Source of the DNA: Thauera sp.
GTDB taxonomy: Bacteria; Pseudomonadota; Gammaproteobacteria; Burkholderiales; Rhodocyclaceae
Length of the DNA stretch: 64,000 nt
Direction of reading: 5' to 3'
Assembly: GCA_034675825.1 (NCBI GenBank)
Contig: JAUCCW010000002.1
Location: 3,334,205-3,398,204 of the forward strand
Of the stretch, positions 1 to 64,000 are shown piece after piece (within the stretch, counting starts at the first letter, position 1; each line of letters begins with the position of its first letter). Position numbers and translations under genes: made by a program. The notes under the pieces are model-generated. The model was not told where the DNA came from and ran no database searches. It saw only the letters and a program-made list of their open reading frames with translations.

Positions 1-936
<936 letters not shown>

Positions 937-1024
937 GCGCCATCAGGGTGCGCCTGTTCGTAGGTCGCACCCGATTCACTACTTGCGCCACCTGCGGGTG
1001 GCGTTTCAATGTTCGGAGTCCCCC

Positions 1025-1342
1025 ATGGCTTTTGCCGACAAGCTCAAGACGCTGCCGCGCGTGTCGCATCTCGCGGCGCTGAACCTGATCGACGCGGATG
1101 ATGTGGTCGTGGCCACGATCGAGAATAAACCCGGGCAAACCGGCTCGCTGGCTGTGTATAACCACCTCGCCCAGCTCTACGGCGCGATCTCGCCGGAAGC
1201 AGCGAAGAAGGGCATGGAGCTCTATGCCGAGCACACCGAGGATGCGCGTGCGCATCCTGGCAAACATCCCAACATCGACCGTCTGATCGGTCTGATCGAG
1301 CGCGCCGAGACGCTGCGAGTGAAGCAGATTTTCGCCGTATAG
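1025..1342 (+). CDS. DUF2322 family protein
   Basis: IENKPGQTGSLAVY and HTEDARAHPGKHPNIDRL motifs typical of DUF2322. Confidence 0.8.
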   Translation: MAFADKLKTLPRVSHLAALNLIDADDVVVATIENKPGQTGSLAVYNHLAQLYGAISPEAAKKGMELYAEHTEDARAHPGKHPNIDRLIGLIERAETLRVKQIFAV

Positions 1343-1397
1343 GTTTTTATGGGCCTTTAGCCGAGGGCGAAGCAACAGGATCACGCATCAAACACAA

Positions 1398-1585
1398 GGC
1401 CGTGGGGCGGGCCAGCGCACGCCAACTTCATCAGCGCCGAGGTGGAGGGCGGCGCGGGGGACCTAAGGCGACGCCTGTCTGAGGAGCGCAGCGACGAGTT
1501 CGCGTCGCCGCCCCCGCGACGTTCTCTACCGAGGGCAGCCGCAGGCCGCGAATGCAGGCGGCGAGCGCTGGCCCGCCCCACGGCC
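1398..1585. repeat. REP/MITE-like palindromic element with perfect 21-bp terminal inverted repeats and nested internal stems
   Basis: GGCCGTGGGGCGGGCCAGCGC (1398-1418) is the exact reverse complement of 1565-1585; internal GCGGGGG/CCCCCGC and GGCGACGC/GCGTCGCC pairs. Confidence 0.75.
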
Positions 1586-1625
1586 AGACCGTAGGCACGA
1601 TCACTCCGTCTTCCCACCCCAGCAA

Positions 1626-1655
1626 CGAAAAAGGCACCATCTGGTGCCTTTTTCG
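1626..1655. terminator. bidirectional intrinsic terminator between convergent DUF2322 gene and secF
   Basis: CGAAAAAGGCACC-ATCT-GGTGCCTTTTTCG perfect hairpin with A/T tracts on both sides. Confidence 0.85.
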
Positions 1656-1681
1656 TATTTGAATCGAGCAAGAAGCTGCGC

Positions 1682-2614
1682 TCAAACCACCGCTTCTTCC
1701 TTCTCCTTCTTCGGCTTCACGAACTGCTCGCGTGAAGCGCCCAGCCACATCACCAGCGGGCTGGCGACCAGCACCGAGGAGTAGATGCCGAACAGAATGC
1801 CGACCGTGAGCGCGAGCGAGAAGTAGTACAGCGTCTCGCCGCCAAAGAACAACATCGACAACACCATGATCTGGGTACTGCCGTGCGTGATCACGGTGCG
1901 CGAAATGGTGCTGGTGATGGCGTGGTCCAATACCTGCGACGTGGTCAAATCACGGCGTTTCTTGAAAGTCTCGCGTACGCGGTCGAAGACCACCACCGAC
2001 TCGTTCACCGAATAACCCAGCACCGCCAAGATGGCTGCCAGCACTGGTAGCGAAAATTCCCACTGGAAGAACGCGAAGAAGCCCAGGATGATGATGACGT
2101 CGTGAAGGTTCGCAATGATTGCCGACACCGCGAAGCGCCACTCGAAGCGCATCGCCAAGTACAGCATGATGCCGATGATCACCAGCAGCAGCGCCATCGC
2201 ACCGTCGGATGCGAGCTCCTTGCCGACCTGAGGCCCGACGAACTCCACACGGCGCAGTTCGGGCGCTGACCCGGTCTGTGCCTGCAGCACTTCCATCACT
2301 TTTTCCGAGACGTTGGTGGTGTCCATGCCTTCACGATCCGGCAGGCGGATCAGCACGTCGCGTGAGCTGCCAAAGTTCTGCACTTGCGCGTCGGCATAGC
2401 CGCTGGCAGACAGCCCCTGACGGATCGGTTCGAGCGGTGGCGCCTCGGCGTAGCTCACCTCCATCAGCGTGCCGCCGGTGAACTCCACCGAAAGGTGAAG
2501 CCCGCGCGTGGCGAGGAAGAACACCGCCAGCACGAAGGTGATCAACGAAATGACGTTGAACACCAGCGCGCGGCTCATGAAGGGAATGTCCTTCTTGATG
2601 CGGAAGAATTCCAT
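1682..2614 (-). CDS. secF: protein translocase subunit SecF
   Basis: SVEFTGG, VGPQVG, GYSVNESVVVFDRVRE motifs; adjacent to secD. Confidence 0.97.
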   Translation of the reverse strand: MEFFRIKKDIPFMSRALVFNVISLITFVLAVFFLATRGLHLSVEFTGGTLMEVSYAEAPPLEPIRQGLSASGYADAQVQNFGSSRDVLIRLPDREGMDTTNVSEKVMEVLQAQTGSAPELRRVEFVGPQVGKELASDGAMALLLVIIGIMLYLAMRFEWRFAVSAIIANLHDVIIILGFFAFFQWEFSLPVLAAILAVLGYSVNESVVVFDRVRETFKKRRDLTTSQVLDHAITSTISRTVITHGSTQIMVLSMLFFGGETLYYFSLALTVGILFGIYSSVLVASPLVMWLGASREQFVKPKKEKEEAVV

Positions 2615-2641
2615 GATTACTTTTCCTTTCGCCTCAGACGC

Positions 2642-4504
2642 TTACTTGCTCGGTTTCCAGACCTGGCCGATCGACAGCGAGTTGACCTTGCGGCGGCGGC
2701 CGTAGATGAAGTTGATCAGCATGCGCGACACCAGGATGGCACTGAACATCGAAGTCAGGATGCCCAGGCAATGCACGACCGCGAAACCGCGCACCGGACC
2801 CGAGCCGAAAACCAGCAGTGCGATACCGGCGATCAGGGTCGTGACGTTGGAGTCGAGAATAGTGTCCCAGGCGCGGTCGTAGCCGGCGGCGATCGCCGCT
2901 TGCGGACTTGAGCCGTTGCGCAGTTCCTCGCGAATGCGCTCGTTGATGAGCACGTTGGCGTCGATCGCCATGCCCAGGGTGAGTGCCATCGCAGCAATGC
3001 CTGGCAGCGTCAGCGTGGCCTGCAACAACGACAGCAAGGCCAGCAACAGCAACAGGTTGGCCGCCAGAGCGATGCTCGACACCACGCCGAACAACATGTA
3101 GTAGGCGCACATGAACACGGCGATGGCGATGAAGCCCCACAGCGTCGAGTTGAAGCCCTTCTGGATATTCTCCGCGCCCAGGCTGGGGCCTACCGTGCGC
3201 TCCTCGATGATCTCCATCGGCGCTGCCAGTGAGCCGGCGCGCAGCAGCAGCGCGACGTCATTGGCCTCGGTAGTGGTCATGCGACCGGAGATCTGTACCC
3301 GACCGCCGCCGATCTCGCTGCGGATGACCGGTGCGGTGACGACTTCGCCCTTGCCCTTTTCGATGAGCAGGATGGCCATGCGTTTGCCTACGCTCTCGCG
3401 CGTGACGTCGCGGAAAATTCGTGCACCAGCCGCATCCAGGGTCAGATGCACGGCTGCTTCATTGGTCTGGCCATCGAAGCCGGGCTGGGCGTCAGTGAGA
3501 CGGTCGCCGGTCAGCACCACCTCCTTCTTCACCAGCAGCGGCGAGCCGCCGCGTTCCGTGTACAGCTCGGTGCCAAAAGGGATGCTGCCGTTGAGCGCCT
3601 GCTCGAGTTGGCCCGGGGTGTCGTCGACCATGCGCACTTCCAGCGTTGCGGTGCGACCCAGGATGTCCTTGGCCTTGGCCACGTCCTGCACGCCAGGCAG
3701 TTGAACCACGATGCGATCGGTGCCTTGTTGCTGAATGACGGGTTCGGCGACGCCCAGTTCGTTGATGCGGTTGTGCAAGGTGGTGATGTTCTGCTTGATG
3801 GCGAAGTCGCGCATCGTTTGCTGCGCCTGCGCGGTCAGCGTGGCGATCAACTTGAGGTCTTCCGAGCCGTCGTCACGGTCGGCCACTTGCAGGTCGGCGG
3901 TGCTGTTCTGGATGGCGCGACGGCCGGCTTCGCGTTGCTCGGCGTCACGGAAGCGCACGACTACGGTAGTGCCTTCACGCGTGATGCCGGCGTGGCGCAC
4001 GCTCTTGTCGCGCATCAGGGTGCGCAGGTCGCCGGTGGTGGAGTCGAGACGTTTGGTCAGCGCACCCGGCATATCCACCTGCAGCAGGAAGTGCACGCCG
4101 CCGCGCAGGTCCAGACCAAGGTACATCGGCAGGGCGTGAATCGAGGTCAGCCAGGCGGGTGAGGCTGAGAGCAGATTCAGGGCGACGACGTAGGACGGGT
4201 CCGCGGCCTCGGGGTTGAAGGCGCGCTCGATGGCATCCTTGGCACGCAATTGCACGTCAGTGCTGGCAAAGCGGGCGCGCACGGTGTTGAGGTCGGCGAA
4301 GATGCCGTCATGTTCGATGCCGGCTTCCTTGAGCGCGCCAGCCATGCGCTCGGACACCGTACCGGGGTCAAGCTTGAGCGTGGCCTTGGCGCTGGACACC
4401 TGGACCGCGGGAACCTCGCCATAGAGATTGGGCAAGGTGTAGATCAGACCCCACACCAGCACGAGGCCAATGAGGAGGTTCTTCCAGAGAGGATATCGAT
4501 TCAT
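2642..4504 (-). CDS. secD: protein translocase subunit SecD
   Basis: MNRYPLWK start, LGLDLRGGVHF, RINELGVAEP, GPSLGAENI, DANVLINERIREE. Confidence 0.97.
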   Translation of the reverse strand: MNRYPLWKNLLIGLVLVWGLIYTLPNLYGEVPAVQVSSAKATLKLDPGTVSERMAGALKEAGIEHDGIFADLNTVRARFASTDVQLRAKDAIERAFNPEAADPSYVVALNLLSASPAWLTSIHALPMYLGLDLRGGVHFLLQVDMPGALTKRLDSTTGDLRTLMRDKSVRHAGITREGTTVVVRFRDAEQREAGRRAIQNSTADLQVADRDDGSEDLKLIATLTAQAQQTMRDFAIKQNITTLHNRINELGVAEPVIQQQGTDRIVVQLPGVQDVAKAKDILGRTATLEVRMVDDTPGQLEQALNGSIPFGTELYTERGGSPLLVKKEVVLTGDRLTDAQPGFDGQTNEAAVHLTLDAAGARIFRDVTRESVGKRMAILLIEKGKGEVVTAPVIRSEIGGGRVQISGRMTTTEANDVALLLRAGSLAAPMEIIEERTVGPSLGAENIQKGFNSTLWGFIAIAVFMCAYYMLFGVVSSIALAANLLLLLALLSLLQATLTLPGIAAMALTLGMAIDANVLINERIREELRNGSSPQAAIAAGYDRAWDTILDSNVTTLIAGIALLVFGSGPVRGFAVVHCLGILTSMFSAILVSRMLINFIYGRRRKVNSLSIGQVWKPSK

Positions 4505-4619
4505 CGTCGGCAGCAAACAGTATTGCACCGCGCCGCAGCGCGAGCCTGCATCGGCAGGGCCGCTTGCACACGGTGCTGCGCGGCGCCGGAGACTGGCTCC
4601 GGGCGCCGCGGCAATGGAA

Positions 4620-4943
4620 TTACAAGGACTTCAGCGTGCCCTTGGGCAGAACTGTGGCAACGGCCTGTTTTTGCACCGCGATCACCGTGTTGGGGGCGAT
4701 CTCGACCTGTACGAAGCTGTCGCCAACCTCAGTCACGCGGCCGGCGATGCCGCCGCCCGTCACCACCTCGTCACCGCGGGTGAGCGCCTCGACCAGCGCC
4801 TTGTGCTCTTTTGCGCGCTTCATCTGGGGCCGGATCATCAGGAACCACAGCACCACGAACATCAGGACCAGGGGTAGCAGGCCCATCAGGCCATTACTTG
4901 GGTCGCCGCCCGCGGCTTGGGCGTAGGCATTGGAAATCAGCAC
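4620..4943 (-). CDS. yajC: preprotein translocase subunit YajC
   Basis: FLMIRPQMKRAKEH, GDEVVTGGGI; upstream of secD. Confidence 0.96.
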   Translation of the reverse strand: MLISNAYAQAAGGDPSNGLMGLLPLVLMFVVLWFLMIRPQMKRAKEHKALVEALTRGDEVVTGGGIAGRVTEVGDSFVQVEIAPNTVIAVQKQAVATVLPKGTLKSL

Positions 4944-5064
4944 GTCATTTACTCCGGGTTAGCGAAAAAAACACGCGATTATAGCAGTAGCCGCAACGCT
5001 CTCCGGGGTGCTGAAGGACTGACTGCAATTGCAGGCTTGCGAAGATCGGCTCAAGGGAGCGTAC

Positions 5065-7231
<2,167 letters not shown>

Positions 7232-7274
7232 CAAGGGTCCTGCGGTGTCGGCAGCACGGGGCACAACGTCCGGC

Positions 7275-7310
7275 TTGCTGCAATGAGCAATATTCGTGGA
7301 TAATGCGCGC
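7275..7310 (+). promoter_or_regulatory. putative sigma70 promoter of tRNA-Leu with GC-rich discriminator
   Basis: TTGCTG (-35-like) then GATAAT (-10-like) followed by GCGCGCC, just before the tRNA 5' end. Confidence 0.5.
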
Positions 7311-7317
7311 CTTCCCT

Positions 7318-7402
7318 GCCGGGATGGCGGAATCGGTAGACGCAGCGGATTCAAAATCCGCCGCCGCAAGGTGTGGGGGTTCGAGTCCCCCTCCCGGCAC
7401 CA
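7318..7402 (+). tRNA. tRNA-Leu (anticodon CAA)
   Basis: GCCGGGA acceptor stem pairs with TCCCGGC; anticodon arm GCGGA-TTCAAAA-TCCGC; long variable arm; GGTTCGAGTCC T-loop; encoded CCA; 85 nt. Confidence 0.96.
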
Positions 7403-7619
7403 TCATCGCGCTCTTCAGCGCACCTGCTTGCCCCTTGGGCGAACGGCCCTTGATGGGCCATGTTCCCGCCGCGTCAGGGGCGAGATTCTGGATCATCCGC
7501 AGGCGCAATGGCAAATCTTGCTACGCTGCCTGCCCAGCGTGCGCTTGTTCGCCGCTGCTTTTCTGGCTTTGCGTCGCACGTTCTCGGTTTCACCTCAGTT
7601 TTGCGCTGCTTGTTTGCTA

Positions 7620-7725
7620 GCGCGCTGATCGTGCGCCCGGAACGTTCTGCCGCGCGCACGATCTCACCAGCTCGAACTACCGTCCAAAAGTGATGCAGCT
7701 GCTTACAGTTGATCGCGGCGCTCGT
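7620..7725 (-). pseudogene. remnant of the HTH N-terminus of an NhaR-like LysR regulator
   Basis: Minus strand reads AAINCKQLHHFWTVVRAGEIVRAAERSGRTISA, resembling NhaR-type LNYKHLHYFWxVxxxGxIxRAxERLHLTPQTISGQ; start codon appears to be ACG; similarity ends after about 33 codons. Confidence 0.65.
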
Positions 7726-7869
7726 CCTGGAGGGTGAACACTTCGTAAAAAACGGATAAACGTTCTGGTGAACTGATATTTATTCGAAGAGTTTGAGGTT
7801 TAGTATTTACCGGGCGTAGAGCTTGATGATCGCCTGATGGTGATACGCAACTACTCAAGGAGGTTCTAC

Positions 7870-8217
7870 ATGCGAATCGATCTGCTTTGTGACGACGCTG
7901 AAGCCACTCCCGTCCTGCGCGACTACGTGACTCGGCGGATGAGCCTCGCAATGGGACGGTTTCGGAACCATATTCAATGGGCGCGGGTGAAGGTTGCCGA
8001 TGTCAGTGGGCCACAAGGCGGCAGCGACAAGCGTTGCGTGGTACAACTGCGCTTGCGCAAGCTGCCAGACGTCGTTTTCGCCATCACTCAGCTCGATGTG
8101 CGTGCGGCGATTGATGAGGCCGCCGAGCGCGTGGCGCGGGTGCTGGCACAGCGCGTACGGCGCACTCAGAGCGCTGAGCGCAACCGTATGGCGCCCACGC
8201 AGGTCTTGCCGGCCTGA
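7870..8217 (+). CDS. HPF/RaiA family ribosome-associated protein
   Basis: LRDYVTRRMSLAMGRF, V-x-DVSGPQGGSDKRC; SD AAGGAGG at 7858-7864. Confidence 0.85.
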   Translation: MRIDLLCDDAEATPVLRDYVTRRMSLAMGRFRNHIQWARVKVADVSGPQGGSDKRCVVQLRLRKLPDVVFAITQLDVRAAIDEAAERVARVLAQRVRRTQSAERNRMAPTQVLPA

Positions 8218-8305
8218 ACTCGATAGAGCGCGTTCAAGGTCGTTTGGCCCGCCGCTTCGGCTTGGGCTTTCAAAACAAAATTCTTCTCCTGGAGTAAACG
8301 AAATC

Positions 8306-8971
8306 ATGGAAAACCGATTTTCGACGATGACACGCTCCGAAGTCTCGGTGCTGTCGACCAACAAGGTCATCCGCAATACCTACATGTTGCTGTCGCTGAC
8401 GCTGGCCTTTTCCGCGGTGATGGCTGCAATCTCAATGTCCATGGGTGCGCCGCGCCTGGGTATCGTGGTGACCTTGGTCGGGTATTTCGGTCTGCTGTTT
8501 GCAACAAGCAAGTTCCGCAACAGTGGCTTGGGCGTGCTGTTCGTGTTTGCGCTCACCGGCTTCATGGGCTTCACGCTTGGCCCGATCATCTCGGCCTATT
8601 TGTCGATGCCCAATGGCAGCAGCATCGTGATGCAGGCGATGGCAGGCACGGCGGCGATCTTTCTGGGTCTGTCGGCCTACGCGGTGACGACGAAGAAGGA
8701 CTTCTCCTTCATGGGGGGCTTCCTCATGGTCGGCATTCTGGTGGCCTTTCTGGCTGGCCTGGGTGCGATCTTCTTCCAGATCCCGGCCTTGTCGCTGACC
8801 GTTTCCGCGGCCTTCGTGATGTTGATGTCCGGCCTGATCCTGTATGAGACGAGCAACATCATCAACGGTGGTGAAACCAATTACGTGATGGCGACGGTGA
8901 CGCTCTTCGTGTCGATCTTCAACCTCTTCACCAGCCTCCTGCACCTGCTGGGCTTCATGAGTAACGACTGA
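8306..8971 (+). CDS. yccA: Bax inhibitor-1/YccA family membrane protein
   Basis: NKVIRNTYMLLSLTL, FTGFMGFTLGP, ETNYVMATVTLFVSIFNLF. Confidence 0.92.
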   Translation: MENRFSTMTRSEVSVLSTNKVIRNTYMLLSLTLAFSAVMAAISMSMGAPRLGIVVTLVGYFGLLFATSKFRNSGLGVLFVFALTGFMGFTLGPIISAYLSMPNGSSIVMQAMAGTAAIFLGLSAYAVTTKKDFSFMGGFLMVGILVAFLAGLGAIFFQIPALSLTVSAAFVMLMSGLILYETSNIINGGETNYVMATVTLFVSIFNLFTSLLHLLGFMSND

Positions 8972-8995
8972 TCGTCGCAGCGCTGTAAGTGTTCG

Positions 8996-9028
8996 CGGGG
9001 TGGCTGCTACGGTGCGGCCACCCCGTTT
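8996..9028 (+). terminator. intrinsic terminator after yccA
   Basis: CGGGGTGGC...GCCACCCCG stem followed by TTTGTTT. Confidence 0.65.
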
Positions 9029-9136
9029 GTTTATTGGCCGACGAGATGGACAGCGGCGGTGTCGATGAGCAGCGAGCGGCGCGATTCGCTCCGTGTGGCG
9101 CTACAATGGCGCACATTTTTCAGTGGGAATGCTTGG

Positions 9137-10102
9137 ATGAAGACCACTTTTCTGGATTTCGAACAGGCGGTTGCGGAGCTGGAAGCCAAGATCGACCAGT
9201 TGCGCTTCGTATCGGATGATCCCGCTGTGGACATCTCCACAGAGATTGCCCGCCTAGAAGCCAAGAGTCAGTCCATGACCAAGGACATCTACGCCAAGCT
9301 CTCGCCATGGCAGATCGCCCAGGTCGCCCGCCATCCGCAGCGGCCGTATACGCTCGATTACGCGCAGCACATCTTTACCGACTTCGAAGAACTGCACGGC
9401 GATCGCTCGTATGCTGATGACAAGGCAATTGTTGGCGGTCTGGCGCGTTTCAATGGCGAAAGCTGCGTCATCATCGGTCACCAGAAGGGGCGCGACACGA
9501 AAGAGAAGATCGTGCGCAACTTCGGCATGCCGCGGCCCGAGGGCTATCGCAAGGCGATGCGGCTGATGAAGTTGGCGGAGAAATTCGGCCTGCCGGTGTT
9601 TACCTTCATCGACACGCCGGGCGCCTATCCGGGTATCGGCGCTGAGGAACGCGGCCAGTCTGAGGCGATCGGCCACAGTCTGTATCTGATGGCCGAGCTG
9701 CGCGTGCCCATCATCAGCACCATCATCGGTGAAGGCGGCTCGGGTGGCGCGTTGGCGATCGCGGTCGGCGATCAAGTACTGATGTTGCAATACTCGACTT
9801 ATTCGGTGATTTCGCCCGAAGGTTGTGCCTCCATCCTGTGGAAGAGCGCCGACAAGGCGGCTGATGCTGCGGAGACGATGGGCATCACGGCCGCGCGCCT
9901 GAAATCGCTCAGCCTCGTCGACAAGGTCGTCAATGAGCCGGTCGGTGGCGCTCACCGCGACCATCGTGCGATGGCCACCTCGCTCAAGCGTGCGCTCGCC
10001 GATGCCCTGCGTCAGGTGGACCACATGCCGCCGTCCGAGCTCGTGGCGCAGCGCTACGAAAAACTCATGGGCTACGGCCGTTTCAAGGAAGTGGCGGTCT
10101 GA
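9137..10102 (+). CDS. accA: acetyl-CoA carboxylase carboxyltransferase alpha subunit
   Basis: [42 protein letters not shown]. Confidence 0.97.
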
Positions 10103-10103
10103 C

Positions 10104-11432
10104 ATGTTGCTGCAGGCTGCCGCTCGCGCGCTGATGGCCGCGGGCGTCGGCCCGGGCGCACGCTTGTGTTGCGCACTGTCGGGCGGGGTCGACTCGGTCG
10201 TTGTGCTTGATGTGCTGTACGCCCTGGCGCCACGCTTCGGTTTTTCCTTGCAGGCTGCACATGTGCACCATGGCCTGAGCCCGCATGCAGATGCCTGGGC
10301 GCAGGCCTGCGTCGCACGTTGCGCGCAGCTTGAGGTCCCTTTTTCCTTGTTCCGGGTTTCGGTTGCGCGCGACGCACGCGATGGACTCGAAGCAGCGGCT
10401 CGAGATCAGCGCCACGCCGCGCTCGATGGCGTCGCCTGCGACTGGCTGGTTTTCGGCCACCATCAGGATGATCAGGCTGAAACCCTGTTGTTTCGTTTGC
10501 TGCGTGGCAGCGGCGTGCGCGGGGCGGCGGCGATGACGGTGGTCGATCCGCCGTGCACTGCCCGTCCGGGACGCCTGCGTCCCTTGCTCGATTGTTCGCG
10601 CTCGACCATCGAGGCCTGGGCGCGTGATCGCGGCCTGACCTGGGTCGAAGACGAGAGTAACGCGCGGCTCGATTTCAGCCGCAATCATCTGCGTCATCGC
10701 GTGCTCCCTGTCATTGGTGAGCGTTTTCCTGCGGCGACGGCTACGCTCGCACGCGCGGCTGAGCATTTCCGTGAAGCGAGCGTGCTGCTCGATGAACTCG
10801 CGGCGCTCGATCAGTCCGCCTGTGGTGGCCAGCCCTTGCAGCATGAGCGGGTGCTTGCGCTGAGCGATGCCCGTGTTGCCAATCTGTTGCGCTGGCTGGT
10901 GCGGCAGGATGATTTTCGTGCCCCGTCGCGCTCGCGTCTGGCCGAGGCCTTGCGACAACTGCGCGCTGTGCTCGCTTCTCATCCGCTACGCATTGAGCTC
11001 GGGGACATGGCGTGCTGCGCCTACCGTGGGCAGTTGTGGCTGGAGCCCACTGCGCTTGAGGCTTTGCTGCCACAGCATTGGTCGGGCAGCGACACTGTGC
11101 GTTGGGGAGCCGGTGAGGTCCATTTTCTTCCGCGCCCTGGGGAGGGCATCGCGCGCGCCGTGCTCGACAGTGCTGGAGAGGTGGTGCTGAGCACACGCCG
11201 GCCGGGCCTGCGCATGCGTGTGGGCGTTGGGCGACCGCGGCGCAGCTTCAAGAAGCTGTGCCAGGAAGCGGATATTCCGGCCTGGATGCGCGACCGCCTG
11301 CCGGTGTTGTGGGTCGATGGCGAGCCGGCCTGGATCGGCGGTATCGGGTTCGCGGCGGATTTCACCTGCCCTGCGTCGCACGCGGGACTGGTGCCGCAAT
11401 GGCGGAAATGGCAGGGGAGGTCGCAGACGTAG
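10104..11432 (+). CDS. tilS: tRNA(Ile)-lysidine synthetase
   Basis: SGGVDS PP-loop, HVHHGL, GHHQDDQAET; follows accA. Confidence 0.95.
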   Translation: MLLQAAARALMAAGVGPGARLCCALSGGVDSVVVLDVLYALAPRFGFSLQAAHVHHGLSPHADAWAQACVARCAQLEVPFSLFRVSVARDARDGLEAAARDQRHAALDGVACDWLVFGHHQDDQAETLLFRLLRGSGVRGAAAMTVVDPPCTARPGRLRPLLDCSRSTIEAWARDRGLTWVEDESNARLDFSRNHLRHRVLPVIGERFPAATATLARAAEHFREASVLLDELAALDQSACGGQPLQHERVLALSDARVANLLRWLVRQDDFRAPSRSRLAEALRQLRAVLASHPLRIELGDMACCAYRGQLWLEPTALEALLPQHWSGSDTVRWGAGEVHFLPRPGEGIARAVLDSAGEVVLSTRRPGLRMRVGVGRPRRSFKKLCQEADIPAWMRDRLPVLWVDGEPAWIGGIGFAADFTCPASHAGLVPQWRKWQGRSQT

Positions 11433-11498
11433 GCCGGTGTCAGGAGCTCGTCGTGAGCCCTCGCGGGCCCTGACTTCAACGCAGCTGTCCGGCCCCGG

Positions 11499-12278
11499 TC
11501 AGCGGGATTCGTCGAGCAGGAAGGAGATCGCGTCGCGCCACCACAGCGCGTTGACGCGATACGGCCAGTCGTTATGCTCGGCCCCCACCATCACGGTCAG
11601 TTGCTTGGAGCCCGCCAGGGCTTGATAGAGCGCCTCGCCGAAGCGGGCGGGCACGATGCTGTCGCGTTCGGCGACCGCCACCAGGACCCTGCGCTCGAAG
11701 CTCGCCAGATGAGCCAGACTGTCGTAACGGTCCTGCAGCAGCCATTTCACCGGCAGCCAGGAGTAGTGGAAGCGGGTAAGGTTCTCCAGCCGGTCCCATG
11801 GTGTGATCAGCAGCAGCCCCACCGCCCGCTCGCGCTGGCTCACGCTCGCAGCCGCCACCACGGCGGCCCCCAGCGATTCGCCGACGAGCAACAGAGGTTC
11901 GCCATAGAGCTGATGTGCGAGCGCGATGGTCTGTTCGGCATCGGCGACGAAAGGCTTTTCGCCCACCTCGCCGCCGCGCGGACCGTAGCCCGGGTACTCG
12001 GCGAGGATCACGCGCAGGCCCAGCGGGACGAGCGCGGTGGCGTAGAAGTCGCGGTGACCGGCATGTCCGGCATTGCCGTGAAAGACGATCACCGTGGCGC
12101 GTACCGGGCCCGCTGGTTCTACCACCAGTCCGCGAAAGCCCTCGGGCGTTGGCCAGGCATGCAGGCGGTCGGTGATGAGCTCCGACAGCGGAGCCTTGTC
12201 GGGAAAGTAGAGCAAACGGTCCTGAAACACGGTGATCCCGGCAATCATCAGCACAAGGGCGATAGTCAGTCGCAACAT
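11499..12278 (-). CDS. alpha/beta hydrolase (BEM46/ABHD13-like)
   Basis: FQDRLLYFP, VFHGNAG, YPGYG, GESLG nucleophile elbow, GAEHND. Confidence 0.9.
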   Translation of the reverse strand: MLRLTIALVLMIAGITVFQDRLLYFPDKAPLSELITDRLHAWPTPEGFRGLVVEPAGPVRATVIVFHGNAGHAGHRDFYATALVPLGLRVILAEYPGYGPRGGEVGEKPFVADAEQTIALAHQLYGEPLLLVGESLGAAVVAAASVSQRERAVGLLLITPWDRLENLTRFHYSWLPVKWLLQDRYDSLAHLASFERRVLVAVAERDSIVPARFGEALYQALAGSKQLTVMVGAEHNDWPYRVNALWWRDAISFLLDESR

Positions 12279-12426
12279 GCATGAAGTATATCGCCAGCAC
12301 ATTGCTTCATTCGGTCTCGAGATGTCGGCGCAGGCGGACGCATTCGATTCGGACGAATTCATCGGCCTACAATGGGGCCTCGACCCACGTGAGAGTACGA
12401 GAACTCGACTTCGAGGCTGAATCGAC

Positions 12427-14902
12427 ATGACAAAGAGCTGGATCGGCCGCATCGCAATTGCCCTCGGCGTATTGGTTCTGCTGCTCGCAGCCGCGGCGGC
12501 TGTGCTGATCGTCACTTTCGATGCCAATCGTTACAAGACCGTGGCGATCGACTGGATGAAGACCGAGCATCAGCGCACGCTGGCCATCGACGGCCCGATC
12601 GAGCTGTCGTTCTTCCCGCGGCTGGCGGTGAAGGTTTCCGCCCTGCGACTCTCCGAAGCTGGGCGCGACGATGAGTTCGCCGCGGTCGAGGAGGCGGCCC
12701 TCGCCGTGCGCGTGATGCCTTTGCTGAGCAATAAGCTGGTGATCGACCGTGTCAGCGCGCGCGGCGTGCACGCGAGTTACGTGCGTGACGCCGAGGGCGT
12801 GCGCAACATCGACGACCTCGTGGCCGGTAAGGCCAAGGCCGGGGCGGATGCGGGCGAGGACGCGGGCGAGAGCGCTGGCACCATGCGCTTCGACGTCAGT
12901 GCGGTGCAGTTCGATGATCTGCGCCTGCGGGTGCGCGACGAGCTGGTCGATGTAGACGGCGAAGTCGTCTTGCTGTCGTTTTCGTCCGGCCGCCTCGCGA
13001 ACAAGGTGGAGTCGCCGGTGTCTCTGCGCGCGACGGCGCGACTGACGCGGCCGCAAGCGGTGGAACTCGCGCTCGACGGCAGCATGACGCTGGGGCTTGA
13101 CCTCGATGACGACGCTATCGCAATGAGCGCGCTCAAGCTCGGCGTCGAAGGCGCGGGCGCCGGTGTTCGACGCCGTGTCACTGGTGCTTGAAGGTGCGCT
13201 GGCCTGGGACGGCAGCACAGTGCGCGCCGGTCCGCTGCGGCTGGCCTTGAAGAGCGCCACCCTGGGTGAGGTCTCACTGGCACCGTCGAGCCTGACGCTA
13301 ACGCGTGCGCTGTTCGATCCGGGCGCCCGCCGGCTCGAACTGGAGACGCTTGAGCTCGCTGTGCTCGGTCGCCAGAGCAGCACGCCCTTCGAGCTCGCAC
13401 TCAACTGGCCGAAGCTCGCCGTCGACGCCACGCAGCTTGAGGGCAGCGGCTTGTCAGGACGCGTGAAACTGATTGGGTCGATCGCGCTCGAGGGCGGTTT
13501 CGAATCGGCCGCGCCGAGCGGAAGCTTCAACGCGCTGCGCCTGCCGGGCGTGGATCTGACGCTGGCGGGCAGCATCGGCGAGCGTAGCATCGACGGCAGC
13601 GTCAAGACCGACGTGGTGCTCAACGCAGGCGCTGGCGCGGTCAGCCTTGAGGGCCTGGAGCTGCGTGCTGTACTTGCAGGTCGCGACCCCAGCGCCGACC
13701 CCAGCGCCGACCAACAGCCGCTGCAACTGGCCGTGCACGGCAGCGCCGACGCCGACGCCGGGATGGTGCAATGGAAGCTGAACGGCGCGCTCGACACCAA
13801 TCACTTTGACACCAGCGGCCGGGCCGCCCTGGCCGGGGCCGTGCCCCACATCAAGGCCAGCGCCCGCTTCGACAGTCTCGACCTCAACCAACTGCTGGCG
13901 GCCGTCAGGCCGGCTGCGGTGGGCACGACGACGACCACTTCCGCCGCGACCGAGCCTGCCGATACGCCGGTGCAGCTCGATGGCCTTCAGGCGGTCAACG
14001 GTGAATTTGTGCTGGAGGCTGGCGCGCTGGTGTTTCGACAGTACACAGTGGCCGATGCCAGGCTTGTCGCCACGCTCGACAAGGGTGTGCTGCGCGTCTC
14101 TACACTCTCCGGCCGCGCGTGGGGCGGCAGTTTTGCCGGCAGCGGCAGCGCCGACGCCAACACCGGGGACGTCGCCGCCAAACTCGACGCCAGAGGCGTC
14201 AATGTGAATGCGCTGCTCAAGGACGTCGCCGACAAGGACCTGCTCGAAGGCACTGGTAACGTCGCCGCTGACCTCGCATCGAGTGGGGCCACTGTCGGTG
14301 CGCTGCGCTCCAGGCTGGGCGGCAGCGCTGCGCTGCAAGTGCGCGACGGTGCGATCAAGGGCATCAACCTGGCACGCGCGCTACGCCAGGCCAAGGCCGC
14401 GCTGTCGCGCAAGCAGGATGCGGTCGCTCGGGCACAGACAAGCGAGAAAACCGACTTCTCCGCGATGAGCGTCAGCGCGCGCATCGCCGACGGCGTGGCG
14501 CACAGCGACGATCTCGACATCAAGAGCCCCTTCCTGCGCATCGGTGGCGAAGGTCGATTCGACATCGGTCGTGGTCGCATCGACTACGAGGCGCGCGCCA
14601 CCGTGATCGCCTCGTCCGCCGGCCAGGGCGGAGCCGAGCTGGAGGCCTTACGCGGCGTGACCATCCCGGTGGCCTTGTCGGGACCGTTCGATGCCATCGA
14701 CTGGAAGATTCAGTGGTCGACCGTCGCCGCCGCGACGGTAAAGCAGAAGATCAAGGACGAGCTTAGCGAGAAGCTCGGCGAGAAATTCGGCACCAAGCTG
14801 GGCCTGCCGCCGGCGGATGGCGATCCGGCGGCGACCCCCCTCACGCCGCAGGACTTGCTCAAGGATAGGCTCAAGGACACGCTCAAGGGGCTGTTCCGCT
14901 GA
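12427..14902 (+). CDS. asmA: AsmA family protein, split by a +1 frameshift near 13155-13165
   Basis: N-terminal ORF 12427-13191 (FDANRYK, IDGPIELSFFP) and C-terminal ORF 13163-14902 (GAIKGINLA, EKTDFS, SPFLRIGGEG, IPVALSGP) overlap in adjacent frames. Confidence 0.85.
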
Positions 14903-14913
14903 GCGCATCGGCC

Positions 14914-14965
14914 CGGCTAAGAACGCGGGCGCGGGCAGGGTAGCCGGCGCCCGCGTTCTTAGCCG
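14914..14965. terminator. 19-bp perfect inverted repeat between convergent asmA and dctR
   Basis: CGGCTAAGAACGCGGGCGC (14914-14932) / GCGCCCGCGTTCTTAGCCG (14947-14965). Confidence 0.7.
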
Positions 14966-15564
14966 CGCAGGACAGTCAGCATCTGCGCCAGCTCCACTGC
15001 GGAGCGCACGGCCATCTTGTCGAAAATGCGCGAGCGGTGGGCTTCCACGGTGCGCATCGAGATCGAGAGCTGGTCGGCAATGACCTTGTTGTATTTGCCC
15101 TCCAGGATCAAGTCCATGACCTCGCGCTCACGCTGGGTAAGCGTGGCCAGGTGCGCCTCGATGCTGTCGCGGCTGGCTGCCGCGCGTTGGCGTTCGGCGT
15201 CCAGGGCGAGCGCTTTTTCAACCAGATCTTCAAGGTCGTGATCGGTGAAGGGCTTTTCGATGAAGTGGAAAGCGCCTTTTTTCAGCGCCGCCACTGCCAT
15301 CGGCACGTCGCCATGACCGGTGATGAAAATCACCGGCAACTCGCAGCCGCGCGCGAGCAGGGCATCGAAGCACTCCAGCCCACTCATCCCGTGCATGCGG
15401 ATGTCGAGCACGATGCAGCCGCGCCAGCTCGGCTGCCAGGCCTCGAGAAAGGCTTCACCGCTGTCCCAGGTGCGGCAGGCGACGGCGCGTGTCTTGAACA
15501 GCCACTGCAGCGCGTCGCGAATGGCTTCGTCGTCGTCGATGATGTGGGCGCAGGCTTGATTCAT
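14959..15564 (-). CDS. dctR: FixJ/LuxR-family response regulator (DctR-like)
   Basis: IIDDD, LDIRM, TGHGDVPMAV, FIEKP, LTQRERE...TVEAHRSRI; coupled to sensor gene. Confidence 0.85.
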   Translation of the reverse strand: MNQACAHIIDDDEAIRDALQWLFKTRAVACRTWDSGEAFLEAWQPSWRGCIVLDIRMHGMSGLECFDALLARGCELPVIFITGHGDVPMAVAALKKGAFHFIEKPFTDHDLEDLVEKALALDAERQRAAASRDSIEAHLATLTQREREVMDLILEGKYNKVIADQLSISMRTVEAHRSRIFDKMAVRSAVELAQMLTVLRG

Positions 15565-17585
15565 GCAGGTTCCACCGGGAGAGAAAGGGTGAAGAGGGTG
15601 CCGCCCTCGGGATCGGCGGCGAAAGTCAGGCGGCCATGATGCAGTTCGGCGATCGAGCGGCAGATGTTGAGTCCCATGCCCATGCCTTCGGACTTGGTGG
15701 TGAAGAAGGGCTCGAACAGGCGGATCGCCGTTTCGGGGGGAATTCCGCTCCCGCGATCGGAGATACGTACCTGCACATTACGCCCTTCGAGAAGGGTGCG
15801 GATGCGCACCTGGCGGCGTGAAACGGGCGTGTCTCGCATCGCATCCATGCCATTGCGGACCAGGTTGACGATGATCTGCTCGATCATCACCGCGTCTGCC
15901 TGCACCGTCGGTAACGCAGGTGCAAGCTCGCTGATGATGCGCATCTGGCGCTTGCGGGCGTCGGCATCGATGAGGCCGACCGCGTCGCGGATGACGGCGT
16001 TGAGGTCCAGGGGCGTGCGCTGTGGCTCGGCGCGGCGGACGAAGTCGTGCACGCGGCGGATGATCTCGCCCGCACGATGGGCCTGGCGTGCGATGCGGTG
16101 CTGGATGTCGAGGATCTCGGCGCGGTCGAAGCCATCGCCTCCGAGGCGGTTGATGCAGCCATTGCTGTAACTGGCGATCGCCGCGAGGGGCTGGTTGAGT
16201 TCGTGCGCCAGTGTCGAGGCCATTTCGCCCATCGTCACCAGGCGTGAGGTGGCCTGCAGGCGCTCGTCTTGCTGGCGGGCGAGCTCGCGTGCGTGCTTTT
16301 GTTCGGTGACGTCCAGCACCGAGCCCATCCAGCCCGTATGGCGCCCGCGCGCATCGATCAGTGGCGCCTCGAACACCAGCACGTCAAGCTCCTCGCCGCT
16401 TTTGCGCCGCAAGCGCACTTCAGTGCCCTCGTTGGGCGTGCCACCCGACATGATTTCCTTGTGCAGTTCGAAGGTGCGCTCGATGCGCTCCGGGTCCCAG
16501 TAAGGCATCGGCGGCTTGAGGCCGATGAGTTCTTCGGCGCTGTAGCCGGTCATGCTGCAGAACGCGGAGTTCACATAAGTGAGGCGGCCGTCGAGATCGC
16601 GCGCGCGCATGCCGGTGAGCAGCGAATCTTCCATCGCCTTGCGAAACGCCGACTCTTCCAGCAGCGCGGCTTCCGCACGCTGGCGGCGTGCGAGCTGACG
16701 ACGCAGTTGCATCACGCTCCAGACAATGATGCCGGCCAGCAGCACGATCGATGCGATGAGCAGCACCGGAATCCAACGCGTCTCGGTGCGGTAGGCGGTG
16801 ATGTCGAGGGTCAGGCCGTGACCCGGGGGGTCGAAGGGCATGCGATAGCTGAGTTGCGGCGCAATGGGGGCGACCTTCGACTTGGCGGTGATCTCGCGGC
16901 CGTCGTTGTCGAGCACGGCAACACGGTAGCGCTCGGAGAACCACCACGGCAGCTCACGGGTAACGAGATCGGAGAGCGAATAGACGCCGACCACGACGCC
17001 CAGCAAGGCGTCGTCGGACCATACCGGAATGTAGATCGGGAAGTGCTGGTGGCCCAGTATCGGGTATGTGCTGCCGTAGGCCGGTCGTCCCACGCTGCGT
17101 GCGAGCGCAAAGGCGGTGTCGGCCGCCAGCCGTGTGCTGTCGTCGGCCTGGCCGTCGCCCGGCGGCGGCATCGTGCCCACCAGACTGCCGTCGGTGCTCA
17201 TCCACAGGATGCGGACCAGCCCCCGTTCCTGACTGAGCAAGTGGCGTAACTGAGCTTCTGCCGGGGCTGTGAGCTTGCCGCCGTAAAGGGCGGGGCCGAG
17301 CTGCTGCAACTGCACCTCGTTGCGGTCGAGATGGAAGCGCAGGTTCTGCTCCATCCACAACACGTCGCTGATCAGTGTGGTTTTTTGCTCGTCGCTGTCG
17401 TATGCGCGCGTCAGCCAGACCAAGGCGGCGATTGCAGCGAGAAACAATGCGAGGCTGAGCAAGGGCAAGCGGCCGATCCATCGACTGCGTACCGAAGGCG
17501 GTGAGCCGCGGCCAGGGTCGGAAACCGGGTCTGCTGCAGAGGCTGCGATGGGCGTTGCGGGTTCCACGTATGCGGTATTCCACAA
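15561..17585 (-). CDS. dctS: PAS-domain sensor histidine kinase (DctS-like)
   Basis: Two TM segments, PAS, GEMASTLAHELNQPL H-box, NLVRNGMDAM, DRGSG, FFTTKSEGMGMGL; divergent from dctPQM. Confidence 0.85.
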   Translation of the reverse strand: MWNTAYVEPATPIAASAADPVSDPGRGSPPSVRSRWIGRLPLLSLALFLAAIAALVWLTRAYDSDEQKTTLISDVLWMEQNLRFHLDRNEVQLQQLGPALYGGKLTAPAEAQLRHLLSQERGLVRILWMSTDGSLVGTMPPPGDGQADDSTRLAADTAFALARSVGRPAYGSTYPILGHQHFPIYIPVWSDDALLGVVVGVYSLSDLVTRELPWWFSERYRVAVLDNDGREITAKSKVAPIAPQLSYRMPFDPPGHGLTLDITAYRTETRWIPVLLIASIVLLAGIIVWSVMQLRRQLARRQRAEAALLEESAFRKAMEDSLLTGMRARDLDGRLTYVNSAFCSMTGYSAEELIGLKPPMPYWDPERIERTFELHKEIMSGGTPNEGTEVRLRRKSGEELDVLVFEAPLIDARGRHTGWMGSVLDVTEQKHARELARQQDERLQATSRLVTMGEMASTLAHELNQPLAAIASYSNGCINRLGGDGFDRAEILDIQHRIARQAHRAGEIIRRVHDFVRRAEPQRTPLDLNAVIRDAVGLIDADARKRQMRIISELAPALPTVQADAVMIEQIIVNLVRNGMDAMRDTPVSRRQVRIRTLLEGRNVQVRISDRGSGIPPETAIRLFEPFFTTKSEGMGMGLNICRSIAELHHGRLTFAADPEGGTLFTLSLPVEPA

Positions 17586-17732
17586 TGGCGACGTCTGGAC
17601 GTCAGAAAGGATACTGATGACCTACACGATTCGTTTTATGTGTGTGCTGTGCCCGTCGCGGTGACTGATGTGCCGTGACGGAGTCAATCCAAGCGTCCGC
17701 AGGGACGCGACTCATTAGGGGGAGAAGGACTT

Positions 17733-18737
17733 ATGAAGATTCGTGCACTTCTGGTTGGACTGGTAGCTGTTGGCCTGTCCGCAACGGCGATCGCAGCAGA
17801 TCCGATCGTGATCAAGTTCAGCCACGTCGTGGCCCAGGACACGCCCAAGGGCAAGGCCGCCGAAAAGTTCAGGGAGCTGGCCGAGCAATATACCAAGGGT
17901 GCGGTCAAGGTCGAAGTCTACCCGAACAGCACCTTGTACAAGGACAAGGAAGAGATGGAAGCGCTGCAGTTGGGCGCCGTGCAGATGCTTGCGCCCTCGC
18001 TGGCCAAGTTCGGCCCGCTCGGTGTGCGCGAGTTCGAAGTGTTCGACCTGCCCTATATCTTTGATGGCTACGATGCGCTGAACAAGGTAACCGCCGGCCC
18101 CGTTGGTGCCCAGTTGCTCGGTAAGCTCGAGGCCAAGGGTATTCGTGGCCTCGCCTACTGGGACAACGGCTTCAAGTCCTTCTCCGCCAACAGCCCGATC
18201 CTCATGCCTGAAGACCTGCGTGGCAAGAAGATGCGCATCCAGTCGTCCAAGGTGCTCGAAGAGCAGATGCGCGAGCTCAAGTCGCTGCCCCAGGTGATGG
18301 CTTTCTCCGAGGTCTATCAGGCGCTGCAGACGGGCGTGGTGGACGGCACCGAGAACCCGCACTCCAACCTCTATACGCAGAAGATGCACGAAGTGCAGAA
18401 GCACATGACGCTCACCGATCATGGCTACCTGGGCTACGGCGTCATCACCAACAAGAAGTTTTGGGACGGGCTGCCGGCTGAGTTGCGGACCGAACTCGAG
18501 AAGGCGATGAAGGAGTTGACTGTCTACGCCAACCAGATCGCCAAGGAAGAGAACGAAAAGGCACTGGAGGCGGTGCGGGCCTCGGGCAAGACCGAGATCC
18601 ACACGCAGACCGCCGCAGAAAGGGCCGCGTTCAAGAAGGCCTTGCTCCCGGTGCACAAGAAGATGGAGTCGCGCATCGGCGCCGAGCTGATTCAGTCCAT
18701 CTACAAGGAAACCGGCTTCGATCCGGCTGCGTTGTAA
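17733..18737 (+). CDS. dctP: TRAP C4-dicarboxylate-binding protein
   Basis: Signal peptide; IKFSHVVA, TPKGKAA, WDNGFK, KKMRIQSS, DGTENP. Confidence 0.93.
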   Translation: MKIRALLVGLVAVGLSATAIAADPIVIKFSHVVAQDTPKGKAAEKFRELAEQYTKGAVKVEVYPNSTLYKDKEEMEALQLGAVQMLAPSLAKFGPLGVREFEVFDLPYIFDGYDALNKVTAGPVGAQLLGKLEAKGIRGLAYWDNGFKSFSANSPILMPEDLRGKKMRIQSSKVLEEQMRELKSLPQVMAFSEVYQALQTGVVDGTENPHSNLYTQKMHEVQKHMTLTDHGYLGYGVITNKKFWDGLPAELRTELEKAMKELTVYANQIAKEENEKALEAVRASGKTEIHTQTAAERAAFKKALLPVHKKMESRIGAELIQSIYKETGFDPAAL

Positions 18738-18757
18738 TCCAATTAGTCTTCATGCCC

Positions 18758-18798
18758 AAAACGCCCGTCTGGCTCAAACGAACCGACGGGCGTTTTTT
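18758..18798 (+). terminator. hairpin/terminator between dctP and dctQ
   Basis: AAAACGCCCGTC...GACGGGCGTTTTTT. Confidence 0.7.
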
Positions 18799-18813
18799 CG
18801 GGGGAAAACACAT

Positions 18814-19527
18814 ATGAACAAGCTTCTCGACCGCATCGAGGAGATCATCATCGCCGGCCTGATGGCGGTGGCGACAGTGGTGATCTTCATCTCGGTGGTG
18901 CATCGATACGCATCCGGCTACGAGATTCCAGTGCTGCAAGACTGGCTGCTCGACATGAACTTTGGCTGGGCGCAGGAATTCTGCATCATTCTTTTTGTGT
19001 GGATGGCCAAGTTTGGCGCTGCCTATGGCGTGCGCACCGGCATCCACGTTGGCGTTGACATCCTCATCAATAAGCTCACCGACACGCCGCGCGCGATGCT
19101 GATCCAGGTCGGGCTGGTGTGCGGCGTTGTATTTACCGGTCTCATCGGCATTTTCGGTGCGCTGTTCGTGTGGAAGAACGGCATGGCCTACGACACGCTG
19201 TCGCTGTTTGGCCTGGATACCGGTGAACACTTCGAAGGCCCGACCACGCCCGACCTCGAGTGGTTGACCTGGGTGGTCTATCTGGCGGTTCCGCTCGGTT
19301 CATTCCTGATGTGCTACCGCTTCGTGCAAGTGATGGTGACTTTCGCCCGCAGCGGCGAGCTCCCCGTGCACAACCATGGTCACGTCGAAGGGCTCGATGA
19401 CGAGGCCGACCCGCTGTTGGTGGGCGAGGCGATCGAGCTTGGGGAGGACATCGAACACAGCCACGCTGGCCAGAGCGACGCGGACTGGGCGAAGACCCAT
19501 CCCAAGCGCCCCGGCGCGAAGAACTGA
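18814..19527 (+). CDS. dctQ: TRAP transporter small permease
   Basis: WAQEFCIILFVWMAKFGAAYGVRTGIHVGVD. Confidence 0.92.
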   Translation: MNKLLDRIEEIIIAGLMAVATVVIFISVVHRYASGYEIPVLQDWLLDMNFGWAQEFCIILFVWMAKFGAAYGVRTGIHVGVDILINKLTDTPRAMLIQVGLVCGVVFTGLIGIFGALFVWKNGMAYDTLSLFGLDTGEHFEGPTTPDLEWLTWVVYLAVPLGSFLMCYRFVQVMVTFARSGELPVHNHGHVEGLDDEADPLLVGEAIELGEDIEHSHAGQSDADWAKTHPKRPGAKN

Positions 19528-19541
19528 CAGGGGCGACGACA

Positions 19542-20828
19542 ATGACCAACACAATTGCAATTTTCGGCCTGCTCGTCGTCCTGATGGCGATCGGCATGCC
19601 GGTGGGCGTGGCGCTCGGCCTCACGGTGCTGAGCTTCATGTTCATCTTCACCGACGTGCCGCTCGAATCCGTGGCACTCAAGATGTTCACCGGCATCGAG
19701 AAGTTCGAGATCATGGCGATCCCCTTCTTCATCCTTGCTGGCAACTTCCTCACCCACGGTGGCGTGGCACGGCGCATGATCAATTTCGCCACGGCCATGG
19801 TCGGCCACCTGCGTGGCGGCCTGGGCATGTCGGCGGTGCTGGCCTGCGCCCTGTTTGCTGCGGTGTCGGGTTCGAGCCCGGCGACGGTGGTGGCGATCGG
19901 CTCGATCCTGATCCCGGCGATGGTGAAGCAGGGCTATCCGCTGCGCTTTGGCGCGGGCGTGGTCGCCTCGGCCGGTGGCCTGGGTATCCTGATTCCGCCC
20001 TCGATCGTCATGGTGATGTACTCGGTGACGACCAATACCTCGGTCGGCGCGCTGTTCATGGCGGGGGTGTTCCCTGGCCTGTTGCTGGCCTTCATGCTGG
20101 GGCTGTGCACCTGGTATGTGGCACGCAAGAACAACTACCCGACTCTGGAGCGTGTCAGCTGGGGCGAGCGCTTCAAGTCCTTTCGCACCGCGTTCTGGGG
20201 CCTGATGCTGATCGTGGTGGTGATGGGCGGCATCTACTCGGGCATGTTCACCCCGACCGAGGCGGCAGCGATGAGTGCGGTCTACGCCTTCTTCATCGCG
20301 GTGTTCGTGTATAAGGATCTCACCTTCAAGCAGATCCCGAAGGTCTTGCTCGACTCGGCGAACATGAGCGCGATGCTGCTGTTCATCATTGCCAGCGCGG
20401 TGCTGTTCTCCTTCATCCTCACCAGTGAGCAGATCCCGCAGCGTATGGCCGACGCCATCGTCGCCAGCGGCATGGGCATGATCGGCTTTCTGATCGTGGT
20501 GAACCTGCTGCTGCTGGTGGCCGGCGCGCTGATGGAACCGTCGTCGATCATCCTCATCCTGGCGCCCATCCTGTTCCCGGTGGCTGTGGCGCTCGGAATC
20601 GATCCGATCCACTTTGGCGTGATGATCGTGGTGAACATGGAGATTGGCATGATCACACCGCCGGTCGGGCTCAACCTGTTTGTCGCCAGCGGCATCACCA
20701 ATTCCGGCCTGACCGAGATGAGCAAGGCGGTCATGCCCTGGCTGTATACAATGCTGGTGTTCCTGATGCTTATCACCTACATCCCGAGCATCTCCACCTT
20801 CCTGCCCAGGGCGCTGGGCATGATGTAA
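19542..20828 (+). CDS. dctM: TRAP transporter large permease
   Basis: AIPFFILAG, SGSSPATV, ILIPPSI, TPTEAAA, ITPPVGLNLF. Confidence 0.95.
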   Translation: MTNTIAIFGLLVVLMAIGMPVGVALGLTVLSFMFIFTDVPLESVALKMFTGIEKFEIMAIPFFILAGNFLTHGGVARRMINFATAMVGHLRGGLGMSAVLACALFAAVSGSSPATVVAIGSILIPAMVKQGYPLRFGAGVVASAGGLGILIPPSIVMVMYSVTTNTSVGALFMAGVFPGLLLAFMLGLCTWYVARKNNYPTLERVSWGERFKSFRTAFWGLMLIVVVMGGIYSGMFTPTEAAAMSAVYAFFIAVFVYKDLTFKQIPKVLLDSANMSAMLLFIIASAVLFSFILTSEQIPQRMADAIVASGMGMIGFLIVVNLLLLVAGALMEPSSIILILAPILFPVAVALGIDPIHFGVMIVVNMEIGMITPPVGLNLFVASGITNSGLTEMSKAVMPWLYTMLVFLMLITYIPSISTFLPRALGMM

Positions 20829-20874
20829 GCGCCCACCGCCCGGCATCGCGCTGGGCTGCATGGTGAGGTCGATC

Positions 20875-20918
20875 CGATCCCCGCATGGCGATGGCGCCGG
20901 GCGGGGATCGCTTTTTTT
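20875..20918 (+). terminator. intrinsic terminator after dctM
   Basis: CGATCCCCGC...GCGGGGATCG followed by CTTTTTTT. Confidence 0.75.
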
Positions 20919-21019
20919 GCTGACCCGGCTTGCATCCCGGTGGCGGACGAACCCGTCGGTGACAGCCGAAACCTGTTAAAATCTCACGCTTTTTTCCAAA
21001 CACAGTCCCGGAGTTTTTC

Positions 21020-21445
21020 ATGGCAATTGAACGCACCCTGTCCATCATCAAGCCCGACGCCGTCGCCAAGAACGTCATCGGCCAGATCTATTCGCGCTTT
21101 GAATCTGCCGGCCTGAAAGTCATCGCCGCCCGTATGGTGCACCTGTCCGAACTGCAAGCCGGCCAGTTCTACGCCGTGCACAAGGAGCGCCCTTTCTTCA
21201 AGGATCTGGTGTCCTTCATGATTTCCGGCCCAGTGATGATCCAGGCTCTCGAAGGTGAGAACGCCATCGCCAGGAATCGCGAGCTGATGGGCGCCACTGA
21301 CCCGAAAAAGGCCGACAAGGGCACGATCCGCGCCGACTTCGCCGACAGCATCGACGCCAATGCGGTGCACGGCTCCGACGCCGCGGAAACCGCTGCGGTG
21401 GAAATTGCATTCTTCTTCCCGGGAATGAACGTTCATTCGCGCTGA
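21020..21445 (+). CDS. ndk: nucleoside diphosphate kinase
   Basis: [17 protein letters not shown]. Confidence 0.98.
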
Positions 21446-21589
21446 GTGGTCTGTCTCCGTGGCCCGCTTTACGCCGCGCGCAGTTTCTGAGCACTGCGCA
21501 CGGCGGGCGCGGGGCGCTTGCATCAGGAGAAAGTCGTTAGTGAAAAAGCCGTTTGCAGGCTTTTTCTTTTCAGGATTGAAGTTTCAGGC

Positions 21590-22762
21590 ATGAGCACTCC
21601 CCCCGCAGCTCCGGTCAATTTGCTCGATTTCGATGTCGATGGTCTCGTCGCCTGGTTTGCCGGGCTGGGCGAGAAGCCGTTTCGCGCACGCCAGGTGATG
21701 CGCTGGATGCATCGCGAAGGCTGCGACGACTTCGATGCGATGACCGACGTTGCCAAGTCCCTGCGCGCGAAACTCAAGGAGCGCGCAGTGATTCGCCCGC
21801 CACTGGCCGTGCGCGACTCGATTTCGACCGATGGCACGCGCAAATGGCTGCTCGATGTGGGCAATGCCAACGCGGTCGAAACCGTGTTCATCCCTGAGAC
21901 TCGGCGCGGTACCTTGTGTGTGTCCTCGCAGGCGGGCTGCGCGCTCGACTGCGCATTTTGCTCGACCGGCAAGCAGGGCTTCAATCGCAACCTGTCCGCA
22001 GGCGAGATCATTGGCCAGTTGTGGCTGGCGAACAAGCTCCTCGGTGCCGCGCGCATCGATGCGCTCAAGCATGGCGACAGTGACGAGACGTCGACCGATC
22101 TCGACGCAGAAGAGCCCGATAACGGACGCATCATCAGCAATGTGGTGATGATGGGCATGGGCGAGCCGCTGGCGAATTTCGACAACGTCGTCACCGCCTT
22201 GCACCTGATGCTGGACGACCACGCCTACGGGCTGTCGCGGCGGCGGGTGACGGTGTCGACCTCCGGCATCGTGCCAGCGATGGATCGTCTGCGCGACGAA
22301 TGCCCGGTCGCGCTCGCCGTGTCGCTGCATGCTTCCAACGATGCCTTGCGCGATCAGCTCGTGCCGATCAACCAGAAGTACCCCTTGCGCGAGCTCATGC
22401 GAGCTTGCCAGCGCTATCTCGAACGCGCGCCGCGCGATTTCGTCACCTTCGAATACGTCATGCTCGACGGCGTCAACGATGGCGAGGCTCATGCGCGCGA
22501 ACTTGTCGCCCTGGTGCGCGACACACCGTGCAAGTTCAACCTCATTCCGTTCAACCCTTTTCCGAACTCGGGTTTTGTGCGCTCGCCGGCGGAACGCATC
22601 CGCCGCTTTGCCAGTATCCTGATTGACGCCGGCATCGTGACCACCACGCGCAAGACGCGTGGCGACGATGTCGATGCGGCCTGTGGTCAGCTTGCGGGTC
22701 AGGTCCAGGACAAGACCCGGCGTACGGTGCGCCTGCACCAGCTAAGGGAGGAGCGTTCATGA
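21590..22762 (+). CDS. rlmN: 23S rRNA/tRNA m2A methyltransferase RlmN
   Basis: [15 protein letters not shown] radical SAM motif, MGMGEP, DAACGQL. Confidence 0.97.
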
Positions 22763-23565
22763 AACATCACGTCGCACGGATCAGCTTGCTGCTTGCGGTC
22801 TTGATTGTCAGCGGCTGCGCCACGCTGCCGGGAGCCACCGACGTCGGGGGTTCCGCGGTCAGCCGCCCGCTGTCGGACGTATCACCGTCGACGCCCACCG
22901 AAATGCGTGCCCGGGTGCACGTCGATCTGGGCATGGCCTACTTCGAGATCGGACGCTACGACGTGGCGCTCGACGAAGCCCGCATCGCGCTCAATGACAG
23001 TCCGGATTACGCGCCCGCTTATCACCTGCTGGGGCTGGCCTATATGCTCATCGACGAGCACGCGCCGGCACGGCAGAGCTTTGAACAGGCCTTGCGCTAC
23101 GCGCCGGGTGATCCTGAACTCAATAATAGCTATGGCTGGTTTCTATGCACCCAGGGCGAGGAGTTGCGCGGTCTGGAGCGTCTGGCGCAGTCGGCGCGCA
23201 ACCCCTACTACCGCCATGCCACCCGACCGTACACCAATGCCGGCTTGTGTCATTTGCGCCTCAAGGATGATGCCGCGGCCGAGGCCCAGTTCCTCGCAGC
23301 CGTGCAGGCTGACCCGTCGAATCGCCAGGCGCTTTATCAACTTGCCGACATCGCCTATCGCGGCGGACGTTACGAACAGGCGCGCAGCCATCTGATCCGT
23401 CTGCATCAACAAAGCGAGCCCAGCGCTGCCTCTGTCTGGCTCGGCCTGCGTACCGAGCGTCACCTTGGAAACCGCGATGCCGAGGCCAGCTACGCTGCGC
23501 AGCTTGGCAGTCGCTTCGGCAGCGCGGAGGAATACAAGATGATGATGCAAGGGAAGTACGAGTGA
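22759..23565 (+). CDS. pilW: type IV pilus biogenesis/stability lipoprotein PilW (PilF)
   Basis: Lipobox VSGC, TPR repeats, NSYGWFLC; conserved position after rlmN. Confidence 0.9.
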
Positions 23566-24554
23566 GCCGTGATCAATCTCCTGAGCTTGCAGTGTCGATG
23601 ATTGACCCTGCCTTGCCCTCGCCTGGTGCCCAGTTGCGCGAGGCCCGTGAGCTGCGTGGCGAGTCGGTGGGGGAAGTGGCGTTTGCGCTGAAGCTGAGTC
23701 CTCGTCAGGTCGTGGCGCTGGAGTCGGACGATTTTGCCGTTTTGCCCGGCATGCCCTTCGTGCGGGGGTTTTTGCGTAACTACGCACGTTATCTCGCACT
23801 TGATCCGGCGCCTTTGCTCGAAGGTGTGCAGCACCTTGCCGGCGAGACCGCCGTCGATCTGTCGCCGATCAAGAATGCGGAAGGGGAGTTGCCTTCGGGC
23901 AGAGGGCAGCGTCTGGGGCCAGCGCCGGTAGGCTGGATCGTATTGCTGCTCTCGCTTCTGGTTTTGGCGGGTTGGTACTTTGACTGGTTCCGCACCGAGC
24001 CCCAGCGCATCGAAAGCACGCTTGATACGCCGCTCATGGACAGTGAGCCCGTTGAGCCGACCGTTGCCGTGCCGATGCCGGGCGCAGAGCTCGCCTCCGA
24101 CGACGATACGGCACAGTCGCTTGTAGTCGAGGATGCGGCGGTGGCTGGCGCCAGCGCAGCCGGTGCCGCGACCTCGGCAGCGATGGAGCCTCTGCCACAG
24201 GACGCGCAGTTGCCGGTTGCGAGTGAAGCACCCACACCCATGGTTGAGGCGACGACGGCCGTCAATGATTCGCCCGTAGCGGCCGCCGCCGAAGAAGTAC
24301 GCAAGCCCGCTGGCGCCGACCGCCAACTCGCCTTTCGCTTTGGCGCAGAGTCCTGGGTGGAGGTTCGTGACGCCAGCGGCTCGGTTGTCTACGCAGGCGT
24401 CAATCGCGCGGGCTCGACACGCATGGTTCAGGGCCGGCCACCGTTTGCGCTTGTGATCGGAAACGCGGCAAACGTGAGCCTCGAATTCGAGGGCAAGCCG
24501 GTGGAGCTGGCTGCCCATACCAAGGTCTCGGTGGCACGCCTCACCGTCCAGTAA
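23562..24554 (+). CDS. rodZ: RodZ-like HTH/DUF4115 membrane protein
   Basis: [23 protein letters not shown], central TM segment, SWVEVRD..GNA C-terminal domain. Confidence 0.88.
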
Positions 24555-24562
24555 CGATATTG

Positions 24563-25835
24563 ATGAAGATGACCCAGAACAGCTTACTCTCTTGCGACCC
24601 CATCGATGCCCGTCCGCGCGCGCGGCGCCTGACGCGAGCCGTCACCGTCGGTCGCGTACCTGTCGGTGGCGGTGCCCCGGTCGTGGTGCAGTCTATGACC
24701 AACACCGACACCGCCGACGTGCTTGGCACGGCGATGCAGGTTGCCGAGCTCGCGCGCGCGGGCTCCGAGCTGGTGCGAATCACGGGTAAACAATGAGGCC
24801 GCCGCCCGCGCGGTGCCGCATATCCGTGACCGTCTGCTGGCGCTGAACATGGACGTGCCCCTGGTGGGTGATTTCCACTACAACGGTCACAAGCTGCTGA
24901 GCGACTTTCCCGCCTGCGCCGAGGCGCTTGCCAAGTTTCGCATCAACCCGGGCAATGTGGGCTCGGGCGCCAAGCGCGATCCACAGTTCGCGGCTATCGT
25001 CGAACTCGCTTGCCGCTACGACAAGCCGGTTCGCATCGGCGTGAACTGGGGCAGTCTCGACCCGTCGGTGCTGGCGCGCATCATGGACGAGAATGCAGGT
25101 CGAACCGAGCCGCGTGACGCCGGCGCGGTGATGCGCGAGGCCCTGGTGGTGTCGGCGCTGGAGTCCGCGGCCAAGGCCGAGGAGTACGGCCTGGCAGGAA
25201 GCCGCATCATCCTGTCAGCCAAGGTGTCGAGCGTGCAGGACCTGATTGCGGTGTATCGCGATCTCGCCAACCGCAGCGACTATGCGCTGCATCTGGGGCT
25301 GACCGAAGCAGGGATGGGCAGCAAGGGCATCGTCGCGTCCACGGCCGCGCTCGCCGTGCTGCTGCAGGAAGGCATCGGCGACACCATCCGCATCTCGCTG
25401 ACGCCCGAGCCGGGTGGCAGTCGTACTCAGGAAGTGGTGGTCGCGCAGGAGATTCTGCAGACCATGGGGCTGCGCGCGTTCACGCCTATGGTCACCGCCT
25501 GCCCGGGTTGCGGTCGCACCACCAGCACCTTTTTCCAGGAGCTGGCTTCGGGAATTCAGGATTACGTGCGCAAACAGATGCCGGTGTGGCGCGATCAGTA
25601 TGACGGCGTCGAAAACATGACCTTGGCGGTGATGGGTTGCGTGGTAAACGGACCCGGCGAGTCCAAACACGCCAACATCGGCATTTCGCTGCCGGGCACC
25701 GGTGAGACTCCGGCCGCGCCGGTCTATGTGGATGGCGAGAAGTTCGTCACCTTGCGCGGTGACAACATCGGCGCAGAGTTCAAGGCCATCGTGGATGACT
25801 ACGTGGCGACCAAGTACGTGAAGAAGGGCGGCTGA
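24563..25835 (+). CDS. ispG: 4-hydroxy-3-methylbut-2-enyl diphosphate synthase, +1 frameshift at about 24784-24790
   Basis: VQSMTNTDT...GSELVRIT in one frame continues as VNNEAAA...RINPGN...CPGCGRT...GCVVNGPGE in the next frame. Confidence 0.93.
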
Positions 25836-25910
25836 AGGCCGCGTCTGATCATCACGCCAGCAATGCACAACAACAGCGTACCGACGCAATAACGACAAGA
25901 TCACGCACTC

Positions 25911-27206
25911 ATGAGTCAAAGCTTGCAGGCCGTGCGCGGGATGAACGACATCCTGCCCGACGAGGCCGAAACCTGGGAATACTTCGAAGACATCGTGCGC
26001 GACTGGCTGCAAAGCTACGGCTATCGCCCGATCCGCATGCCCATCGTCGAACCGACGCCCTTGTTCAAGCGCGCGATCGGTGAAGTGACCGACATCGTCG
26101 AGAAGGAGATGTACTCCTTCGAAGATGCCCTCAACGGCGAACAGCTGACGCTGCGCCCGGAAGGCACGGCATCCTGCGTGCGCGCTGCGATCCAGCATAA
26201 TCTGGTCGCATCCGGAGGGCCGCAGCGTCTGTATTACTACGGACCGATGTTCCGTCATGAGCGGCCACAGAAAGGGCGCTATCGTCAGTTTCACCAGATC
26301 GGGGTGGAGGCACTGGGCTATGCCGGCGCGGACACCGATGCCGAGTTGATCATGATGTGCGCCCGACTGTGGGAAGATCTCGGGGTGGAGGATGTCGCCC
26401 TCGAGATCAATTCGCTCGGTGCGCCAGAAGAGCGGGCACAGCATCGCGCTGCGCTCATCGACTATCTTGAGCAGCATCAGGACAAGCTCGACGAGGATGG
26501 CAAGCGTCGCCTGCACACCAATCCGCTGCGCATCCTCGACACCAAGAACCCCGACTTGCAGGCAGTCGTTGACGCTGCGCCCCGGCTTGCCGATTACCTC
26601 GGGGAGGCTTCGCGTGCTCACTTTCAGACGTTGCAGGTCTTCCTCAAGGACGCGGGAATTCCTTACCGTATCAACCATCGACTGGTGCGCGGGCTCGATT
26701 ATTACAACCACACCGTGTTCGAATGGGTGACGACGCGCCTTGGGGCGCAGGGCACGATCTGCGCCGGTGGCCGTTACGATGGGCTGGTGGAGCAACTCGG
26801 CGGCAAGCCCCAGCCGGCGGCGGGCTTTGCGATCGGCATCGAGCGCCTGCTGATGTTGTGGCAGGCCGGAGGGGGCGTGGCTGAACGACCGGTGGTGGAC
26901 GCTTACGTCGTTCACATGGGCGAAGCCGCGGGACGGTTGGCTTTCCGCGCGGCCGAGGCCTTGCGCGAACACGGCTTTGCCGCAATCCTGCATTGCGGCG
27001 GCGGCAGCTTCAAGTCGCAGATGAAGAAGGCCGACAGCAGCGGCGCGCCAGTGGCGGTCGTGATCGGTGAAGACGAGGCGAAGGCGGGCGAAGTGGGGCT
27101 CAAGCCCTTGCGCGGTCCGGGCGCTCAGCAGCGCGTGGCGCTCGCGGCGCTGACCGAGGCAATGGCCGGGCTACTTTACGGCGACGATGACGAAGGGGTT
27201 GAGTGA
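25911..27206 (+). CDS. hisS: histidine--tRNA ligase
   Basis: [38 protein letters not shown]. Confidence 0.98.
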
Positions 27207-27850
27207 TGGCGGTGTATGACCTTGAAGAGCAGGAGCAGATTTCCGAGCTCAAGGCGTGGTGGGCACAACACGGCAATCTGGTGACGACGATCGCCGTGAT
27301 TGCCGCGCTGGCCTCGGTCGGTTGGCAGGGCTGGCAGTGGTATCAGAACCGCAATGCGGCCGAAGCCGGTGCACTGTATTTCGCGGTGCAGCAGGCGGCT
27401 GAGCAGCAGCAGCCACAAAAGACGCGCGACGCCGCTGGCCGCCTGATCGGTGAGCATCCGGGAAGCGCCTATGCCCAACTGGCGGCCTTGCTGTCGGCTG
27501 GCACTCAGTTCCGCGCGGGTGATCTCGACAATGCGCAATCCCAACTCGAGTGGGCAGCGGACAAGGGCAAGGACCCGGCATTGCGCGATCTCGCACGCCT
27601 GCGTCTGGCAACCGTGTTGCTGCAAAAAGGCGACTTCGACTCCGCGCTGATGCGTCTCCAGACCGAACCGTCGACAACGTACAGGGCGCGCTTTGCCGAC
27701 CTGCGTGGCGATGTCTATGCGGCGCAGGGCAAGATGGCTGAGGCGCGCACTGCTTATCAGGCCGCCGTTGATGTGCTGTCCAGCGCTGGCGAACAGGCCA
27801 CGACCCTGCGCGAAGTGGTGCGCGTGAAACTCGAATCCCTCGAAGGCTGA
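27206..27850 (+). CDS. yfgM: YfgM family TPR membrane protein
   Basis: YDLEEQEQISELKAWW; position between hisS and bamB. Confidence 0.9.
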   Translation: MAVYDLEEQEQISELKAWWAQHGNLVTTIAVIAALASVGWQGWQWYQNRNAAEAGALYFAVQQAAEQQQPQKTRDAAGRLIGEHPGSAYAQLAALLSAGTQFRAGDLDNAQSQLEWAADKGKDPALRDLARLRLATVLLQKGDFDSALMRLQTEPSTTYRARFADLRGDVYAAQGKMAEARTAYQAAVDVLSSAGEQATTLREVVRVKLESLEG

Positions 27851-27853
27851 CCG

Positions 27854-29011
27854 ATGAAGCTTGCTTCCCTGCGTGTTGTACCGCTCCTGGCCATGCTGCT
27901 GCTGGGCGCTGGCTGCGCGTCCCTGAACCCCTTTGCCAGCAGCAAGCCCAAACCCGCAGAACTGGTTGACTTCAAGCCCAGTGTTGAACTGGTTGCGCTG
28001 TGGCGAGCCGACATTGGTGAGGCCGGCCCCTACCTTTTCGAGCCTGCGGTGGTGGGCGACAGCGTCTATGCCGCCGGCGAAGACGGCGATGTCGCGCGCT
28101 TCGAGGGTGGGCGCCAAGTGTGGCGGACGGATGCCGATACAGGCCTGTCCGCCGGCGTCGGCGCTGACCGTAGCCTTGCGGTCGTGGTTACGACGAGCGG
28201 CATTGCGATCGCCTACGATGCCGACACCGGCAGTGAGCGCTGGCGGTCGACGATTGGCGCCGAGGTGCTTGCTCAGCCGGCGGTTGCGGCTGATCTCGTG
28301 GTATTGCGCGCCTCGGACAATCGCCTGATTGCACTCAATGCGGGCGACGGCAGCCGGCGCTGGGTATATCAGCGTGCCAACCCGCCGCTGGCCTTGCGCA
28401 ATTTCTCGGGTGTCGTGCTCGAGGGTAATCTTGTGCTGGCCGGATTCCCGGGCGGCAAGCTGGTCGTGATCAATGCCGCCAATGGCGGTGCCATCACCGA
28501 ACTGTCAGTGGCGGCGCCGCGGGGGTTGACCGAGCTCGAGCGTGTTGCCGATGTGGCAGGCACCCCGGTCGTCGGTCGGCGCGAGGTGTGTGCGGTCACC
28601 TATCAGGGGCGTGCAGCCTGTTTCGATGCCAGCAACGGCAACGCGCTGTGGTCGCGTGAGTTCTCCAGCAGCGTCGGCATGGATCGTGATGCACGCTTTG
28701 CGGTGCTCACCGACGATCGTGATGCGGTGCACGCGCTCGACGTCTATAGCGGCGCCAGCGTGTGGAAGCAAGATGCGATGGCCAGACGTGCGGTATCGCG
28801 GCCACTGCTCATTGGCGATCATGTCGTGGTTGGCGATCTCGAAGGTTATGTGCACGTGCTGAACCGGGATTCTGGGGCTTTTGCCGCACGTGAACGTGCG
28901 GGCGACGGTCCCTTGTCGGCACCTCCGCGTGCGTATGGACGCGGTTTCGTCGTGCAGGGACGCGACGGCGAGATCACCGCCTATGAACTACGTCAAGGCG
29001 GAAACCCTTAA
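27854..29011 (+). CDS. bamB: outer membrane protein assembly factor BamB
   Basis: Lipobox GAGC, PQQ-like beta-propeller repeats, ELERVADV. Confidence 0.93.
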   Translation: MKLASLRVVPLLAMLLLGAGCASLNPFASSKPKPAELVDFKPSVELVALWRADIGEAGPYLFEPAVVGDSVYAAGEDGDVARFEGGRQVWRTDADTGLSAGVGADRSLAVVVTTSGIAIAYDADTGSERWRSTIGAEVLAQPAVAADLVVLRASDNRLIALNAGDGSRRWVYQRANPPLALRNFSGVVLEGNLVLAGFPGGKLVVINAANGGAITELSVAAPRGLTELERVADVAGTPVVGRREVCAVTYQGRAACFDASNGNALWSREFSSSVGMDRDARFAVLTDDRDAVHALDVYSGASVWKQDAMARRAVSRPLLIGDHVVVGDLEGYVHVLNRDSGAFAARERAGDGPLSAPPRAYGRGFVVQGRDGEITAYELRQGGNP

Positions 29012-30340
29012 GTGAAACCTACCATCGTCCTCGTCGGCCGGCCTAATGTCGGCAAGTCGACCCTGTTCAACCGCCTCACCCGCTCGCGCGACGCCCTCGT
29101 CGCCGACCAGCCCGGTCTGACGCGTGATCGACACTACGGCATTGGCCGTGTGGGTGATCGTGACTATCTGGTCGTCGATACCGCCGGTTTCGACCCCGTC
29201 GCCAAGGAAGGCATCATGCACGAGATGGCGCGGCAGGCCGAGCAAGCCATTGCCGAGGCCGACGTGCTGCTGTTCCTGGTCGATGGTCGTGCCGGTCGCA
29301 CGCCTCATGACGAGCATATCGCCGCCCGCCTGCGGCGTGCAGGACGGCCGGTGCATCTGGTCGTCAACAAGGCCGAAGGCCTCGACCGTGCAATTGTTGC
29401 GGCCGATTTTCACGCCCTTGGCCTGGGCGATCCGTTGCCGGTGTCCGCCGCGCATGGCGATGGCATCAAGCAGCTGGTCGAAATCGTGCTCGACACCCTG
29501 CCGCCCGATGGCGACAAGGAGTCCACTGACGACGACGGCCCCAAGGTCGCAATCGTAGGCCGGCCCAATGTCGGCAAATCGACGCTGGTCAATACCTTGC
29601 TCGGCGAAGAACGCGTGATTGCCTTTGACTTGCCCGGGACGACGCGCGATGCGATCTCGATTCCGTTCGAGCGTGGCGGCAAGCGTTACACGTTGATCGA
29701 CACAGCCGGTCTGCGTCGCCGCGGCAAGGTGTTCGAGGCGGTGGAAAAATTCTCCGTGATCAAGACCCTGCAGGCGATTCAGGAGGCGAACGTGATCGTC
29801 CTTGTGCTCGACGCCGCGCAGGACATCTCCGATCAGGACGCACATATCGCCGGCTTTGCGCTCGAGGCTGGACGCGCGCTGGTGGTGGGCATCAACAAGT
29901 GGGACGCGGTGGACGAATACCAGCGCGAGCGGTTGAAGTTGGAAATTGCGCGTAAGCTCGCCTTCCTGGGCTTTGCGCGCTTTCATCAGATATCGGCACT
30001 CAAGTCGCAGGGCATCGCTGGTTTGCTGAAATCGGTCGATGCCGCCTATGCCGCCGCGACCACCAATCTGCCGACGCCGCAGCTGACGCGCATCTTGCAG
30101 CAGGCGGTGGCACGCCAGACTCCGCCGCGTCATGGCATGGCGCGGCCCAAGATGCGCTACGCCCATCAAGGCGGCATGAACCCACCTGTCATCGTGATCC
30201 ATGGCAATGCGCTCGAGTCCATACCCGCTTCCTACATGCGTTATCTCGAGCGTTGCTTCATGGAAGCCTTCAAGCTCCAGGGCACGCCCTTGCGCATCCA
30301 GTTCCGTACCGCACACAATCCTTACGCCACACGGGATTGA
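29012..30340 (+). CDS. der: ribosome biogenesis GTPase Der
   Basis: Two GRPNVGKS P-loops, TRD, DTAG, NKxD. Confidence 0.98.
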
Positions 30341-30455
30341 TTGCGCGCAGGTCAAGAACCCATTTCCACACCCGGGTTTGGATGCATACTGCGATGTGGC
30401 AGTGCAGCATCAAATCCGTTACATTCTTATAAACAGAAAATAAAGAGGTTCACAC

Positions 30456-30692
30456 ATGAGTAACAAAGGGCAACTTCTACAAGACCCGTTTCTGAATACG
30501 CTGCGCCGCGAACACATTCCGGTGTCGATCTACCTGGTCAATGGCATCAAACTCCAGGGTCAGGTCGAATCCTTTGACCAGTACGTCGTGCTGCTGAAGA
30601 ACACGGTCACGCAGATGGTCTACAAGCACGCCATCTCCACCGTGGTTCCCGCACGTCCGGTCGTAATTCAACAGCAGGAAGAAGGCAACTGA
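30456..30692 (+). CDS. hfq: RNA chaperone Hfq
   Basis: LQDPFLN...[10 protein letters not shown]...YKHAIST. Confidence 0.99.
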
Positions 30693-30743
30693 GTTCCGTG
30701 CCTATCGTTTGTGGCCGACTGAGCTCGGCCATCGGGGGTGTCC

Positions 30744-31914
30744 ATGTTTGAACGCCCCGCATCCGGAGAGCGCGCTGTTCTGGTCCAGCTTGACCTTGGG
30801 CAGGACCTCATCGACGAGCGCCTGTCCGAGCTAAAGCTGCTGGTGCTGAGCGCCGGTGCAAGTGTAGAGGCCGTGGTGCAAGGCAAGCGCTCCGCGCCCG
30901 ATGCCAAACTTTTTGCCGGTAGCGGAAAGGTTCAGGAGATCGGCGAGGCCTTGCGTGCACACGAGGCCGATATCGTGGTCTTCAATCATGTCCTGGCGCC
31001 CGGTCAGCAACGCAATCTCGAGCGCGTGCTGGAGTGCATGGTGATCGACCGCACGGCGCTGATCCTCGACATTTTTGCTCAACGTGCGCGCAGCCATGAG
31101 GGCAAGCTGCAAGTTGAACTCGCCCAGCTAGAGCACCTGTCCACGCGCCTGGTGCGAGGTTGGACTCACCTTGAGCGTCAAAAGGGCGGCATCGGCTTGC
31201 GTGGTCCGGGTGAGAAGCAGCTCGAGACCGACCGTCGTCTGCTGGGCAATCGGGTGAAGATGCTCAAGCAGCGTCTCGCCCAGATGGAGAAGCAGCGCAA
31301 AATTCGTCGTCGCGCCCGGGAACGTCGTGATGTTCTGTCGGTCTCTTTGGTCGGCTACACGAATGCGGGCAAGTTCGACCTTGTTCAATGCGCTGACGAA
31401 GGCCGGGGCCTATGCGGCCGACCAGCTTTTCGCCACGCTCGACACGACTTCGCGCAAGCTTTATGTCGGTGGTGCAAACGTGGTGTTGTCAGACACGGTC
31501 GGCTTTATCCGCGACCTTCCGCATGCGCTTGTCGCTGCTTTTCGGGCGACACTGGAAGAGACGGTGCTGGCCGATATCGTGCTGCATGTCGTCGATTCGG
31601 CCAGCGAAGATCGCGACGCTCAGATTGAAGCGGTCAATAAGGTTCTGGTCGAGATCGGTGCCGCTCAGGTGCCGCAGATTCTAGTGTGGAACAAGATCGA
31701 CCTTACGGCCGCCGAGCCGGTGGTCGAGCGCGATGACTGTGGTAGCATTCGGCGCGTTTTTTTGAGCGCCAGAACGGGTGAAGGTCTTGATCTGCTTCGC
31801 GAGGTTCTCGCCGAGTTGGCTCAAAAGACCTTTCCTGAAGATGCCGACCGCGATTCCGGTACGGTGGTAGAGCTTCCTTTCAATCCTGATTACGGGCATT
31901 CGAATGTCACTTAA
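30744..31914 (+). CDS. hflX: GTPase HflX, +1 frameshift at about 31374-31375
   Basis: EGKLQVELAQL, GPGEKQLE, VGYTNAGK in frame 1, then STLFN...LFATLD...DTVGFI...NKID in the next frame. Confidence 0.93.
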
Positions 31915-33190
31915 CGACCCCCGTTGGGGCGGCCAAGGCGGCCAAAGCGGTGATGGCGACCGCGACCGCGACCGCAACGACGGTCAGCGCGAAGGCAATC
32001 GCGGCAATAACCAGGGACCTCCCGATCTGGAGGAAGTCTGGCGCGATTTTAATCAACGCATCTCGGGCATGTTCGGCGGCAAACGTCAGAACCGTGGACC
32101 AGGCGGCGGCGGAGGTGGGGGCGGTCCACAGCTGCCCAACTTCTCGTTCAAGCAGTTCGGCGGCGGTCTCGGTGTGCTGTTTGCACTCGTTGCGGTGGTG
32201 TGGGCGGCGAGCGGTTTCTATACGGTCGATGCCAACCAGCGTGGTGTCGTGCTGCGTCTGGGTGAATACGCCGAGACCACCGAACCCGGCCTGCGCTGGC
32301 GGCTGCCCTTCCCCTTCGAATCGCACGAGCTCGTGGACTTGACCGGGGTGCGTACGGTTGAGGTCGGCTATCGCGGCTCTGAACGCAACAAGATGCTGCG
32401 CGAATCGCTGATGCTGACCGATGACGAGAACATCATCAACATTCAGTTTGCTGTCCAGTACGTGCTCAACAGCCCGGAAAACTACATCTTCAACAATCGT
32501 TTTCCGGATGAGTCGGTTGCCCAGGTCGCCGAAACCGCGATGCGCGAGATCGTGGGCAAGAGCCGCATGGACTTCGTGCTCTACGAGGGGCGTGAAGAAA
32601 TTGCCTCGACCGCGCATGAGTTGATGCAGCGCGTTCTCGATCGCTACGATACCGGCATCCAGATCAGCCGCGTCACGATGCAGAACGCACAGCCACCCGA
32701 GCAGGTGCAGTCCGCGTTTGATGACGCCGTGAAAGCGGGTCAGGATAGGGAGCGGCAAAAGAACGAGGGTGAAGCCTACGCCAACGATGTCATTCCGCGG
32801 GCGCGGGGTACGGCCTCGCGTCTGATCGAGGAGGCGAATGCCTACCGCGAACGTGTGGTGGCCAATGCCGAAGGTGAGGCTAGCCGCTTTGATCAGGTGT
32901 ATGTCGAGTTCAGCCGTGCGCCCGAGGTGACCCGCGAGCGCATGTACATCGAGACCATGCAGGAAGTGATGTCCAATACCTCCAAGGTCATGATCGATGC
33001 GAAAGACAGCGGCAACCTCATGCTGCTGCCGCTCGACAAGTTGATGCAGCAGGCTGGGACGTCATCGAAGGCTGCTGCTGATTCACCGGAGTCGCAGTCG
33101 GCTGCCGCCTTGGGTTCGAATGCGCCTACGCTGGATTCCGATCCGCGTAATCGCGATCTGATGCGTAGCCGTGAGCGGGGAGAGCGTTGA
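31904..33190 (+). CDS. hflK: FtsH modulator HflK
   Basis: MSLNDPRWG, GPPDLEEVW, LMLTDDENI, VIPRARG. Confidence 0.97.
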   Translation: MSLNDPRWGGQGGQSGDGDRDRDRNDGQREGNRGNNQGPPDLEEVWRDFNQRISGMFGGKRQNRGPGGGGGGGGPQLPNFSFKQFGGGLGVLFALVAVVWAASGFYTVDANQRGVVLRLGEYAETTEPGLRWRLPFPFESHELVDLTGVRTVEVGYRGSERNKMLRESLMLTDDENIINIQFAVQYVLNSPENYIFNNRFPDESVAQVAETAMREIVGKSRMDFVLYEGREEIASTAHELMQRVLDRYDTGIQISRVTMQNAQPPEQVQSAFDDAVKAGQDRERQKNEGEAYANDVIPRARGTASRLIEEANAYRERVVANAEGEASRFDQVYVEFSRAPEVTRERMYIETMQEVMSNTSKVMIDAKDSGNLMLLPLDKLMQQAGTSSKAAADSPESQSAAALGSNAPTLDSDPRNRDLMRSRERGER

Positions 33191-34072
33191 TGCGTGACAA
33201 GTTTTCTCTATTCGGCGGGGCCTTGGTCCTCGCCGTGGTGGTTGCCTCGGCGTCGCTGTTTACCCGTCGATCAGCGTCAGTATGCAATCGTGTTCCAGCT
33301 TGGTGAGATCAAGGAGGTCATTTCCGATCCGGGCCTGAACTTCAAGCTGCCCTTGATTCAGAACGTGCGCTATTTCGACAAGCGCATCCTGACCATGGAT
33401 ACCGCAGAGCCCGAGCGTTTCATCACGTCCGAGAAGAAGAACGTGCTGGTGGACCACTTCGTCAAGTGGCGCATCGTCGATCCGCGGCTGTATTACGTGT
33501 CGGTCGCAGGTGACGAGGCGCGTGCTCGCACCCGACTCGCGCAGACGGTCAATTCGGGCCTGCGTGAAGAGTTCGGCCGCCGCACCGTGCACGACGTCGT
33601 GTCAGGTGAGCGTGATCTCATCATGGATCAGATGCGCGAGCGCGCTGACCGCGATGCCAGGACCATCGGCGTGCAGATTGTGGATGTGCGCCTCAAGCGC
33701 GTCGATCTGCCCAACGAGGTTTCCGAGTCGGTCTATCGCCGCATGGAGGCGGAGCGCAAGCGCGTTGCCAACGAGTTGCGTTCGCAGGGCGCGGCGGAGG
33801 CCGAGAAGATTCGCGCCGATGCTGATCGTCAGCGCGAGGTGATCGTGGCCGAGGCTTACCGGACGTCTCAGCAGGTCAAGGGTGAAGGCGATGCGAAAGC
33901 GACGTCCACCTATGCCGATGCCTTCGGCAAGAGCCCGGAGTTCTATTCCTTCTACCGCAGCCTGGAGGCGTACCGCGCGAGCTTTGCCGGCAAGTCCAAC
34001 GTGCTGGTGGTGGATCCGAGTTCCGACTTCTTTCGTTTCATGAAGGACGCCGGAGGCGCGCCAAGGAACTGA
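33190..34072 (+). CDS. hflC: FtsH modulator HflC, +1 frameshift at about 33263-33265
   Basis: ATG 33190 MRDKFSLFGGALVLAVVVASASLFT continues as VDQRQYAIVFQLG... in the next frame; EKKNVLVD, RMEAERKR. Confidence 0.93.
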
Positions 34073-34079
34073 GCTTCTT

Positions 34080-34265
34080 ATGGGGTCCTCGTTGTTGACT
34101 GCCCTCGCGCTGATGTTGATCATCGAGGGCATCCTCCCTTTCGTCGCGCCAGCAGCCTGGCGACAGACTTTTCTACGCCTCGCCAGCATGGCTGATGGTC
34201 AGATCCGCTTTATCGGACTGAGCTCGATGCTGGCGGGCGTGATACTCCTTTTTGTCTTGAGCTGA
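34080..34265 (+). CDS. DUF2065 family small membrane protein
   Basis: [11 protein letters not shown]...LRFIGL pattern; conserved position after hflC. Confidence 0.88.
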
Positions 34266-34272
34266 ACCCCTC

Positions 34273-36745
<2,473 letters not shown>

Positions 36746-36979
36746 ATGCGGTGGCGGTGGGCTGTGCGGACCGCGCTGAGGTCTACACAGCTCCCGGACA
36801 AAAGCTGCATGGTTTGCGTACGTCATTGCTTTGAGCGCACGTAGCGTCAACGATCTTGCTTCGGCGCTTGTGGGCCTCGATGCGGCTGCATGCAGGGCGC
36901 GTTTTTTTTCATGGAGCCGCCTTGCGGTACTCGCGTTTGTCGGAACGAATGGCGATGTCAGTAAGCGTGAAAGTTGAGT

Positions 36980-37063
36980 GGGTGGTTTCAAGTCTGAAGT
37001 GCAACACTGGGTTGTAAGTGCAAGATTTCGCAGGCACGGACTTCAGCGGATATTTCGAAATCC
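36980..37063 (-). mobile_element. 3' remnant of an IS30-family element (transposase C-terminus plus right inverted repeat)
   Basis: Minus strand reads [24 protein letters not shown], with the stop inside GTGTTGCACTTCAGACTTGAAACCACCC; the VALQT* end overlapping the IR matches my recollection of IS1086-type IS30 elements. Confidence 0.65.
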
Positions 37064-37300
37064 TGGCCGAACCTTTTCGACCAGGGCGCCGACCTTCTCG
37101 ACGACGCCTGAGCCTTCGTGGCCGAACACGGCCGGGAAGCTGACCGGGTAGAGTTGGTCGCGACAGATCAGGTCGGTGTGGCAGAGGCCGACGCCGACCA
37201 CGCGCACCAGCACCTCGTCGTCGCGCAGTCCGTCCAGCTCGACCTCGGCCAGCTCGAATTTCCCGGATTTTTCGCCGACAACGGCGGCTTTCGTTTTCAT
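37064..37300 (-). pseudogene. truncated Zn-dependent aryl/benzyl-alcohol dehydrogenase (XylB/GeoA-like), N-terminal 79 codons only
   Basis: [31 protein letters not shown]...VRPG; homology stops at RPG where the IS30 remnant begins; family proteins are about 360-370 aa. Confidence 0.88.
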
Positions 37301-38085
37301 CGATGTTCCTCCTTGCGTGTCTGTGGCCTTGGCGGCCGCGGGATCAGTCCGGGGGTGCGCCGCCGATAGGTGCGGTAAGCGTCGCCGTGGGCGGCAATCA
37401 GATCGCGCTCCTCGAAGTAGAGGCCGATCAGGGTGTAGGCGAGCATGACGGTGGCAAACAGAAGATGACCGACACTCATCGTGGGTGTTGCCCAGAAGGC
37501 CACGATCTGGCCGAGCATGATGGGATGGCGCACCCAGCGGTAGACGGCCACCTCACGGAACTCGCTCGGCACGTGCCGATGGTCGCGGAAATAGGCAAGC
37601 GCCTGCTTGAGTCCGAGCAGTTCGAAGTGGTCGGTGAAGAAGGTTGCCGCTAGCGCCAGAATCCATCCTGAGGCGAACAGAATCCACAACACGGTTTGTG
37701 CCCAGGCGGCGTCGACCTGCCAGACGATGGTTGGCAGGGGGCGCCATTGCCACATCACGAAGGCGAGCACTGCGCTCGACAAGACAACGTAAGTGGCGCG
37801 TTCGAGGTTGGTGGGCACGTGGTGTGTCACCCATGCCTTGAAGCCAGGTCGCGCCATGAGGCTGTGCTGCACCGCGAACAGCGCGAGCAGCGTAACGTTG
37901 ATCAGTACCGCACCGGGGGCGTTCAGGGTACGTCCGGCGTCGATGGAAAAGGGAACGAGAAAGTTTCCGAGAAAACCGATGCAATAAACGACGACGACGT
38001 TGAAGGCGGTATAGGCGGCGATGCCGTAGAGCAGACCCGCCAGACGTAACGGTGCGCTGGCAGTCGAGACGCGGGAAATCGGCAT
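37297..38085 (-). CDS. mddA: methanethiol S-methyltransferase-like membrane protein (ICMT/NnrU family)
   Basis: [59 protein letters not shown]; stop overlaps the adh ATG. Confidence 0.78.
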
Positions 38086-38176
38086 GGCGGGGTTTCCAGA
38101 GGACGTTGTCACGAGACAGGGGGCAATGGCATGGGCCGCCCTCTGTCCTGTTTTGCAGCCTTTCTTCTCATCGGCA

Positions 38177-38207
38177 CCCTGCCGCCGCTCAGCGGCCGGG
38201 GTTTTTT
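38177..38207 (+). terminator. terminator-like hairpin with T tract
   Basis: GCCGC-TCA-GCGGC core stem, outer CCC/GGG pairs, followed by TTTTTT. Confidence 0.45.
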
Positions 38208-38270
38208 CAGGCGCCGCGTACCTGCATGACTGGGGCGACCTTCAGGCTAGTCGATGCCATATACATGACC

Positions 38271-38348
38271 GCCCCCGCCCCCGCCCCCGCCCCCGCCCCC
38301 GCCCCCGCCCCCGCCCCCGCCCCCGCCCCCGCCCCCGCCCCCGCCCCC
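38271..38348. repeat. perfect hexanucleotide tandem repeat (GCCCCC)13 / (GGGGGC)13
   Basis: 13 uninterrupted GCCCCC units counted from 38271. Confidence 0.93.
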
Positions 38349-38805
38349 GTGTGGCAGCCCGGACCAAAGCCTTAGCTGTGTTCGGAGAAAGTCGGATAGA
38401 TTCTGGGCAGCAGGACTTGCTGGATCAGCGGATCCGTCACCGTTGGAATCCCCAGGCCGAGGACGCCGCCTTCGGGCTTCGGTATCTGGACGCGGCGCAC
38501 TCGACACGAGCCGGTAGCTGCCATCCAATCAAGATTCCCGAATCCGGGGTAAGTGCGCTCTCAGGTCGTCCGCCGTCTCGGCGATCGACCGGCCATCCAC
38601 CCAATCACTACCGTGATTGGATTTGACGCGTTTCCACGCCGCTTCCATATTCGCTTTCGCGAGCACCCGCGCAAGCGGGCCGTCTCGCCCCAGGCTTCCT
38701 CCCCAAGGTCGGTCAACCTCGAACCGTTGCGCTTCACTTCGTTCACTGTGATCAGCTTACGGTGGGACTGACTTGCGCCCGCAGAAGTGCGCCCACACTG
38801 AGCAC
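38349..38805 (-). mobile_element. ltrA: decayed class C (IIC) group II intron: 5' RNA end plus RT0-RT2 pseudogene fragment
   Basis: Minus-strand translation gives ANMEAAWKRVKSN.G...VDG..I, then VRRVQIPKPEGG..LGIPTVTD.LIQQ and FSEHS*GF, with two stops and a frameshift; 5' segment GTGCTCAGTGTGGGCGCAC...GTCCCACCGTAAGCTGATCACAG...GAAGTGAAGCGCAAC resembles IIC domain I. Confidence 0.82.
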
Positions 38806-38806
38806 G

Positions 38807-38836
38807 AAGAGGAAAGGGCAATCTTCGGGATTGCCC
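38807..38836 (-). terminator. intrinsic terminator directly 5' of the IIC intron
   Basis: Minus strand GGGCAATC-CCGAA-GATTGCCC then TTTCCTCTT, then intron start. Confidence 0.7.
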
Positions 38837-39006
38837 AGCGGGTGAATCTTTCAAGTCAGGTTGTCAATGCCGATTTAAAACTGACACGCTTTCCCGGTGG
38901 TTGCCGACTTAAAACTGATACACCTCTACTTCATTGACATGTTCGACGGTGCGCCCCGAAGGGAGGGCCGAAGGCCCGAGCGCAGGGGCGCACCGTCGCG
39001 CGGCTC

Positions 39007-40871
<1,865 letters not shown>

Positions 40872-41060
40872 CCGGGCTCCAAATGGCCCGATCTTCTCAA
40901 CTCGGTGTATCAACTTTCAATCGGCAGCCTGTATCAACTTACATCCGGCAGTGACACAGGGCGGCGGGCACGGATGAGTGCAATCGGTGTGGACGGAGAG
41001 GCTGCACTGGGGAAGTAGCGAAAGCAGATTGCGGAATTGCCTAGCACTGCGGGAAATCGA

Positions 41061-41076
41061 TGGCGTATCCAATGCT
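41061..41076 (+). promoter_or_regulatory. possible sigma54 -24/-12 promoter upstream of the LLM operon
   Basis: TGGCGTATCCAATGCT has GG-N10-GC spacing, about 240 bp before the LLM start. Confidence 0.3.
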
Positions 41077-41303
41077 GTACTACGTCGTGAACAAGTCCCC
41101 CTCTCGTGATCGACGTAAGCCCTCCGGCGAGCGAACGGACTTTGCTCCCCCTGTGTTGGTGTTTGCACTGTAGGTCAATCGCCTAGCTCGGGCGTTCAAG
41201 ACACTGCTGGGGAGCGCAACTACGATGGCTCTGAGTTCGAAGGTTCGGGTATCCAATCCGGCCGAGTTCGAGCGTGGAAATCCATTCTGGAGAGCAAAGG
41301 CAA

Positions 41304-42401
41304 ATGACTAAGACCGTACAGCCCAAGATGGGCGTTATTTTCAAGTCCTACGAGCCACTGGCGGCGATTCGCGCCTACGCAGAGCAAACCGAAGCGTCCG
41401 GCATGACCGGCGGTTTCTGGATCGCAGAAGCCTATCACTGGTTCCGCCAGTACGGGCTGGAAGCCCGGGGCTGTTTCACCACGCTCGCTGTGGTCGCCCA
41501 GGCCACGAAACATATCCCGGTGGGGCTCGGTATCACCTCTCCCTACATGCGTCATCCGACCATTCAGGCTTCCGAGGCCGCAGCAATCGACGAATTGTCC
41601 AACGGCCGCTTCAGCATGGGTATCGGCGTCGGGAAGGTCGGCATCGAATACCTCGAATATGACATCGACAAGATGCGTCCGGTGGCGGTCCATCACGAGT
41701 CCATGGAGATCATGCGCAAGGTCTTCAGCGGCGAGAAGTATACCTACGAGGGCAAGCACTACAAATCGTCGATGCCCGCCTTTGATCGCGCCGGCAAGGG
41801 GCTCCGGACCAGTATCCCGTTGTATGTCGGCGCCACTGGCCCGTTCATGCAAAAGCTGGCCGGTAAGGAGAGCGACGGCATGCTGCTCGCCGGCCTGACC
41901 TCTCCGGAATTCGTCAAGTACGCCATCGACAACATGAAGGAGGGTGCTACCGCGGTCGGCCGTACGCTGCCGGACAACTTCCCTGTGGGTGGGGTCATCC
42001 TTTGCGCCTGCTCCCGCGACGGCGACAAGGCGCGCAATGCGACGCGCAGCTATACCGGCACTTACATCGTCAACAAGATCCGCAACATAAAGAACGACGT
42101 CATCCTTGCTGGCTCCGGTCTGCCCGACAGCGCTTGGGAACCATTCCGCAAGGCGATCGCCGAAGGCACCCAGGACAACGTCACGCACCTCGTTACCGAC
42201 GAGATGATGCGCCGTTTCACCGTTATTTCCGGTACGCCCGAGGACTGTCTGGCGATTACCCAGGAGTTGGTCGATGCGGGTCTTAACCTGCCGCTGCTCG
42301 AAGTTGTCGGCAAGACCGTGGAGGACAACCTCGAAACGATCCGCCTGATGGGCGAGGAAGTGCTGCCGAAGCTCAAGCCTGGCGCTGCAGTCACAGCCTG
42401 A
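41304..42401 (+). CDS. luciferase-like (LLM) oxidoreductase, Mer-like, probably deazaflavin-dependent
   Basis: FWIAEAY, GLGITSPYMRHP..A.EAAAIDELSNGRFSMGIGVG, IPLYVGATGP.M.KLAG..SDG. Confidence 0.85.
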   Translation: MTKTVQPKMGVIFKSYEPLAAIRAYAEQTEASGMTGGFWIAEAYHWFRQYGLEARGCFTTLAVVAQATKHIPVGLGITSPYMRHPTIQASEAAAIDELSNGRFSMGIGVGKVGIEYLEYDIDKMRPVAVHHESMEIMRKVFSGEKYTYEGKHYKSSMPAFDRAGKGLRTSIPLYVGATGPFMQKLAGKESDGMLLAGLTSPEFVKYAIDNMKEGATAVGRTLPDNFPVGGVILCACSRDGDKARNATRSYTGTYIVNKIRNIKNDVILAGSGLPDSAWEPFRKAIAEGTQDNVTHLVTDEMMRRFTVISGTPEDCLAITQELVDAGLNLPLLEVVGKTVEDNLETIRLMGEEVLPKLKPGAAVTA

Positions 42402-42458
42402 AGGCCGCTGCATGCATGGCGTACGAGTGCGCCATGCATCAAAAAAACGGAGAAGTAT

Positions 42459-43379
42459 ATGAAATTGGCAAGTTTCAGAGTCAAGTCGAGCGGCAAATCG
42501 ACGATCGGTGTGGCGCTCGATGACGGCAGCTACCTGGATCTCAACGGTGCGACAAACGGTGGTTTGCCGAGTGCGATGATTTCCTTCCTTGAGATGGGCG
42601 AGAGCGCGATGTCACAGGCGCGCACACTCGCGGCGAAGGCTGCTGCAGGACAGTCGAACGTCGTTTCTGAAGCGGACGTGGAGCTGCAGGCGCCCGTACC
42701 ACGCCCCGGCAAGATCATGCATACATCGTGCAACTTCCCCGGCCACCTCTCCGAGCTGACGACGTGGAAGGCACCGGAGTGGCAGGCGCACAATTGGGGT
42801 GATTTCCATTTTGAACACCCCACCGGCTTTCTCGAGGCACCGTCGAGCGTGGTGCCGACCAACGCATCGGTGGCGATCCCGCACTTCACCAAGCAGCTCG
42901 ACTACGAGATCGAAATCGGCATCATCATCGGCCGGACGGCGTTCCGCGTGTCTCCCGAGGAGGCGCTCGACTACGTCGCCGGCCTGACCATCTTCAACGA
43001 TCTTTCGGCACGCGACATCCAGGCGCGCGAGCACGCCAACAAAGTCATCTTGCTCGGCAAGAGCTTCGACGGCTCCTGTCCGCTCGGCCCGTATCTGGTG
43101 ACGCTGGACGAGGTCGGCGACGTGAATGATCTGGGCATGCAGCTCACGCTCAACGGCGAAGCACGCCAGACCTCGAACTCCGGCCACGTCCACTACAAGA
43201 TCGCCGAAATGGTGTCTTGGTGGTCGAACACCACGCTCGAGCCGGGAGACGTGATTACCTCCGGCAGCCCGCCGGGCGTCATCGCCGGTAGCAAAAGCCC
43301 GGTGTACCTCAAGAACGGCGACCGCATCGACTGCAAGGTCGACAAGCTCGGCACGCTCACCACCTTCATCGTCGACTGA
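42459..43379 (+). CDS. fumarylacetoacetate hydrolase family protein
   Basis: LDYEIEIG, FNDLSARDIQ, GKSFDGSCPLGP, LEPGDVITSGSP. Confidence 0.93.
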   Translation: MKLASFRVKSSGKSTIGVALDDGSYLDLNGATNGGLPSAMISFLEMGESAMSQARTLAAKAAAGQSNVVSEADVELQAPVPRPGKIMHTSCNFPGHLSELTTWKAPEWQAHNWGDFHFEHPTGFLEAPSSVVPTNASVAIPHFTKQLDYEIEIGIIIGRTAFRVSPEEALDYVAGLTIFNDLSARDIQAREHANKVILLGKSFDGSCPLGPYLVTLDEVGDVNDLGMQLTLNGEARQTSNSGHVHYKIAEMVSWWSNTTLEPGDVITSGSPPGVIAGSKSPVYLKNGDRIDCKVDKLGTLTTFIVD

Positions 43380-43394
43380 CCAGGCGAGGCAAAC

Positions 43395-44657
43395 ATGGCA
43401 AACAAAGAACTCGTCAGGAAGGCGACCGACCTGATCGACCGCGACCGGCTGGTCAACCTGACCATCGATTTGACCGACATCCCGAGCCCGACAGGCTTCG
43501 AAGGTGACGTCGCTCGCGCCTACCATGAGGTGCTGCGCGGCTCCGGCTTTGACGCCACATTGCAGCCGATTGGGGACGAACGCTACAACGCGATCGGCCG
43601 GCTGCAGGGTGAGGGCGGCGGCAAGTCGTTGATGTTCAACGGCCACCTCGACACTTCGTTCGGGCCGGAGCAGGCGCACCGCGGCATCGGCTACCAGTGC
43701 AAGGGCACGCTCGTCGACGACGAGTGGATCTACGGCATGGGCTCCTTCAACATGAAGTTCGCACTGGCCAATTACGTCACCGCGGTCGAGGCGATCCGCA
43801 AGGCGGGCATCAAACTCGGCGGTGACGTGGTCATCGCCGCCGTCGCCGGAGAGATTGAGAAAGCGCCGGTGAACGAATACGAAGGCCGTCAGTACCAGGG
43901 TTATGGCGTCGGCACCAAGTACGCCATCACGCACGGTGCGGTCGCCGACTACTGCATCCTTGGCGAACCGACCAACATGATGCTGATCCCGCGCCACTGC
44001 GGAACGAGCTGGATCAAGATCACCGTCCCCGGCCACCTGATCCACACCGCGTGGTCGGAAGTCGAGCGCAACGCCATCAACAAGGCGCGCGCGATTCTAG
44101 ACGCCATCCACGAGTGGATTCCAGACTACGTGCAGCGCAATGCCTTGGGCGACTTTCGCCCGCGCGTGAACGTCTCCGCGATCGAGGGGGGATGGGCCTG
44201 GCGCGGCGCACGCACGCCAGACAACTGTGTGATCTACCTTGACGTGCGCACCCTGCCAGACACGCTGCCGGTGCAGGCGTTTAACGAGGTGCGCGAGATG
44301 GTCAGGGCCGTGGTTCGGGCAAATCCGCAACTCGAAGGCACCAAGACAGAGATTTTCCTGTCGGCCCCTGGCACTTCGATTCCGGACGATCACGAGCTCG
44401 TCCAGAACATCATTTCCGCCCACTCCAACCAACTCGGGAAGGCGCCGCAGATGGGGGTGGAGACTTGGTACAGCGACGCGGCGCACATGAACCGCTACGG
44501 CATCCCGACGGTGAACTACGGTTCGGCGGGCCGCATCCGCACTGGCGGTGGTGGTTTCTCAACCACGCAGGGCGAGCATGTACATATCGGCGACATGATG
44601 GACATCGTCAAAGTCTACATCGAAGTGATGATGAACCTTTGCGGCGTCGTCGAATAA
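43395..44657 (+). CDS. M20 (ArgE/DapE-like) metallohydrolase with atypical metal ligands
   Basis: FNGHLDT, YGMGSFNMK, AGEIE, GEPT, SDAAH, PTVNYG. Confidence 0.85.
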   Translation: MANKELVRKATDLIDRDRLVNLTIDLTDIPSPTGFEGDVARAYHEVLRGSGFDATLQPIGDERYNAIGRLQGEGGGKSLMFNGHLDTSFGPEQAHRGIGYQCKGTLVDDEWIYGMGSFNMKFALANYVTAVEAIRKAGIKLGGDVVIAAVAGEIEKAPVNEYEGRQYQGYGVGTKYAITHGAVADYCILGEPTNMMLIPRHCGTSWIKITVPGHLIHTAWSEVERNAINKARAILDAIHEWIPDYVQRNALGDFRPRVNVSAIEGGWAWRGARTPDNCVIYLDVRTLPDTLPVQAFNEVREMVRAVVRANPQLEGTKTEIFLSAPGTSIPDDHELVQNIISAHSNQLGKAPQMGVETWYSDAAHMNRYGIPTVNYGSAGRIRTGGGGFSTTQGEHVHIGDMMDIVKVYIEVMMNLCGVVE

Positions 44658-44735
44658 TCCGACGTGGACAGACCCGGCATCGGGACGGCTCTGCGGAGCT
44701 GAACGTTTCCAGGGAAATATGGAGGTTCAAATCCC

Positions 44736-47114
44736 ATGGGCATCAAGACAGACAGACTTCTGGAATTGGCGCGCCCCGATGCTGACGTCGCTCTGGCCCT
44801 GGCCGACTGCCAGACCCTCGAAGAGGTTCAGGTGCTGGCGGCATCGATCAGGGACCACGGGCACGGGGCCGTGGTCACCTATTCGCCAAAGGTTTTCATC
44901 CCGCTTACACAGCTGTGCCGCAATGTCTGCCACTACTGCACTTTTGCCAAGGTGCCGAACCAAGACAAGGCGCCGTATCTGTCGCCCGACCAAGTGCTCG
45001 ACATCGCGCGTGCCGGTGCGCGCGCCGGATGCCACGAGGCACTCTTCACCCTGGGCGACAAGCCGGAGTTGCGCTATGCCCAGGCGCGCAAGGCGCTCGC
45101 CGCGCTGGGGCATGACTCCACGCTGTCCTACCTTGCCGACATGGCGCGGCGGGTTCAGCAGGAAACAGGTTTGTTGCCGCATCTGAATGCAGGGGTGATG
45201 ACGGCGCAGGAACTGCAGGCGCTGCGTACGGTTTCGGTTTCACAGGGCCTGATGCTGGAGAGCATTTCTCAGGAACTGTGCGAACGCGGGGGGCCTCACC
45301 ATGGTTCTCCCGACAAGCAGCCGGCACTCCGGCTGGAAATGATCGCCGCCGCTGGCCAGCTCAGGATTCCCTTTACCTCCGGGATTCTCATCGGTATCGG
45401 CGAAACCAGGCGACAGCGCATCGAGGCGCTCCTGGCGCTACGGGGCCTGGACGACGAATACGGCCATGTGCAGGAAATCATTATCCAGAATTTTCGCCGG
45501 AAACCCGGTACCAAGATGGCGGATGCGCCGGAGCCATCGATCGAGGATCTGTGCTGGACGATTGCGGTCGCGCGGATCATCTTCGGCGCGGGGGCGAACA
45601 TTCAGGCACCGCCCAATCTCTCGCCACAGTCGATCATTGCCCTGATCCGCTCGGGGATCAACGATCTGGGCGGTGTGTCGCCGGTGACGCCCGATCACGT
45701 TAACCCGGAAGCGCCTTGGCCGCACCTGCGCCTCATGGAGCGGGAAGTGGGTATGGCGGGCAAGGTCCTGGTGCCGCGCCTGCCGCTCTATCCGGTATGG
45801 GTACAGCAACTTGAACAGTGGGTGGATGCCGGGCTTCAGCAAGCAGTGCGCTCACGTGTTGACGCCAGCGGCTTTCCGCGTACCGATGGCTGGTCTCCCG
45901 GCGAGGGTACGCTGCCGCCGAAGATGCCGGATTATCCGCCGGGCGATCGGCTCTTCCGTTTCCTGGGTAACGAAATCTATCGTTCCGCCGAGAGGGCGGC
46001 CTGCGGTATCCGCCTCTCCGAACGGGAGGTGGCGCGCCTGTTCGATGTTCGCGGGGGTGAGTTCCAACTGCTCTGTGCCGCGGCCGACGAGTTGCGGGTC
46101 CACGTAAATGGCGACGCGGTCACCTACACCGCCAACTGCAACATCAACTATACGAACATCTGCACCTACAAATGCCAGTTCTGTGCCTTTTCGAAAGGGA
46201 AGGTTGGCGACGGACTGCGAGGCAGAGCCTATGATCTGCCGCTTGCCGAAATCCAGCAAAGGGCCTCGGATGCGTGGGATCGCGGTGCGAACGAAGTCTG
46301 TCTGCAGGGGGGCATCCACCCTTCCTATACCGGCCGGACCTATCTGGACATCTGTCGGGCGATTAAGATCGCGCGGCCGGCGCTGCACATCCATGCCTTC
46401 TCCCCGCTCGAAGTCTGGCAGGGCGCGGCGACGCTCGGCGTGCCGCTGCGCGAGTATCTTGCGGAGCTGAAAGCGGCAGGGCTTGGGTCGCTGCCGGGCA
46501 CGGCGGCGGAGATTCTCGACGACCGGGTACGCAAGATCCTTTGCCCCGACAAGCTCACCGTTAAGCAATGGGAAGAGGTGATGCGCACCGCCCACAGCAT
46601 CGGCCTCAAGAGCACGGCGACCATCATGTACGGGCACATCGAGCAGCCCGAGCACTGGGCCCGGCATCTGCTCTTCCTGCGTGATCTGCAGGAAGAAAGT
46701 GGTGGATTCACGGAATTCGTGCCCCTGCCGTTTGTGCACATGCAAGCGCCGATCTTCCGGCGTGGCCGAGCACGGCCGGGGCCGACCTTCCGCGAGGCGG
46801 TGCTGATGCACGCGGTGGCGCGTCTCGTGCTCCACCCGCTGATCGGAAACATCCAGACTTCGTGGACGAAGATGGGGCGCGAAGGGGCCGGCGTCTGTCT
46901 GCAGGCCGGCGCCAATGACTTGGGAGGCACCCTGATGAATGAAAGCATCAGTCGTGCGGCCGGTGCCGAGCATGGCCAGGAGATGACGCCCAAGGATTTG
47001 GAAGCTGTGATCCTGTCGGCTGGCCGCCTGCCTGTCCAGCGCAACACCCTCTACGAACCCGTCACGCCCCGCGATTACGTATCGGCGGCGGCATGTCCTG
47101 TGGCAGTCGCGTGA
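44736..47114 (+). CDS. fbiC: bifunctional FO synthase (CofG-CofH fusion)
   Basis: Two radical SAM domains: VFIPLTQLCRNVCHYCTF...PFTSGILIGIGET...NDLGGVSPVTPDHVNPE and NINYTNIC..C.FCAF...GSLPGTAAEIL...GANDLGGTLMNESISRAAG. Confidence 0.95.
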   Translation: MGIKTDRLLELARPDADVALALADCQTLEEVQVLAASIRDHGHGAVVTYSPKVFIPLTQLCRNVCHYCTFAKVPNQDKAPYLSPDQVLDIARAGARAGCHEALFTLGDKPELRYAQARKALAALGHDSTLSYLADMARRVQQETGLLPHLNAGVMTAQELQALRTVSVSQGLMLESISQELCERGGPHHGSPDKQPALRLEMIAAAGQLRIPFTSGILIGIGETRRQRIEALLALRGLDDEYGHVQEIIIQNFRRKPGTKMADAPEPSIEDLCWTIAVARIIFGAGANIQAPPNLSPQSIIALIRSGINDLGGVSPVTPDHVNPEAPWPHLRLMEREVGMAGKVLVPRLPLYPVWVQQLEQWVDAGLQQAVRSRVDASGFPRTDGWSPGEGTLPPKMPDYPPGDRLFRFLGNEIYRSAERAACGIRLSEREVARLFDVRGGEFQLLCAAADELRVHVNGDAVTYTANCNINYTNICTYKCQFCAFSKGKVGDGLRGRAYDLPLAEIQQRASDAWDRGANEVCLQGGIHPSYTGRTYLDICRAIKIARPALHIHAFSPLEVWQGAATLGVPLREYLAELKAAGLGSLPGTAAEILDDRVRKILCPDKLTVKQWEEVMRTAHSIGLKSTATIMYGHIEQPEHWARHLLFLRDLQEESGGFTEFVPLPFVHMQAPIFRRGRARPGPTFREAVLMHAVARLVLHPLIGNIQTSWTKMGREGAGVCLQAGANDLGGTLMNESISRAAGAEHGQEMTPKDLEAVILSAGRLPVQRNTLYEPVTPRDYVSAAACPVAVA

Positions 47115-47151
47115 TGTCTGAGTCCATGTTCTCAACTGTCGTCAAAGCCAA

Positions 47152-47991
47152 ATGATCAATGAAAGAAACCCAAGTGTGAGCGGCCAGTCCCTGGTCGAAA
47201 TCCTGTCGAAAGCCAGTATCTACGATCTTGGCCAGGCTTATTGGCCGAGTATGCCGGTGCACCCTTTCGATCCGCCGTTCCAGTTCTTCCTTTACCGTTA
47301 CCACGAATACGTGCGCAAGTCGTTTGACGAGATGGGCATCCAGCCTGGGTTCTCCGACGCCATCAGCCTGATCGTGACGTCCATGCATTCCGGCACGCAT
47401 TTCGACCTGCCGATCCACATGTCCGAAAACCTGCAGGTGATGGGTATCGATGTTACCCCTTACCAGCGCGACACCGGCTTCAAGGATCTTCCCGAGCCAC
47501 TGCACAGCATGGAAAAGGTTCCCCCGCTGCTGCTGCGTGCCGTGCTGCTCGATATTCCCGCCTACAAGGGGCTGGATACCCTGCCCGAATGCTACGCCAT
47601 CACGCCGGAGGATCTGGAAGGCGCGGCGGCGACGCAGGGCGTGACGATCAACGAAGGGGACTGCATCCTGATCCGGACCGGCTACGCGCGTTATTTCGAG
47701 ACCGACCGCGAAGCCTATCTCTACAAGTGGGCCGGCCTCGGCGACGAGGCTGCGTACTGGGTTGCCGCCCGCAAGCCCAGGCTCGTCGGCATCGACAATC
47801 TGTCGCTGGGCGTCCCGACGCCCTTCACCAGTCACCGCGTCATTCTCGTCGAAGCCGGCATCTATCTGATGAAGAGCCTGACCCTGGAGGCGCTCGCGGC
47901 GAGCGGGAACTACGTCAGCACGGTGGTGGTGCTTCCGCTGAAAATAAAGGGCGGCGAGGCCTCGCTGGTCCGCCCCATCGCAATCGCATGA
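47152..47991 (+). CDS. cyclase family (kynurenine formamidase/isatin hydrolase-like) metal hydrolase
   Basis: HSGTHFDLPIH (HxGTHxDxPxH), ILIRTG, VGIDN, PLKIKGGEAS.VRP. Confidence 0.9.
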   Translation: MINERNPSVSGQSLVEILSKASIYDLGQAYWPSMPVHPFDPPFQFFLYRYHEYVRKSFDEMGIQPGFSDAISLIVTSMHSGTHFDLPIHMSENLQVMGIDVTPYQRDTGFKDLPEPLHSMEKVPPLLLRAVLLDIPAYKGLDTLPECYAITPEDLEGAAATQGVTINEGDCILIRTGYARYFETDREAYLYKWAGLGDEAAYWVAARKPRLVGIDNLSLGVPTPFTSHRVILVEAGIYLMKSLTLEALAASGNYVSTVVVLPLKIKGGEASLVRPIAIA

Positions 47992-48005
47992 AGAGAGGTA
48001 ACGAC

Positions 48006-49220
48006 ATGATTCACAGCAGCCCTATTGCCCCCGATCTGATCTGGACCGGTGAAATTAACCAGCGACCGGAAGTCCAGGATGGATTCGACCGTGAGAGAAC
48101 CGTGCGCTTCTACGATACGACGCTGCGCGACGGAGAGCAGGCGGTCGGGGTGGTCTTTTCCGCCGACGCGAAGTACGAAATCGCTCGTCGCCTTTCCGAA
48201 CTGGGCGTGGGGCGCATCGAGTCGGGTTTTCCACGCGTTTCCGACGAAGACACCGAGGCCGTTCGACGCATCCTCGCGGCCGACCTGAAGTCGGAAGTCT
48301 GGGGATTCGCGCGGGCGGTGAAGGCAGACATCGACGCCCACATCGAACTGGGAACCACCGCGGTGCTGATCGAGATATCCACCAGCGAGCTGAAGATGAA
48401 AGCCTACGGCTTCACCCGCGAGTCGGTGATCGAGCGGCTCACCGATGCGATCAGGCACGCCCGCGCCCATGGCATGCGGGTGAATTTCTTCCCGGTTGAC
48501 AGCACGCGCTCCGAGCTGGATTTCCTTGAACAGGTCTACAAGGCGGCACTCGCGGCCGGCGCGGAAGAGGTCTCGGTCGTCGATACGATCGGCGCCTGCG
48601 CGCCGGAAGCCGTTGAGTTCCTGATCGGCAAGGTGGCCGCCTGGGTAGGGCCGGACGTGCCCATCCACTGGCATGGCCACAACGACTTCGGCCTCGCCAC
48701 CGCGGCGGCGATCGCCGCAGTGCGTGGCGGTGCAACCTGGATTCAGGGAACCATCAACGGCATGGGCGAGCGCGCCGGTAATGCTGATATATGCGAAGTT
48801 GCGCTGGCGCTCCAATGCCTTTACGGTGTGCCGGTGGAAATGGATCTGACCAAGGCGCGCGAGGTCTCTGCGCTGGTATGCAGGGAAGGCGGCTACCAGG
48901 TCGATCGCTGGAAGCCGGTGGTTGGCGAGGCGCTGTTCGTGCGTGAAAGCGGCGCGGTGGCGGCACAGTTTCACATGCCCGACGCTATCGAACCCTATTC
49001 GGCTACGATCGTCGCGGCGCAGCGCGGCATCGTCCTCGGCAAGAAAAGCGGGCTGGCGAACATCGAGATCAAGCTCCGCGAACTGGATCTGCCGCTACCG
49101 GTGGAAATGTTTCCGGTTCTGCTGGCGGCGGTCAAGGAGCGGTCCACCCGTTCGCACAGCCTGGTGAGCGACCAGGAGTTCAAGGAAATGGCCTTCAGCC
49201 TCCGTGATTCCCTTAAATGA
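48006..49220 (+). CDS. DRE-TIM acyltransferase of the homocitrate/citramalate/isopropylmalate synthase family, no LeuA regulatory domain
   Basis: DTTLRDGEQ, IESGFP, VVDTIG, HWHGHNDFGLA, GMGERAGN, LGKKSG. Confidence 0.88.
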   Translation: MIHSSPIAPDLIWTGEINQRPEVQDGFDRERTVRFYDTTLRDGEQAVGVVFSADAKYEIARRLSELGVGRIESGFPRVSDEDTEAVRRILAADLKSEVWGFARAVKADIDAHIELGTTAVLIEISTSELKMKAYGFTRESVIERLTDAIRHARAHGMRVNFFPVDSTRSELDFLEQVYKAALAAGAEEVSVVDTIGACAPEAVEFLIGKVAAWVGPDVPIHWHGHNDFGLATAAAIAAVRGGATWIQGTINGMGERAGNADICEVALALQCLYGVPVEMDLTKAREVSALVCREGGYQVDRWKPVVGEALFVRESGAVAAQFHMPDAIEPYSATIVAAQRGIVLGKKSGLANIEIKLRELDLPLPVEMFPVLLAAVKERSTRSHSLVSDQEFKEMAFSLRDSLK

Positions 49221-49365
49221 TTTCCGCCACGGGGGTAACATCTGTCGTGATATGAATGACTGGTAGAGGCGAAAAAGAGACCAGATCGATCTGGCGCGCT
49301 TCGACAACAGTCTTGTGAAATCCGGTGTAGGTGGTAGCCGGATTGGTGCTGGAGGAGGAGTGGAC

Positions 49366-50316
49366 ATGAATATGCCGGTTGCCGCAAGGCCCTTGCTGGA
49401 CTGCGTTTGCGATTCTGTGGTGCGTGTCACCGCACAGCAGCTTGGTGAGCCTTTTGAACATTACGCGGTCAATCTCGTCAAAGTTTCGAACCTGACCATT
49501 TACCGCATCGAGAGCGATCCGGTCGCCGTCTTCAGGTTGCCGGAGGATATCCTTGCCGACCGTATTTTCGACGTGTTGTTGCATGTCCAGTTGGAGGGTA
49601 CGGCGGAAATCACCCAGGAGGGGAAGCGCTTCATCCTCAAGGAAAATGCTCTGGCGATCGTGCCGGGCGGCGTTCCCTACAGCGTGAATTACCCTGAAAG
49701 GGGGCGCAAGATTATTCTGCGCATTCCCTATCGTGTCTTCCACGAGCGCTTGCTCGGACGAGAAGTGGGCGATTTCGGTGCAATGACATTCGGCAGTGAC
49801 GGATTGGTGCCCGTCGTTATTTCGCTGATCAAGTCGCTAATACTGGAAGAGAAATCTCGGCTTACAGACATCGATCAGTTCACCTTGGCAGAAAGTCTTC
49901 TGTTGCTGATCGGATCCGTGATTCGCTCGCGCAGGAGATCGAGTGTCGGGGAACGCGACAGGAATCAAGGGGCCCGGTTGTGCCGGATCCTGTCCTATAT
50001 CGAAGAGAACTTCTCCGACCATCAGTTGACGCCGACACGCATCGCCGAGGCCAACTTCGTTTCCGTCCGCCATCTGCATGGACTGTTCCAGCAATGCGGC
50101 ACATCGGTGAGCAAATGGATATGGAACCGCAGGCTCCAGGCCGGGCGCGAGGATCTCCTTGATCCCGACAAGGCGTCCAGGACTGTTTGTGAGATCGCCT
50201 ACAGCCGTGGTTTCAACGATTCCGCGCATTTCAGCCGGACGTTCAAGGAGCGCTTTGGCATCTCGCCGGGGCAACTCAAGTCCAAGGCCTTTAGCGGAAC
50301 TCTGATCGAGAGCTGA
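49366..50316 (+). CDS. AraC family transcriptional regulator (FeaR-like N-terminal domain)
   Basis: C-terminal double HTH: VSVRHLHGLF...RRLQAGREDL...IAYSRGFNDSAHFSRTFKERFGISP. Confidence 0.92.
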   Translation: MNMPVAARPLLDCVCDSVVRVTAQQLGEPFEHYAVNLVKVSNLTIYRIESDPVAVFRLPEDILADRIFDVLLHVQLEGTAEITQEGKRFILKENALAIVPGGVPYSVNYPERGRKIILRIPYRVFHERLLGREVGDFGAMTFGSDGLVPVVISLIKSLILEEKSRLTDIDQFTLAESLLLLIGSVIRSRRRSSVGERDRNQGARLCRILSYIEENFSDHQLTPTRIAEANFVSVRHLHGLFQQCGTSVSKWIWNRRLQAGREDLLDPDKASRTVCEIAYSRGFNDSAHFSRTFKERFGISPGQLKSKAFSGTLIES

Positions 50317-50390
50317 TGCTGGGTGCCCTTCCAGCCGATGTCTGGAAGCTCCACGTCGGCGTCGCCTGCTTATTCAAGGAGCATGCCGTC

Positions 50391-51137
50391 ATGCCACAGA
50401 AACTGTCCAGGAAGGTCGCCGTTGTCACCGGGGCTTCCCAGGGAATAGGCGCAGAGATCGCCAGGTGCCTCGCTGGGGCCGGGGCCGCTGTCGTAGTGAA
50501 CTACAACTCTCGCCGCGACGGCGCGGATCGCGTGGTCGCGGCAATTACCGCCGCCGGCGGCAGTGCGGTCGCCATTCAGGCCGATGTTTCGGATTCGCGG
50601 CAGGTGGAGCGGATGTTCGCGGAAAGCGTCCAAATCTTCGGGCCGATAGACATCCTTGTGAACAATGCAGGCGTTGTCGACGCCGCGCCGCTTGGCTCAA
50701 TTACACCCCAGCATTTCCACCGCCTGTTCGAGACCAACGTTCTGGGTTTGATCCTGGTCACCCAGGAGGCCGTCAAGCATTTTCGGCCTGAGGGCGGCAG
50801 CATCATCAATACCAGTTCCGATGTGAGCACCGTTGCGCCGCACGGTATGGGGGTCTATAGCGCGACCAAGTCTGCCGTCAACAGTCTGACCCGGACGTTC
50901 TCGAAGGAACTGGGAGCGCGCAACATCCGCGTGAACGCCATCAATCCCGGCCCGACTGAGACCGAAGGCGCCCACGCCCGCGGCTCGATCGAGCAGTTCC
51001 GGGAACTGGGGAAGCAACGCGCCCTGAAGCGGATTGGCCGCCCCGAAGATATCGCGCCCCTCGTGGCATTTCTCGCTTCTGACGATGCCTCTTGGATGAG
51101 CGGAGAAGCGTATTACATCACAGGGGGACTCTGCTGA
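50391..51137 (+). CDS. short-chain dehydrogenase/reductase
   Basis: TGASQGIG, NNAG, YSATK, IRVNAINPG. Confidence 0.95.
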   Translation: MPQKLSRKVAVVTGASQGIGAEIARCLAGAGAAVVVNYNSRRDGADRVVAAITAAGGSAVAIQADVSDSRQVERMFAESVQIFGPIDILVNNAGVVDAAPLGSITPQHFHRLFETNVLGLILVTQEAVKHFRPEGGSIINTSSDVSTVAPHGMGVYSATKSAVNSLTRTFSKELGARNIRVNAINPGPTETEGAHARGSIEQFRELGKQRALKRIGRPEDIAPLVAFLASDDASWMSGEAYYITGGLC

Positions 51138-51191
51138 GCGAAAGCACTTGTGCAGGGGGCGGTCAGGTGTAGCGTCCGGCCCCTTGGGAAT

Positions 51192-51224
51192 CCCCCTCGC
51201 TGAGGGCCCGGCGCAGCGAGGGGG
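51192..51224. terminator. 11-bp inverted repeat between the convergent island operons
   Basis: CCCCCTCGCTG...CAGCGAGGGGG. Confidence 0.6.
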
Positions 51225-51233
51225 CGTCAAAGT

Positions 51234-52847
51234 TTATTCTTCAGTCAGTTTTCGCAGTGCCTCGAGGGTATCGACGTCGATGAAGATCGCCGGCGAATCG
51301 AACGGCACGCTTCGTACCTCCTGAGCGTATTGTTCGAGCAGGCCGCGTGCGCCGGTGTCGCCGGAAAGCGCCGCTATTTCGGCGAAATGGCGGCGTGGCC
51401 AGAGAACGGGATTGCCGCGTTGTCCCTCGTGTTCGGGCACCAGCACGGCCGGCCGTGCAGGATCGAACGCATCGATCATGCGGTCGATGTGAGTGGCCTG
51501 GATACCGGGCATGTCGGCGAGCAACACGATCACAGCCTCGGCGTCGCCGCGTAGCGCGCGCAGGCCGCAGCGTAGCGAGCTGGCCATGCCGTTAGTGTAG
51601 TCTGGGTTGTGGGTGAAGGAAACCGGCCGGCCTTCGAGTGCTGCCTCAATGTGCTCGGCTTCATGCCCGGTGACCACCATCACCTGGCAGGCGCGCGAGG
51701 CACAGGCCGCGTTGACGGCGCGCAGCACCAGCGACACGCCGTCAACGTGGCACAGCAGCTTGTTGCGGTCGCCCATGCGTGAGGAGCGTCCGGCCGCCAG
51801 CACCAGCGCGACGACGCGTGGTGGCGGTGGGGTCGCGGGCAGGGCCTCATCCTGTTCTTCCACTTCGCCCTCCTCCCGGCTGTGGATGAGCCCGCCGACA
51901 CCCAGTTTCATGATGTCATCGGGTGCGAGCAGCAGGCCGGCCAGCAGGCGCTGGAGCACGATATCGACGCCATTGCGGCTGCGCGAGCGAGCGCAGCCGG
52001 GCAGGTTGAACACCGGCACGCTGCCGATGCGCCCGGTCAGCAGCATGTTGCCCGGTTCCACCGGCATGCCGAAGTGCTCTATGCTGCCGCCAGCAGCAAC
52101 TATGGCTGCGGGCACGATGTCAGCGCGGTCCTTGCTGATCGTTGCTCCCATGACCAGAACCAGGTCGCAACCCGCCGCCAGCGTCTGCCGCAGGGTCTGG
52201 GCCACGGCCGCGCCGTCATGGGCACAGCGCAGCACGAGCGCGAGTGTGCTGCCCAGTCCTTCGAGCCGGCTGCGTGTTGCCTCCACGGTCATGTCGAGCA
52301 GGCGCTCCGTGGTACTCGGACTAATGCTCATGATCAGTGCCGCGCGGCAGGGCCGCAGTGGAGCCAGATGGAGCGGCGAGCGGGTTCCGATCTGCTCGCG
52401 CCAGGCCTCGATGGTGCGTGGTTCGACTGCGAACGGGATGATCTTGACGGTGGCGATGCGTTGGTTCCTGCGGACGCAGGCGTGTTGTGGCAGGGTGGCA
52501 AGGGTGATGTGTTCGCTGATCCGATTCAGGTTGTCAACGCATTCTTGGTCGACGACCAAGACACCGGACGCCTGCGCGTAAAGGTTGCAGCGCCCGGTAT
52601 AGGGCGGGCGGGCCGTGATGCCAGTAGTCGCGAGCAGGGCGGCGACGCTGCGGGCGGCGGCATCTTCGTCTAGGTCATAGGTAGCGAGCCGGGCGCCGAT
52701 GACGCGCTCAACGCCGGCGGCCTGGAGCGCGGCGACATCGGCCACCGACAGCATCCGGCCCTTTTTCAGTAGTAGGTTGGGCAGCTTCAACGTATGGGCG
52801 AGGCGCACGCCTTCGGCTTCCGCGCAGGGAAAGTCGCCGAAGATCAT
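51234..52847 (-). CDS. mocA: molybdopterin-binding domain fused to MocA-type molybdenum cofactor cytidylyltransferase
   Basis: N-terminal MoeA/MogA-like part (GMPVEPGNML, GLPG-like NLPGCARS) plus C-terminal LAAGRSSRMG..NKLL, LADMP, RGNPV, GDTGAR, DVDT. Confidence 0.85.
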   Translation of the reverse strand: MIFGDFPCAEAEGVRLAHTLKLPNLLLKKGRMLSVADVAALQAAGVERVIGARLATYDLDEDAAARSVAALLATTGITARPPYTGRCNLYAQASGVLVVDQECVDNLNRISEHITLATLPQHACVRRNQRIATVKIIPFAVEPRTIEAWREQIGTRSPLHLAPLRPCRAALIMSISPSTTERLLDMTVEATRSRLEGLGSTLALVLRCAHDGAAVAQTLRQTLAAGCDLVLVMGATISKDRADIVPAAIVAAGGSIEHFGMPVEPGNMLLTGRIGSVPVFNLPGCARSRSRNGVDIVLQRLLAGLLLAPDDIMKLGVGGLIHSREEGEVEEQDEALPATPPPPRVVALVLAAGRSSRMGDRNKLLCHVDGVSLVLRAVNAACASRACQVMVVTGHEAEHIEAALEGRPVSFTHNPDYTNGMASSLRCGLRALRGDAEAVIVLLADMPGIQATHIDRMIDAFDPARPAVLVPEHEGQRGNPVLWPRRHFAEIAALSGDTGARGLLEQYAQEVRSVPFDSPAIFIDVDTLEALRKLTEE

Positions 52848-53539
52848 CGCGCCGCTCCCTTGTAGCGCACGCGGATGATTTCGGCCAGGATGGCGACCGC
52901 GATTTCCGTTGGGAAGCGCCCGCCCAGATCCAGGCCGACAGGTGAATGGATGCGACCGAGTTGGGCTTCCAGTCCCAGTTCGCTCAGGCGGGCAAGGCGC
53001 TTCTTGTGCGTGAGGTTGCTGCCCAGCGCACCGATGTAGAAGGCCGGGCTGGCCAGTGCGGCGGCCAGTGCCGGATCGTCGAGCTTGGGGTCGTGGGTCA
53101 GGGTGACGACCGCGGTCTGCGCATCGGGGGTCAGTTGCGCCATTGCCTCATCGGGCCATTTGCCGATGATGGCGGTGGCGGGAAAACGTGTGGGGCTGGC
53201 GAAGGCGCTGCGCGGGTCGATGATCGTGACTTCGTAGCCAGCCATTGCCGCCATAGGTGCCAGGGCCTGGGTGATATGCACGGCGCCGACGATCACCAGA
53301 CGCGGTGCCGGCGCATAGATACGGGCAAAAATGTCGCCGGCCGCGCCGAGCGGTCCGCTTCGGCCGCTGACCCATAACTCCCGCAATGTGTTGCGTTGGG
53401 CGGCGTCCAGATCAAAATCGCCGGTCGCGTCATCGGCATCGAGCAACATCTGGGCACCGTCGGCGAGGCGCGTGACCACGGCCACTGGGCGCTTGGCTGC
53501 GCGCGCCTCCGTCAGTCGGGCGAGGAAGCTGGCTTTCAT
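52844..53539 (-). CDS. xdhC: XdhC family Moco chaperone, C-terminal part
   Basis: LVIVGAVHI, IIDPR, LTHDPKLD, FYIGALGS, PVGLDLG..TEIAVAI. Confidence 0.9.
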   Translation of the reverse strand: MKASFLARLTEARAAKRPVAVVTRLADGAQMLLDADDATGDFDLDAAQRNTLRELWVSGRSGPLGAAGDIFARIYAPAPRLVIVGAVHITQALAPMAAMAGYEVTIIDPRSAFASPTRFPATAIIGKWPDEAMAQLTPDAQTAVVTLTHDPKLDDPALAAALASPAFYIGALGSNLTHKKRLARLSELGLEAQLGRIHSPVGLDLGGRFPTEIAVAILAEIIRVRYKGAAR

Positions 53540-53859
53540 GCGACCCTCTCGACGTAGACCTGCACGCGCCCGCCGCAGGCGAGGCCGATTTCCCAGGCGC
53601 GCTCGTCGGAGACCCCGAATTCGAGCAGGCGCGGCTGGCCGTCGGCGATGGTCGCCAGCGCCTCCTCGATGATCGCACCCTCGATGCAGCCGCCGGACAC
53701 GGAGCCGACGAAGTCGCCGTCGCCGTTGACCGCGAGATGGCTGCCGACCGGGCGCGGAGAGGAGCCCCATGTGCGCACCACCGTCGCCAGCGCCACGCCT
53801 CGTTTGGTTTCATGCCAGGCGCTAGCCTGATTCAGAATATCGTCTAGTTCTGACGTCAT
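53536..53859 (-). CDS. XdhC/CoxI N-terminal domain protein
   Basis: LATVVRTWGSSPRPVG, GSVSGGCIE, GLACGG. Confidence 0.9.
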   Translation of the reverse strand: MTSELDDILNQASAWHETKRGVALATVVRTWGSSPRPVGSHLAVNGDGDFVGSVSGGCIEGAIIEEALATIADGQPRLLEFGVSDERAWEIGLACGGRVQVYVERVA

Positions 53860-53896
53860 GCCTTCTCTCCTTTCCGTTCGGGCCGGCGAGCCTGGT

Positions 53897-54868
53897 TCAG
53901 CCGCCGGTGGAGGCCATGATTCGGATGATCTGCTCCGGCCGCTCGCGAAATTCATGGCGCAGTGGTTTGCGGCCGAGGCCGTCGGCGAGCGCCGTCGCGA
54001 TGTCAGCGTCGGAACCGCCGCCGCGCAGCAGACTGCGAAAATCGACCGTGTCTTCCTGGCCGAGGCACAGATAGAGGATGCCGTCCACGGAGAGGCGGAC
54101 ACGGTTGCAGGTATCGCAGAAGTGCTGTGAGAGCGGGGTGATGAAACCGATCTGGAAGCGCCCGTCTGGGGATACGAGGTAGCGCGCAGGGCCGCCGCCG
54201 CTGACGACGCCGTCGATCAGCCCGAAACGTGCGCGCAGGCGCGCCTGGATGGGGCGCAGGTCGACATGGCCGGCGCCACGCCCGCTGTCGCCCAGCGGCA
54301 TCGTTTCGATCAGGCGCAGGATAAAACCGTTTCTCATGCAGTAGTGGACCATGGCGTCGAGGTCGTCTTCGGTCAGGTCTGGCAGCGCCACCATGTTGAT
54401 CTTGATCTGGGAGAAACCCTCGGCGCGTGCGGCGTCAAGCCCGGCCATAACCTGTGGCAGCACGTCGCGCTTGCTGATTGCCGCAACGCGGGCCGGGTTG
54501 AGTGAGTCGAGGCTTACGTTGAGCCGCGAGATGCCGTTGCGCCTGAGGGCCGCAGCATGGCTGGCAAGCTGCGTGCCGTTGGTGGACAAGGACAGATCTT
54601 CGACGCCGGGCAGGGCTGCGAGCCGGCCCGCCAGTTCCGGCAGGCCGGCTCGCAGCAGAGGTTCGCCTCCGGTGAGCCGCACCCGTTTCAGGCCGAGGCG
54701 GGCGAATATGGCGACGAGGCGCTCGATCTCGTCGAAGTCGAGCCAGTGCGTCGGTTCCTCGTAGCCCTTGAAGCCTTTGGGGATGCAGTACGCGCAACGC
54801 AGATCGCAGCGGTCTGTAACCGATAATCTGAGGTACTCGATGCGGCGTCCTGCGCTGTCGGTCAACAT
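53897..54868 (-). CDS. moaA: GTP 3',8-cyclase (Moco biosynthesis)
   Basis: YLRLSVTDRCDLRCAYC, LTGGEPLLR, NVSLDSL, FCDTCNRVRL...YLCL; SD AAGGAG. Confidence 0.95.
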   Translation of the reverse strand: MLTDSAGRRIEYLRLSVTDRCDLRCAYCIPKGFKGYEEPTHWLDFDEIERLVAIFARLGLKRVRLTGGEPLLRAGLPELAGRLAALPGVEDLSLSTNGTQLASHAAALRRNGISRLNVSLDSLNPARVAAISKRDVLPQVMAGLDAARAEGFSQIKINMVALPDLTEDDLDAMVHYCMRNGFILRLIETMPLGDSGRGAGHVDLRPIQARLRARFGLIDGVVSGGGPARYLVSPDGRFQIGFITPLSQHFCDTCNRVRLSVDGILYLCLGQEDTVDFRSLLRGGGSDADIATALADGLGRKPLRHEFRERPEQIIRIMASTGG

Positions 54869-54896
54869 GATTGTCTCCTTTGTCCGTCTTCGCGTC

Positions 54897-56075
54897 CTAG
54901 GCGCCGATCGCGCGTAGGGTTCCGGCCAACTGCGACAAGCTTTGTAGGCTGTGTGCAGGCAGGAGATGATCAAGGTACGGCAGCGCGCACTGCATGCCCT
55001 GCGTAAGTGGCTGGTAGCCCGGCGTGCCGAGTAGTGGGTTGAGCCACAGTACCTTTTGCGCGCGCTGGCGCAGTCTGGCCATCTCGCTGCGCATTTCTGC
55101 AGCATCGCCGCGGTCCCAGCCATCGCTGAGGAAGATCACTGCGGTCCGTCCCTTGAGTATGTGCGGTGCGTGGCGCTCGTTGAATTCGCGCAGGCTGCCG
55201 CCGATGTTGGTGCCACCGGCCCAGTCGTTGATCCTGTCCGCCACTTGCCGCAGTGACGCCGCGACGCCCCGGCTCCGCAGCAGGTCGGTAATCACCGTCA
55301 GGTGGGTTGAGAACACCGCGACTTCGAGGTCTGACAGTTCGCGGCGGAGGGCGTACATGAATTCGATGAGGAAGTTGCTGTAGCGCTGCATCGAGCCGCT
55401 GACATCGCACAGCAGCACCAGGCGAGTCTTGTTGATGCGACGGCTACGGTAGGGCAGGGGGCAGATGCCGTCGGCCAGGTAGATCGAGTGGCTGCGCAGC
55501 AGCCGGTGCAGGTCGGGGGTGCGGCCGTGGCGGTGAGAAACGTGGCGACGGCCGCGCTTGTTGGCCAGCGCGGCGACCATCTCGCGGATCAGGCGTTGTG
55601 CGCGTTCGATGTCGGCATCGGTGAGCGTGCCGAGGTCGCGCCTGGCGAGCACCTCTTCAGGGCTGTAGGATAGTTTGAGCGGCTTTTGCTCCTCGCCGTC
55701 GGCGCCGCCTTCATCGCTTGACAGCATCAGCCTGTTGCTGCGGCCGCTGTCGGCCGCATCGTTCTCGTCGTCCGAACCCTCCCGCCACCTGCGGATTGGC
55801 TCGCGTTTCGGCGATACCCAGTACTGTGCAAAAACGGCATCGAAACGCGGGATGTCTTCGCGTCGTGAGACCAGCGTGGCCCGCGCCGCAGCATGGAAAT
55901 CGTCGCGCTGCGAGATGTCGATGAAGTCGAAGCACTGGCAGAGGTCGATCAGATTGCCTGGATTGACCGCCAGCCCGGCTTCACGCAGGGCCCCGGAAAA
56001 GCCGACCACATGTTCGAGGAGGGTCGGTAGGTGAGGGAGGGCGGACGTTTCCATATCCGCATCCGGCCTGTTCAC
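54897..56075 (-). CDS. coxE: VWA-domain CoxE-like protein
   Basis: LCDVSGSM MIDAS, WAGGTNIG, IFLSDGWD, WLNPL. Confidence 0.9.
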   Translation of the reverse strand: MNRPDADMETSALPHLPTLLEHVVGFSGALREAGLAVNPGNLIDLCQCFDFIDISQRDDFHAAARATLVSRREDIPRFDAVFAQYWVSPKREPIRRWREGSDDENDAADSGRSNRLMLSSDEGGADGEEQKPLKLSYSPEEVLARRDLGTLTDADIERAQRLIREMVAALANKRGRRHVSHRHGRTPDLHRLLRSHSIYLADGICPLPYRSRRINKTRLVLLCDVSGSMQRYSNFLIEFMYALRRELSDLEVAVFSTHLTVITDLLRSRGVAASLRQVADRINDWAGGTNIGGSLREFNERHAPHILKGRTAVIFLSDGWDRGDAAEMRSEMARLRQRAQKVLWLNPLLGTPGYQPLTQGMQCALPYLDHLLPAHSLQSLSQLAGTLRAIGA

Positions 56076-57025
56076 GTGCAGAACTGCGCTGCGGTAGAAG
56101 GATCGTGGCCCGGCATCAAAGCCATTTCGACCAGGCCGTCAAGTCCGAGCTGGCGCAGTTTTTCACTGTCGCCCCGGTATTTGAGAATACAGCCGAGCGT
56201 TTCCTCAACGGCAGCCGTATTGAGTTCCGCAACGCGCAGGGCGAGCAGGGCACGCGCCCAGTCGATGGTTTCGGCGATTCCAGGTCGCTTGTAAAAATCA
56301 TGCTCGCGCAGCAGCTCCATGAAACGGCAGACCTGGCCGGCAAGGCGCAACTCGACCGCCGGCAGGTGTGCGCGCAGGATCGTGACCTCCCTGGCGAAGC
56401 TCGGATAATCGATCCAGTGGTAAAGGCAACGGCGCTTGAGGGCGTCGTGCACTTCGCGCGTGCGGTTTGAGGTGAGGATGACGAGGGGAATGTGGTGCGC
56501 GTGCAGCGTGCCGATTTCCGGAATGGTGATCTGGAAGTCGGACAGCACTTCGAGCATGAACGCTTCGAACTCCACGTCCGAGCGGTTGACCTCGTCGATC
56601 AGCAGCACCGGCGCTCGTGGGCCCTCGCTGCGCAGCGCCTTGAGCAGGGGGCGCTGGAGGAGGAATTCCTCGGAGAAGAGGTTGTGCCCGATCCGTGCCT
56701 GGTCGACACCGCGCGCTTCCTGCAGGCGCAGTTCCAGCAACTGGCGGGTGTAGTTCCATTCATAGAGCGCCGCGTTGCTGTCGAGGCCCTCGTAGCACTG
56801 CAGGCGGATCAGCTCGGTGTCGAGGGTGCGCGCCATGACCTTGGCAATTTCGGTCTTCCCTACACCCGGCTCGCCCTCGACGAACAGCGGTTTGCCGAGC
56901 ACCATCGAGAGGAACAGGGTCGTTGCCAGCGGGCGGTCGGCGATATAGCCCTGCGCGGCGAGGCGCTCCTGAATCTCGTCGATGGAACCGAAGCCCGGAA
57001 TTGCTTCCCTGCTCTTGTCAATCAT
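56072..57025 (-). CDS. coxD: MoxR family AAA+ ATPase (CoxD-like)
   Basis: EGEPGVGKTE, RLQCYEG, LLIDEV, TSNRTREVHDALKRRC. Confidence 0.92.
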   Translation of the reverse strand: MIDKSREAIPGFGSIDEIQERLAAQGYIADRPLATTLFLSMVLGKPLFVEGEPGVGKTEIAKVMARTLDTELIRLQCYEGLDSNAALYEWNYTRQLLELRLQEARGVDQARIGHNLFSEEFLLQRPLLKALRSEGPRAPVLLIDEVNRSDVEFEAFMLEVLSDFQITIPEIGTLHAHHIPLVILTSNRTREVHDALKRRCLYHWIDYPSFAREVTILRAHLPAVELRLAGQVCRFMELLREHDFYKRPGIAETIDWARALLALRVAELNTAAVEETLGCILKYRGDSEKLRQLGLDGLVEMALMPGHDPSTAAQFCT

Positions 57026-57045
57026 GGCGCGTGTGGCTCCTCGAC

Positions 57046-60000
57046 TCAGTCGATGCGGGATACCACGTTTACCGCCGTCACCCGATCCGCGCGCTTGACC
57101 GCGTCGTAGAGGGCGTTGGGCGAGTTGAAGGACTGGCGAATGATCACGTTCTCGCCGAACAGGGCGTCCTGGATCGCAGCCGAAACCGTGTGCAGCGGCG
57201 CGCCGCCGCCTTCGCCCATGCCTTTCGCGCCGTTGTAGCTAAATGGCGAGGGTGTTTCGATGTCGTCGAATAGCAGGTCGGGCATGCCCATCGAGGTGAT
57301 CGGCGCATAGTCGGTAAAGGTGCTGGTCAGCAGGTTGCCATCCTTATCGTAGATGTGGGCTTCCGTCAGTGCGGAACCGATGCCGTGCGCCACTGCGCCA
57401 TGTACCTGGCCGGCGACGATCTTCGGATTGATCACCGAGCCGCAGTCGTCGATCGCGGCATAGCTGAGGATCTTCGGGACGTAGGTCAGGCGGTCCACCT
57501 CGATGACCGCGATGTGTAGTTGGGAGGCGTAGGTCAGTGTCAGGTTGCCCATCTTTTTGTTGACGTCCGGAATCTCGAACGGCGGGCGGTAGACATGACG
57601 GATGTTCAGCGTGATGTCGGCAAGGGTTGACGGCTGGCTGGCGGTGTTGATGTTGACCATCGACGACAGCGCCCAGTAGTTGATGCCGCGCTCGGTGCCC
57701 TTGACGCGCAGTTCCGGACCTTGCTGGCCGACGGTGAATTCGAGATCGTCCTCATTGGCCTCCAGAGCGAAGGCCGCCAGCATCCTCATCTCGCGCTTGA
57801 GTTTCTGGCAGGCGCCATACACCGCCGAGAGGCCGGTCACGGCGAATTGGCTGGCGTAGGAGCCAGAGTGACCGCTGTGGCTGTTGGCGGCGGTGTCGAA
57901 TCCGGTGCGCACCTCGACCATGTCGGGGCGGATGCCGAGCTCGTCGGCCACCACCTGCGCGGTCGTTGTCTCGTGCCCCTGGCCTGATGGCGTGCTGCCG
58001 AGCGTGACGACGACGGTGCCATCAATGTCGAGCTTGATCGTCGCTACCTCCGAGTTGCCGGAGAACGGCAGGTGGGGATTGACGATGCGTGCCTGGCCGA
58101 AATTGTTGGTGCCGGAGTCGAGCGTAGTGCCGATGCCGATACCCAGCCAGCGCCCTTCGGCGCGCGCCTCAGCCTGCTTCTTCTTCCATTCGTCCCAGCC
58201 GATCAGTGCCTTCGCCTTCTGAAGCATCAGCGGGTAGTCACCCGAGTCGTAGACGCAGCCGTTGGGCGTCGTGTACGGGAACTCGCGGACGTAGTTGCGC
58301 AGGCGCATCTCGTCGCTTGGAATATTCAGCGAGTGGGCGCAGATGTCGATGACGCGCTCCATAAACCACAGGTGTTGCAGGCGTGAGTAGCCGCGGTTGG
58401 GCGAGGCCGGCCCTTTGTTGGTGACGACCTGGTTGAAATCGATGCGCAGATTGCGCACCTTGTAGCAAGCTGGCAGCACCTGCGACCAGATTACGCAGCC
58501 GAGCGGCTCGTAGCGCGGATAGGCGCCGCAGTCGTCGATGTGGCGGGAGCGCACGGCGGTGATCACGCCCTCCTTGTCGAGTGCCACTTCGGTATCCAGG
58601 AAGGTACGTTCGCCACCGTGGCCACCGGCCAGCATGTGTTCGTTGCGCATCTCCACCCACTTCACCGACCGGCCGCCGCATTTCTTCGAGGCCAGCGCGG
58701 CGAGCGCCATGTAGGGGTAGTTGCCGATCTTGACGCCAAAGCTGCCGCCGATATCCTGCGTCTTGCAGCGGATCTGGTCGATGCTCAGGCCCAACGCGGG
58801 CGCGATCATCTGGATGGCGATGGCGGGAAAGGAGTTGTTGCAGAAGAGGTCCACGCCGCCGGTGGGGTGCCAGGCGGCTACCACGGCGTGCGTCTCCAGC
58901 GGCGTGCTGGCGGTGCGGTGGAAATCCATCTGATCAATCTTGACTACGTGCGCCGCCTCGGCAAAAGCGTTCTCGATGTCGCCGAATTCGTAGAGTCCTT
59001 GCCAATGGTGGTTGGTCCCCATGCCGGGGTGAAGGACAGCCCTGTCTTCGAGCGCCGACTTCCAGTCGGTGGCGACTGGCAGTGCTTCGTACTCAACGTC
59101 GACAAGCTGGGCTGCATCGGCGGCGATGCGCGGATTCTCGGCGATCACGGCAACCACTGGTTCGCCCTGGTAGATCGCTTTTTCCACAGCCAGCGAAAAG
59201 TCGCGAATATTCTGTGCCGTGCCGGGGCCGATCTGCATGAACGGATTGCACACGGCGGCGATTTCCGCGCCGGTGAGCGTGCACACCACTCCGGGGAGGG
59301 CTTCCGCGTGGGTAGTGTTGACTCGCAGGATACGGGCATGTGCGTAGGGCGAGCGCACCAAGCTCATGTGCAGCATGCCCTCGACCTTATAGTCGTCAAC
59401 GAACAGCCCCTGGCCGCGGATCAGGCGGCCGTCTTCCTTTCGCGAAAGGGCGGCGTGCACCCATTTGTCGCTGGCCTGGCGATCGACGATGCCAGAGAAA
59501 TCCTTGTTGCGGCCGATCGATTTCAGCGGTGTTCTGACTTTCAGCGTCTGGTCAGCCTTCCCGGTACCGGTCCAGCCCATGGTGAGCTCTGCGACGATCG
59601 TTGTGGCGCTTTCCGACGTTATGTCGGCGGCCTCGGGGATGCGTGCCAGCCCCAGCAGGCGCATCATGCGCAGCAGCAAACCCGCGCTCTTCAGCGCCGG
59701 CGGCTCGGCCTTGTGGCCTTGCGGCGACATGGCCTGCTGCAGACTGGTGATTACAGCGTTGATCTGCTGCTCGGCGTAGCCCTGCATACCGCCGCCGGCT
59801 AGGGAGAGAATCTTGCCGACGAGCAGGACTTCCCCTTTCCACTTGACAAGCGTGCCGCTGCCTTTCGGCTCTAGGTCGAAGGAGGTGGTCATAGTATAGG
59901 CACCGCCCATCACCTTGCCGGTGCCGACATAGGTCGCGTGTGTGGGCTCCGTCTTGTTCTGCAGAGTGAGTTGGGTCGAGGCCGTGCCGCGGATCTTCCC

Positions 60001-60162
60001 GATGCCCACAGAAACCTTCACCACCGCGGTACTGGCATCCTTCATCTCCAGGCGGGAAAAGGTGGGCAATAGCGGGGCGAACTTCTGCGGGTCGGAAAGC
60101 AGATTGAACACTTCGACGGGTGGCGGCGAGACATCGAATTGGCCGGAAAACTTCATTTCCAT
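57046..60162 (-). CDS. xanthine dehydrogenase family Mo-binding large subunit with N-terminal CoxG (SRPBCC) domain, 1038 aa
   Basis: First about 148 aa CoxG-like; then RKEDGRLIRG.G.FVDD, RSPYAHARI, GGSFG, GQGHET, GQVHG..A.GIG, KGMGEGG; TAATG overlap with the small subunit gene. Confidence 0.9.
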   Translation of the reverse strand: MEMKFSGQFDVSPPPVEVFNLLSDPQKFAPLLPTFSRLEMKDASTAVVKVSVGIGKIRGTASTQLTLQNKTEPTHATYVGTGKVMGGAYTMTTSFDLEPKGSGTLVKWKGEVLLVGKILSLAGGGMQGYAEQQINAVITSLQQAMSPQGHKAEPPALKSAGLLLRMMRLLGLARIPEAADITSESATTIVAELTMGWTGTGKADQTLKVRTPLKSIGRNKDFSGIVDRQASDKWVHAALSRKEDGRLIRGQGLFVDDYKVEGMLHMSLVRSPYAHARILRVNTTHAEALPGVVCTLTGAEIAAVCNPFMQIGPGTAQNIRDFSLAVEKAIYQGEPVVAVIAENPRIAADAAQLVDVEYEALPVATDWKSALEDRAVLHPGMGTNHHWQGLYEFGDIENAFAEAAHVVKIDQMDFHRTASTPLETHAVVAAWHPTGGVDLFCNNSFPAIAIQMIAPALGLSIDQIRCKTQDIGGSFGVKIGNYPYMALAALASKKCGGRSVKWVEMRNEHMLAGGHGGERTFLDTEVALDKEGVITAVRSRHIDDCGAYPRYEPLGCVIWSQVLPACYKVRNLRIDFNQVVTNKGPASPNRGYSRLQHLWFMERVIDICAHSLNIPSDEMRLRNYVREFPYTTPNGCVYDSGDYPLMLQKAKALIGWDEWKKKQAEARAEGRWLGIGIGTTLDSGTNNFGQARIVNPHLPFSGNSEVATIKLDIDGTVVVTLGSTPSGQGHETTTAQVVADELGIRPDMVEVRTGFDTAANSHSGHSGSYASQFAVTGLSAVYGACQKLKREMRMLAAFALEANEDDLEFTVGQQGPELRVKGTERGINYWALSSMVNINTASQPSTLADITLNIRHVYRPPFEIPDVNKKMGNLTLTYASQLHIAVIEVDRLTYVPKILSYAAIDDCGSVINPKIVAGQVHGAVAHGIGSALTEAHIYDKDGNLLTSTFTDYAPITSMGMPDLLFDDIETPSPFSYNGAKGMGEGGGAPLHTVSAAIQDALFGENVIIRQSFNSPNALYDAVKRADRVTAVNVVSRID

Positions 60163-60659
60163 TATCGACTCTCCCCGGCGTCGTTTGCTACCGCCTCGAT
60201 CGCCTTCAGTATGTTCTGGTAACCCGTGCAGCGGCAGACGTTGCCAGCAATTGCCTTGCGAATCGTCTTGCGGTCGGCGTGGGGCGTCTCGCCGAGCAGG
60301 GCGTGTGCGGACATCAGCATGCCAGGCGTGCAGTAGCCGCACTGCAAGCCGTGATGTTCGGAGAACGATCTTTGTAAGGGGTGCAGCTCGCCATCCCTCT
60401 CCAGCCCTTCGACAGTGAGGAGCTCGCCGCCGTCGGCCTGAACCGCGAACAGGGTGCAGGATTTCACCGGCGCGCCGTTCAACTGCACCGTACAGGCACC
60501 GCAGTAGCTCGTATCGCAGCCGATGTGTGTGCCGGTGAGATACAGTTCTTCGCGCAGGAATTCGACTAGAAGCAGGCGCGGTTCGACTTCGCGGCAGTAC
60601 TTCTGTCCATTTACCGTCACCTCGATGGTGATCAGCGGAATGATATTAGGCATAGACAT
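60162..60659 (-). CDS. [2Fe-2S] small subunit of molybdenum hydroxylase (CoxS-like)
   Basis: GCDTSYCGACT, HGLQCGYCTPG, GNVCRCTGY. Confidence 0.95.
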   Translation of the reverse strand: MSMPNIIPLITIEVTVNGQKYCREVEPRLLLVEFLREELYLTGTHIGCDTSYCGACTVQLNGAPVKSCTLFAVQADGGELLTVEGLERDGELHPLQRSFSEHHGLQCGYCTPGMLMSAHALLGETPHADRKTIRKAIAGNVCRCTGYQNILKAIEAVANDAGESR

Positions 60660-61542
60660 GGCTTCCTTCGACGCTTGCGTTTGCGCAACGGCGCATGGCG
60701 ACGCTGGCGGCCTGCAGCAGGAGACCGCGCAGCAGGCTGTGCTTGTATTCGGCGGTGCCGCGAATATCGCTGTTCGGTTCGGCGATCGCGCTGGCGGCTT
60801 CTGCCGCACGCGTCCAGAGCGACTCCGACAAGGCCCTGCCGCGCAGTTCCGCTTCGGCCTGCAGGGCGCGCCGCGCGGTCGGGCCGGCGCCGCCGAGCAC
60901 AATGCGCACGTCCTGACAGACTTGGCCCGCGTCGAGCGTGAGCTGGATGCCGACCGAACACACAGGGAAGGCCGCCGCTGATTTCTTGTAAGCGATGTAG
61001 GCGCCACCGCTGTCCTTCGGAGGCGCCCGGAAGCGGACCGCGACCACCAGTTCCCCGGGGGTCAGGGCGGTGGTATAGGCAGCGGTGATGAAGTCCTGGA
61101 TAGAAATCGTTCGGTCACCCATAGGGCCGGAACAGAGTACTTCCGCGTCGAGGGTGTGGAGTAGGGCCGGCCAGTCGCAGTTCGGATCTGCGGCGCTGAC
61201 TGATCCGCCGATCGTGCCCCGGCTGCGAACCTGGGTGTCGGCAATGCCGCCGGCACAGTCGCGGACGATCGGAATGTGCGCAGCGATGTCGGATTTGGCC
61301 ACCCAGCCGTGTGGCGAGAGCGCGCCGATGCGTACCCAGCCGTCCCGTGTCTCGGCGAAACGGAGGTCGGGCAGGCGACCAATGTTGACGAGGTCCACCG
61401 GTTCGTCCATCCTCAGTTTCAGGATGGGAATGAGCGTCTGCCCGCCGGCCAGAGGCTTGGCGCCTTCGCCCAATGCGGACAGCATCTGTATGGCTTCCTG
61501 CAGGGAGGTGGGACGATGATACCGAAATGGTGCTGGGTACAT
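60646..61542 (-). CDS. FAD-binding medium subunit of molybdenum hydroxylase (CoxM-like)
   Basis: LAGGQTLIP, IADTQVRSRGTIGGS, DIRGTAEYK. Confidence 0.94.
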   Translation of the reverse strand: MYPAPFRYHRPTSLQEAIQMLSALGEGAKPLAGGQTLIPILKLRMDEPVDLVNIGRLPDLRFAETRDGWVRIGALSPHGWVAKSDIAAHIPIVRDCAGGIADTQVRSRGTIGGSVSAADPNCDWPALLHTLDAEVLCSGPMGDRTISIQDFITAAYTTALTPGELVVAVRFRAPPKDSGGAYIAYKKSAAAFPVCSVGIQLTLDAGQVCQDVRIVLGGAGPTARRALQAEAELRGRALSESLWTRAAEAASAIAEPNSDIRGTAEYKHSLLRGLLLQAASVAMRRCANASVEGSHVYA

Positions 61543-61745
61543 GGCAAGCCCTCAAAGACGCATTGCATTCATCCTGCGGCGACGACCCTTGCCGGATCGA
61601 TTGTGTCCGGTCGGGACGAGCGCCACACCTAAACAGTCGGCTATCACGATAGAGCGAATCGTCGTTTCGTTCTTGTCGCACACGGCGATTGTATTGACTG
61701 TAGGTGCGCTTTCTCATTGATCTGAATTGGTTTATGTGTGGGCTT

Positions 61746-62486
61746 TCATCTTTCTGCGGGGCACGATAGGTTTGTCTGCGGCGGCATCGCCCCCTGTGGG
61801 AGGCGGACTCCTCTCTGAGTGCACGCGGCCGTTGTTGCAAGGAGGAAAACGGCGGTTGCCTGGCCGGCCAGTTCGCCGCAGGCGTGCGCCAGCATCAGGG
61901 CTTGGAGGTCGTCGGGTTCATCAATGTCGGCCGCCAGCGCCGCATCGTGGATCACGTCGAAGGGGACAGCGGCCGCTGCAGCGCTCTGGCAGAAGCGGGG
62001 CAGGCTGTTCTTGCCGAAGACCAGAGGCAGGGGCAGGGGTACGGGAGCGAGCAGGAGGTTCGTTCCGCTGCCCTGCTTGCAGGCGGCGGCTCGCATCCGC
62101 GTTGGGGGCGTTTCTCCGGTCCCGGAAACGAAGCGGTTGACGGCCTGTGGTGTGAGGCGCGGCAGGTCAGCGTGGACGATGAGAACGTGCGTCGCGCCCT
62201 GCGTGCCGGCCCAGGCGGCTGCGGCCGCCAGGTCCTCGTTGAGTCCCTGGGCGCACCGGGTATCGAAATGTGCGATTGCATCGATGCCCATCCGTTGATC
62301 CAGGGCGGGGATGTCGCTGACCAGGACCACCCGCGCGACCGTTCGCGAATGCTTAAGCACTGTTGCCACGTCCATCGTCATCGCCAGCGCCAGGGCATGC
62401 CTTGCCTCGGCGCTGAGTGCAGAGGCAAGGCGGCTCTTCGCGCAGCTGAAATCCTTGACCGGAACGAGCGCCCAGACCCGCTTCAT
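61746..62486 (-). CDS. cofC: 2-phospho-L-lactate/PEP guanylyltransferase
   Basis: VPVKDFSCAKSRLA, GLNEDL, HADLP, GTNLL, FGKNS, DIDEPDDL. Confidence 0.9.
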   Translation of the reverse strand: MKRVWALVPVKDFSCAKSRLASALSAEARHALALAMTMDVATVLKHSRTVARVVLVSDIPALDQRMGIDAIAHFDTRCAQGLNEDLAAAAAWAGTQGATHVLIVHADLPRLTPQAVNRFVSGTGETPPTRMRAAACKQGSGTNLLLAPVPLPLPLVFGKNSLPRFCQSAAAAAVPFDVIHDAALAADIDEPDDLQALMLAHACGELAGQATAVFLLATTAACTQRGVRLPQGAMPPQTNLSCPAER

Positions 62487-62956
62487 GGCTGTTTCGCCAG
62501 TTCGTCGTAGAACTCCATGCAACGGCGTGCGACCGTCACCTTGTCGGCCAGCATCTGCATCACGATGTTTGCCGAAATCACCTGCGGGCCCGACAGCGTA
62601 TTTTGGTCTGTAGCGTCGACTACGTAGCCGTCGAGGAAACCAGCATGGTGGACGGCGACTCCTGAGGTCGAGGGTTCGGCGGTCACTTCGCGCTCGGCTC
62701 CGCAGTACTGGATGTCCTTCACTGCGGGCGCACAGCGCTCTCCGTTGAAGTGTGTTTGGAAGGACACGAGCTCGGTCGCGGTGTCGATGTCCGGGCGGAT
62801 CGACCGGTCGAGATGATCGAAATCGTCACCCGTGTTGACGACAATGGTCAGCCGTTCGGGGGTCAGGACGTGGCTGAGGCCCAGCGTTAGCTTGGCACCG
62901 CCGATGCCGCCTAGCGCGAGGTAGTGTTGCGACCGCCACGGGAGATTGTCAGGCAT
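62483..62956 (-). pseudogene. cofD: 2-phospho-L-lactate transferase with large in-frame internal deletions (157 aa vs about 300+)
   Basis: GGIGGAKL and NTGDDF..L...I.PDIDT, then F..ERC.P.V, then the C-terminal LDGYVVD; the GWG/LGDRD and PSNP/AVSP blocks are missing. Confidence 0.8.
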
Positions 62957-62964
62957 TGCGGGCG

Positions 62965-63759
62965 TCAGAGAAACTTGTCCTGGGTCGTCGGCCGGATCAG
63001 ATCGGCAGCCCTGCCGTTGCCGCTGAAATCGACGCCGCGTACGACCACGATGGGCAGGCGCTGGATGGAGGGGCCCATCAAGATGGATGCGCCCGCGGCG
63101 ACTTCATCGGCCTGTGCGATTTCCGTGACCTCCAGTTCACGTCCGGCGAGATCGGGCTGGCCGCGGTAGTCCTTGAGCGCGTCGATGCCGGCGCTGCCGA
63201 TGCAGACGCCACAGGTGCCGAGGCGCCACGGACGGCCGAAGCTGTTGACGATGAGAACGCCGATGTCCACGCCACAGGCCCCGCGTATGCCCTCCCTTAG
63301 TGCGGCGGCGCTGCGATCTGGGTTTTCGGGTAACAGCAGCATCTGCGACTCGCCGGTGTCGATGTTGGAACGATCGATGCCGGCGTTGGCGCTGACGTAA
63401 CCGAGCCGGTGGCGCACGATGAGCAGGTCCCGGGCGCAACAAACGATGCGCTCGGATTCGCGTAGGATCATCTCGACCATGCGCGGATCCTTGCCGCACT
63501 GCGCCGCGACCGAGTGCGCGTGCGGCGAGACTTCGACGCTGTCGAAGGTCACGTATCGATTTTCGGACTTGGAGACGATCTTCTGGGTAACGACAAGGAT
63601 GTCGTGGGCGCGCAGGGTCAGATCATTGTCCCGCAGGTTTGTCAGGATCAGCGGCAGCAGCGGTTCCCCTGGCCGGACCATCGGAAAGCCCATGGGTGCG
63701 AACATTTCCAAGCGCCGGGGAGCGGTGCCGCGTTCAGTATGCGGCGTGCTGGCAAGCAT
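62965..63759 (-). CDS. cofE: coenzyme F420-0:L-glutamate ligase
   Basis: DILVVTQKIVSKSE, KDPRMVE.IL.ES, ANAGIDRSN, LLPENPD.SA, SFGRPWR, ADEVAA; SD GGAGG before ATG 63759 (alternative ATG at 63807). Confidence 0.9.
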   Translation of the reverse strand: MLASTPHTERGTAPRRLEMFAPMGFPMVRPGEPLLPLILTNLRDNDLTLRAHDILVVTQKIVSKSENRYVTFDSVEVSPHAHSVAAQCGKDPRMVEMILRESERIVCCARDLLIVRHRLGYVSANAGIDRSNIDTGESQMLLLPENPDRSAAALREGIRGACGVDIGVLIVNSFGRPWRLGTCGVCIGSAGIDALKDYRGQPDLAGRELEVTEIAQADEVAAGASILMGPSIQRLPIVVVRGVDFSGNGRAADLIRPTTQDKFL

Positions 63760-63809
63760 GTCGATTTCCCTCCGTTGTCCCGCCAGCCGGTGGGCCAGCG
63801 GGTTCATGC

Positions 63810-64000
63810 TCAGGACTCCAGCGCCTTGACGTGAGTGATCACTTCGCCGATGGCCTGCTGCGCGCTGCCGTACAACATGCGGCAGTTGTCCTTGTAGAAC
63901 AGCGCGTTCTCGATGCCCGAGTAGCCCGCACCCTTGCCGCGCTTGACGACGATGACGTTGTGCGCCATGTCGACGTTCAGGATGGGCATGCCGTAGATCG
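63810..64000 (-). CDS. pntB: NAD(P) transhydrogenase beta subunit, 3' end (continues beyond window)
   Basis: IYGMPILNVDMAHNVIVVKRGKGAGYSGIENALFYKDNCRMLYGSAQ matches the NADP(H)-binding domain III. Confidence 0.92.
   Translation of the reverse strand, partial: IYGMPILNVDMAHNVIVVKRGKGAGYSGIENALFYKDNCRMLYGSAQQAIGEVITHVKALES

Follow-up and report, generated by a model that had tools for sequence, protein, structure and literature searches.

Nicotinate fermentation in Eubacterium barkeri proceeds without oxygen, through water-dependent molybdenum hydroxylation, low-potential reduction of 6-hydroxynicotinate, and hydrolytic ring opening and deamination. It uses a ferredoxin-dependent reductase, a single enamidase of the amidohydrolase superfamily, a B12 mutase, and dimethylmalate lyase. 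In Bradyrhizobium, the 5-nitroanthranilate aminohydrolase NaaA is part of an oxygenase pathway. The hxn nicotinate route of Aspergillus nidulans combines the xanthine dehydrogenase (XDH)-family enzyme HxnS, ring saturation by HxnT (an NAD(P)H-fed FMN old-yellow enzyme preceded by two O2-dependent monooxygenases), the short-chain dehydrogenase/reductase (SDR) HxnW, the cyclic imidase HxnM, of PuuE/deacetylase fold, which opens the ring at a C-N bond, and the amidase HxnN (PMC9304392). In the Npd picrate/2,4-dinitrophenol system of Rhodococcus and Nocardioides, a Mer-like enzyme transfers hydride from F420H2 to an electron-poor ring and Fno recharges the cofactor from NADPH (PMC8498797 and general knowledge).

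Here, we analyze two convergent operons in a 64-kb window (the whole stretch of DNA under study) from Thauera sp. With the hxn route the locus shares pathway logic rather than established orthology: a PuuE-fold protein occupies the ring-amidase slot in relatives, and an SDR is encoded in the window. Unlike the fungal route, the cluster contains a Mer-like, F420-class luciferase-like (LLM) oxidoreductase and genes of its own for deazaflavin synthesis, is without a monooxygenase, and adds an NaaA-type M20 hydrolase, a fumarylacetoacetate-hydrolase (FAH)-family enzyme, and an isopropylmalate synthase (IPMS)-like enzyme. The likeness to the Npd system, compared by description, lies in hydride transfer and cofactor recharge, whereas the Npd enzymes belong to actinobacteria, attack nitroaromatic compounds, and are without a molybdenum hydroxylase or NaaA/FAH partners. 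The preliminary description of the locus drew a parallel to clostridial nicotinate fermentation, in which the order of Mo hydroxylation, low-potential reduction, and hydrolytic opening and deamination would be alike. The specific parallel gained no support: Pfam and NCBIfam searches of the window found no homologue of the E. barkeri-type ferredoxin-dependent reductase, enamidase, B12 mutase, or dimethylmalate lyase.

Gene content of the two operons

Every gene listed previously was found by Pfam and NCBIfam searches, in the order and orientation given (Table 1). The plus-strand operon (LLM, FAH, M20, FbiC, cyclase, IPMS/homocitrate-synthase-like, AraC, SDR) converges on the minus-strand cox/cof operon (pntB', cofE, cofD remnant, cofC, coxM, coxS, coxG-coxL, coxD, coxE, moaA, split xdhC, mocA fusion), with a 96-bp spacer from the end of the SDR gene to the MocA fusion. 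The final 57 codons of pntB, at 63828-63998, match residues 404-460 of Thiodiazotropha PntB (42% identity, tblastn). That the host is a betaproteobacterium agrees with the nearest LLM loci, which belong to Rhodocyclaceae metagenome-assembled genomes at 88-93% identity. G+C content at 41-64 kb is 0.60-0.67, no different from the remaining window, so the term "island" draws its support not from composition but from an IS21 element at the left edge, ending ~350 bp upstream of the LLM gene, and from the near-identity of cluster genes across classes in the LLM-anchored loci. No transporter pointing to a substrate was found in the 64-kb window.

Table 1. Features of the two operons, with the matches on which each assignment rests
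Feature	Position	Strand	Basis
Mer-like LLM oxidoreductase, F420 class, 365 aa	41304..42401	+	PF00296, 176 bits
FAH-family enzyme, C-C hydrolase or beta-keto-acid decarboxylase type	42459..43379	+	PF01557, 201 bits
M20 metallohydrolase, 5-nitroanthranilate aminohydrolase (NaaA) type	43395..44657	+	NaaA (5k8m) full-length match, 188 bits
FbiC (CofG-CofH fusion), FO synthase	44736..47114	+	NF006687 CofGH equivalog, 1099 bits (cutoff 1018 exceeded)
Cyclase-family metal-dependent amidohydrolase	47152..47991	+	PF04199, 92 bits; metal-binding motif HSGTHFDLPIH
HMGL-like isopropylmalate/homocitrate-synthase-like enzyme, 404 aa	48006..49220	+	PF00682, 236 bits
AraC-family regulator, FeaR-like N-terminal domain, start uncertain	49315..50316	+	HTH_18, AraC_binding_2
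SDR, start uncertain	50316..51137	+	adh_short_C2, 214 bits
MoCF_biosynth domain fused to MocA (molybdenum cofactor cytidylyltransferase)	51234..52847	-	NTP_transf_3, 145 bits; MoCF_biosynth
XdhC C-terminal (Rossmann) maturation factor	52844..53539	-	XdhC_C, 139.5 bits; start from ORF translation
XdhC/CoxI N-terminal-domain protein, 107 aa, own gene	53536..53859	-	Assigned by reading the sequence, without domain search
MoaA (GTP 3',8-cyclase)	53897..54871	-	TIGR02666, 334.5 bits (cutoff 284 exceeded); aligned from ORF residue 87
CoxE-like VWA maturation protein	54897..56075	-	VWA_CoxE, 190 bits
CoxD-like AAA+ ATPase	56072..57025	-	AAA_5; MadB-family ATPase model, 266 bits (below cutoff)
CoxG (SRPBCC)-CoxL molybdopterin large-subunit fusion, 1038 aa	57046..60162	-	COXG, hammerhead, MoCoBD_1, MoCoBD_2
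CoxS small subunit, two [2Fe-2S] clusters	60162..60659	-	Fer2_2, Fer2
CoxM FAD-binding medium subunit	60646..61542	-	FAD_binding_5, CO_deh_flav_C
CofC, guanylyltransferase of F420 synthesis	61746..62486	-	TIGR03552, 124.5 bits (cutoff 105 exceeded)
CofD remnant, 157-aa in-frame ORF	62483..62956	-	TIGR01819, 70 bits (cutoff 257)
CofE, F420-0:glutamate ligase	62965..63807	-	TIGR01916, 239 bits (cutoff 181 exceeded)
pntB 3' end (NAD(P) transhydrogenase beta)	63828..64000	-	Cut by window end

The LLM gene starts with an ATG exactly at 41304, with a ribosome-binding site GGAGAG, and its product is 75-94% identical across beta-, gamma-, and alphaproteobacteria. Its top 13 NCBIfam matches are all F420-class LLM families (Mer at 176 bits, short of the cutoff of 349), and its nearest solved structures are Mer (145 bits). 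The gene is accompanied by fbiC here and by fno, cofCDE, and an FbiB-like nitroreductase in relatives, all of which bears out the proposed F420-class reductase. About one third of the residues of the M20 protein are identical to those of NaaA in an alignment that takes in the GEI(E/D) motif together with the long conserved stretch after it, so that the generic deamidase first proposed gives way to an NaaA-type enzyme. The closest solved relatives of the FAH protein are 8sky and L-2,4-diketo-3-deoxyrhamnonate hydrolase. The "synthase" of the preliminary description is present (IPMS subfamily, 338 bits, below cutoff; homocitrate synthase 6ktq, 199 bits) and carries LRDGEQ and HWHGHND, that is, the LRDGEQ and HxH motifs that we take to be typical of acetyl-CoA Claisen synthases, but it does not fit the scheme put forward there. 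The AraC-family regulator matches the FeaR model at 121 bits, below the cutoff, and, among relatives, just the nearest ones have kept the SDR (L005 and L086; 248 aa in L086).

On the minus strand, we placed the start of coxG-coxL at Met61 of the open reading frame, and xdhC is divided into two genes, as described before. The MocA fusion scores 152 bits against the MocA/YgfJ model, and its homologues adjoin the LLM cluster in L023, L045, L056, L062, and L066. The closest solved relatives of CoxL are quinoline 2-oxidoreductase (351 bits), CO dehydrogenase (CODH), and a nicotine-pathway dehydrogenase, at 330-351 bits, as against 123 bits for xanthine dehydrogenases; its best NCBIfam matches, both below cutoff, are the CODH group-5 model and glyceraldehyde dehydrogenase. 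CoxL of the window contains GMGEGG, but the CODH loop YR[CG][SAP] was not found in it, and we therefore rejected a CODH in favor of another XDH-family enzyme, as originally suggested. The clade of quinoline 2-oxidoreductase, Mo-CO dehydrogenase, and 6-hydroxypseudooxynicotine dehydrogenase has in common with the cluster the three-subunit L/S/M architecture and coxD, coxE, xdhC, and mocA. In contrast to those enzymes, CoxG is fused to the N terminus of the large subunit, the Cu-binding loop of CODH is absent, and no equivalog model is reached. CoxG has been described as a quinone outlet (PMC13240472).

The gene previously marked as a damaged cofD is indeed an in-frame remnant: about half of a roughly 320-aa protein is gone, and what is left aligns solely to residues 126-159 and 349-414 of the orthologue in L008. 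L007, L008, and L093 have a complete CofD; L012 and L014 have none. Judged from its sequence, the remnant is non-functional, which would compromise F420 synthesis in this strain; the pathway here may thus be defective, or may work with FO as its only deazaflavin. Within the 64-kb window, no fno was found.

Reciprocal linkage across genomes

Anchoring on the LLM, we found 80 species-level genomes. FAH adjoins the LLM in 76 of these, M20 is present in 73, and FbiC is inside the cluster in 55; this LLM-FAH-M20 trio is the sole invariant core. The HMGL-like enzyme occurs in 49 loci, and in Terriglobales clusters it is 60% identical, among the best-conserved members between phyla. A ring amidase is likewise present in 49/80: 15 loci have the cyclase, and 34 have in its slot a PuuE/cyclic-imidase-fold protein that aligns end to end with the allantoinase PuuE. 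By sequence, then, the predicted ring-amide hydrolase slot is taken by different folds in different lineages. AraC is adjacent to the cluster in 37 loci. An XDH-family enzyme lies within 10 kb in 19/80 (orthologous in 11) and in none of the other 61; some loci have DMSO-reductase-family enzymes or a Rieske dioxygenase in its place. In sponge-symbiont-type loci, LLM-FAH-M20-FbiC is joined by a Rieske enzyme resembling benzoate/anthranilate dioxygenases, and there is no ring amidase. Elsewhere, two ApbA reductases and M24 hydrolases accompany the cluster, and a glutaryl-CoA dehydrogenase (assigned by reading the sequence) adjoins it in seven loci.

Anchored instead on CoxG-L, 27 contigs with 15 kb or more of flanking sequence contained M20 (24/27), the LLM (22/27), and F420 genes (15/27), and those with the cluster include Terriglobales (Acidobacteriota). 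In Terriglobales L149, fno-cofH-cofE-cofC-cofD-cofG diverges from coxM-coxS-coxGL-apbA-M24-M20-M24-apbA-LLM, with HMGL-FAH opposite. An Arenicellales chromosome (L057) carries coxM-S-GL-D-E-LLM-fno on a single strand, the near relative L086 has the convergent layout of the window, and cofE-cofC-coxM is contiguous in the window and in L012, L014, L092, and L093. The preliminary description had named a lack of conserved co-occurrence elsewhere as grounds for its refutation; searches from both anchors did not refute it, and the linkage of the two operons is conserved and reciprocal. Close relatives also transcribe both operons, which are covered by metatranscriptome contigs 90-99% alike from four runs in two studies, although these are assembled contigs that may include DNA carry-over.

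A candidate catabolic pathway and its alternatives

We propose, with a probability of roughly 55%, that the two operons form a single pathway, equipped with its own cofactor supply, that breaks down an activated aromatic or N-heteroaromatic acid. CoxM-CoxS-CoxG/L would be a molybdopterin-cytosine-dinucleotide hydroxylase, matured by MoaA, split XdhC, MocA, CoxD, and CoxE, that inserts water-derived oxygen into the ring and passes electrons from [2Fe-2S] to FAD to quinone at the fused CoxG domain. The Mer-like LLM would then transfer hydride from a reduced deazaflavin to a pyridone- or enone-like ring. FbiC would supply FO, and CofC, CofD, and CofE would supply F420; recharge would come from NADPH via Fno in relatives, and pntB lies next door in the window. 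The NaaA-type M20 enzyme is predicted to hydrolyze the C-N bond of a beta-enamino acid, the cyclase-family hydrolase (in most other lineages, the PuuE/cyclic-imidase-fold enzyme in its slot) to take off the remaining amide, and the FAH enzyme to cleave or decarboxylate a 1,3-dicarbonyl product. The IPMS-like synthase and the SDR would act somewhere downstream, and AraC is the likely regulator. The direction and order of the reactions and the substrate class are inferred, and the LLM could run oxidatively, reducing F420. A pyridine carboxylate of the nicotinate/6-hydroxynicotinate type is a first guess at the substrate, to which we give little weight.

Operon linkage, the F420-class reductase, and a Mo enzyme other than CODH survive from the original interpretation; its proposed oxygen independence and the specific clostridial parallel gained no support. 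Given that an XDH-family enzyme occurs in only 19/80 LLM loci and others have DMSO-reductase-family or Rieske enzymes, the Mo hydroxylase may be just one among several enzymes that feed the pathway from its periphery. Other findings count against the scheme: the IPMS-like synthase is well conserved yet without a role in the proposed steps, as are the ApbA reductases and M24 hydrolases of relatives, and in this strain the non-functional cofD, the lack of fno, and the nearby IS21 element weigh the same way, as does the absence from the window of a transporter that would point to a substrate.

The same core chemistry might serve a carbocyclic, anthranilate-like amino- or hydroxyaromatic acid, with the LLM dearomatizing, M20 deaminating, and FAH cleaving the ring to give an acid of pimelate or glutarate type, and with Mo hydroxylase, DMSO-reductase-type, and Rieske enzymes as interchangeable peripheral activators. 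This is possible though unlikely: the invariant trio, a closest characterized M20 enzyme that acts on 5-nitroanthranilate, the Rieske-bearing loci without ring amidase, and the glutaryl-CoA dehydrogenase neighbor all fit it, but N-heterocycle hydroxylases are among the nearest solved relatives of CoxL, the ring-amide hydrolase slot is occupied in 49/80 loci, and, to our knowledge, F420H2 (about -340 mV) does not reduce an unactivated benzene ring. A purine, pyrimidine, or ureide pathway, which we judge quite improbable, would give the IPMS-like synthase a role in capturing glyoxylate or oxaloacetate after an XDH-like hydroxylase, a PuuE-like ring opener, M20 and M24 amidohydrolases, and an FAH enzyme akin to ureidoglycolate lyase. 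The end-to-end PuuE alignment and the several C-N hydrolases of relatives (M20 and one or two M24) are in keeping with it; the distance of CoxL from xanthine dehydrogenases, the NaaA-type M20 (whose listed top 25 NCBIfam matches include neither a carbamoylase nor an allantoate-amidohydrolase family), the cyclase-family rather than PuuE-like protein in the window, and the lack of an obvious use for low-potential hydride are not.

There is a similarly slim chance that the LLM operon is biosynthetic, its synthase, M20, and FAH enzymes building a modified deazaflavin, another cofactor, or a small metabolite, and that the nearby Mo enzyme reflects shared redox use rather than a shared pathway. The position of fbiC in mid-operon, the condensing-enzyme motifs, and the unusual conservation of LLM and M20 (75-93% across classes) lend themselves to this reading. 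AraC-type regulation and FAH and M20 hydrolases of catabolic type argue for catabolism instead, as do the neighboring genes: peripheral oxidoreductases that vary between loci, glutaryl-CoA dehydrogenase, and transport genes of uptake type. Nor did we see a ligase, NRPS/PKS, or tailoring enzymes. That the operons are unrelated neighbors, a CO- or aldehyde-oxidizing energy module beside an independent F420 enzyme set, appears highly improbable: the NCBIfam matches of CoxL and the 61/80 loci without an XDH-family enzyme point that way, but reciprocal co-occurrence across phyla, the single-strand L057 array, the contiguity of cofE-cofC-coxM, and the missing CODH active-site loop all stand against it.

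No characterized match to the cluster was found in the literature, including a 2021 review of F420, so the gene set appears to be uncharacterized, as the preliminary description held. Because it recurs, in many Proteobacteria and in soil Acidobacteriota, this apparently uncharacterized cluster may reveal what these bacteria use F420 for.

Gene content and layout of the cluster

Domain and family scans of the window recovered every gene named in the preliminary description, in the order claimed. The plus-strand operon begins at the ATG of a 365-aa, Mer-like luciferase-like oxidoreductase (LLM), which is preceded by a GGAGAG ribosome-binding site, and continues through a fumarylacetoacetate-hydrolase-family (FAH) protein, an NaaA-type M20 metallohydrolase, FbiC, a cyclase-family hydrolase, an HMGL-like protein (the isopropylmalate synthase [IPMS]-like synthase), an AraC regulator, and an SDR. 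The minus-strand array reads, in its own direction, pntB, cofE, a cofD remnant, cofC, coxM, coxS, a coxG-coxL fusion (CoxG-L; 1038 aa counted from the Met overlapping the coxS stop), coxD, coxE, moaA, xdhC as two genes (N-domain, then C-domain), and a MoCF_biosynth-MocA fusion. The two operons converge on a 96-bp spacer in which no terminator or promoter was detected, the counts being at the level of shuffled sequence. The positions of individual features are compiled in the table.

Features located in the window and their positions
Feature	Position	Strand	Remarks
PAS sensor histidine kinase and TRAP transporter	15561-20828		DctP and DctM found
IS21-family element	38868-40955	minus	
Extra terminal repeat copy	38868-38887		
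Terminal inverted repeats of IS21 element	38899-38924 and 40904-40929		26 nt
istB	39007-39786	minus	
istA	39783-40913	minus	
Start of homology to L086	41254		
LLM start	41304	plus	ATG
Ring-amidase slot	47152-47991	plus	cyclase-family hydrolase
HMGL-like protein, true start	48006	plus	
cofD remnant	62483-62956	minus	in-frame, 157 aa
pntB 3' end	63828-64000	minus	last 57 codons inside window

The first 37 kb of the window consist of ordinary chromosomal housekeeping genes (purB, secDF, tgt, queA, accA, tilS, a TRAP transporter, rlmN, rodZ, ispG, hisS, der, hflXKC, hisZ, and purA). The dicarboxylate-type TRAP transporter and the PAS sensor histidine kinase beside it are some 20 kb away from the cluster, to which nothing was seen to link them. 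The cluster had been called an island, a term that its base composition does not bear out: the G+C content of the region is no different from that of the rest of the window. A plasmid origin was also rejected, as the LLM operon had no match and the cox operon had only a 155-bp match at 77% identity.

An IS21-family element lies between the housekeeping genes and the LLM gene, its end falling ∼350 bp short of the LLM start. In L086, the nearest relative with the same convergent layout (79% nucleotide identity), homology sets in only 50 bp ahead of the LLM ATG. Together, these two boundaries indicate that the native promoter region has been replaced. The gene divergent from LLM in that relative (L086:1-2685) encodes an 895-aa protein of unassigned family, which is not of the DMSO-reductase type; other Rhodocyclaceae carry a DMSO-reductase-type enzyme at this position, where the window has the IS21 element.

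Conservation and spread of the two operons

An alignment of the LLM was used to scan one genome per species and returned 80 loci. The nearest are from Rhodocyclaceae metagenome-assembled genomes (MAGs; e.g., Sulfuritalea and Azonexus) at 88-93% identity, and the rest are from Thiodiazotropha clam symbionts, sponge-associated and sediment Gammaproteobacteria, Halieaceae, Woeseiaceae, Wenzhouxiangellaceae, and Afipia/Hyphomicrobiales. FAH is encoded within 10 kb of the LLM gene at 76 of the 80 loci, M20 at 73, FbiC at 55, the IPMS-like synthase at 49, and AraC at 37. Within the same distance, a ring-amide hydrolase is found at 49 (cyclase family at 15, PuuE/cyclic-imidase fold at 34) and an XDH-family enzyme at 19, in 11 of which it is orthologous to that of the window. 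The reverse test was clearer. A search of metagenome contigs with CoxG-L yielded 27 loci flanked by 15 kb or more, of which 24 encode an NaaA-like M20, 22 an LLM, 15 F420 genes, 14 an FAH, and 14 the synthase.

Most of the CoxG-L contigs are from Terriglobales (Acidobacteriota). In L149, one such locus, fno-cofH-cofE-cofC-cofD-cofG is divergent from coxM-coxS-coxGL-apbA-M24-M20-M24-apbA-LLM; HMGL-FAH is encoded opposite. This version, found there and in about 50 other soil metagenome loci (L094-L167), has cofG and cofH split, two M24 and two ApbA genes around M20, and an N-terminally extended FAH of 398 aa. Soil metagenomes are very rich in the LLM family of this version, with 6635 relatives at an E value of ≤1e-40 among the candidates scored. 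An Arenicellales chromosome (OZ244194.1) carries two LLM paralogues about 35 kb apart, one (L057) in a single-strand array of coxM-coxS-coxGL-coxD-coxE-LLM-fno and the other (L066) in a complete LLM-FAH-M20-fbiC-cyclase-HMGL operon; immediately upstream is another CoxSL set, this one lacking CoxG. At L038, L051, L052, and L065, coxLSM is divergent from araC-LLM-FAH-M20-fbiC-PuuE/cyclase-HMGL-apbA-apbA-M24. The co-occurrence of the two operons is thus conserved in both search directions, and we consider it very likely (a probability of roughly 85%) that they form one functional unit.

The genes around this unit vary. Recurring neighbors include fno and, both read from the sequence alone, a nitroreductase-family gene, which we liken to the FbiB C-domain, and, in 7 loci, a glutaryl-CoA dehydrogenase. 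Two ApbA-type reductases, one or two M24 hydrolases, a GST, a free-standing CoxG, and an RND/MMPL-BNR-DUF1302-DUF1329 transport set also recur. Some relatives have alternative oxidoreductases, among them a PsrA/ArrA-like DMSO-reductase-family complex with FdhD. A pyrogallol-transhydroxylase-like role was considered for the 874-aa DMSO-reductase-family neighbor in relatives and is not supported, its best matches being ArrA and thiosulfate reductase, and weak. In loci of the sponge-symbiont type, an acetylene-hydratase-like enzyme (703 aa) occurs with a benzoate/anthranilate-dioxygenase-like Rieske pair; in L024, L029, L036, L047, L069, and similar loci of sponge-associated Gammaproteobacteria, LLM-FAH-M20-fbiC is followed by this Mo/W enzyme (363 bits to 2e7z), and most of these variants also encode the Rieske alpha/beta dioxygenase and have neither synthase nor ring amidase. 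A search of the 64-kb window for fno, nitroreductase, gcdH, apbA, M24, a PuuE-like gene, and the DMSO-reductase set found none, and the other recurring neighbors and alternative oxidoreductases, the 874-aa and 703-aa proteins included, are likewise absent from it. The invariant core is LLM-FAH-M20 plus deazaflavin supply, with the hydroxylating enzymes apparently serving as interchangeable front ends.

The LLM sequences of Rhodocyclaceae share 88-91% identity with those of Afipia, Hyphomicrobiales, and alphaproteobacterial loci, one of which is on a 498-kb Afipia contig. In the MAG loci of these groups (L009, L016, and L017), LLM, FAH, M20, and HMGL share 79-91% identity with their betaproteobacterial counterparts; in the Afipia and Hyphomicrobiales copies, fbiC and HMGL are not separated by a ring amidase. 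Such closeness far exceeds that of the classes themselves, which suggests that the cluster has spread by horizontal transfer. The window sequence was found in bioreactor, landfill, soil, and wastewater metagenomes, run metadata that hold no hint of a substrate. In four metatranscriptome runs, drawn from a freshwater study and a bioreactor study, assembled contigs match the window at 90-99% identity and cover both operons. Given possible DNA carry-over into assembled contigs, this is a weak indication that in close relatives the two operons are transcribed in the same samples.

Deazaflavin supply and predicted enzymes

The LLM has a TIM-barrel domain (PF00296, 176 bits, residues 23-337), and F420-class LLM families account for all of its 13 top NCBIfam matches (E values of 1e-51 to 1e-17), with FMN-type families starting from ∼1e-14. 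Mer is the leading family match, and six Mer structures are the best solved relatives; yet, the scores fall far below the Mer equivalog cutoffs (176 bits versus 349 for TIGR03555 and 168 versus 276 for NF002619). Thus, the enzyme is Mer-like and F420 class but not Mer, and these scores together with the gene context (no methanopterin-pathway genes were seen in domain and family scans of the window) rule out a methanopterin pathway. The Terriglobales LLM (L149) is likewise Mer-like and nearer to F420- than to FMN-dependent subfamilies. Of the 53 LLM loci of ≥19 kb, 45 carry one or more F420 genes, and fno, cofCDE, and the nitroreductase-family gene are LLM neighbors in relatives. By domain, subfamily closeness, and association with deazaflavin genes, the LLM belongs to the F420 class (the Mer-like "reductase" clade), for which cofactor binding and hydride transfer are predicted, and we regard dependence of the pathway on a deazaflavin as likely.

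FbiC (1099 bits, above the CofGH cutoff), CofC, and CofE pass equivalog cutoffs, whereas CofD reaches 70 bits against a cutoff of 257 and has lost about half its length, so not all four steps of the F420 pathway (FbiC/CofGH, CofC, CofD, and CofE) are intact in the window. Measured against the L008 orthologue, the remnant retains only the counterparts of residues 126-159 and 349-414. The gene is intact in L007, L008, and L093, the last being the nearest cox relative (84% CoxG-L identity), and two Rhodocyclaceae MAGs (L012 and L014) lack it altogether between cofE and cofC. This pattern suggests that the F420 tail step has been lost recently and repeatedly in this Rhodocyclaceae branch. Despite the loss, cofC, cofE, fbiC, and the other cluster genes are intact. 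A second cofD may lie elsewhere in the genome, FO may suffice, or the pathway may be decaying. Next to the cox/cof genes lies pntB in the window or pntAB in Thiodiazotropha (L001, L002, L020, and L021), two distant lineages only; this adjacency may be coincidental or may serve to supply NADPH for F420 reduction. Searching with CofE for sequence past the pntB end of the window yielded just one contig, of 1.2 kb.

All domains expected of a molybdenum hydroxylase were found: the hammerhead and two MoCo-binding domains in the large subunit, two [2Fe-2S] clusters in the small subunit, and FAD in the medium subunit. The CoxL open reading frame (ORF) retains GMGEGG, which we take to be the catalytic-glutamate motif, at about residue 1042, and the maturation genes (moaA, split xdhC, the mocA fusion, coxD, and coxE) are all in the window. 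These features place the enzyme, by sequence, in the XDH/CoxL family. An aerobic Mo-Cu CO dehydrogenase is ruled out by the missing active-site loop: neither form I AYRCSFR nor form II AYRGAGR, nor any YR[CG][SAP], occurs in the 1098-aa ORF. CO dehydrogenase models score 410-470 bits versus cutoffs of 950-991, and the closest solved relatives are quinoline 2-oxidoreductase (351 bits), CO dehydrogenases, and 6-hydroxypseudooxynicotine dehydrogenase. A 2026 survey identified CoxG as the quinone-binding outlet of CO dehydrogenase-type enzymes (PMC13240472). The fusion of CoxG to CoxL suggests that hydroxylation electrons go to the quinone pool.

The M20 protein aligns end to end with NaaA, the 5-nitroanthranilate aminohydrolase (188 bits, residues 14-417 against 14-422), over a region that takes in the GEI(E/D) motif and the long stretch after it; no other solved relative exceeds 58 bits. 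This similarity makes it an NaaA-type M20, predicted to replace an amino group beside a carboxylate hydrolytically. The FAH is nearest to 8sky and L-2,4-diketo-3-deoxyrhamnonate hydrolase, and enzymes of this kind cleave or decarboxylate 1,3-dicarbonyl acids. In the ring-amidase slot, between fbiC and the synthase gene, the window's cyclase-family (PF04199) hydrolase has an intact metal motif (HSGTHFDLPIH); its replacement elsewhere by an unrelated PuuE-fold protein (e.g., L020:16081-16962 and L063:15749-16636) is a clean non-orthologous displacement. The HMGL-like protein has LRDGEQ and HxH motifs, typical of acetyl-CoA-dependent 2-oxoacid synthases, and is nearest to homocitrate and isopropylmalate synthases without reaching an equivalog. 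Glyoxylate, oxaloacetate, pyruvate, and 2-oxoglutarate were each considered as the acid that it captures, and none was supported.

Proposed chemistry and significance

These assignments are consistent with a catabolic route of ring reduction and hydrolysis. Water-dependent Mo hydroxylation would give a pyridone- or enone-like ring, to which the Mer-like LLM would add a hydride from F420H2 or reduced FO, yielding a cyclic beta-enamino acid. By analogy with the attack of NaaA on the amino carbon beside a carboxylate, the M20 enzyme would hydrolyze the C-N bond of this intermediate; the cyclase-family or PuuE-fold enzyme would remove the remaining amide or imide, and the FAH would cleave or decarboxylate the resulting 1,3-dicarbonyl acid. 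We infer every step of this mechanism, which we favor by a narrow margin over the possibility that it is wrong.

The closest characterized logic is that of the Aspergillus nidulans nicotinate pathway, whose steps are catalyzed in turn by an XDH-type hydroxylase, a ring-saturating ene-reductase, an SDR, a PuuE-fold cyclic imidase, and an amidase (PMC9304392). The parallel drawn earlier with clostridial nicotinate fermentation holds for the logic but not for the enzymes: the families of enamidase, B12-dependent 2-methyleneglutarate mutase, methylitaconate isomerase, and dimethylmalate lyase were not found among the 21 genes of the window's cluster. A substrate of the nicotinate or 6-hydroxynicotinate type would fit the LLM, M20, amidase, FAH, and glutaryl-CoA dehydrogenase but leaves the synthase, ApbA, and M24 enzymes without a role; we regard it as a first guess of low probability. 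The substrate may also be anthranilate-like, quinoline or indole derived, dipicolinate derived, or purine-like; dipicolinate/chelidamate, kynurenate, quinoline, indole, pterin, and pantothenate routes may also be drawn on paper, and the sequence favors none of them.

A full-text literature search found no description of this gene set. A catabolic cluster initiated by a Mo hydroxylase, with ring reduction and hydrolytic opening, is the known part; the new part is that the reductant would be a deazaflavin made by the cluster itself. A 2021 review of F420 noted that no proteobacterial F420-dependent enzyme had been studied and asked why Proteobacteria make the cofactor (PMC8498797). The cluster offers a concrete, testable answer, tying fbiC, cofCDE, and fno to one conserved enzyme set that recurs in no fewer than 80 genomes at the species level and in a great many contigs from soil metagenomes. 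Tentatively, and with the odds against so broad a claim, it may be what Proteobacteria and Acidobacteriota chiefly use F420 for in their physiology: a widespread, horizontally spread, CoA-free and oxygenase-free dearomatization of hydroxylated (N-hetero)aromatic acids, with F420H2 as the hydride donor after quinone-linked Mo hydroxylation, abundant in soils, sediments, wastewater, and animal symbionts. If the chemistry is true, aromatic and N-heterocyclic rings would be broken by deazaflavin-driven reactions without oxygenases, which would give biocatalysis a new family of enzymes (F420H2-dependent ene/ring reductases and NaaA-like C-N hydrolases) and would bear on nitrogen-heterocycle turnover in anoxic wastewater, sediments, and symbioses.
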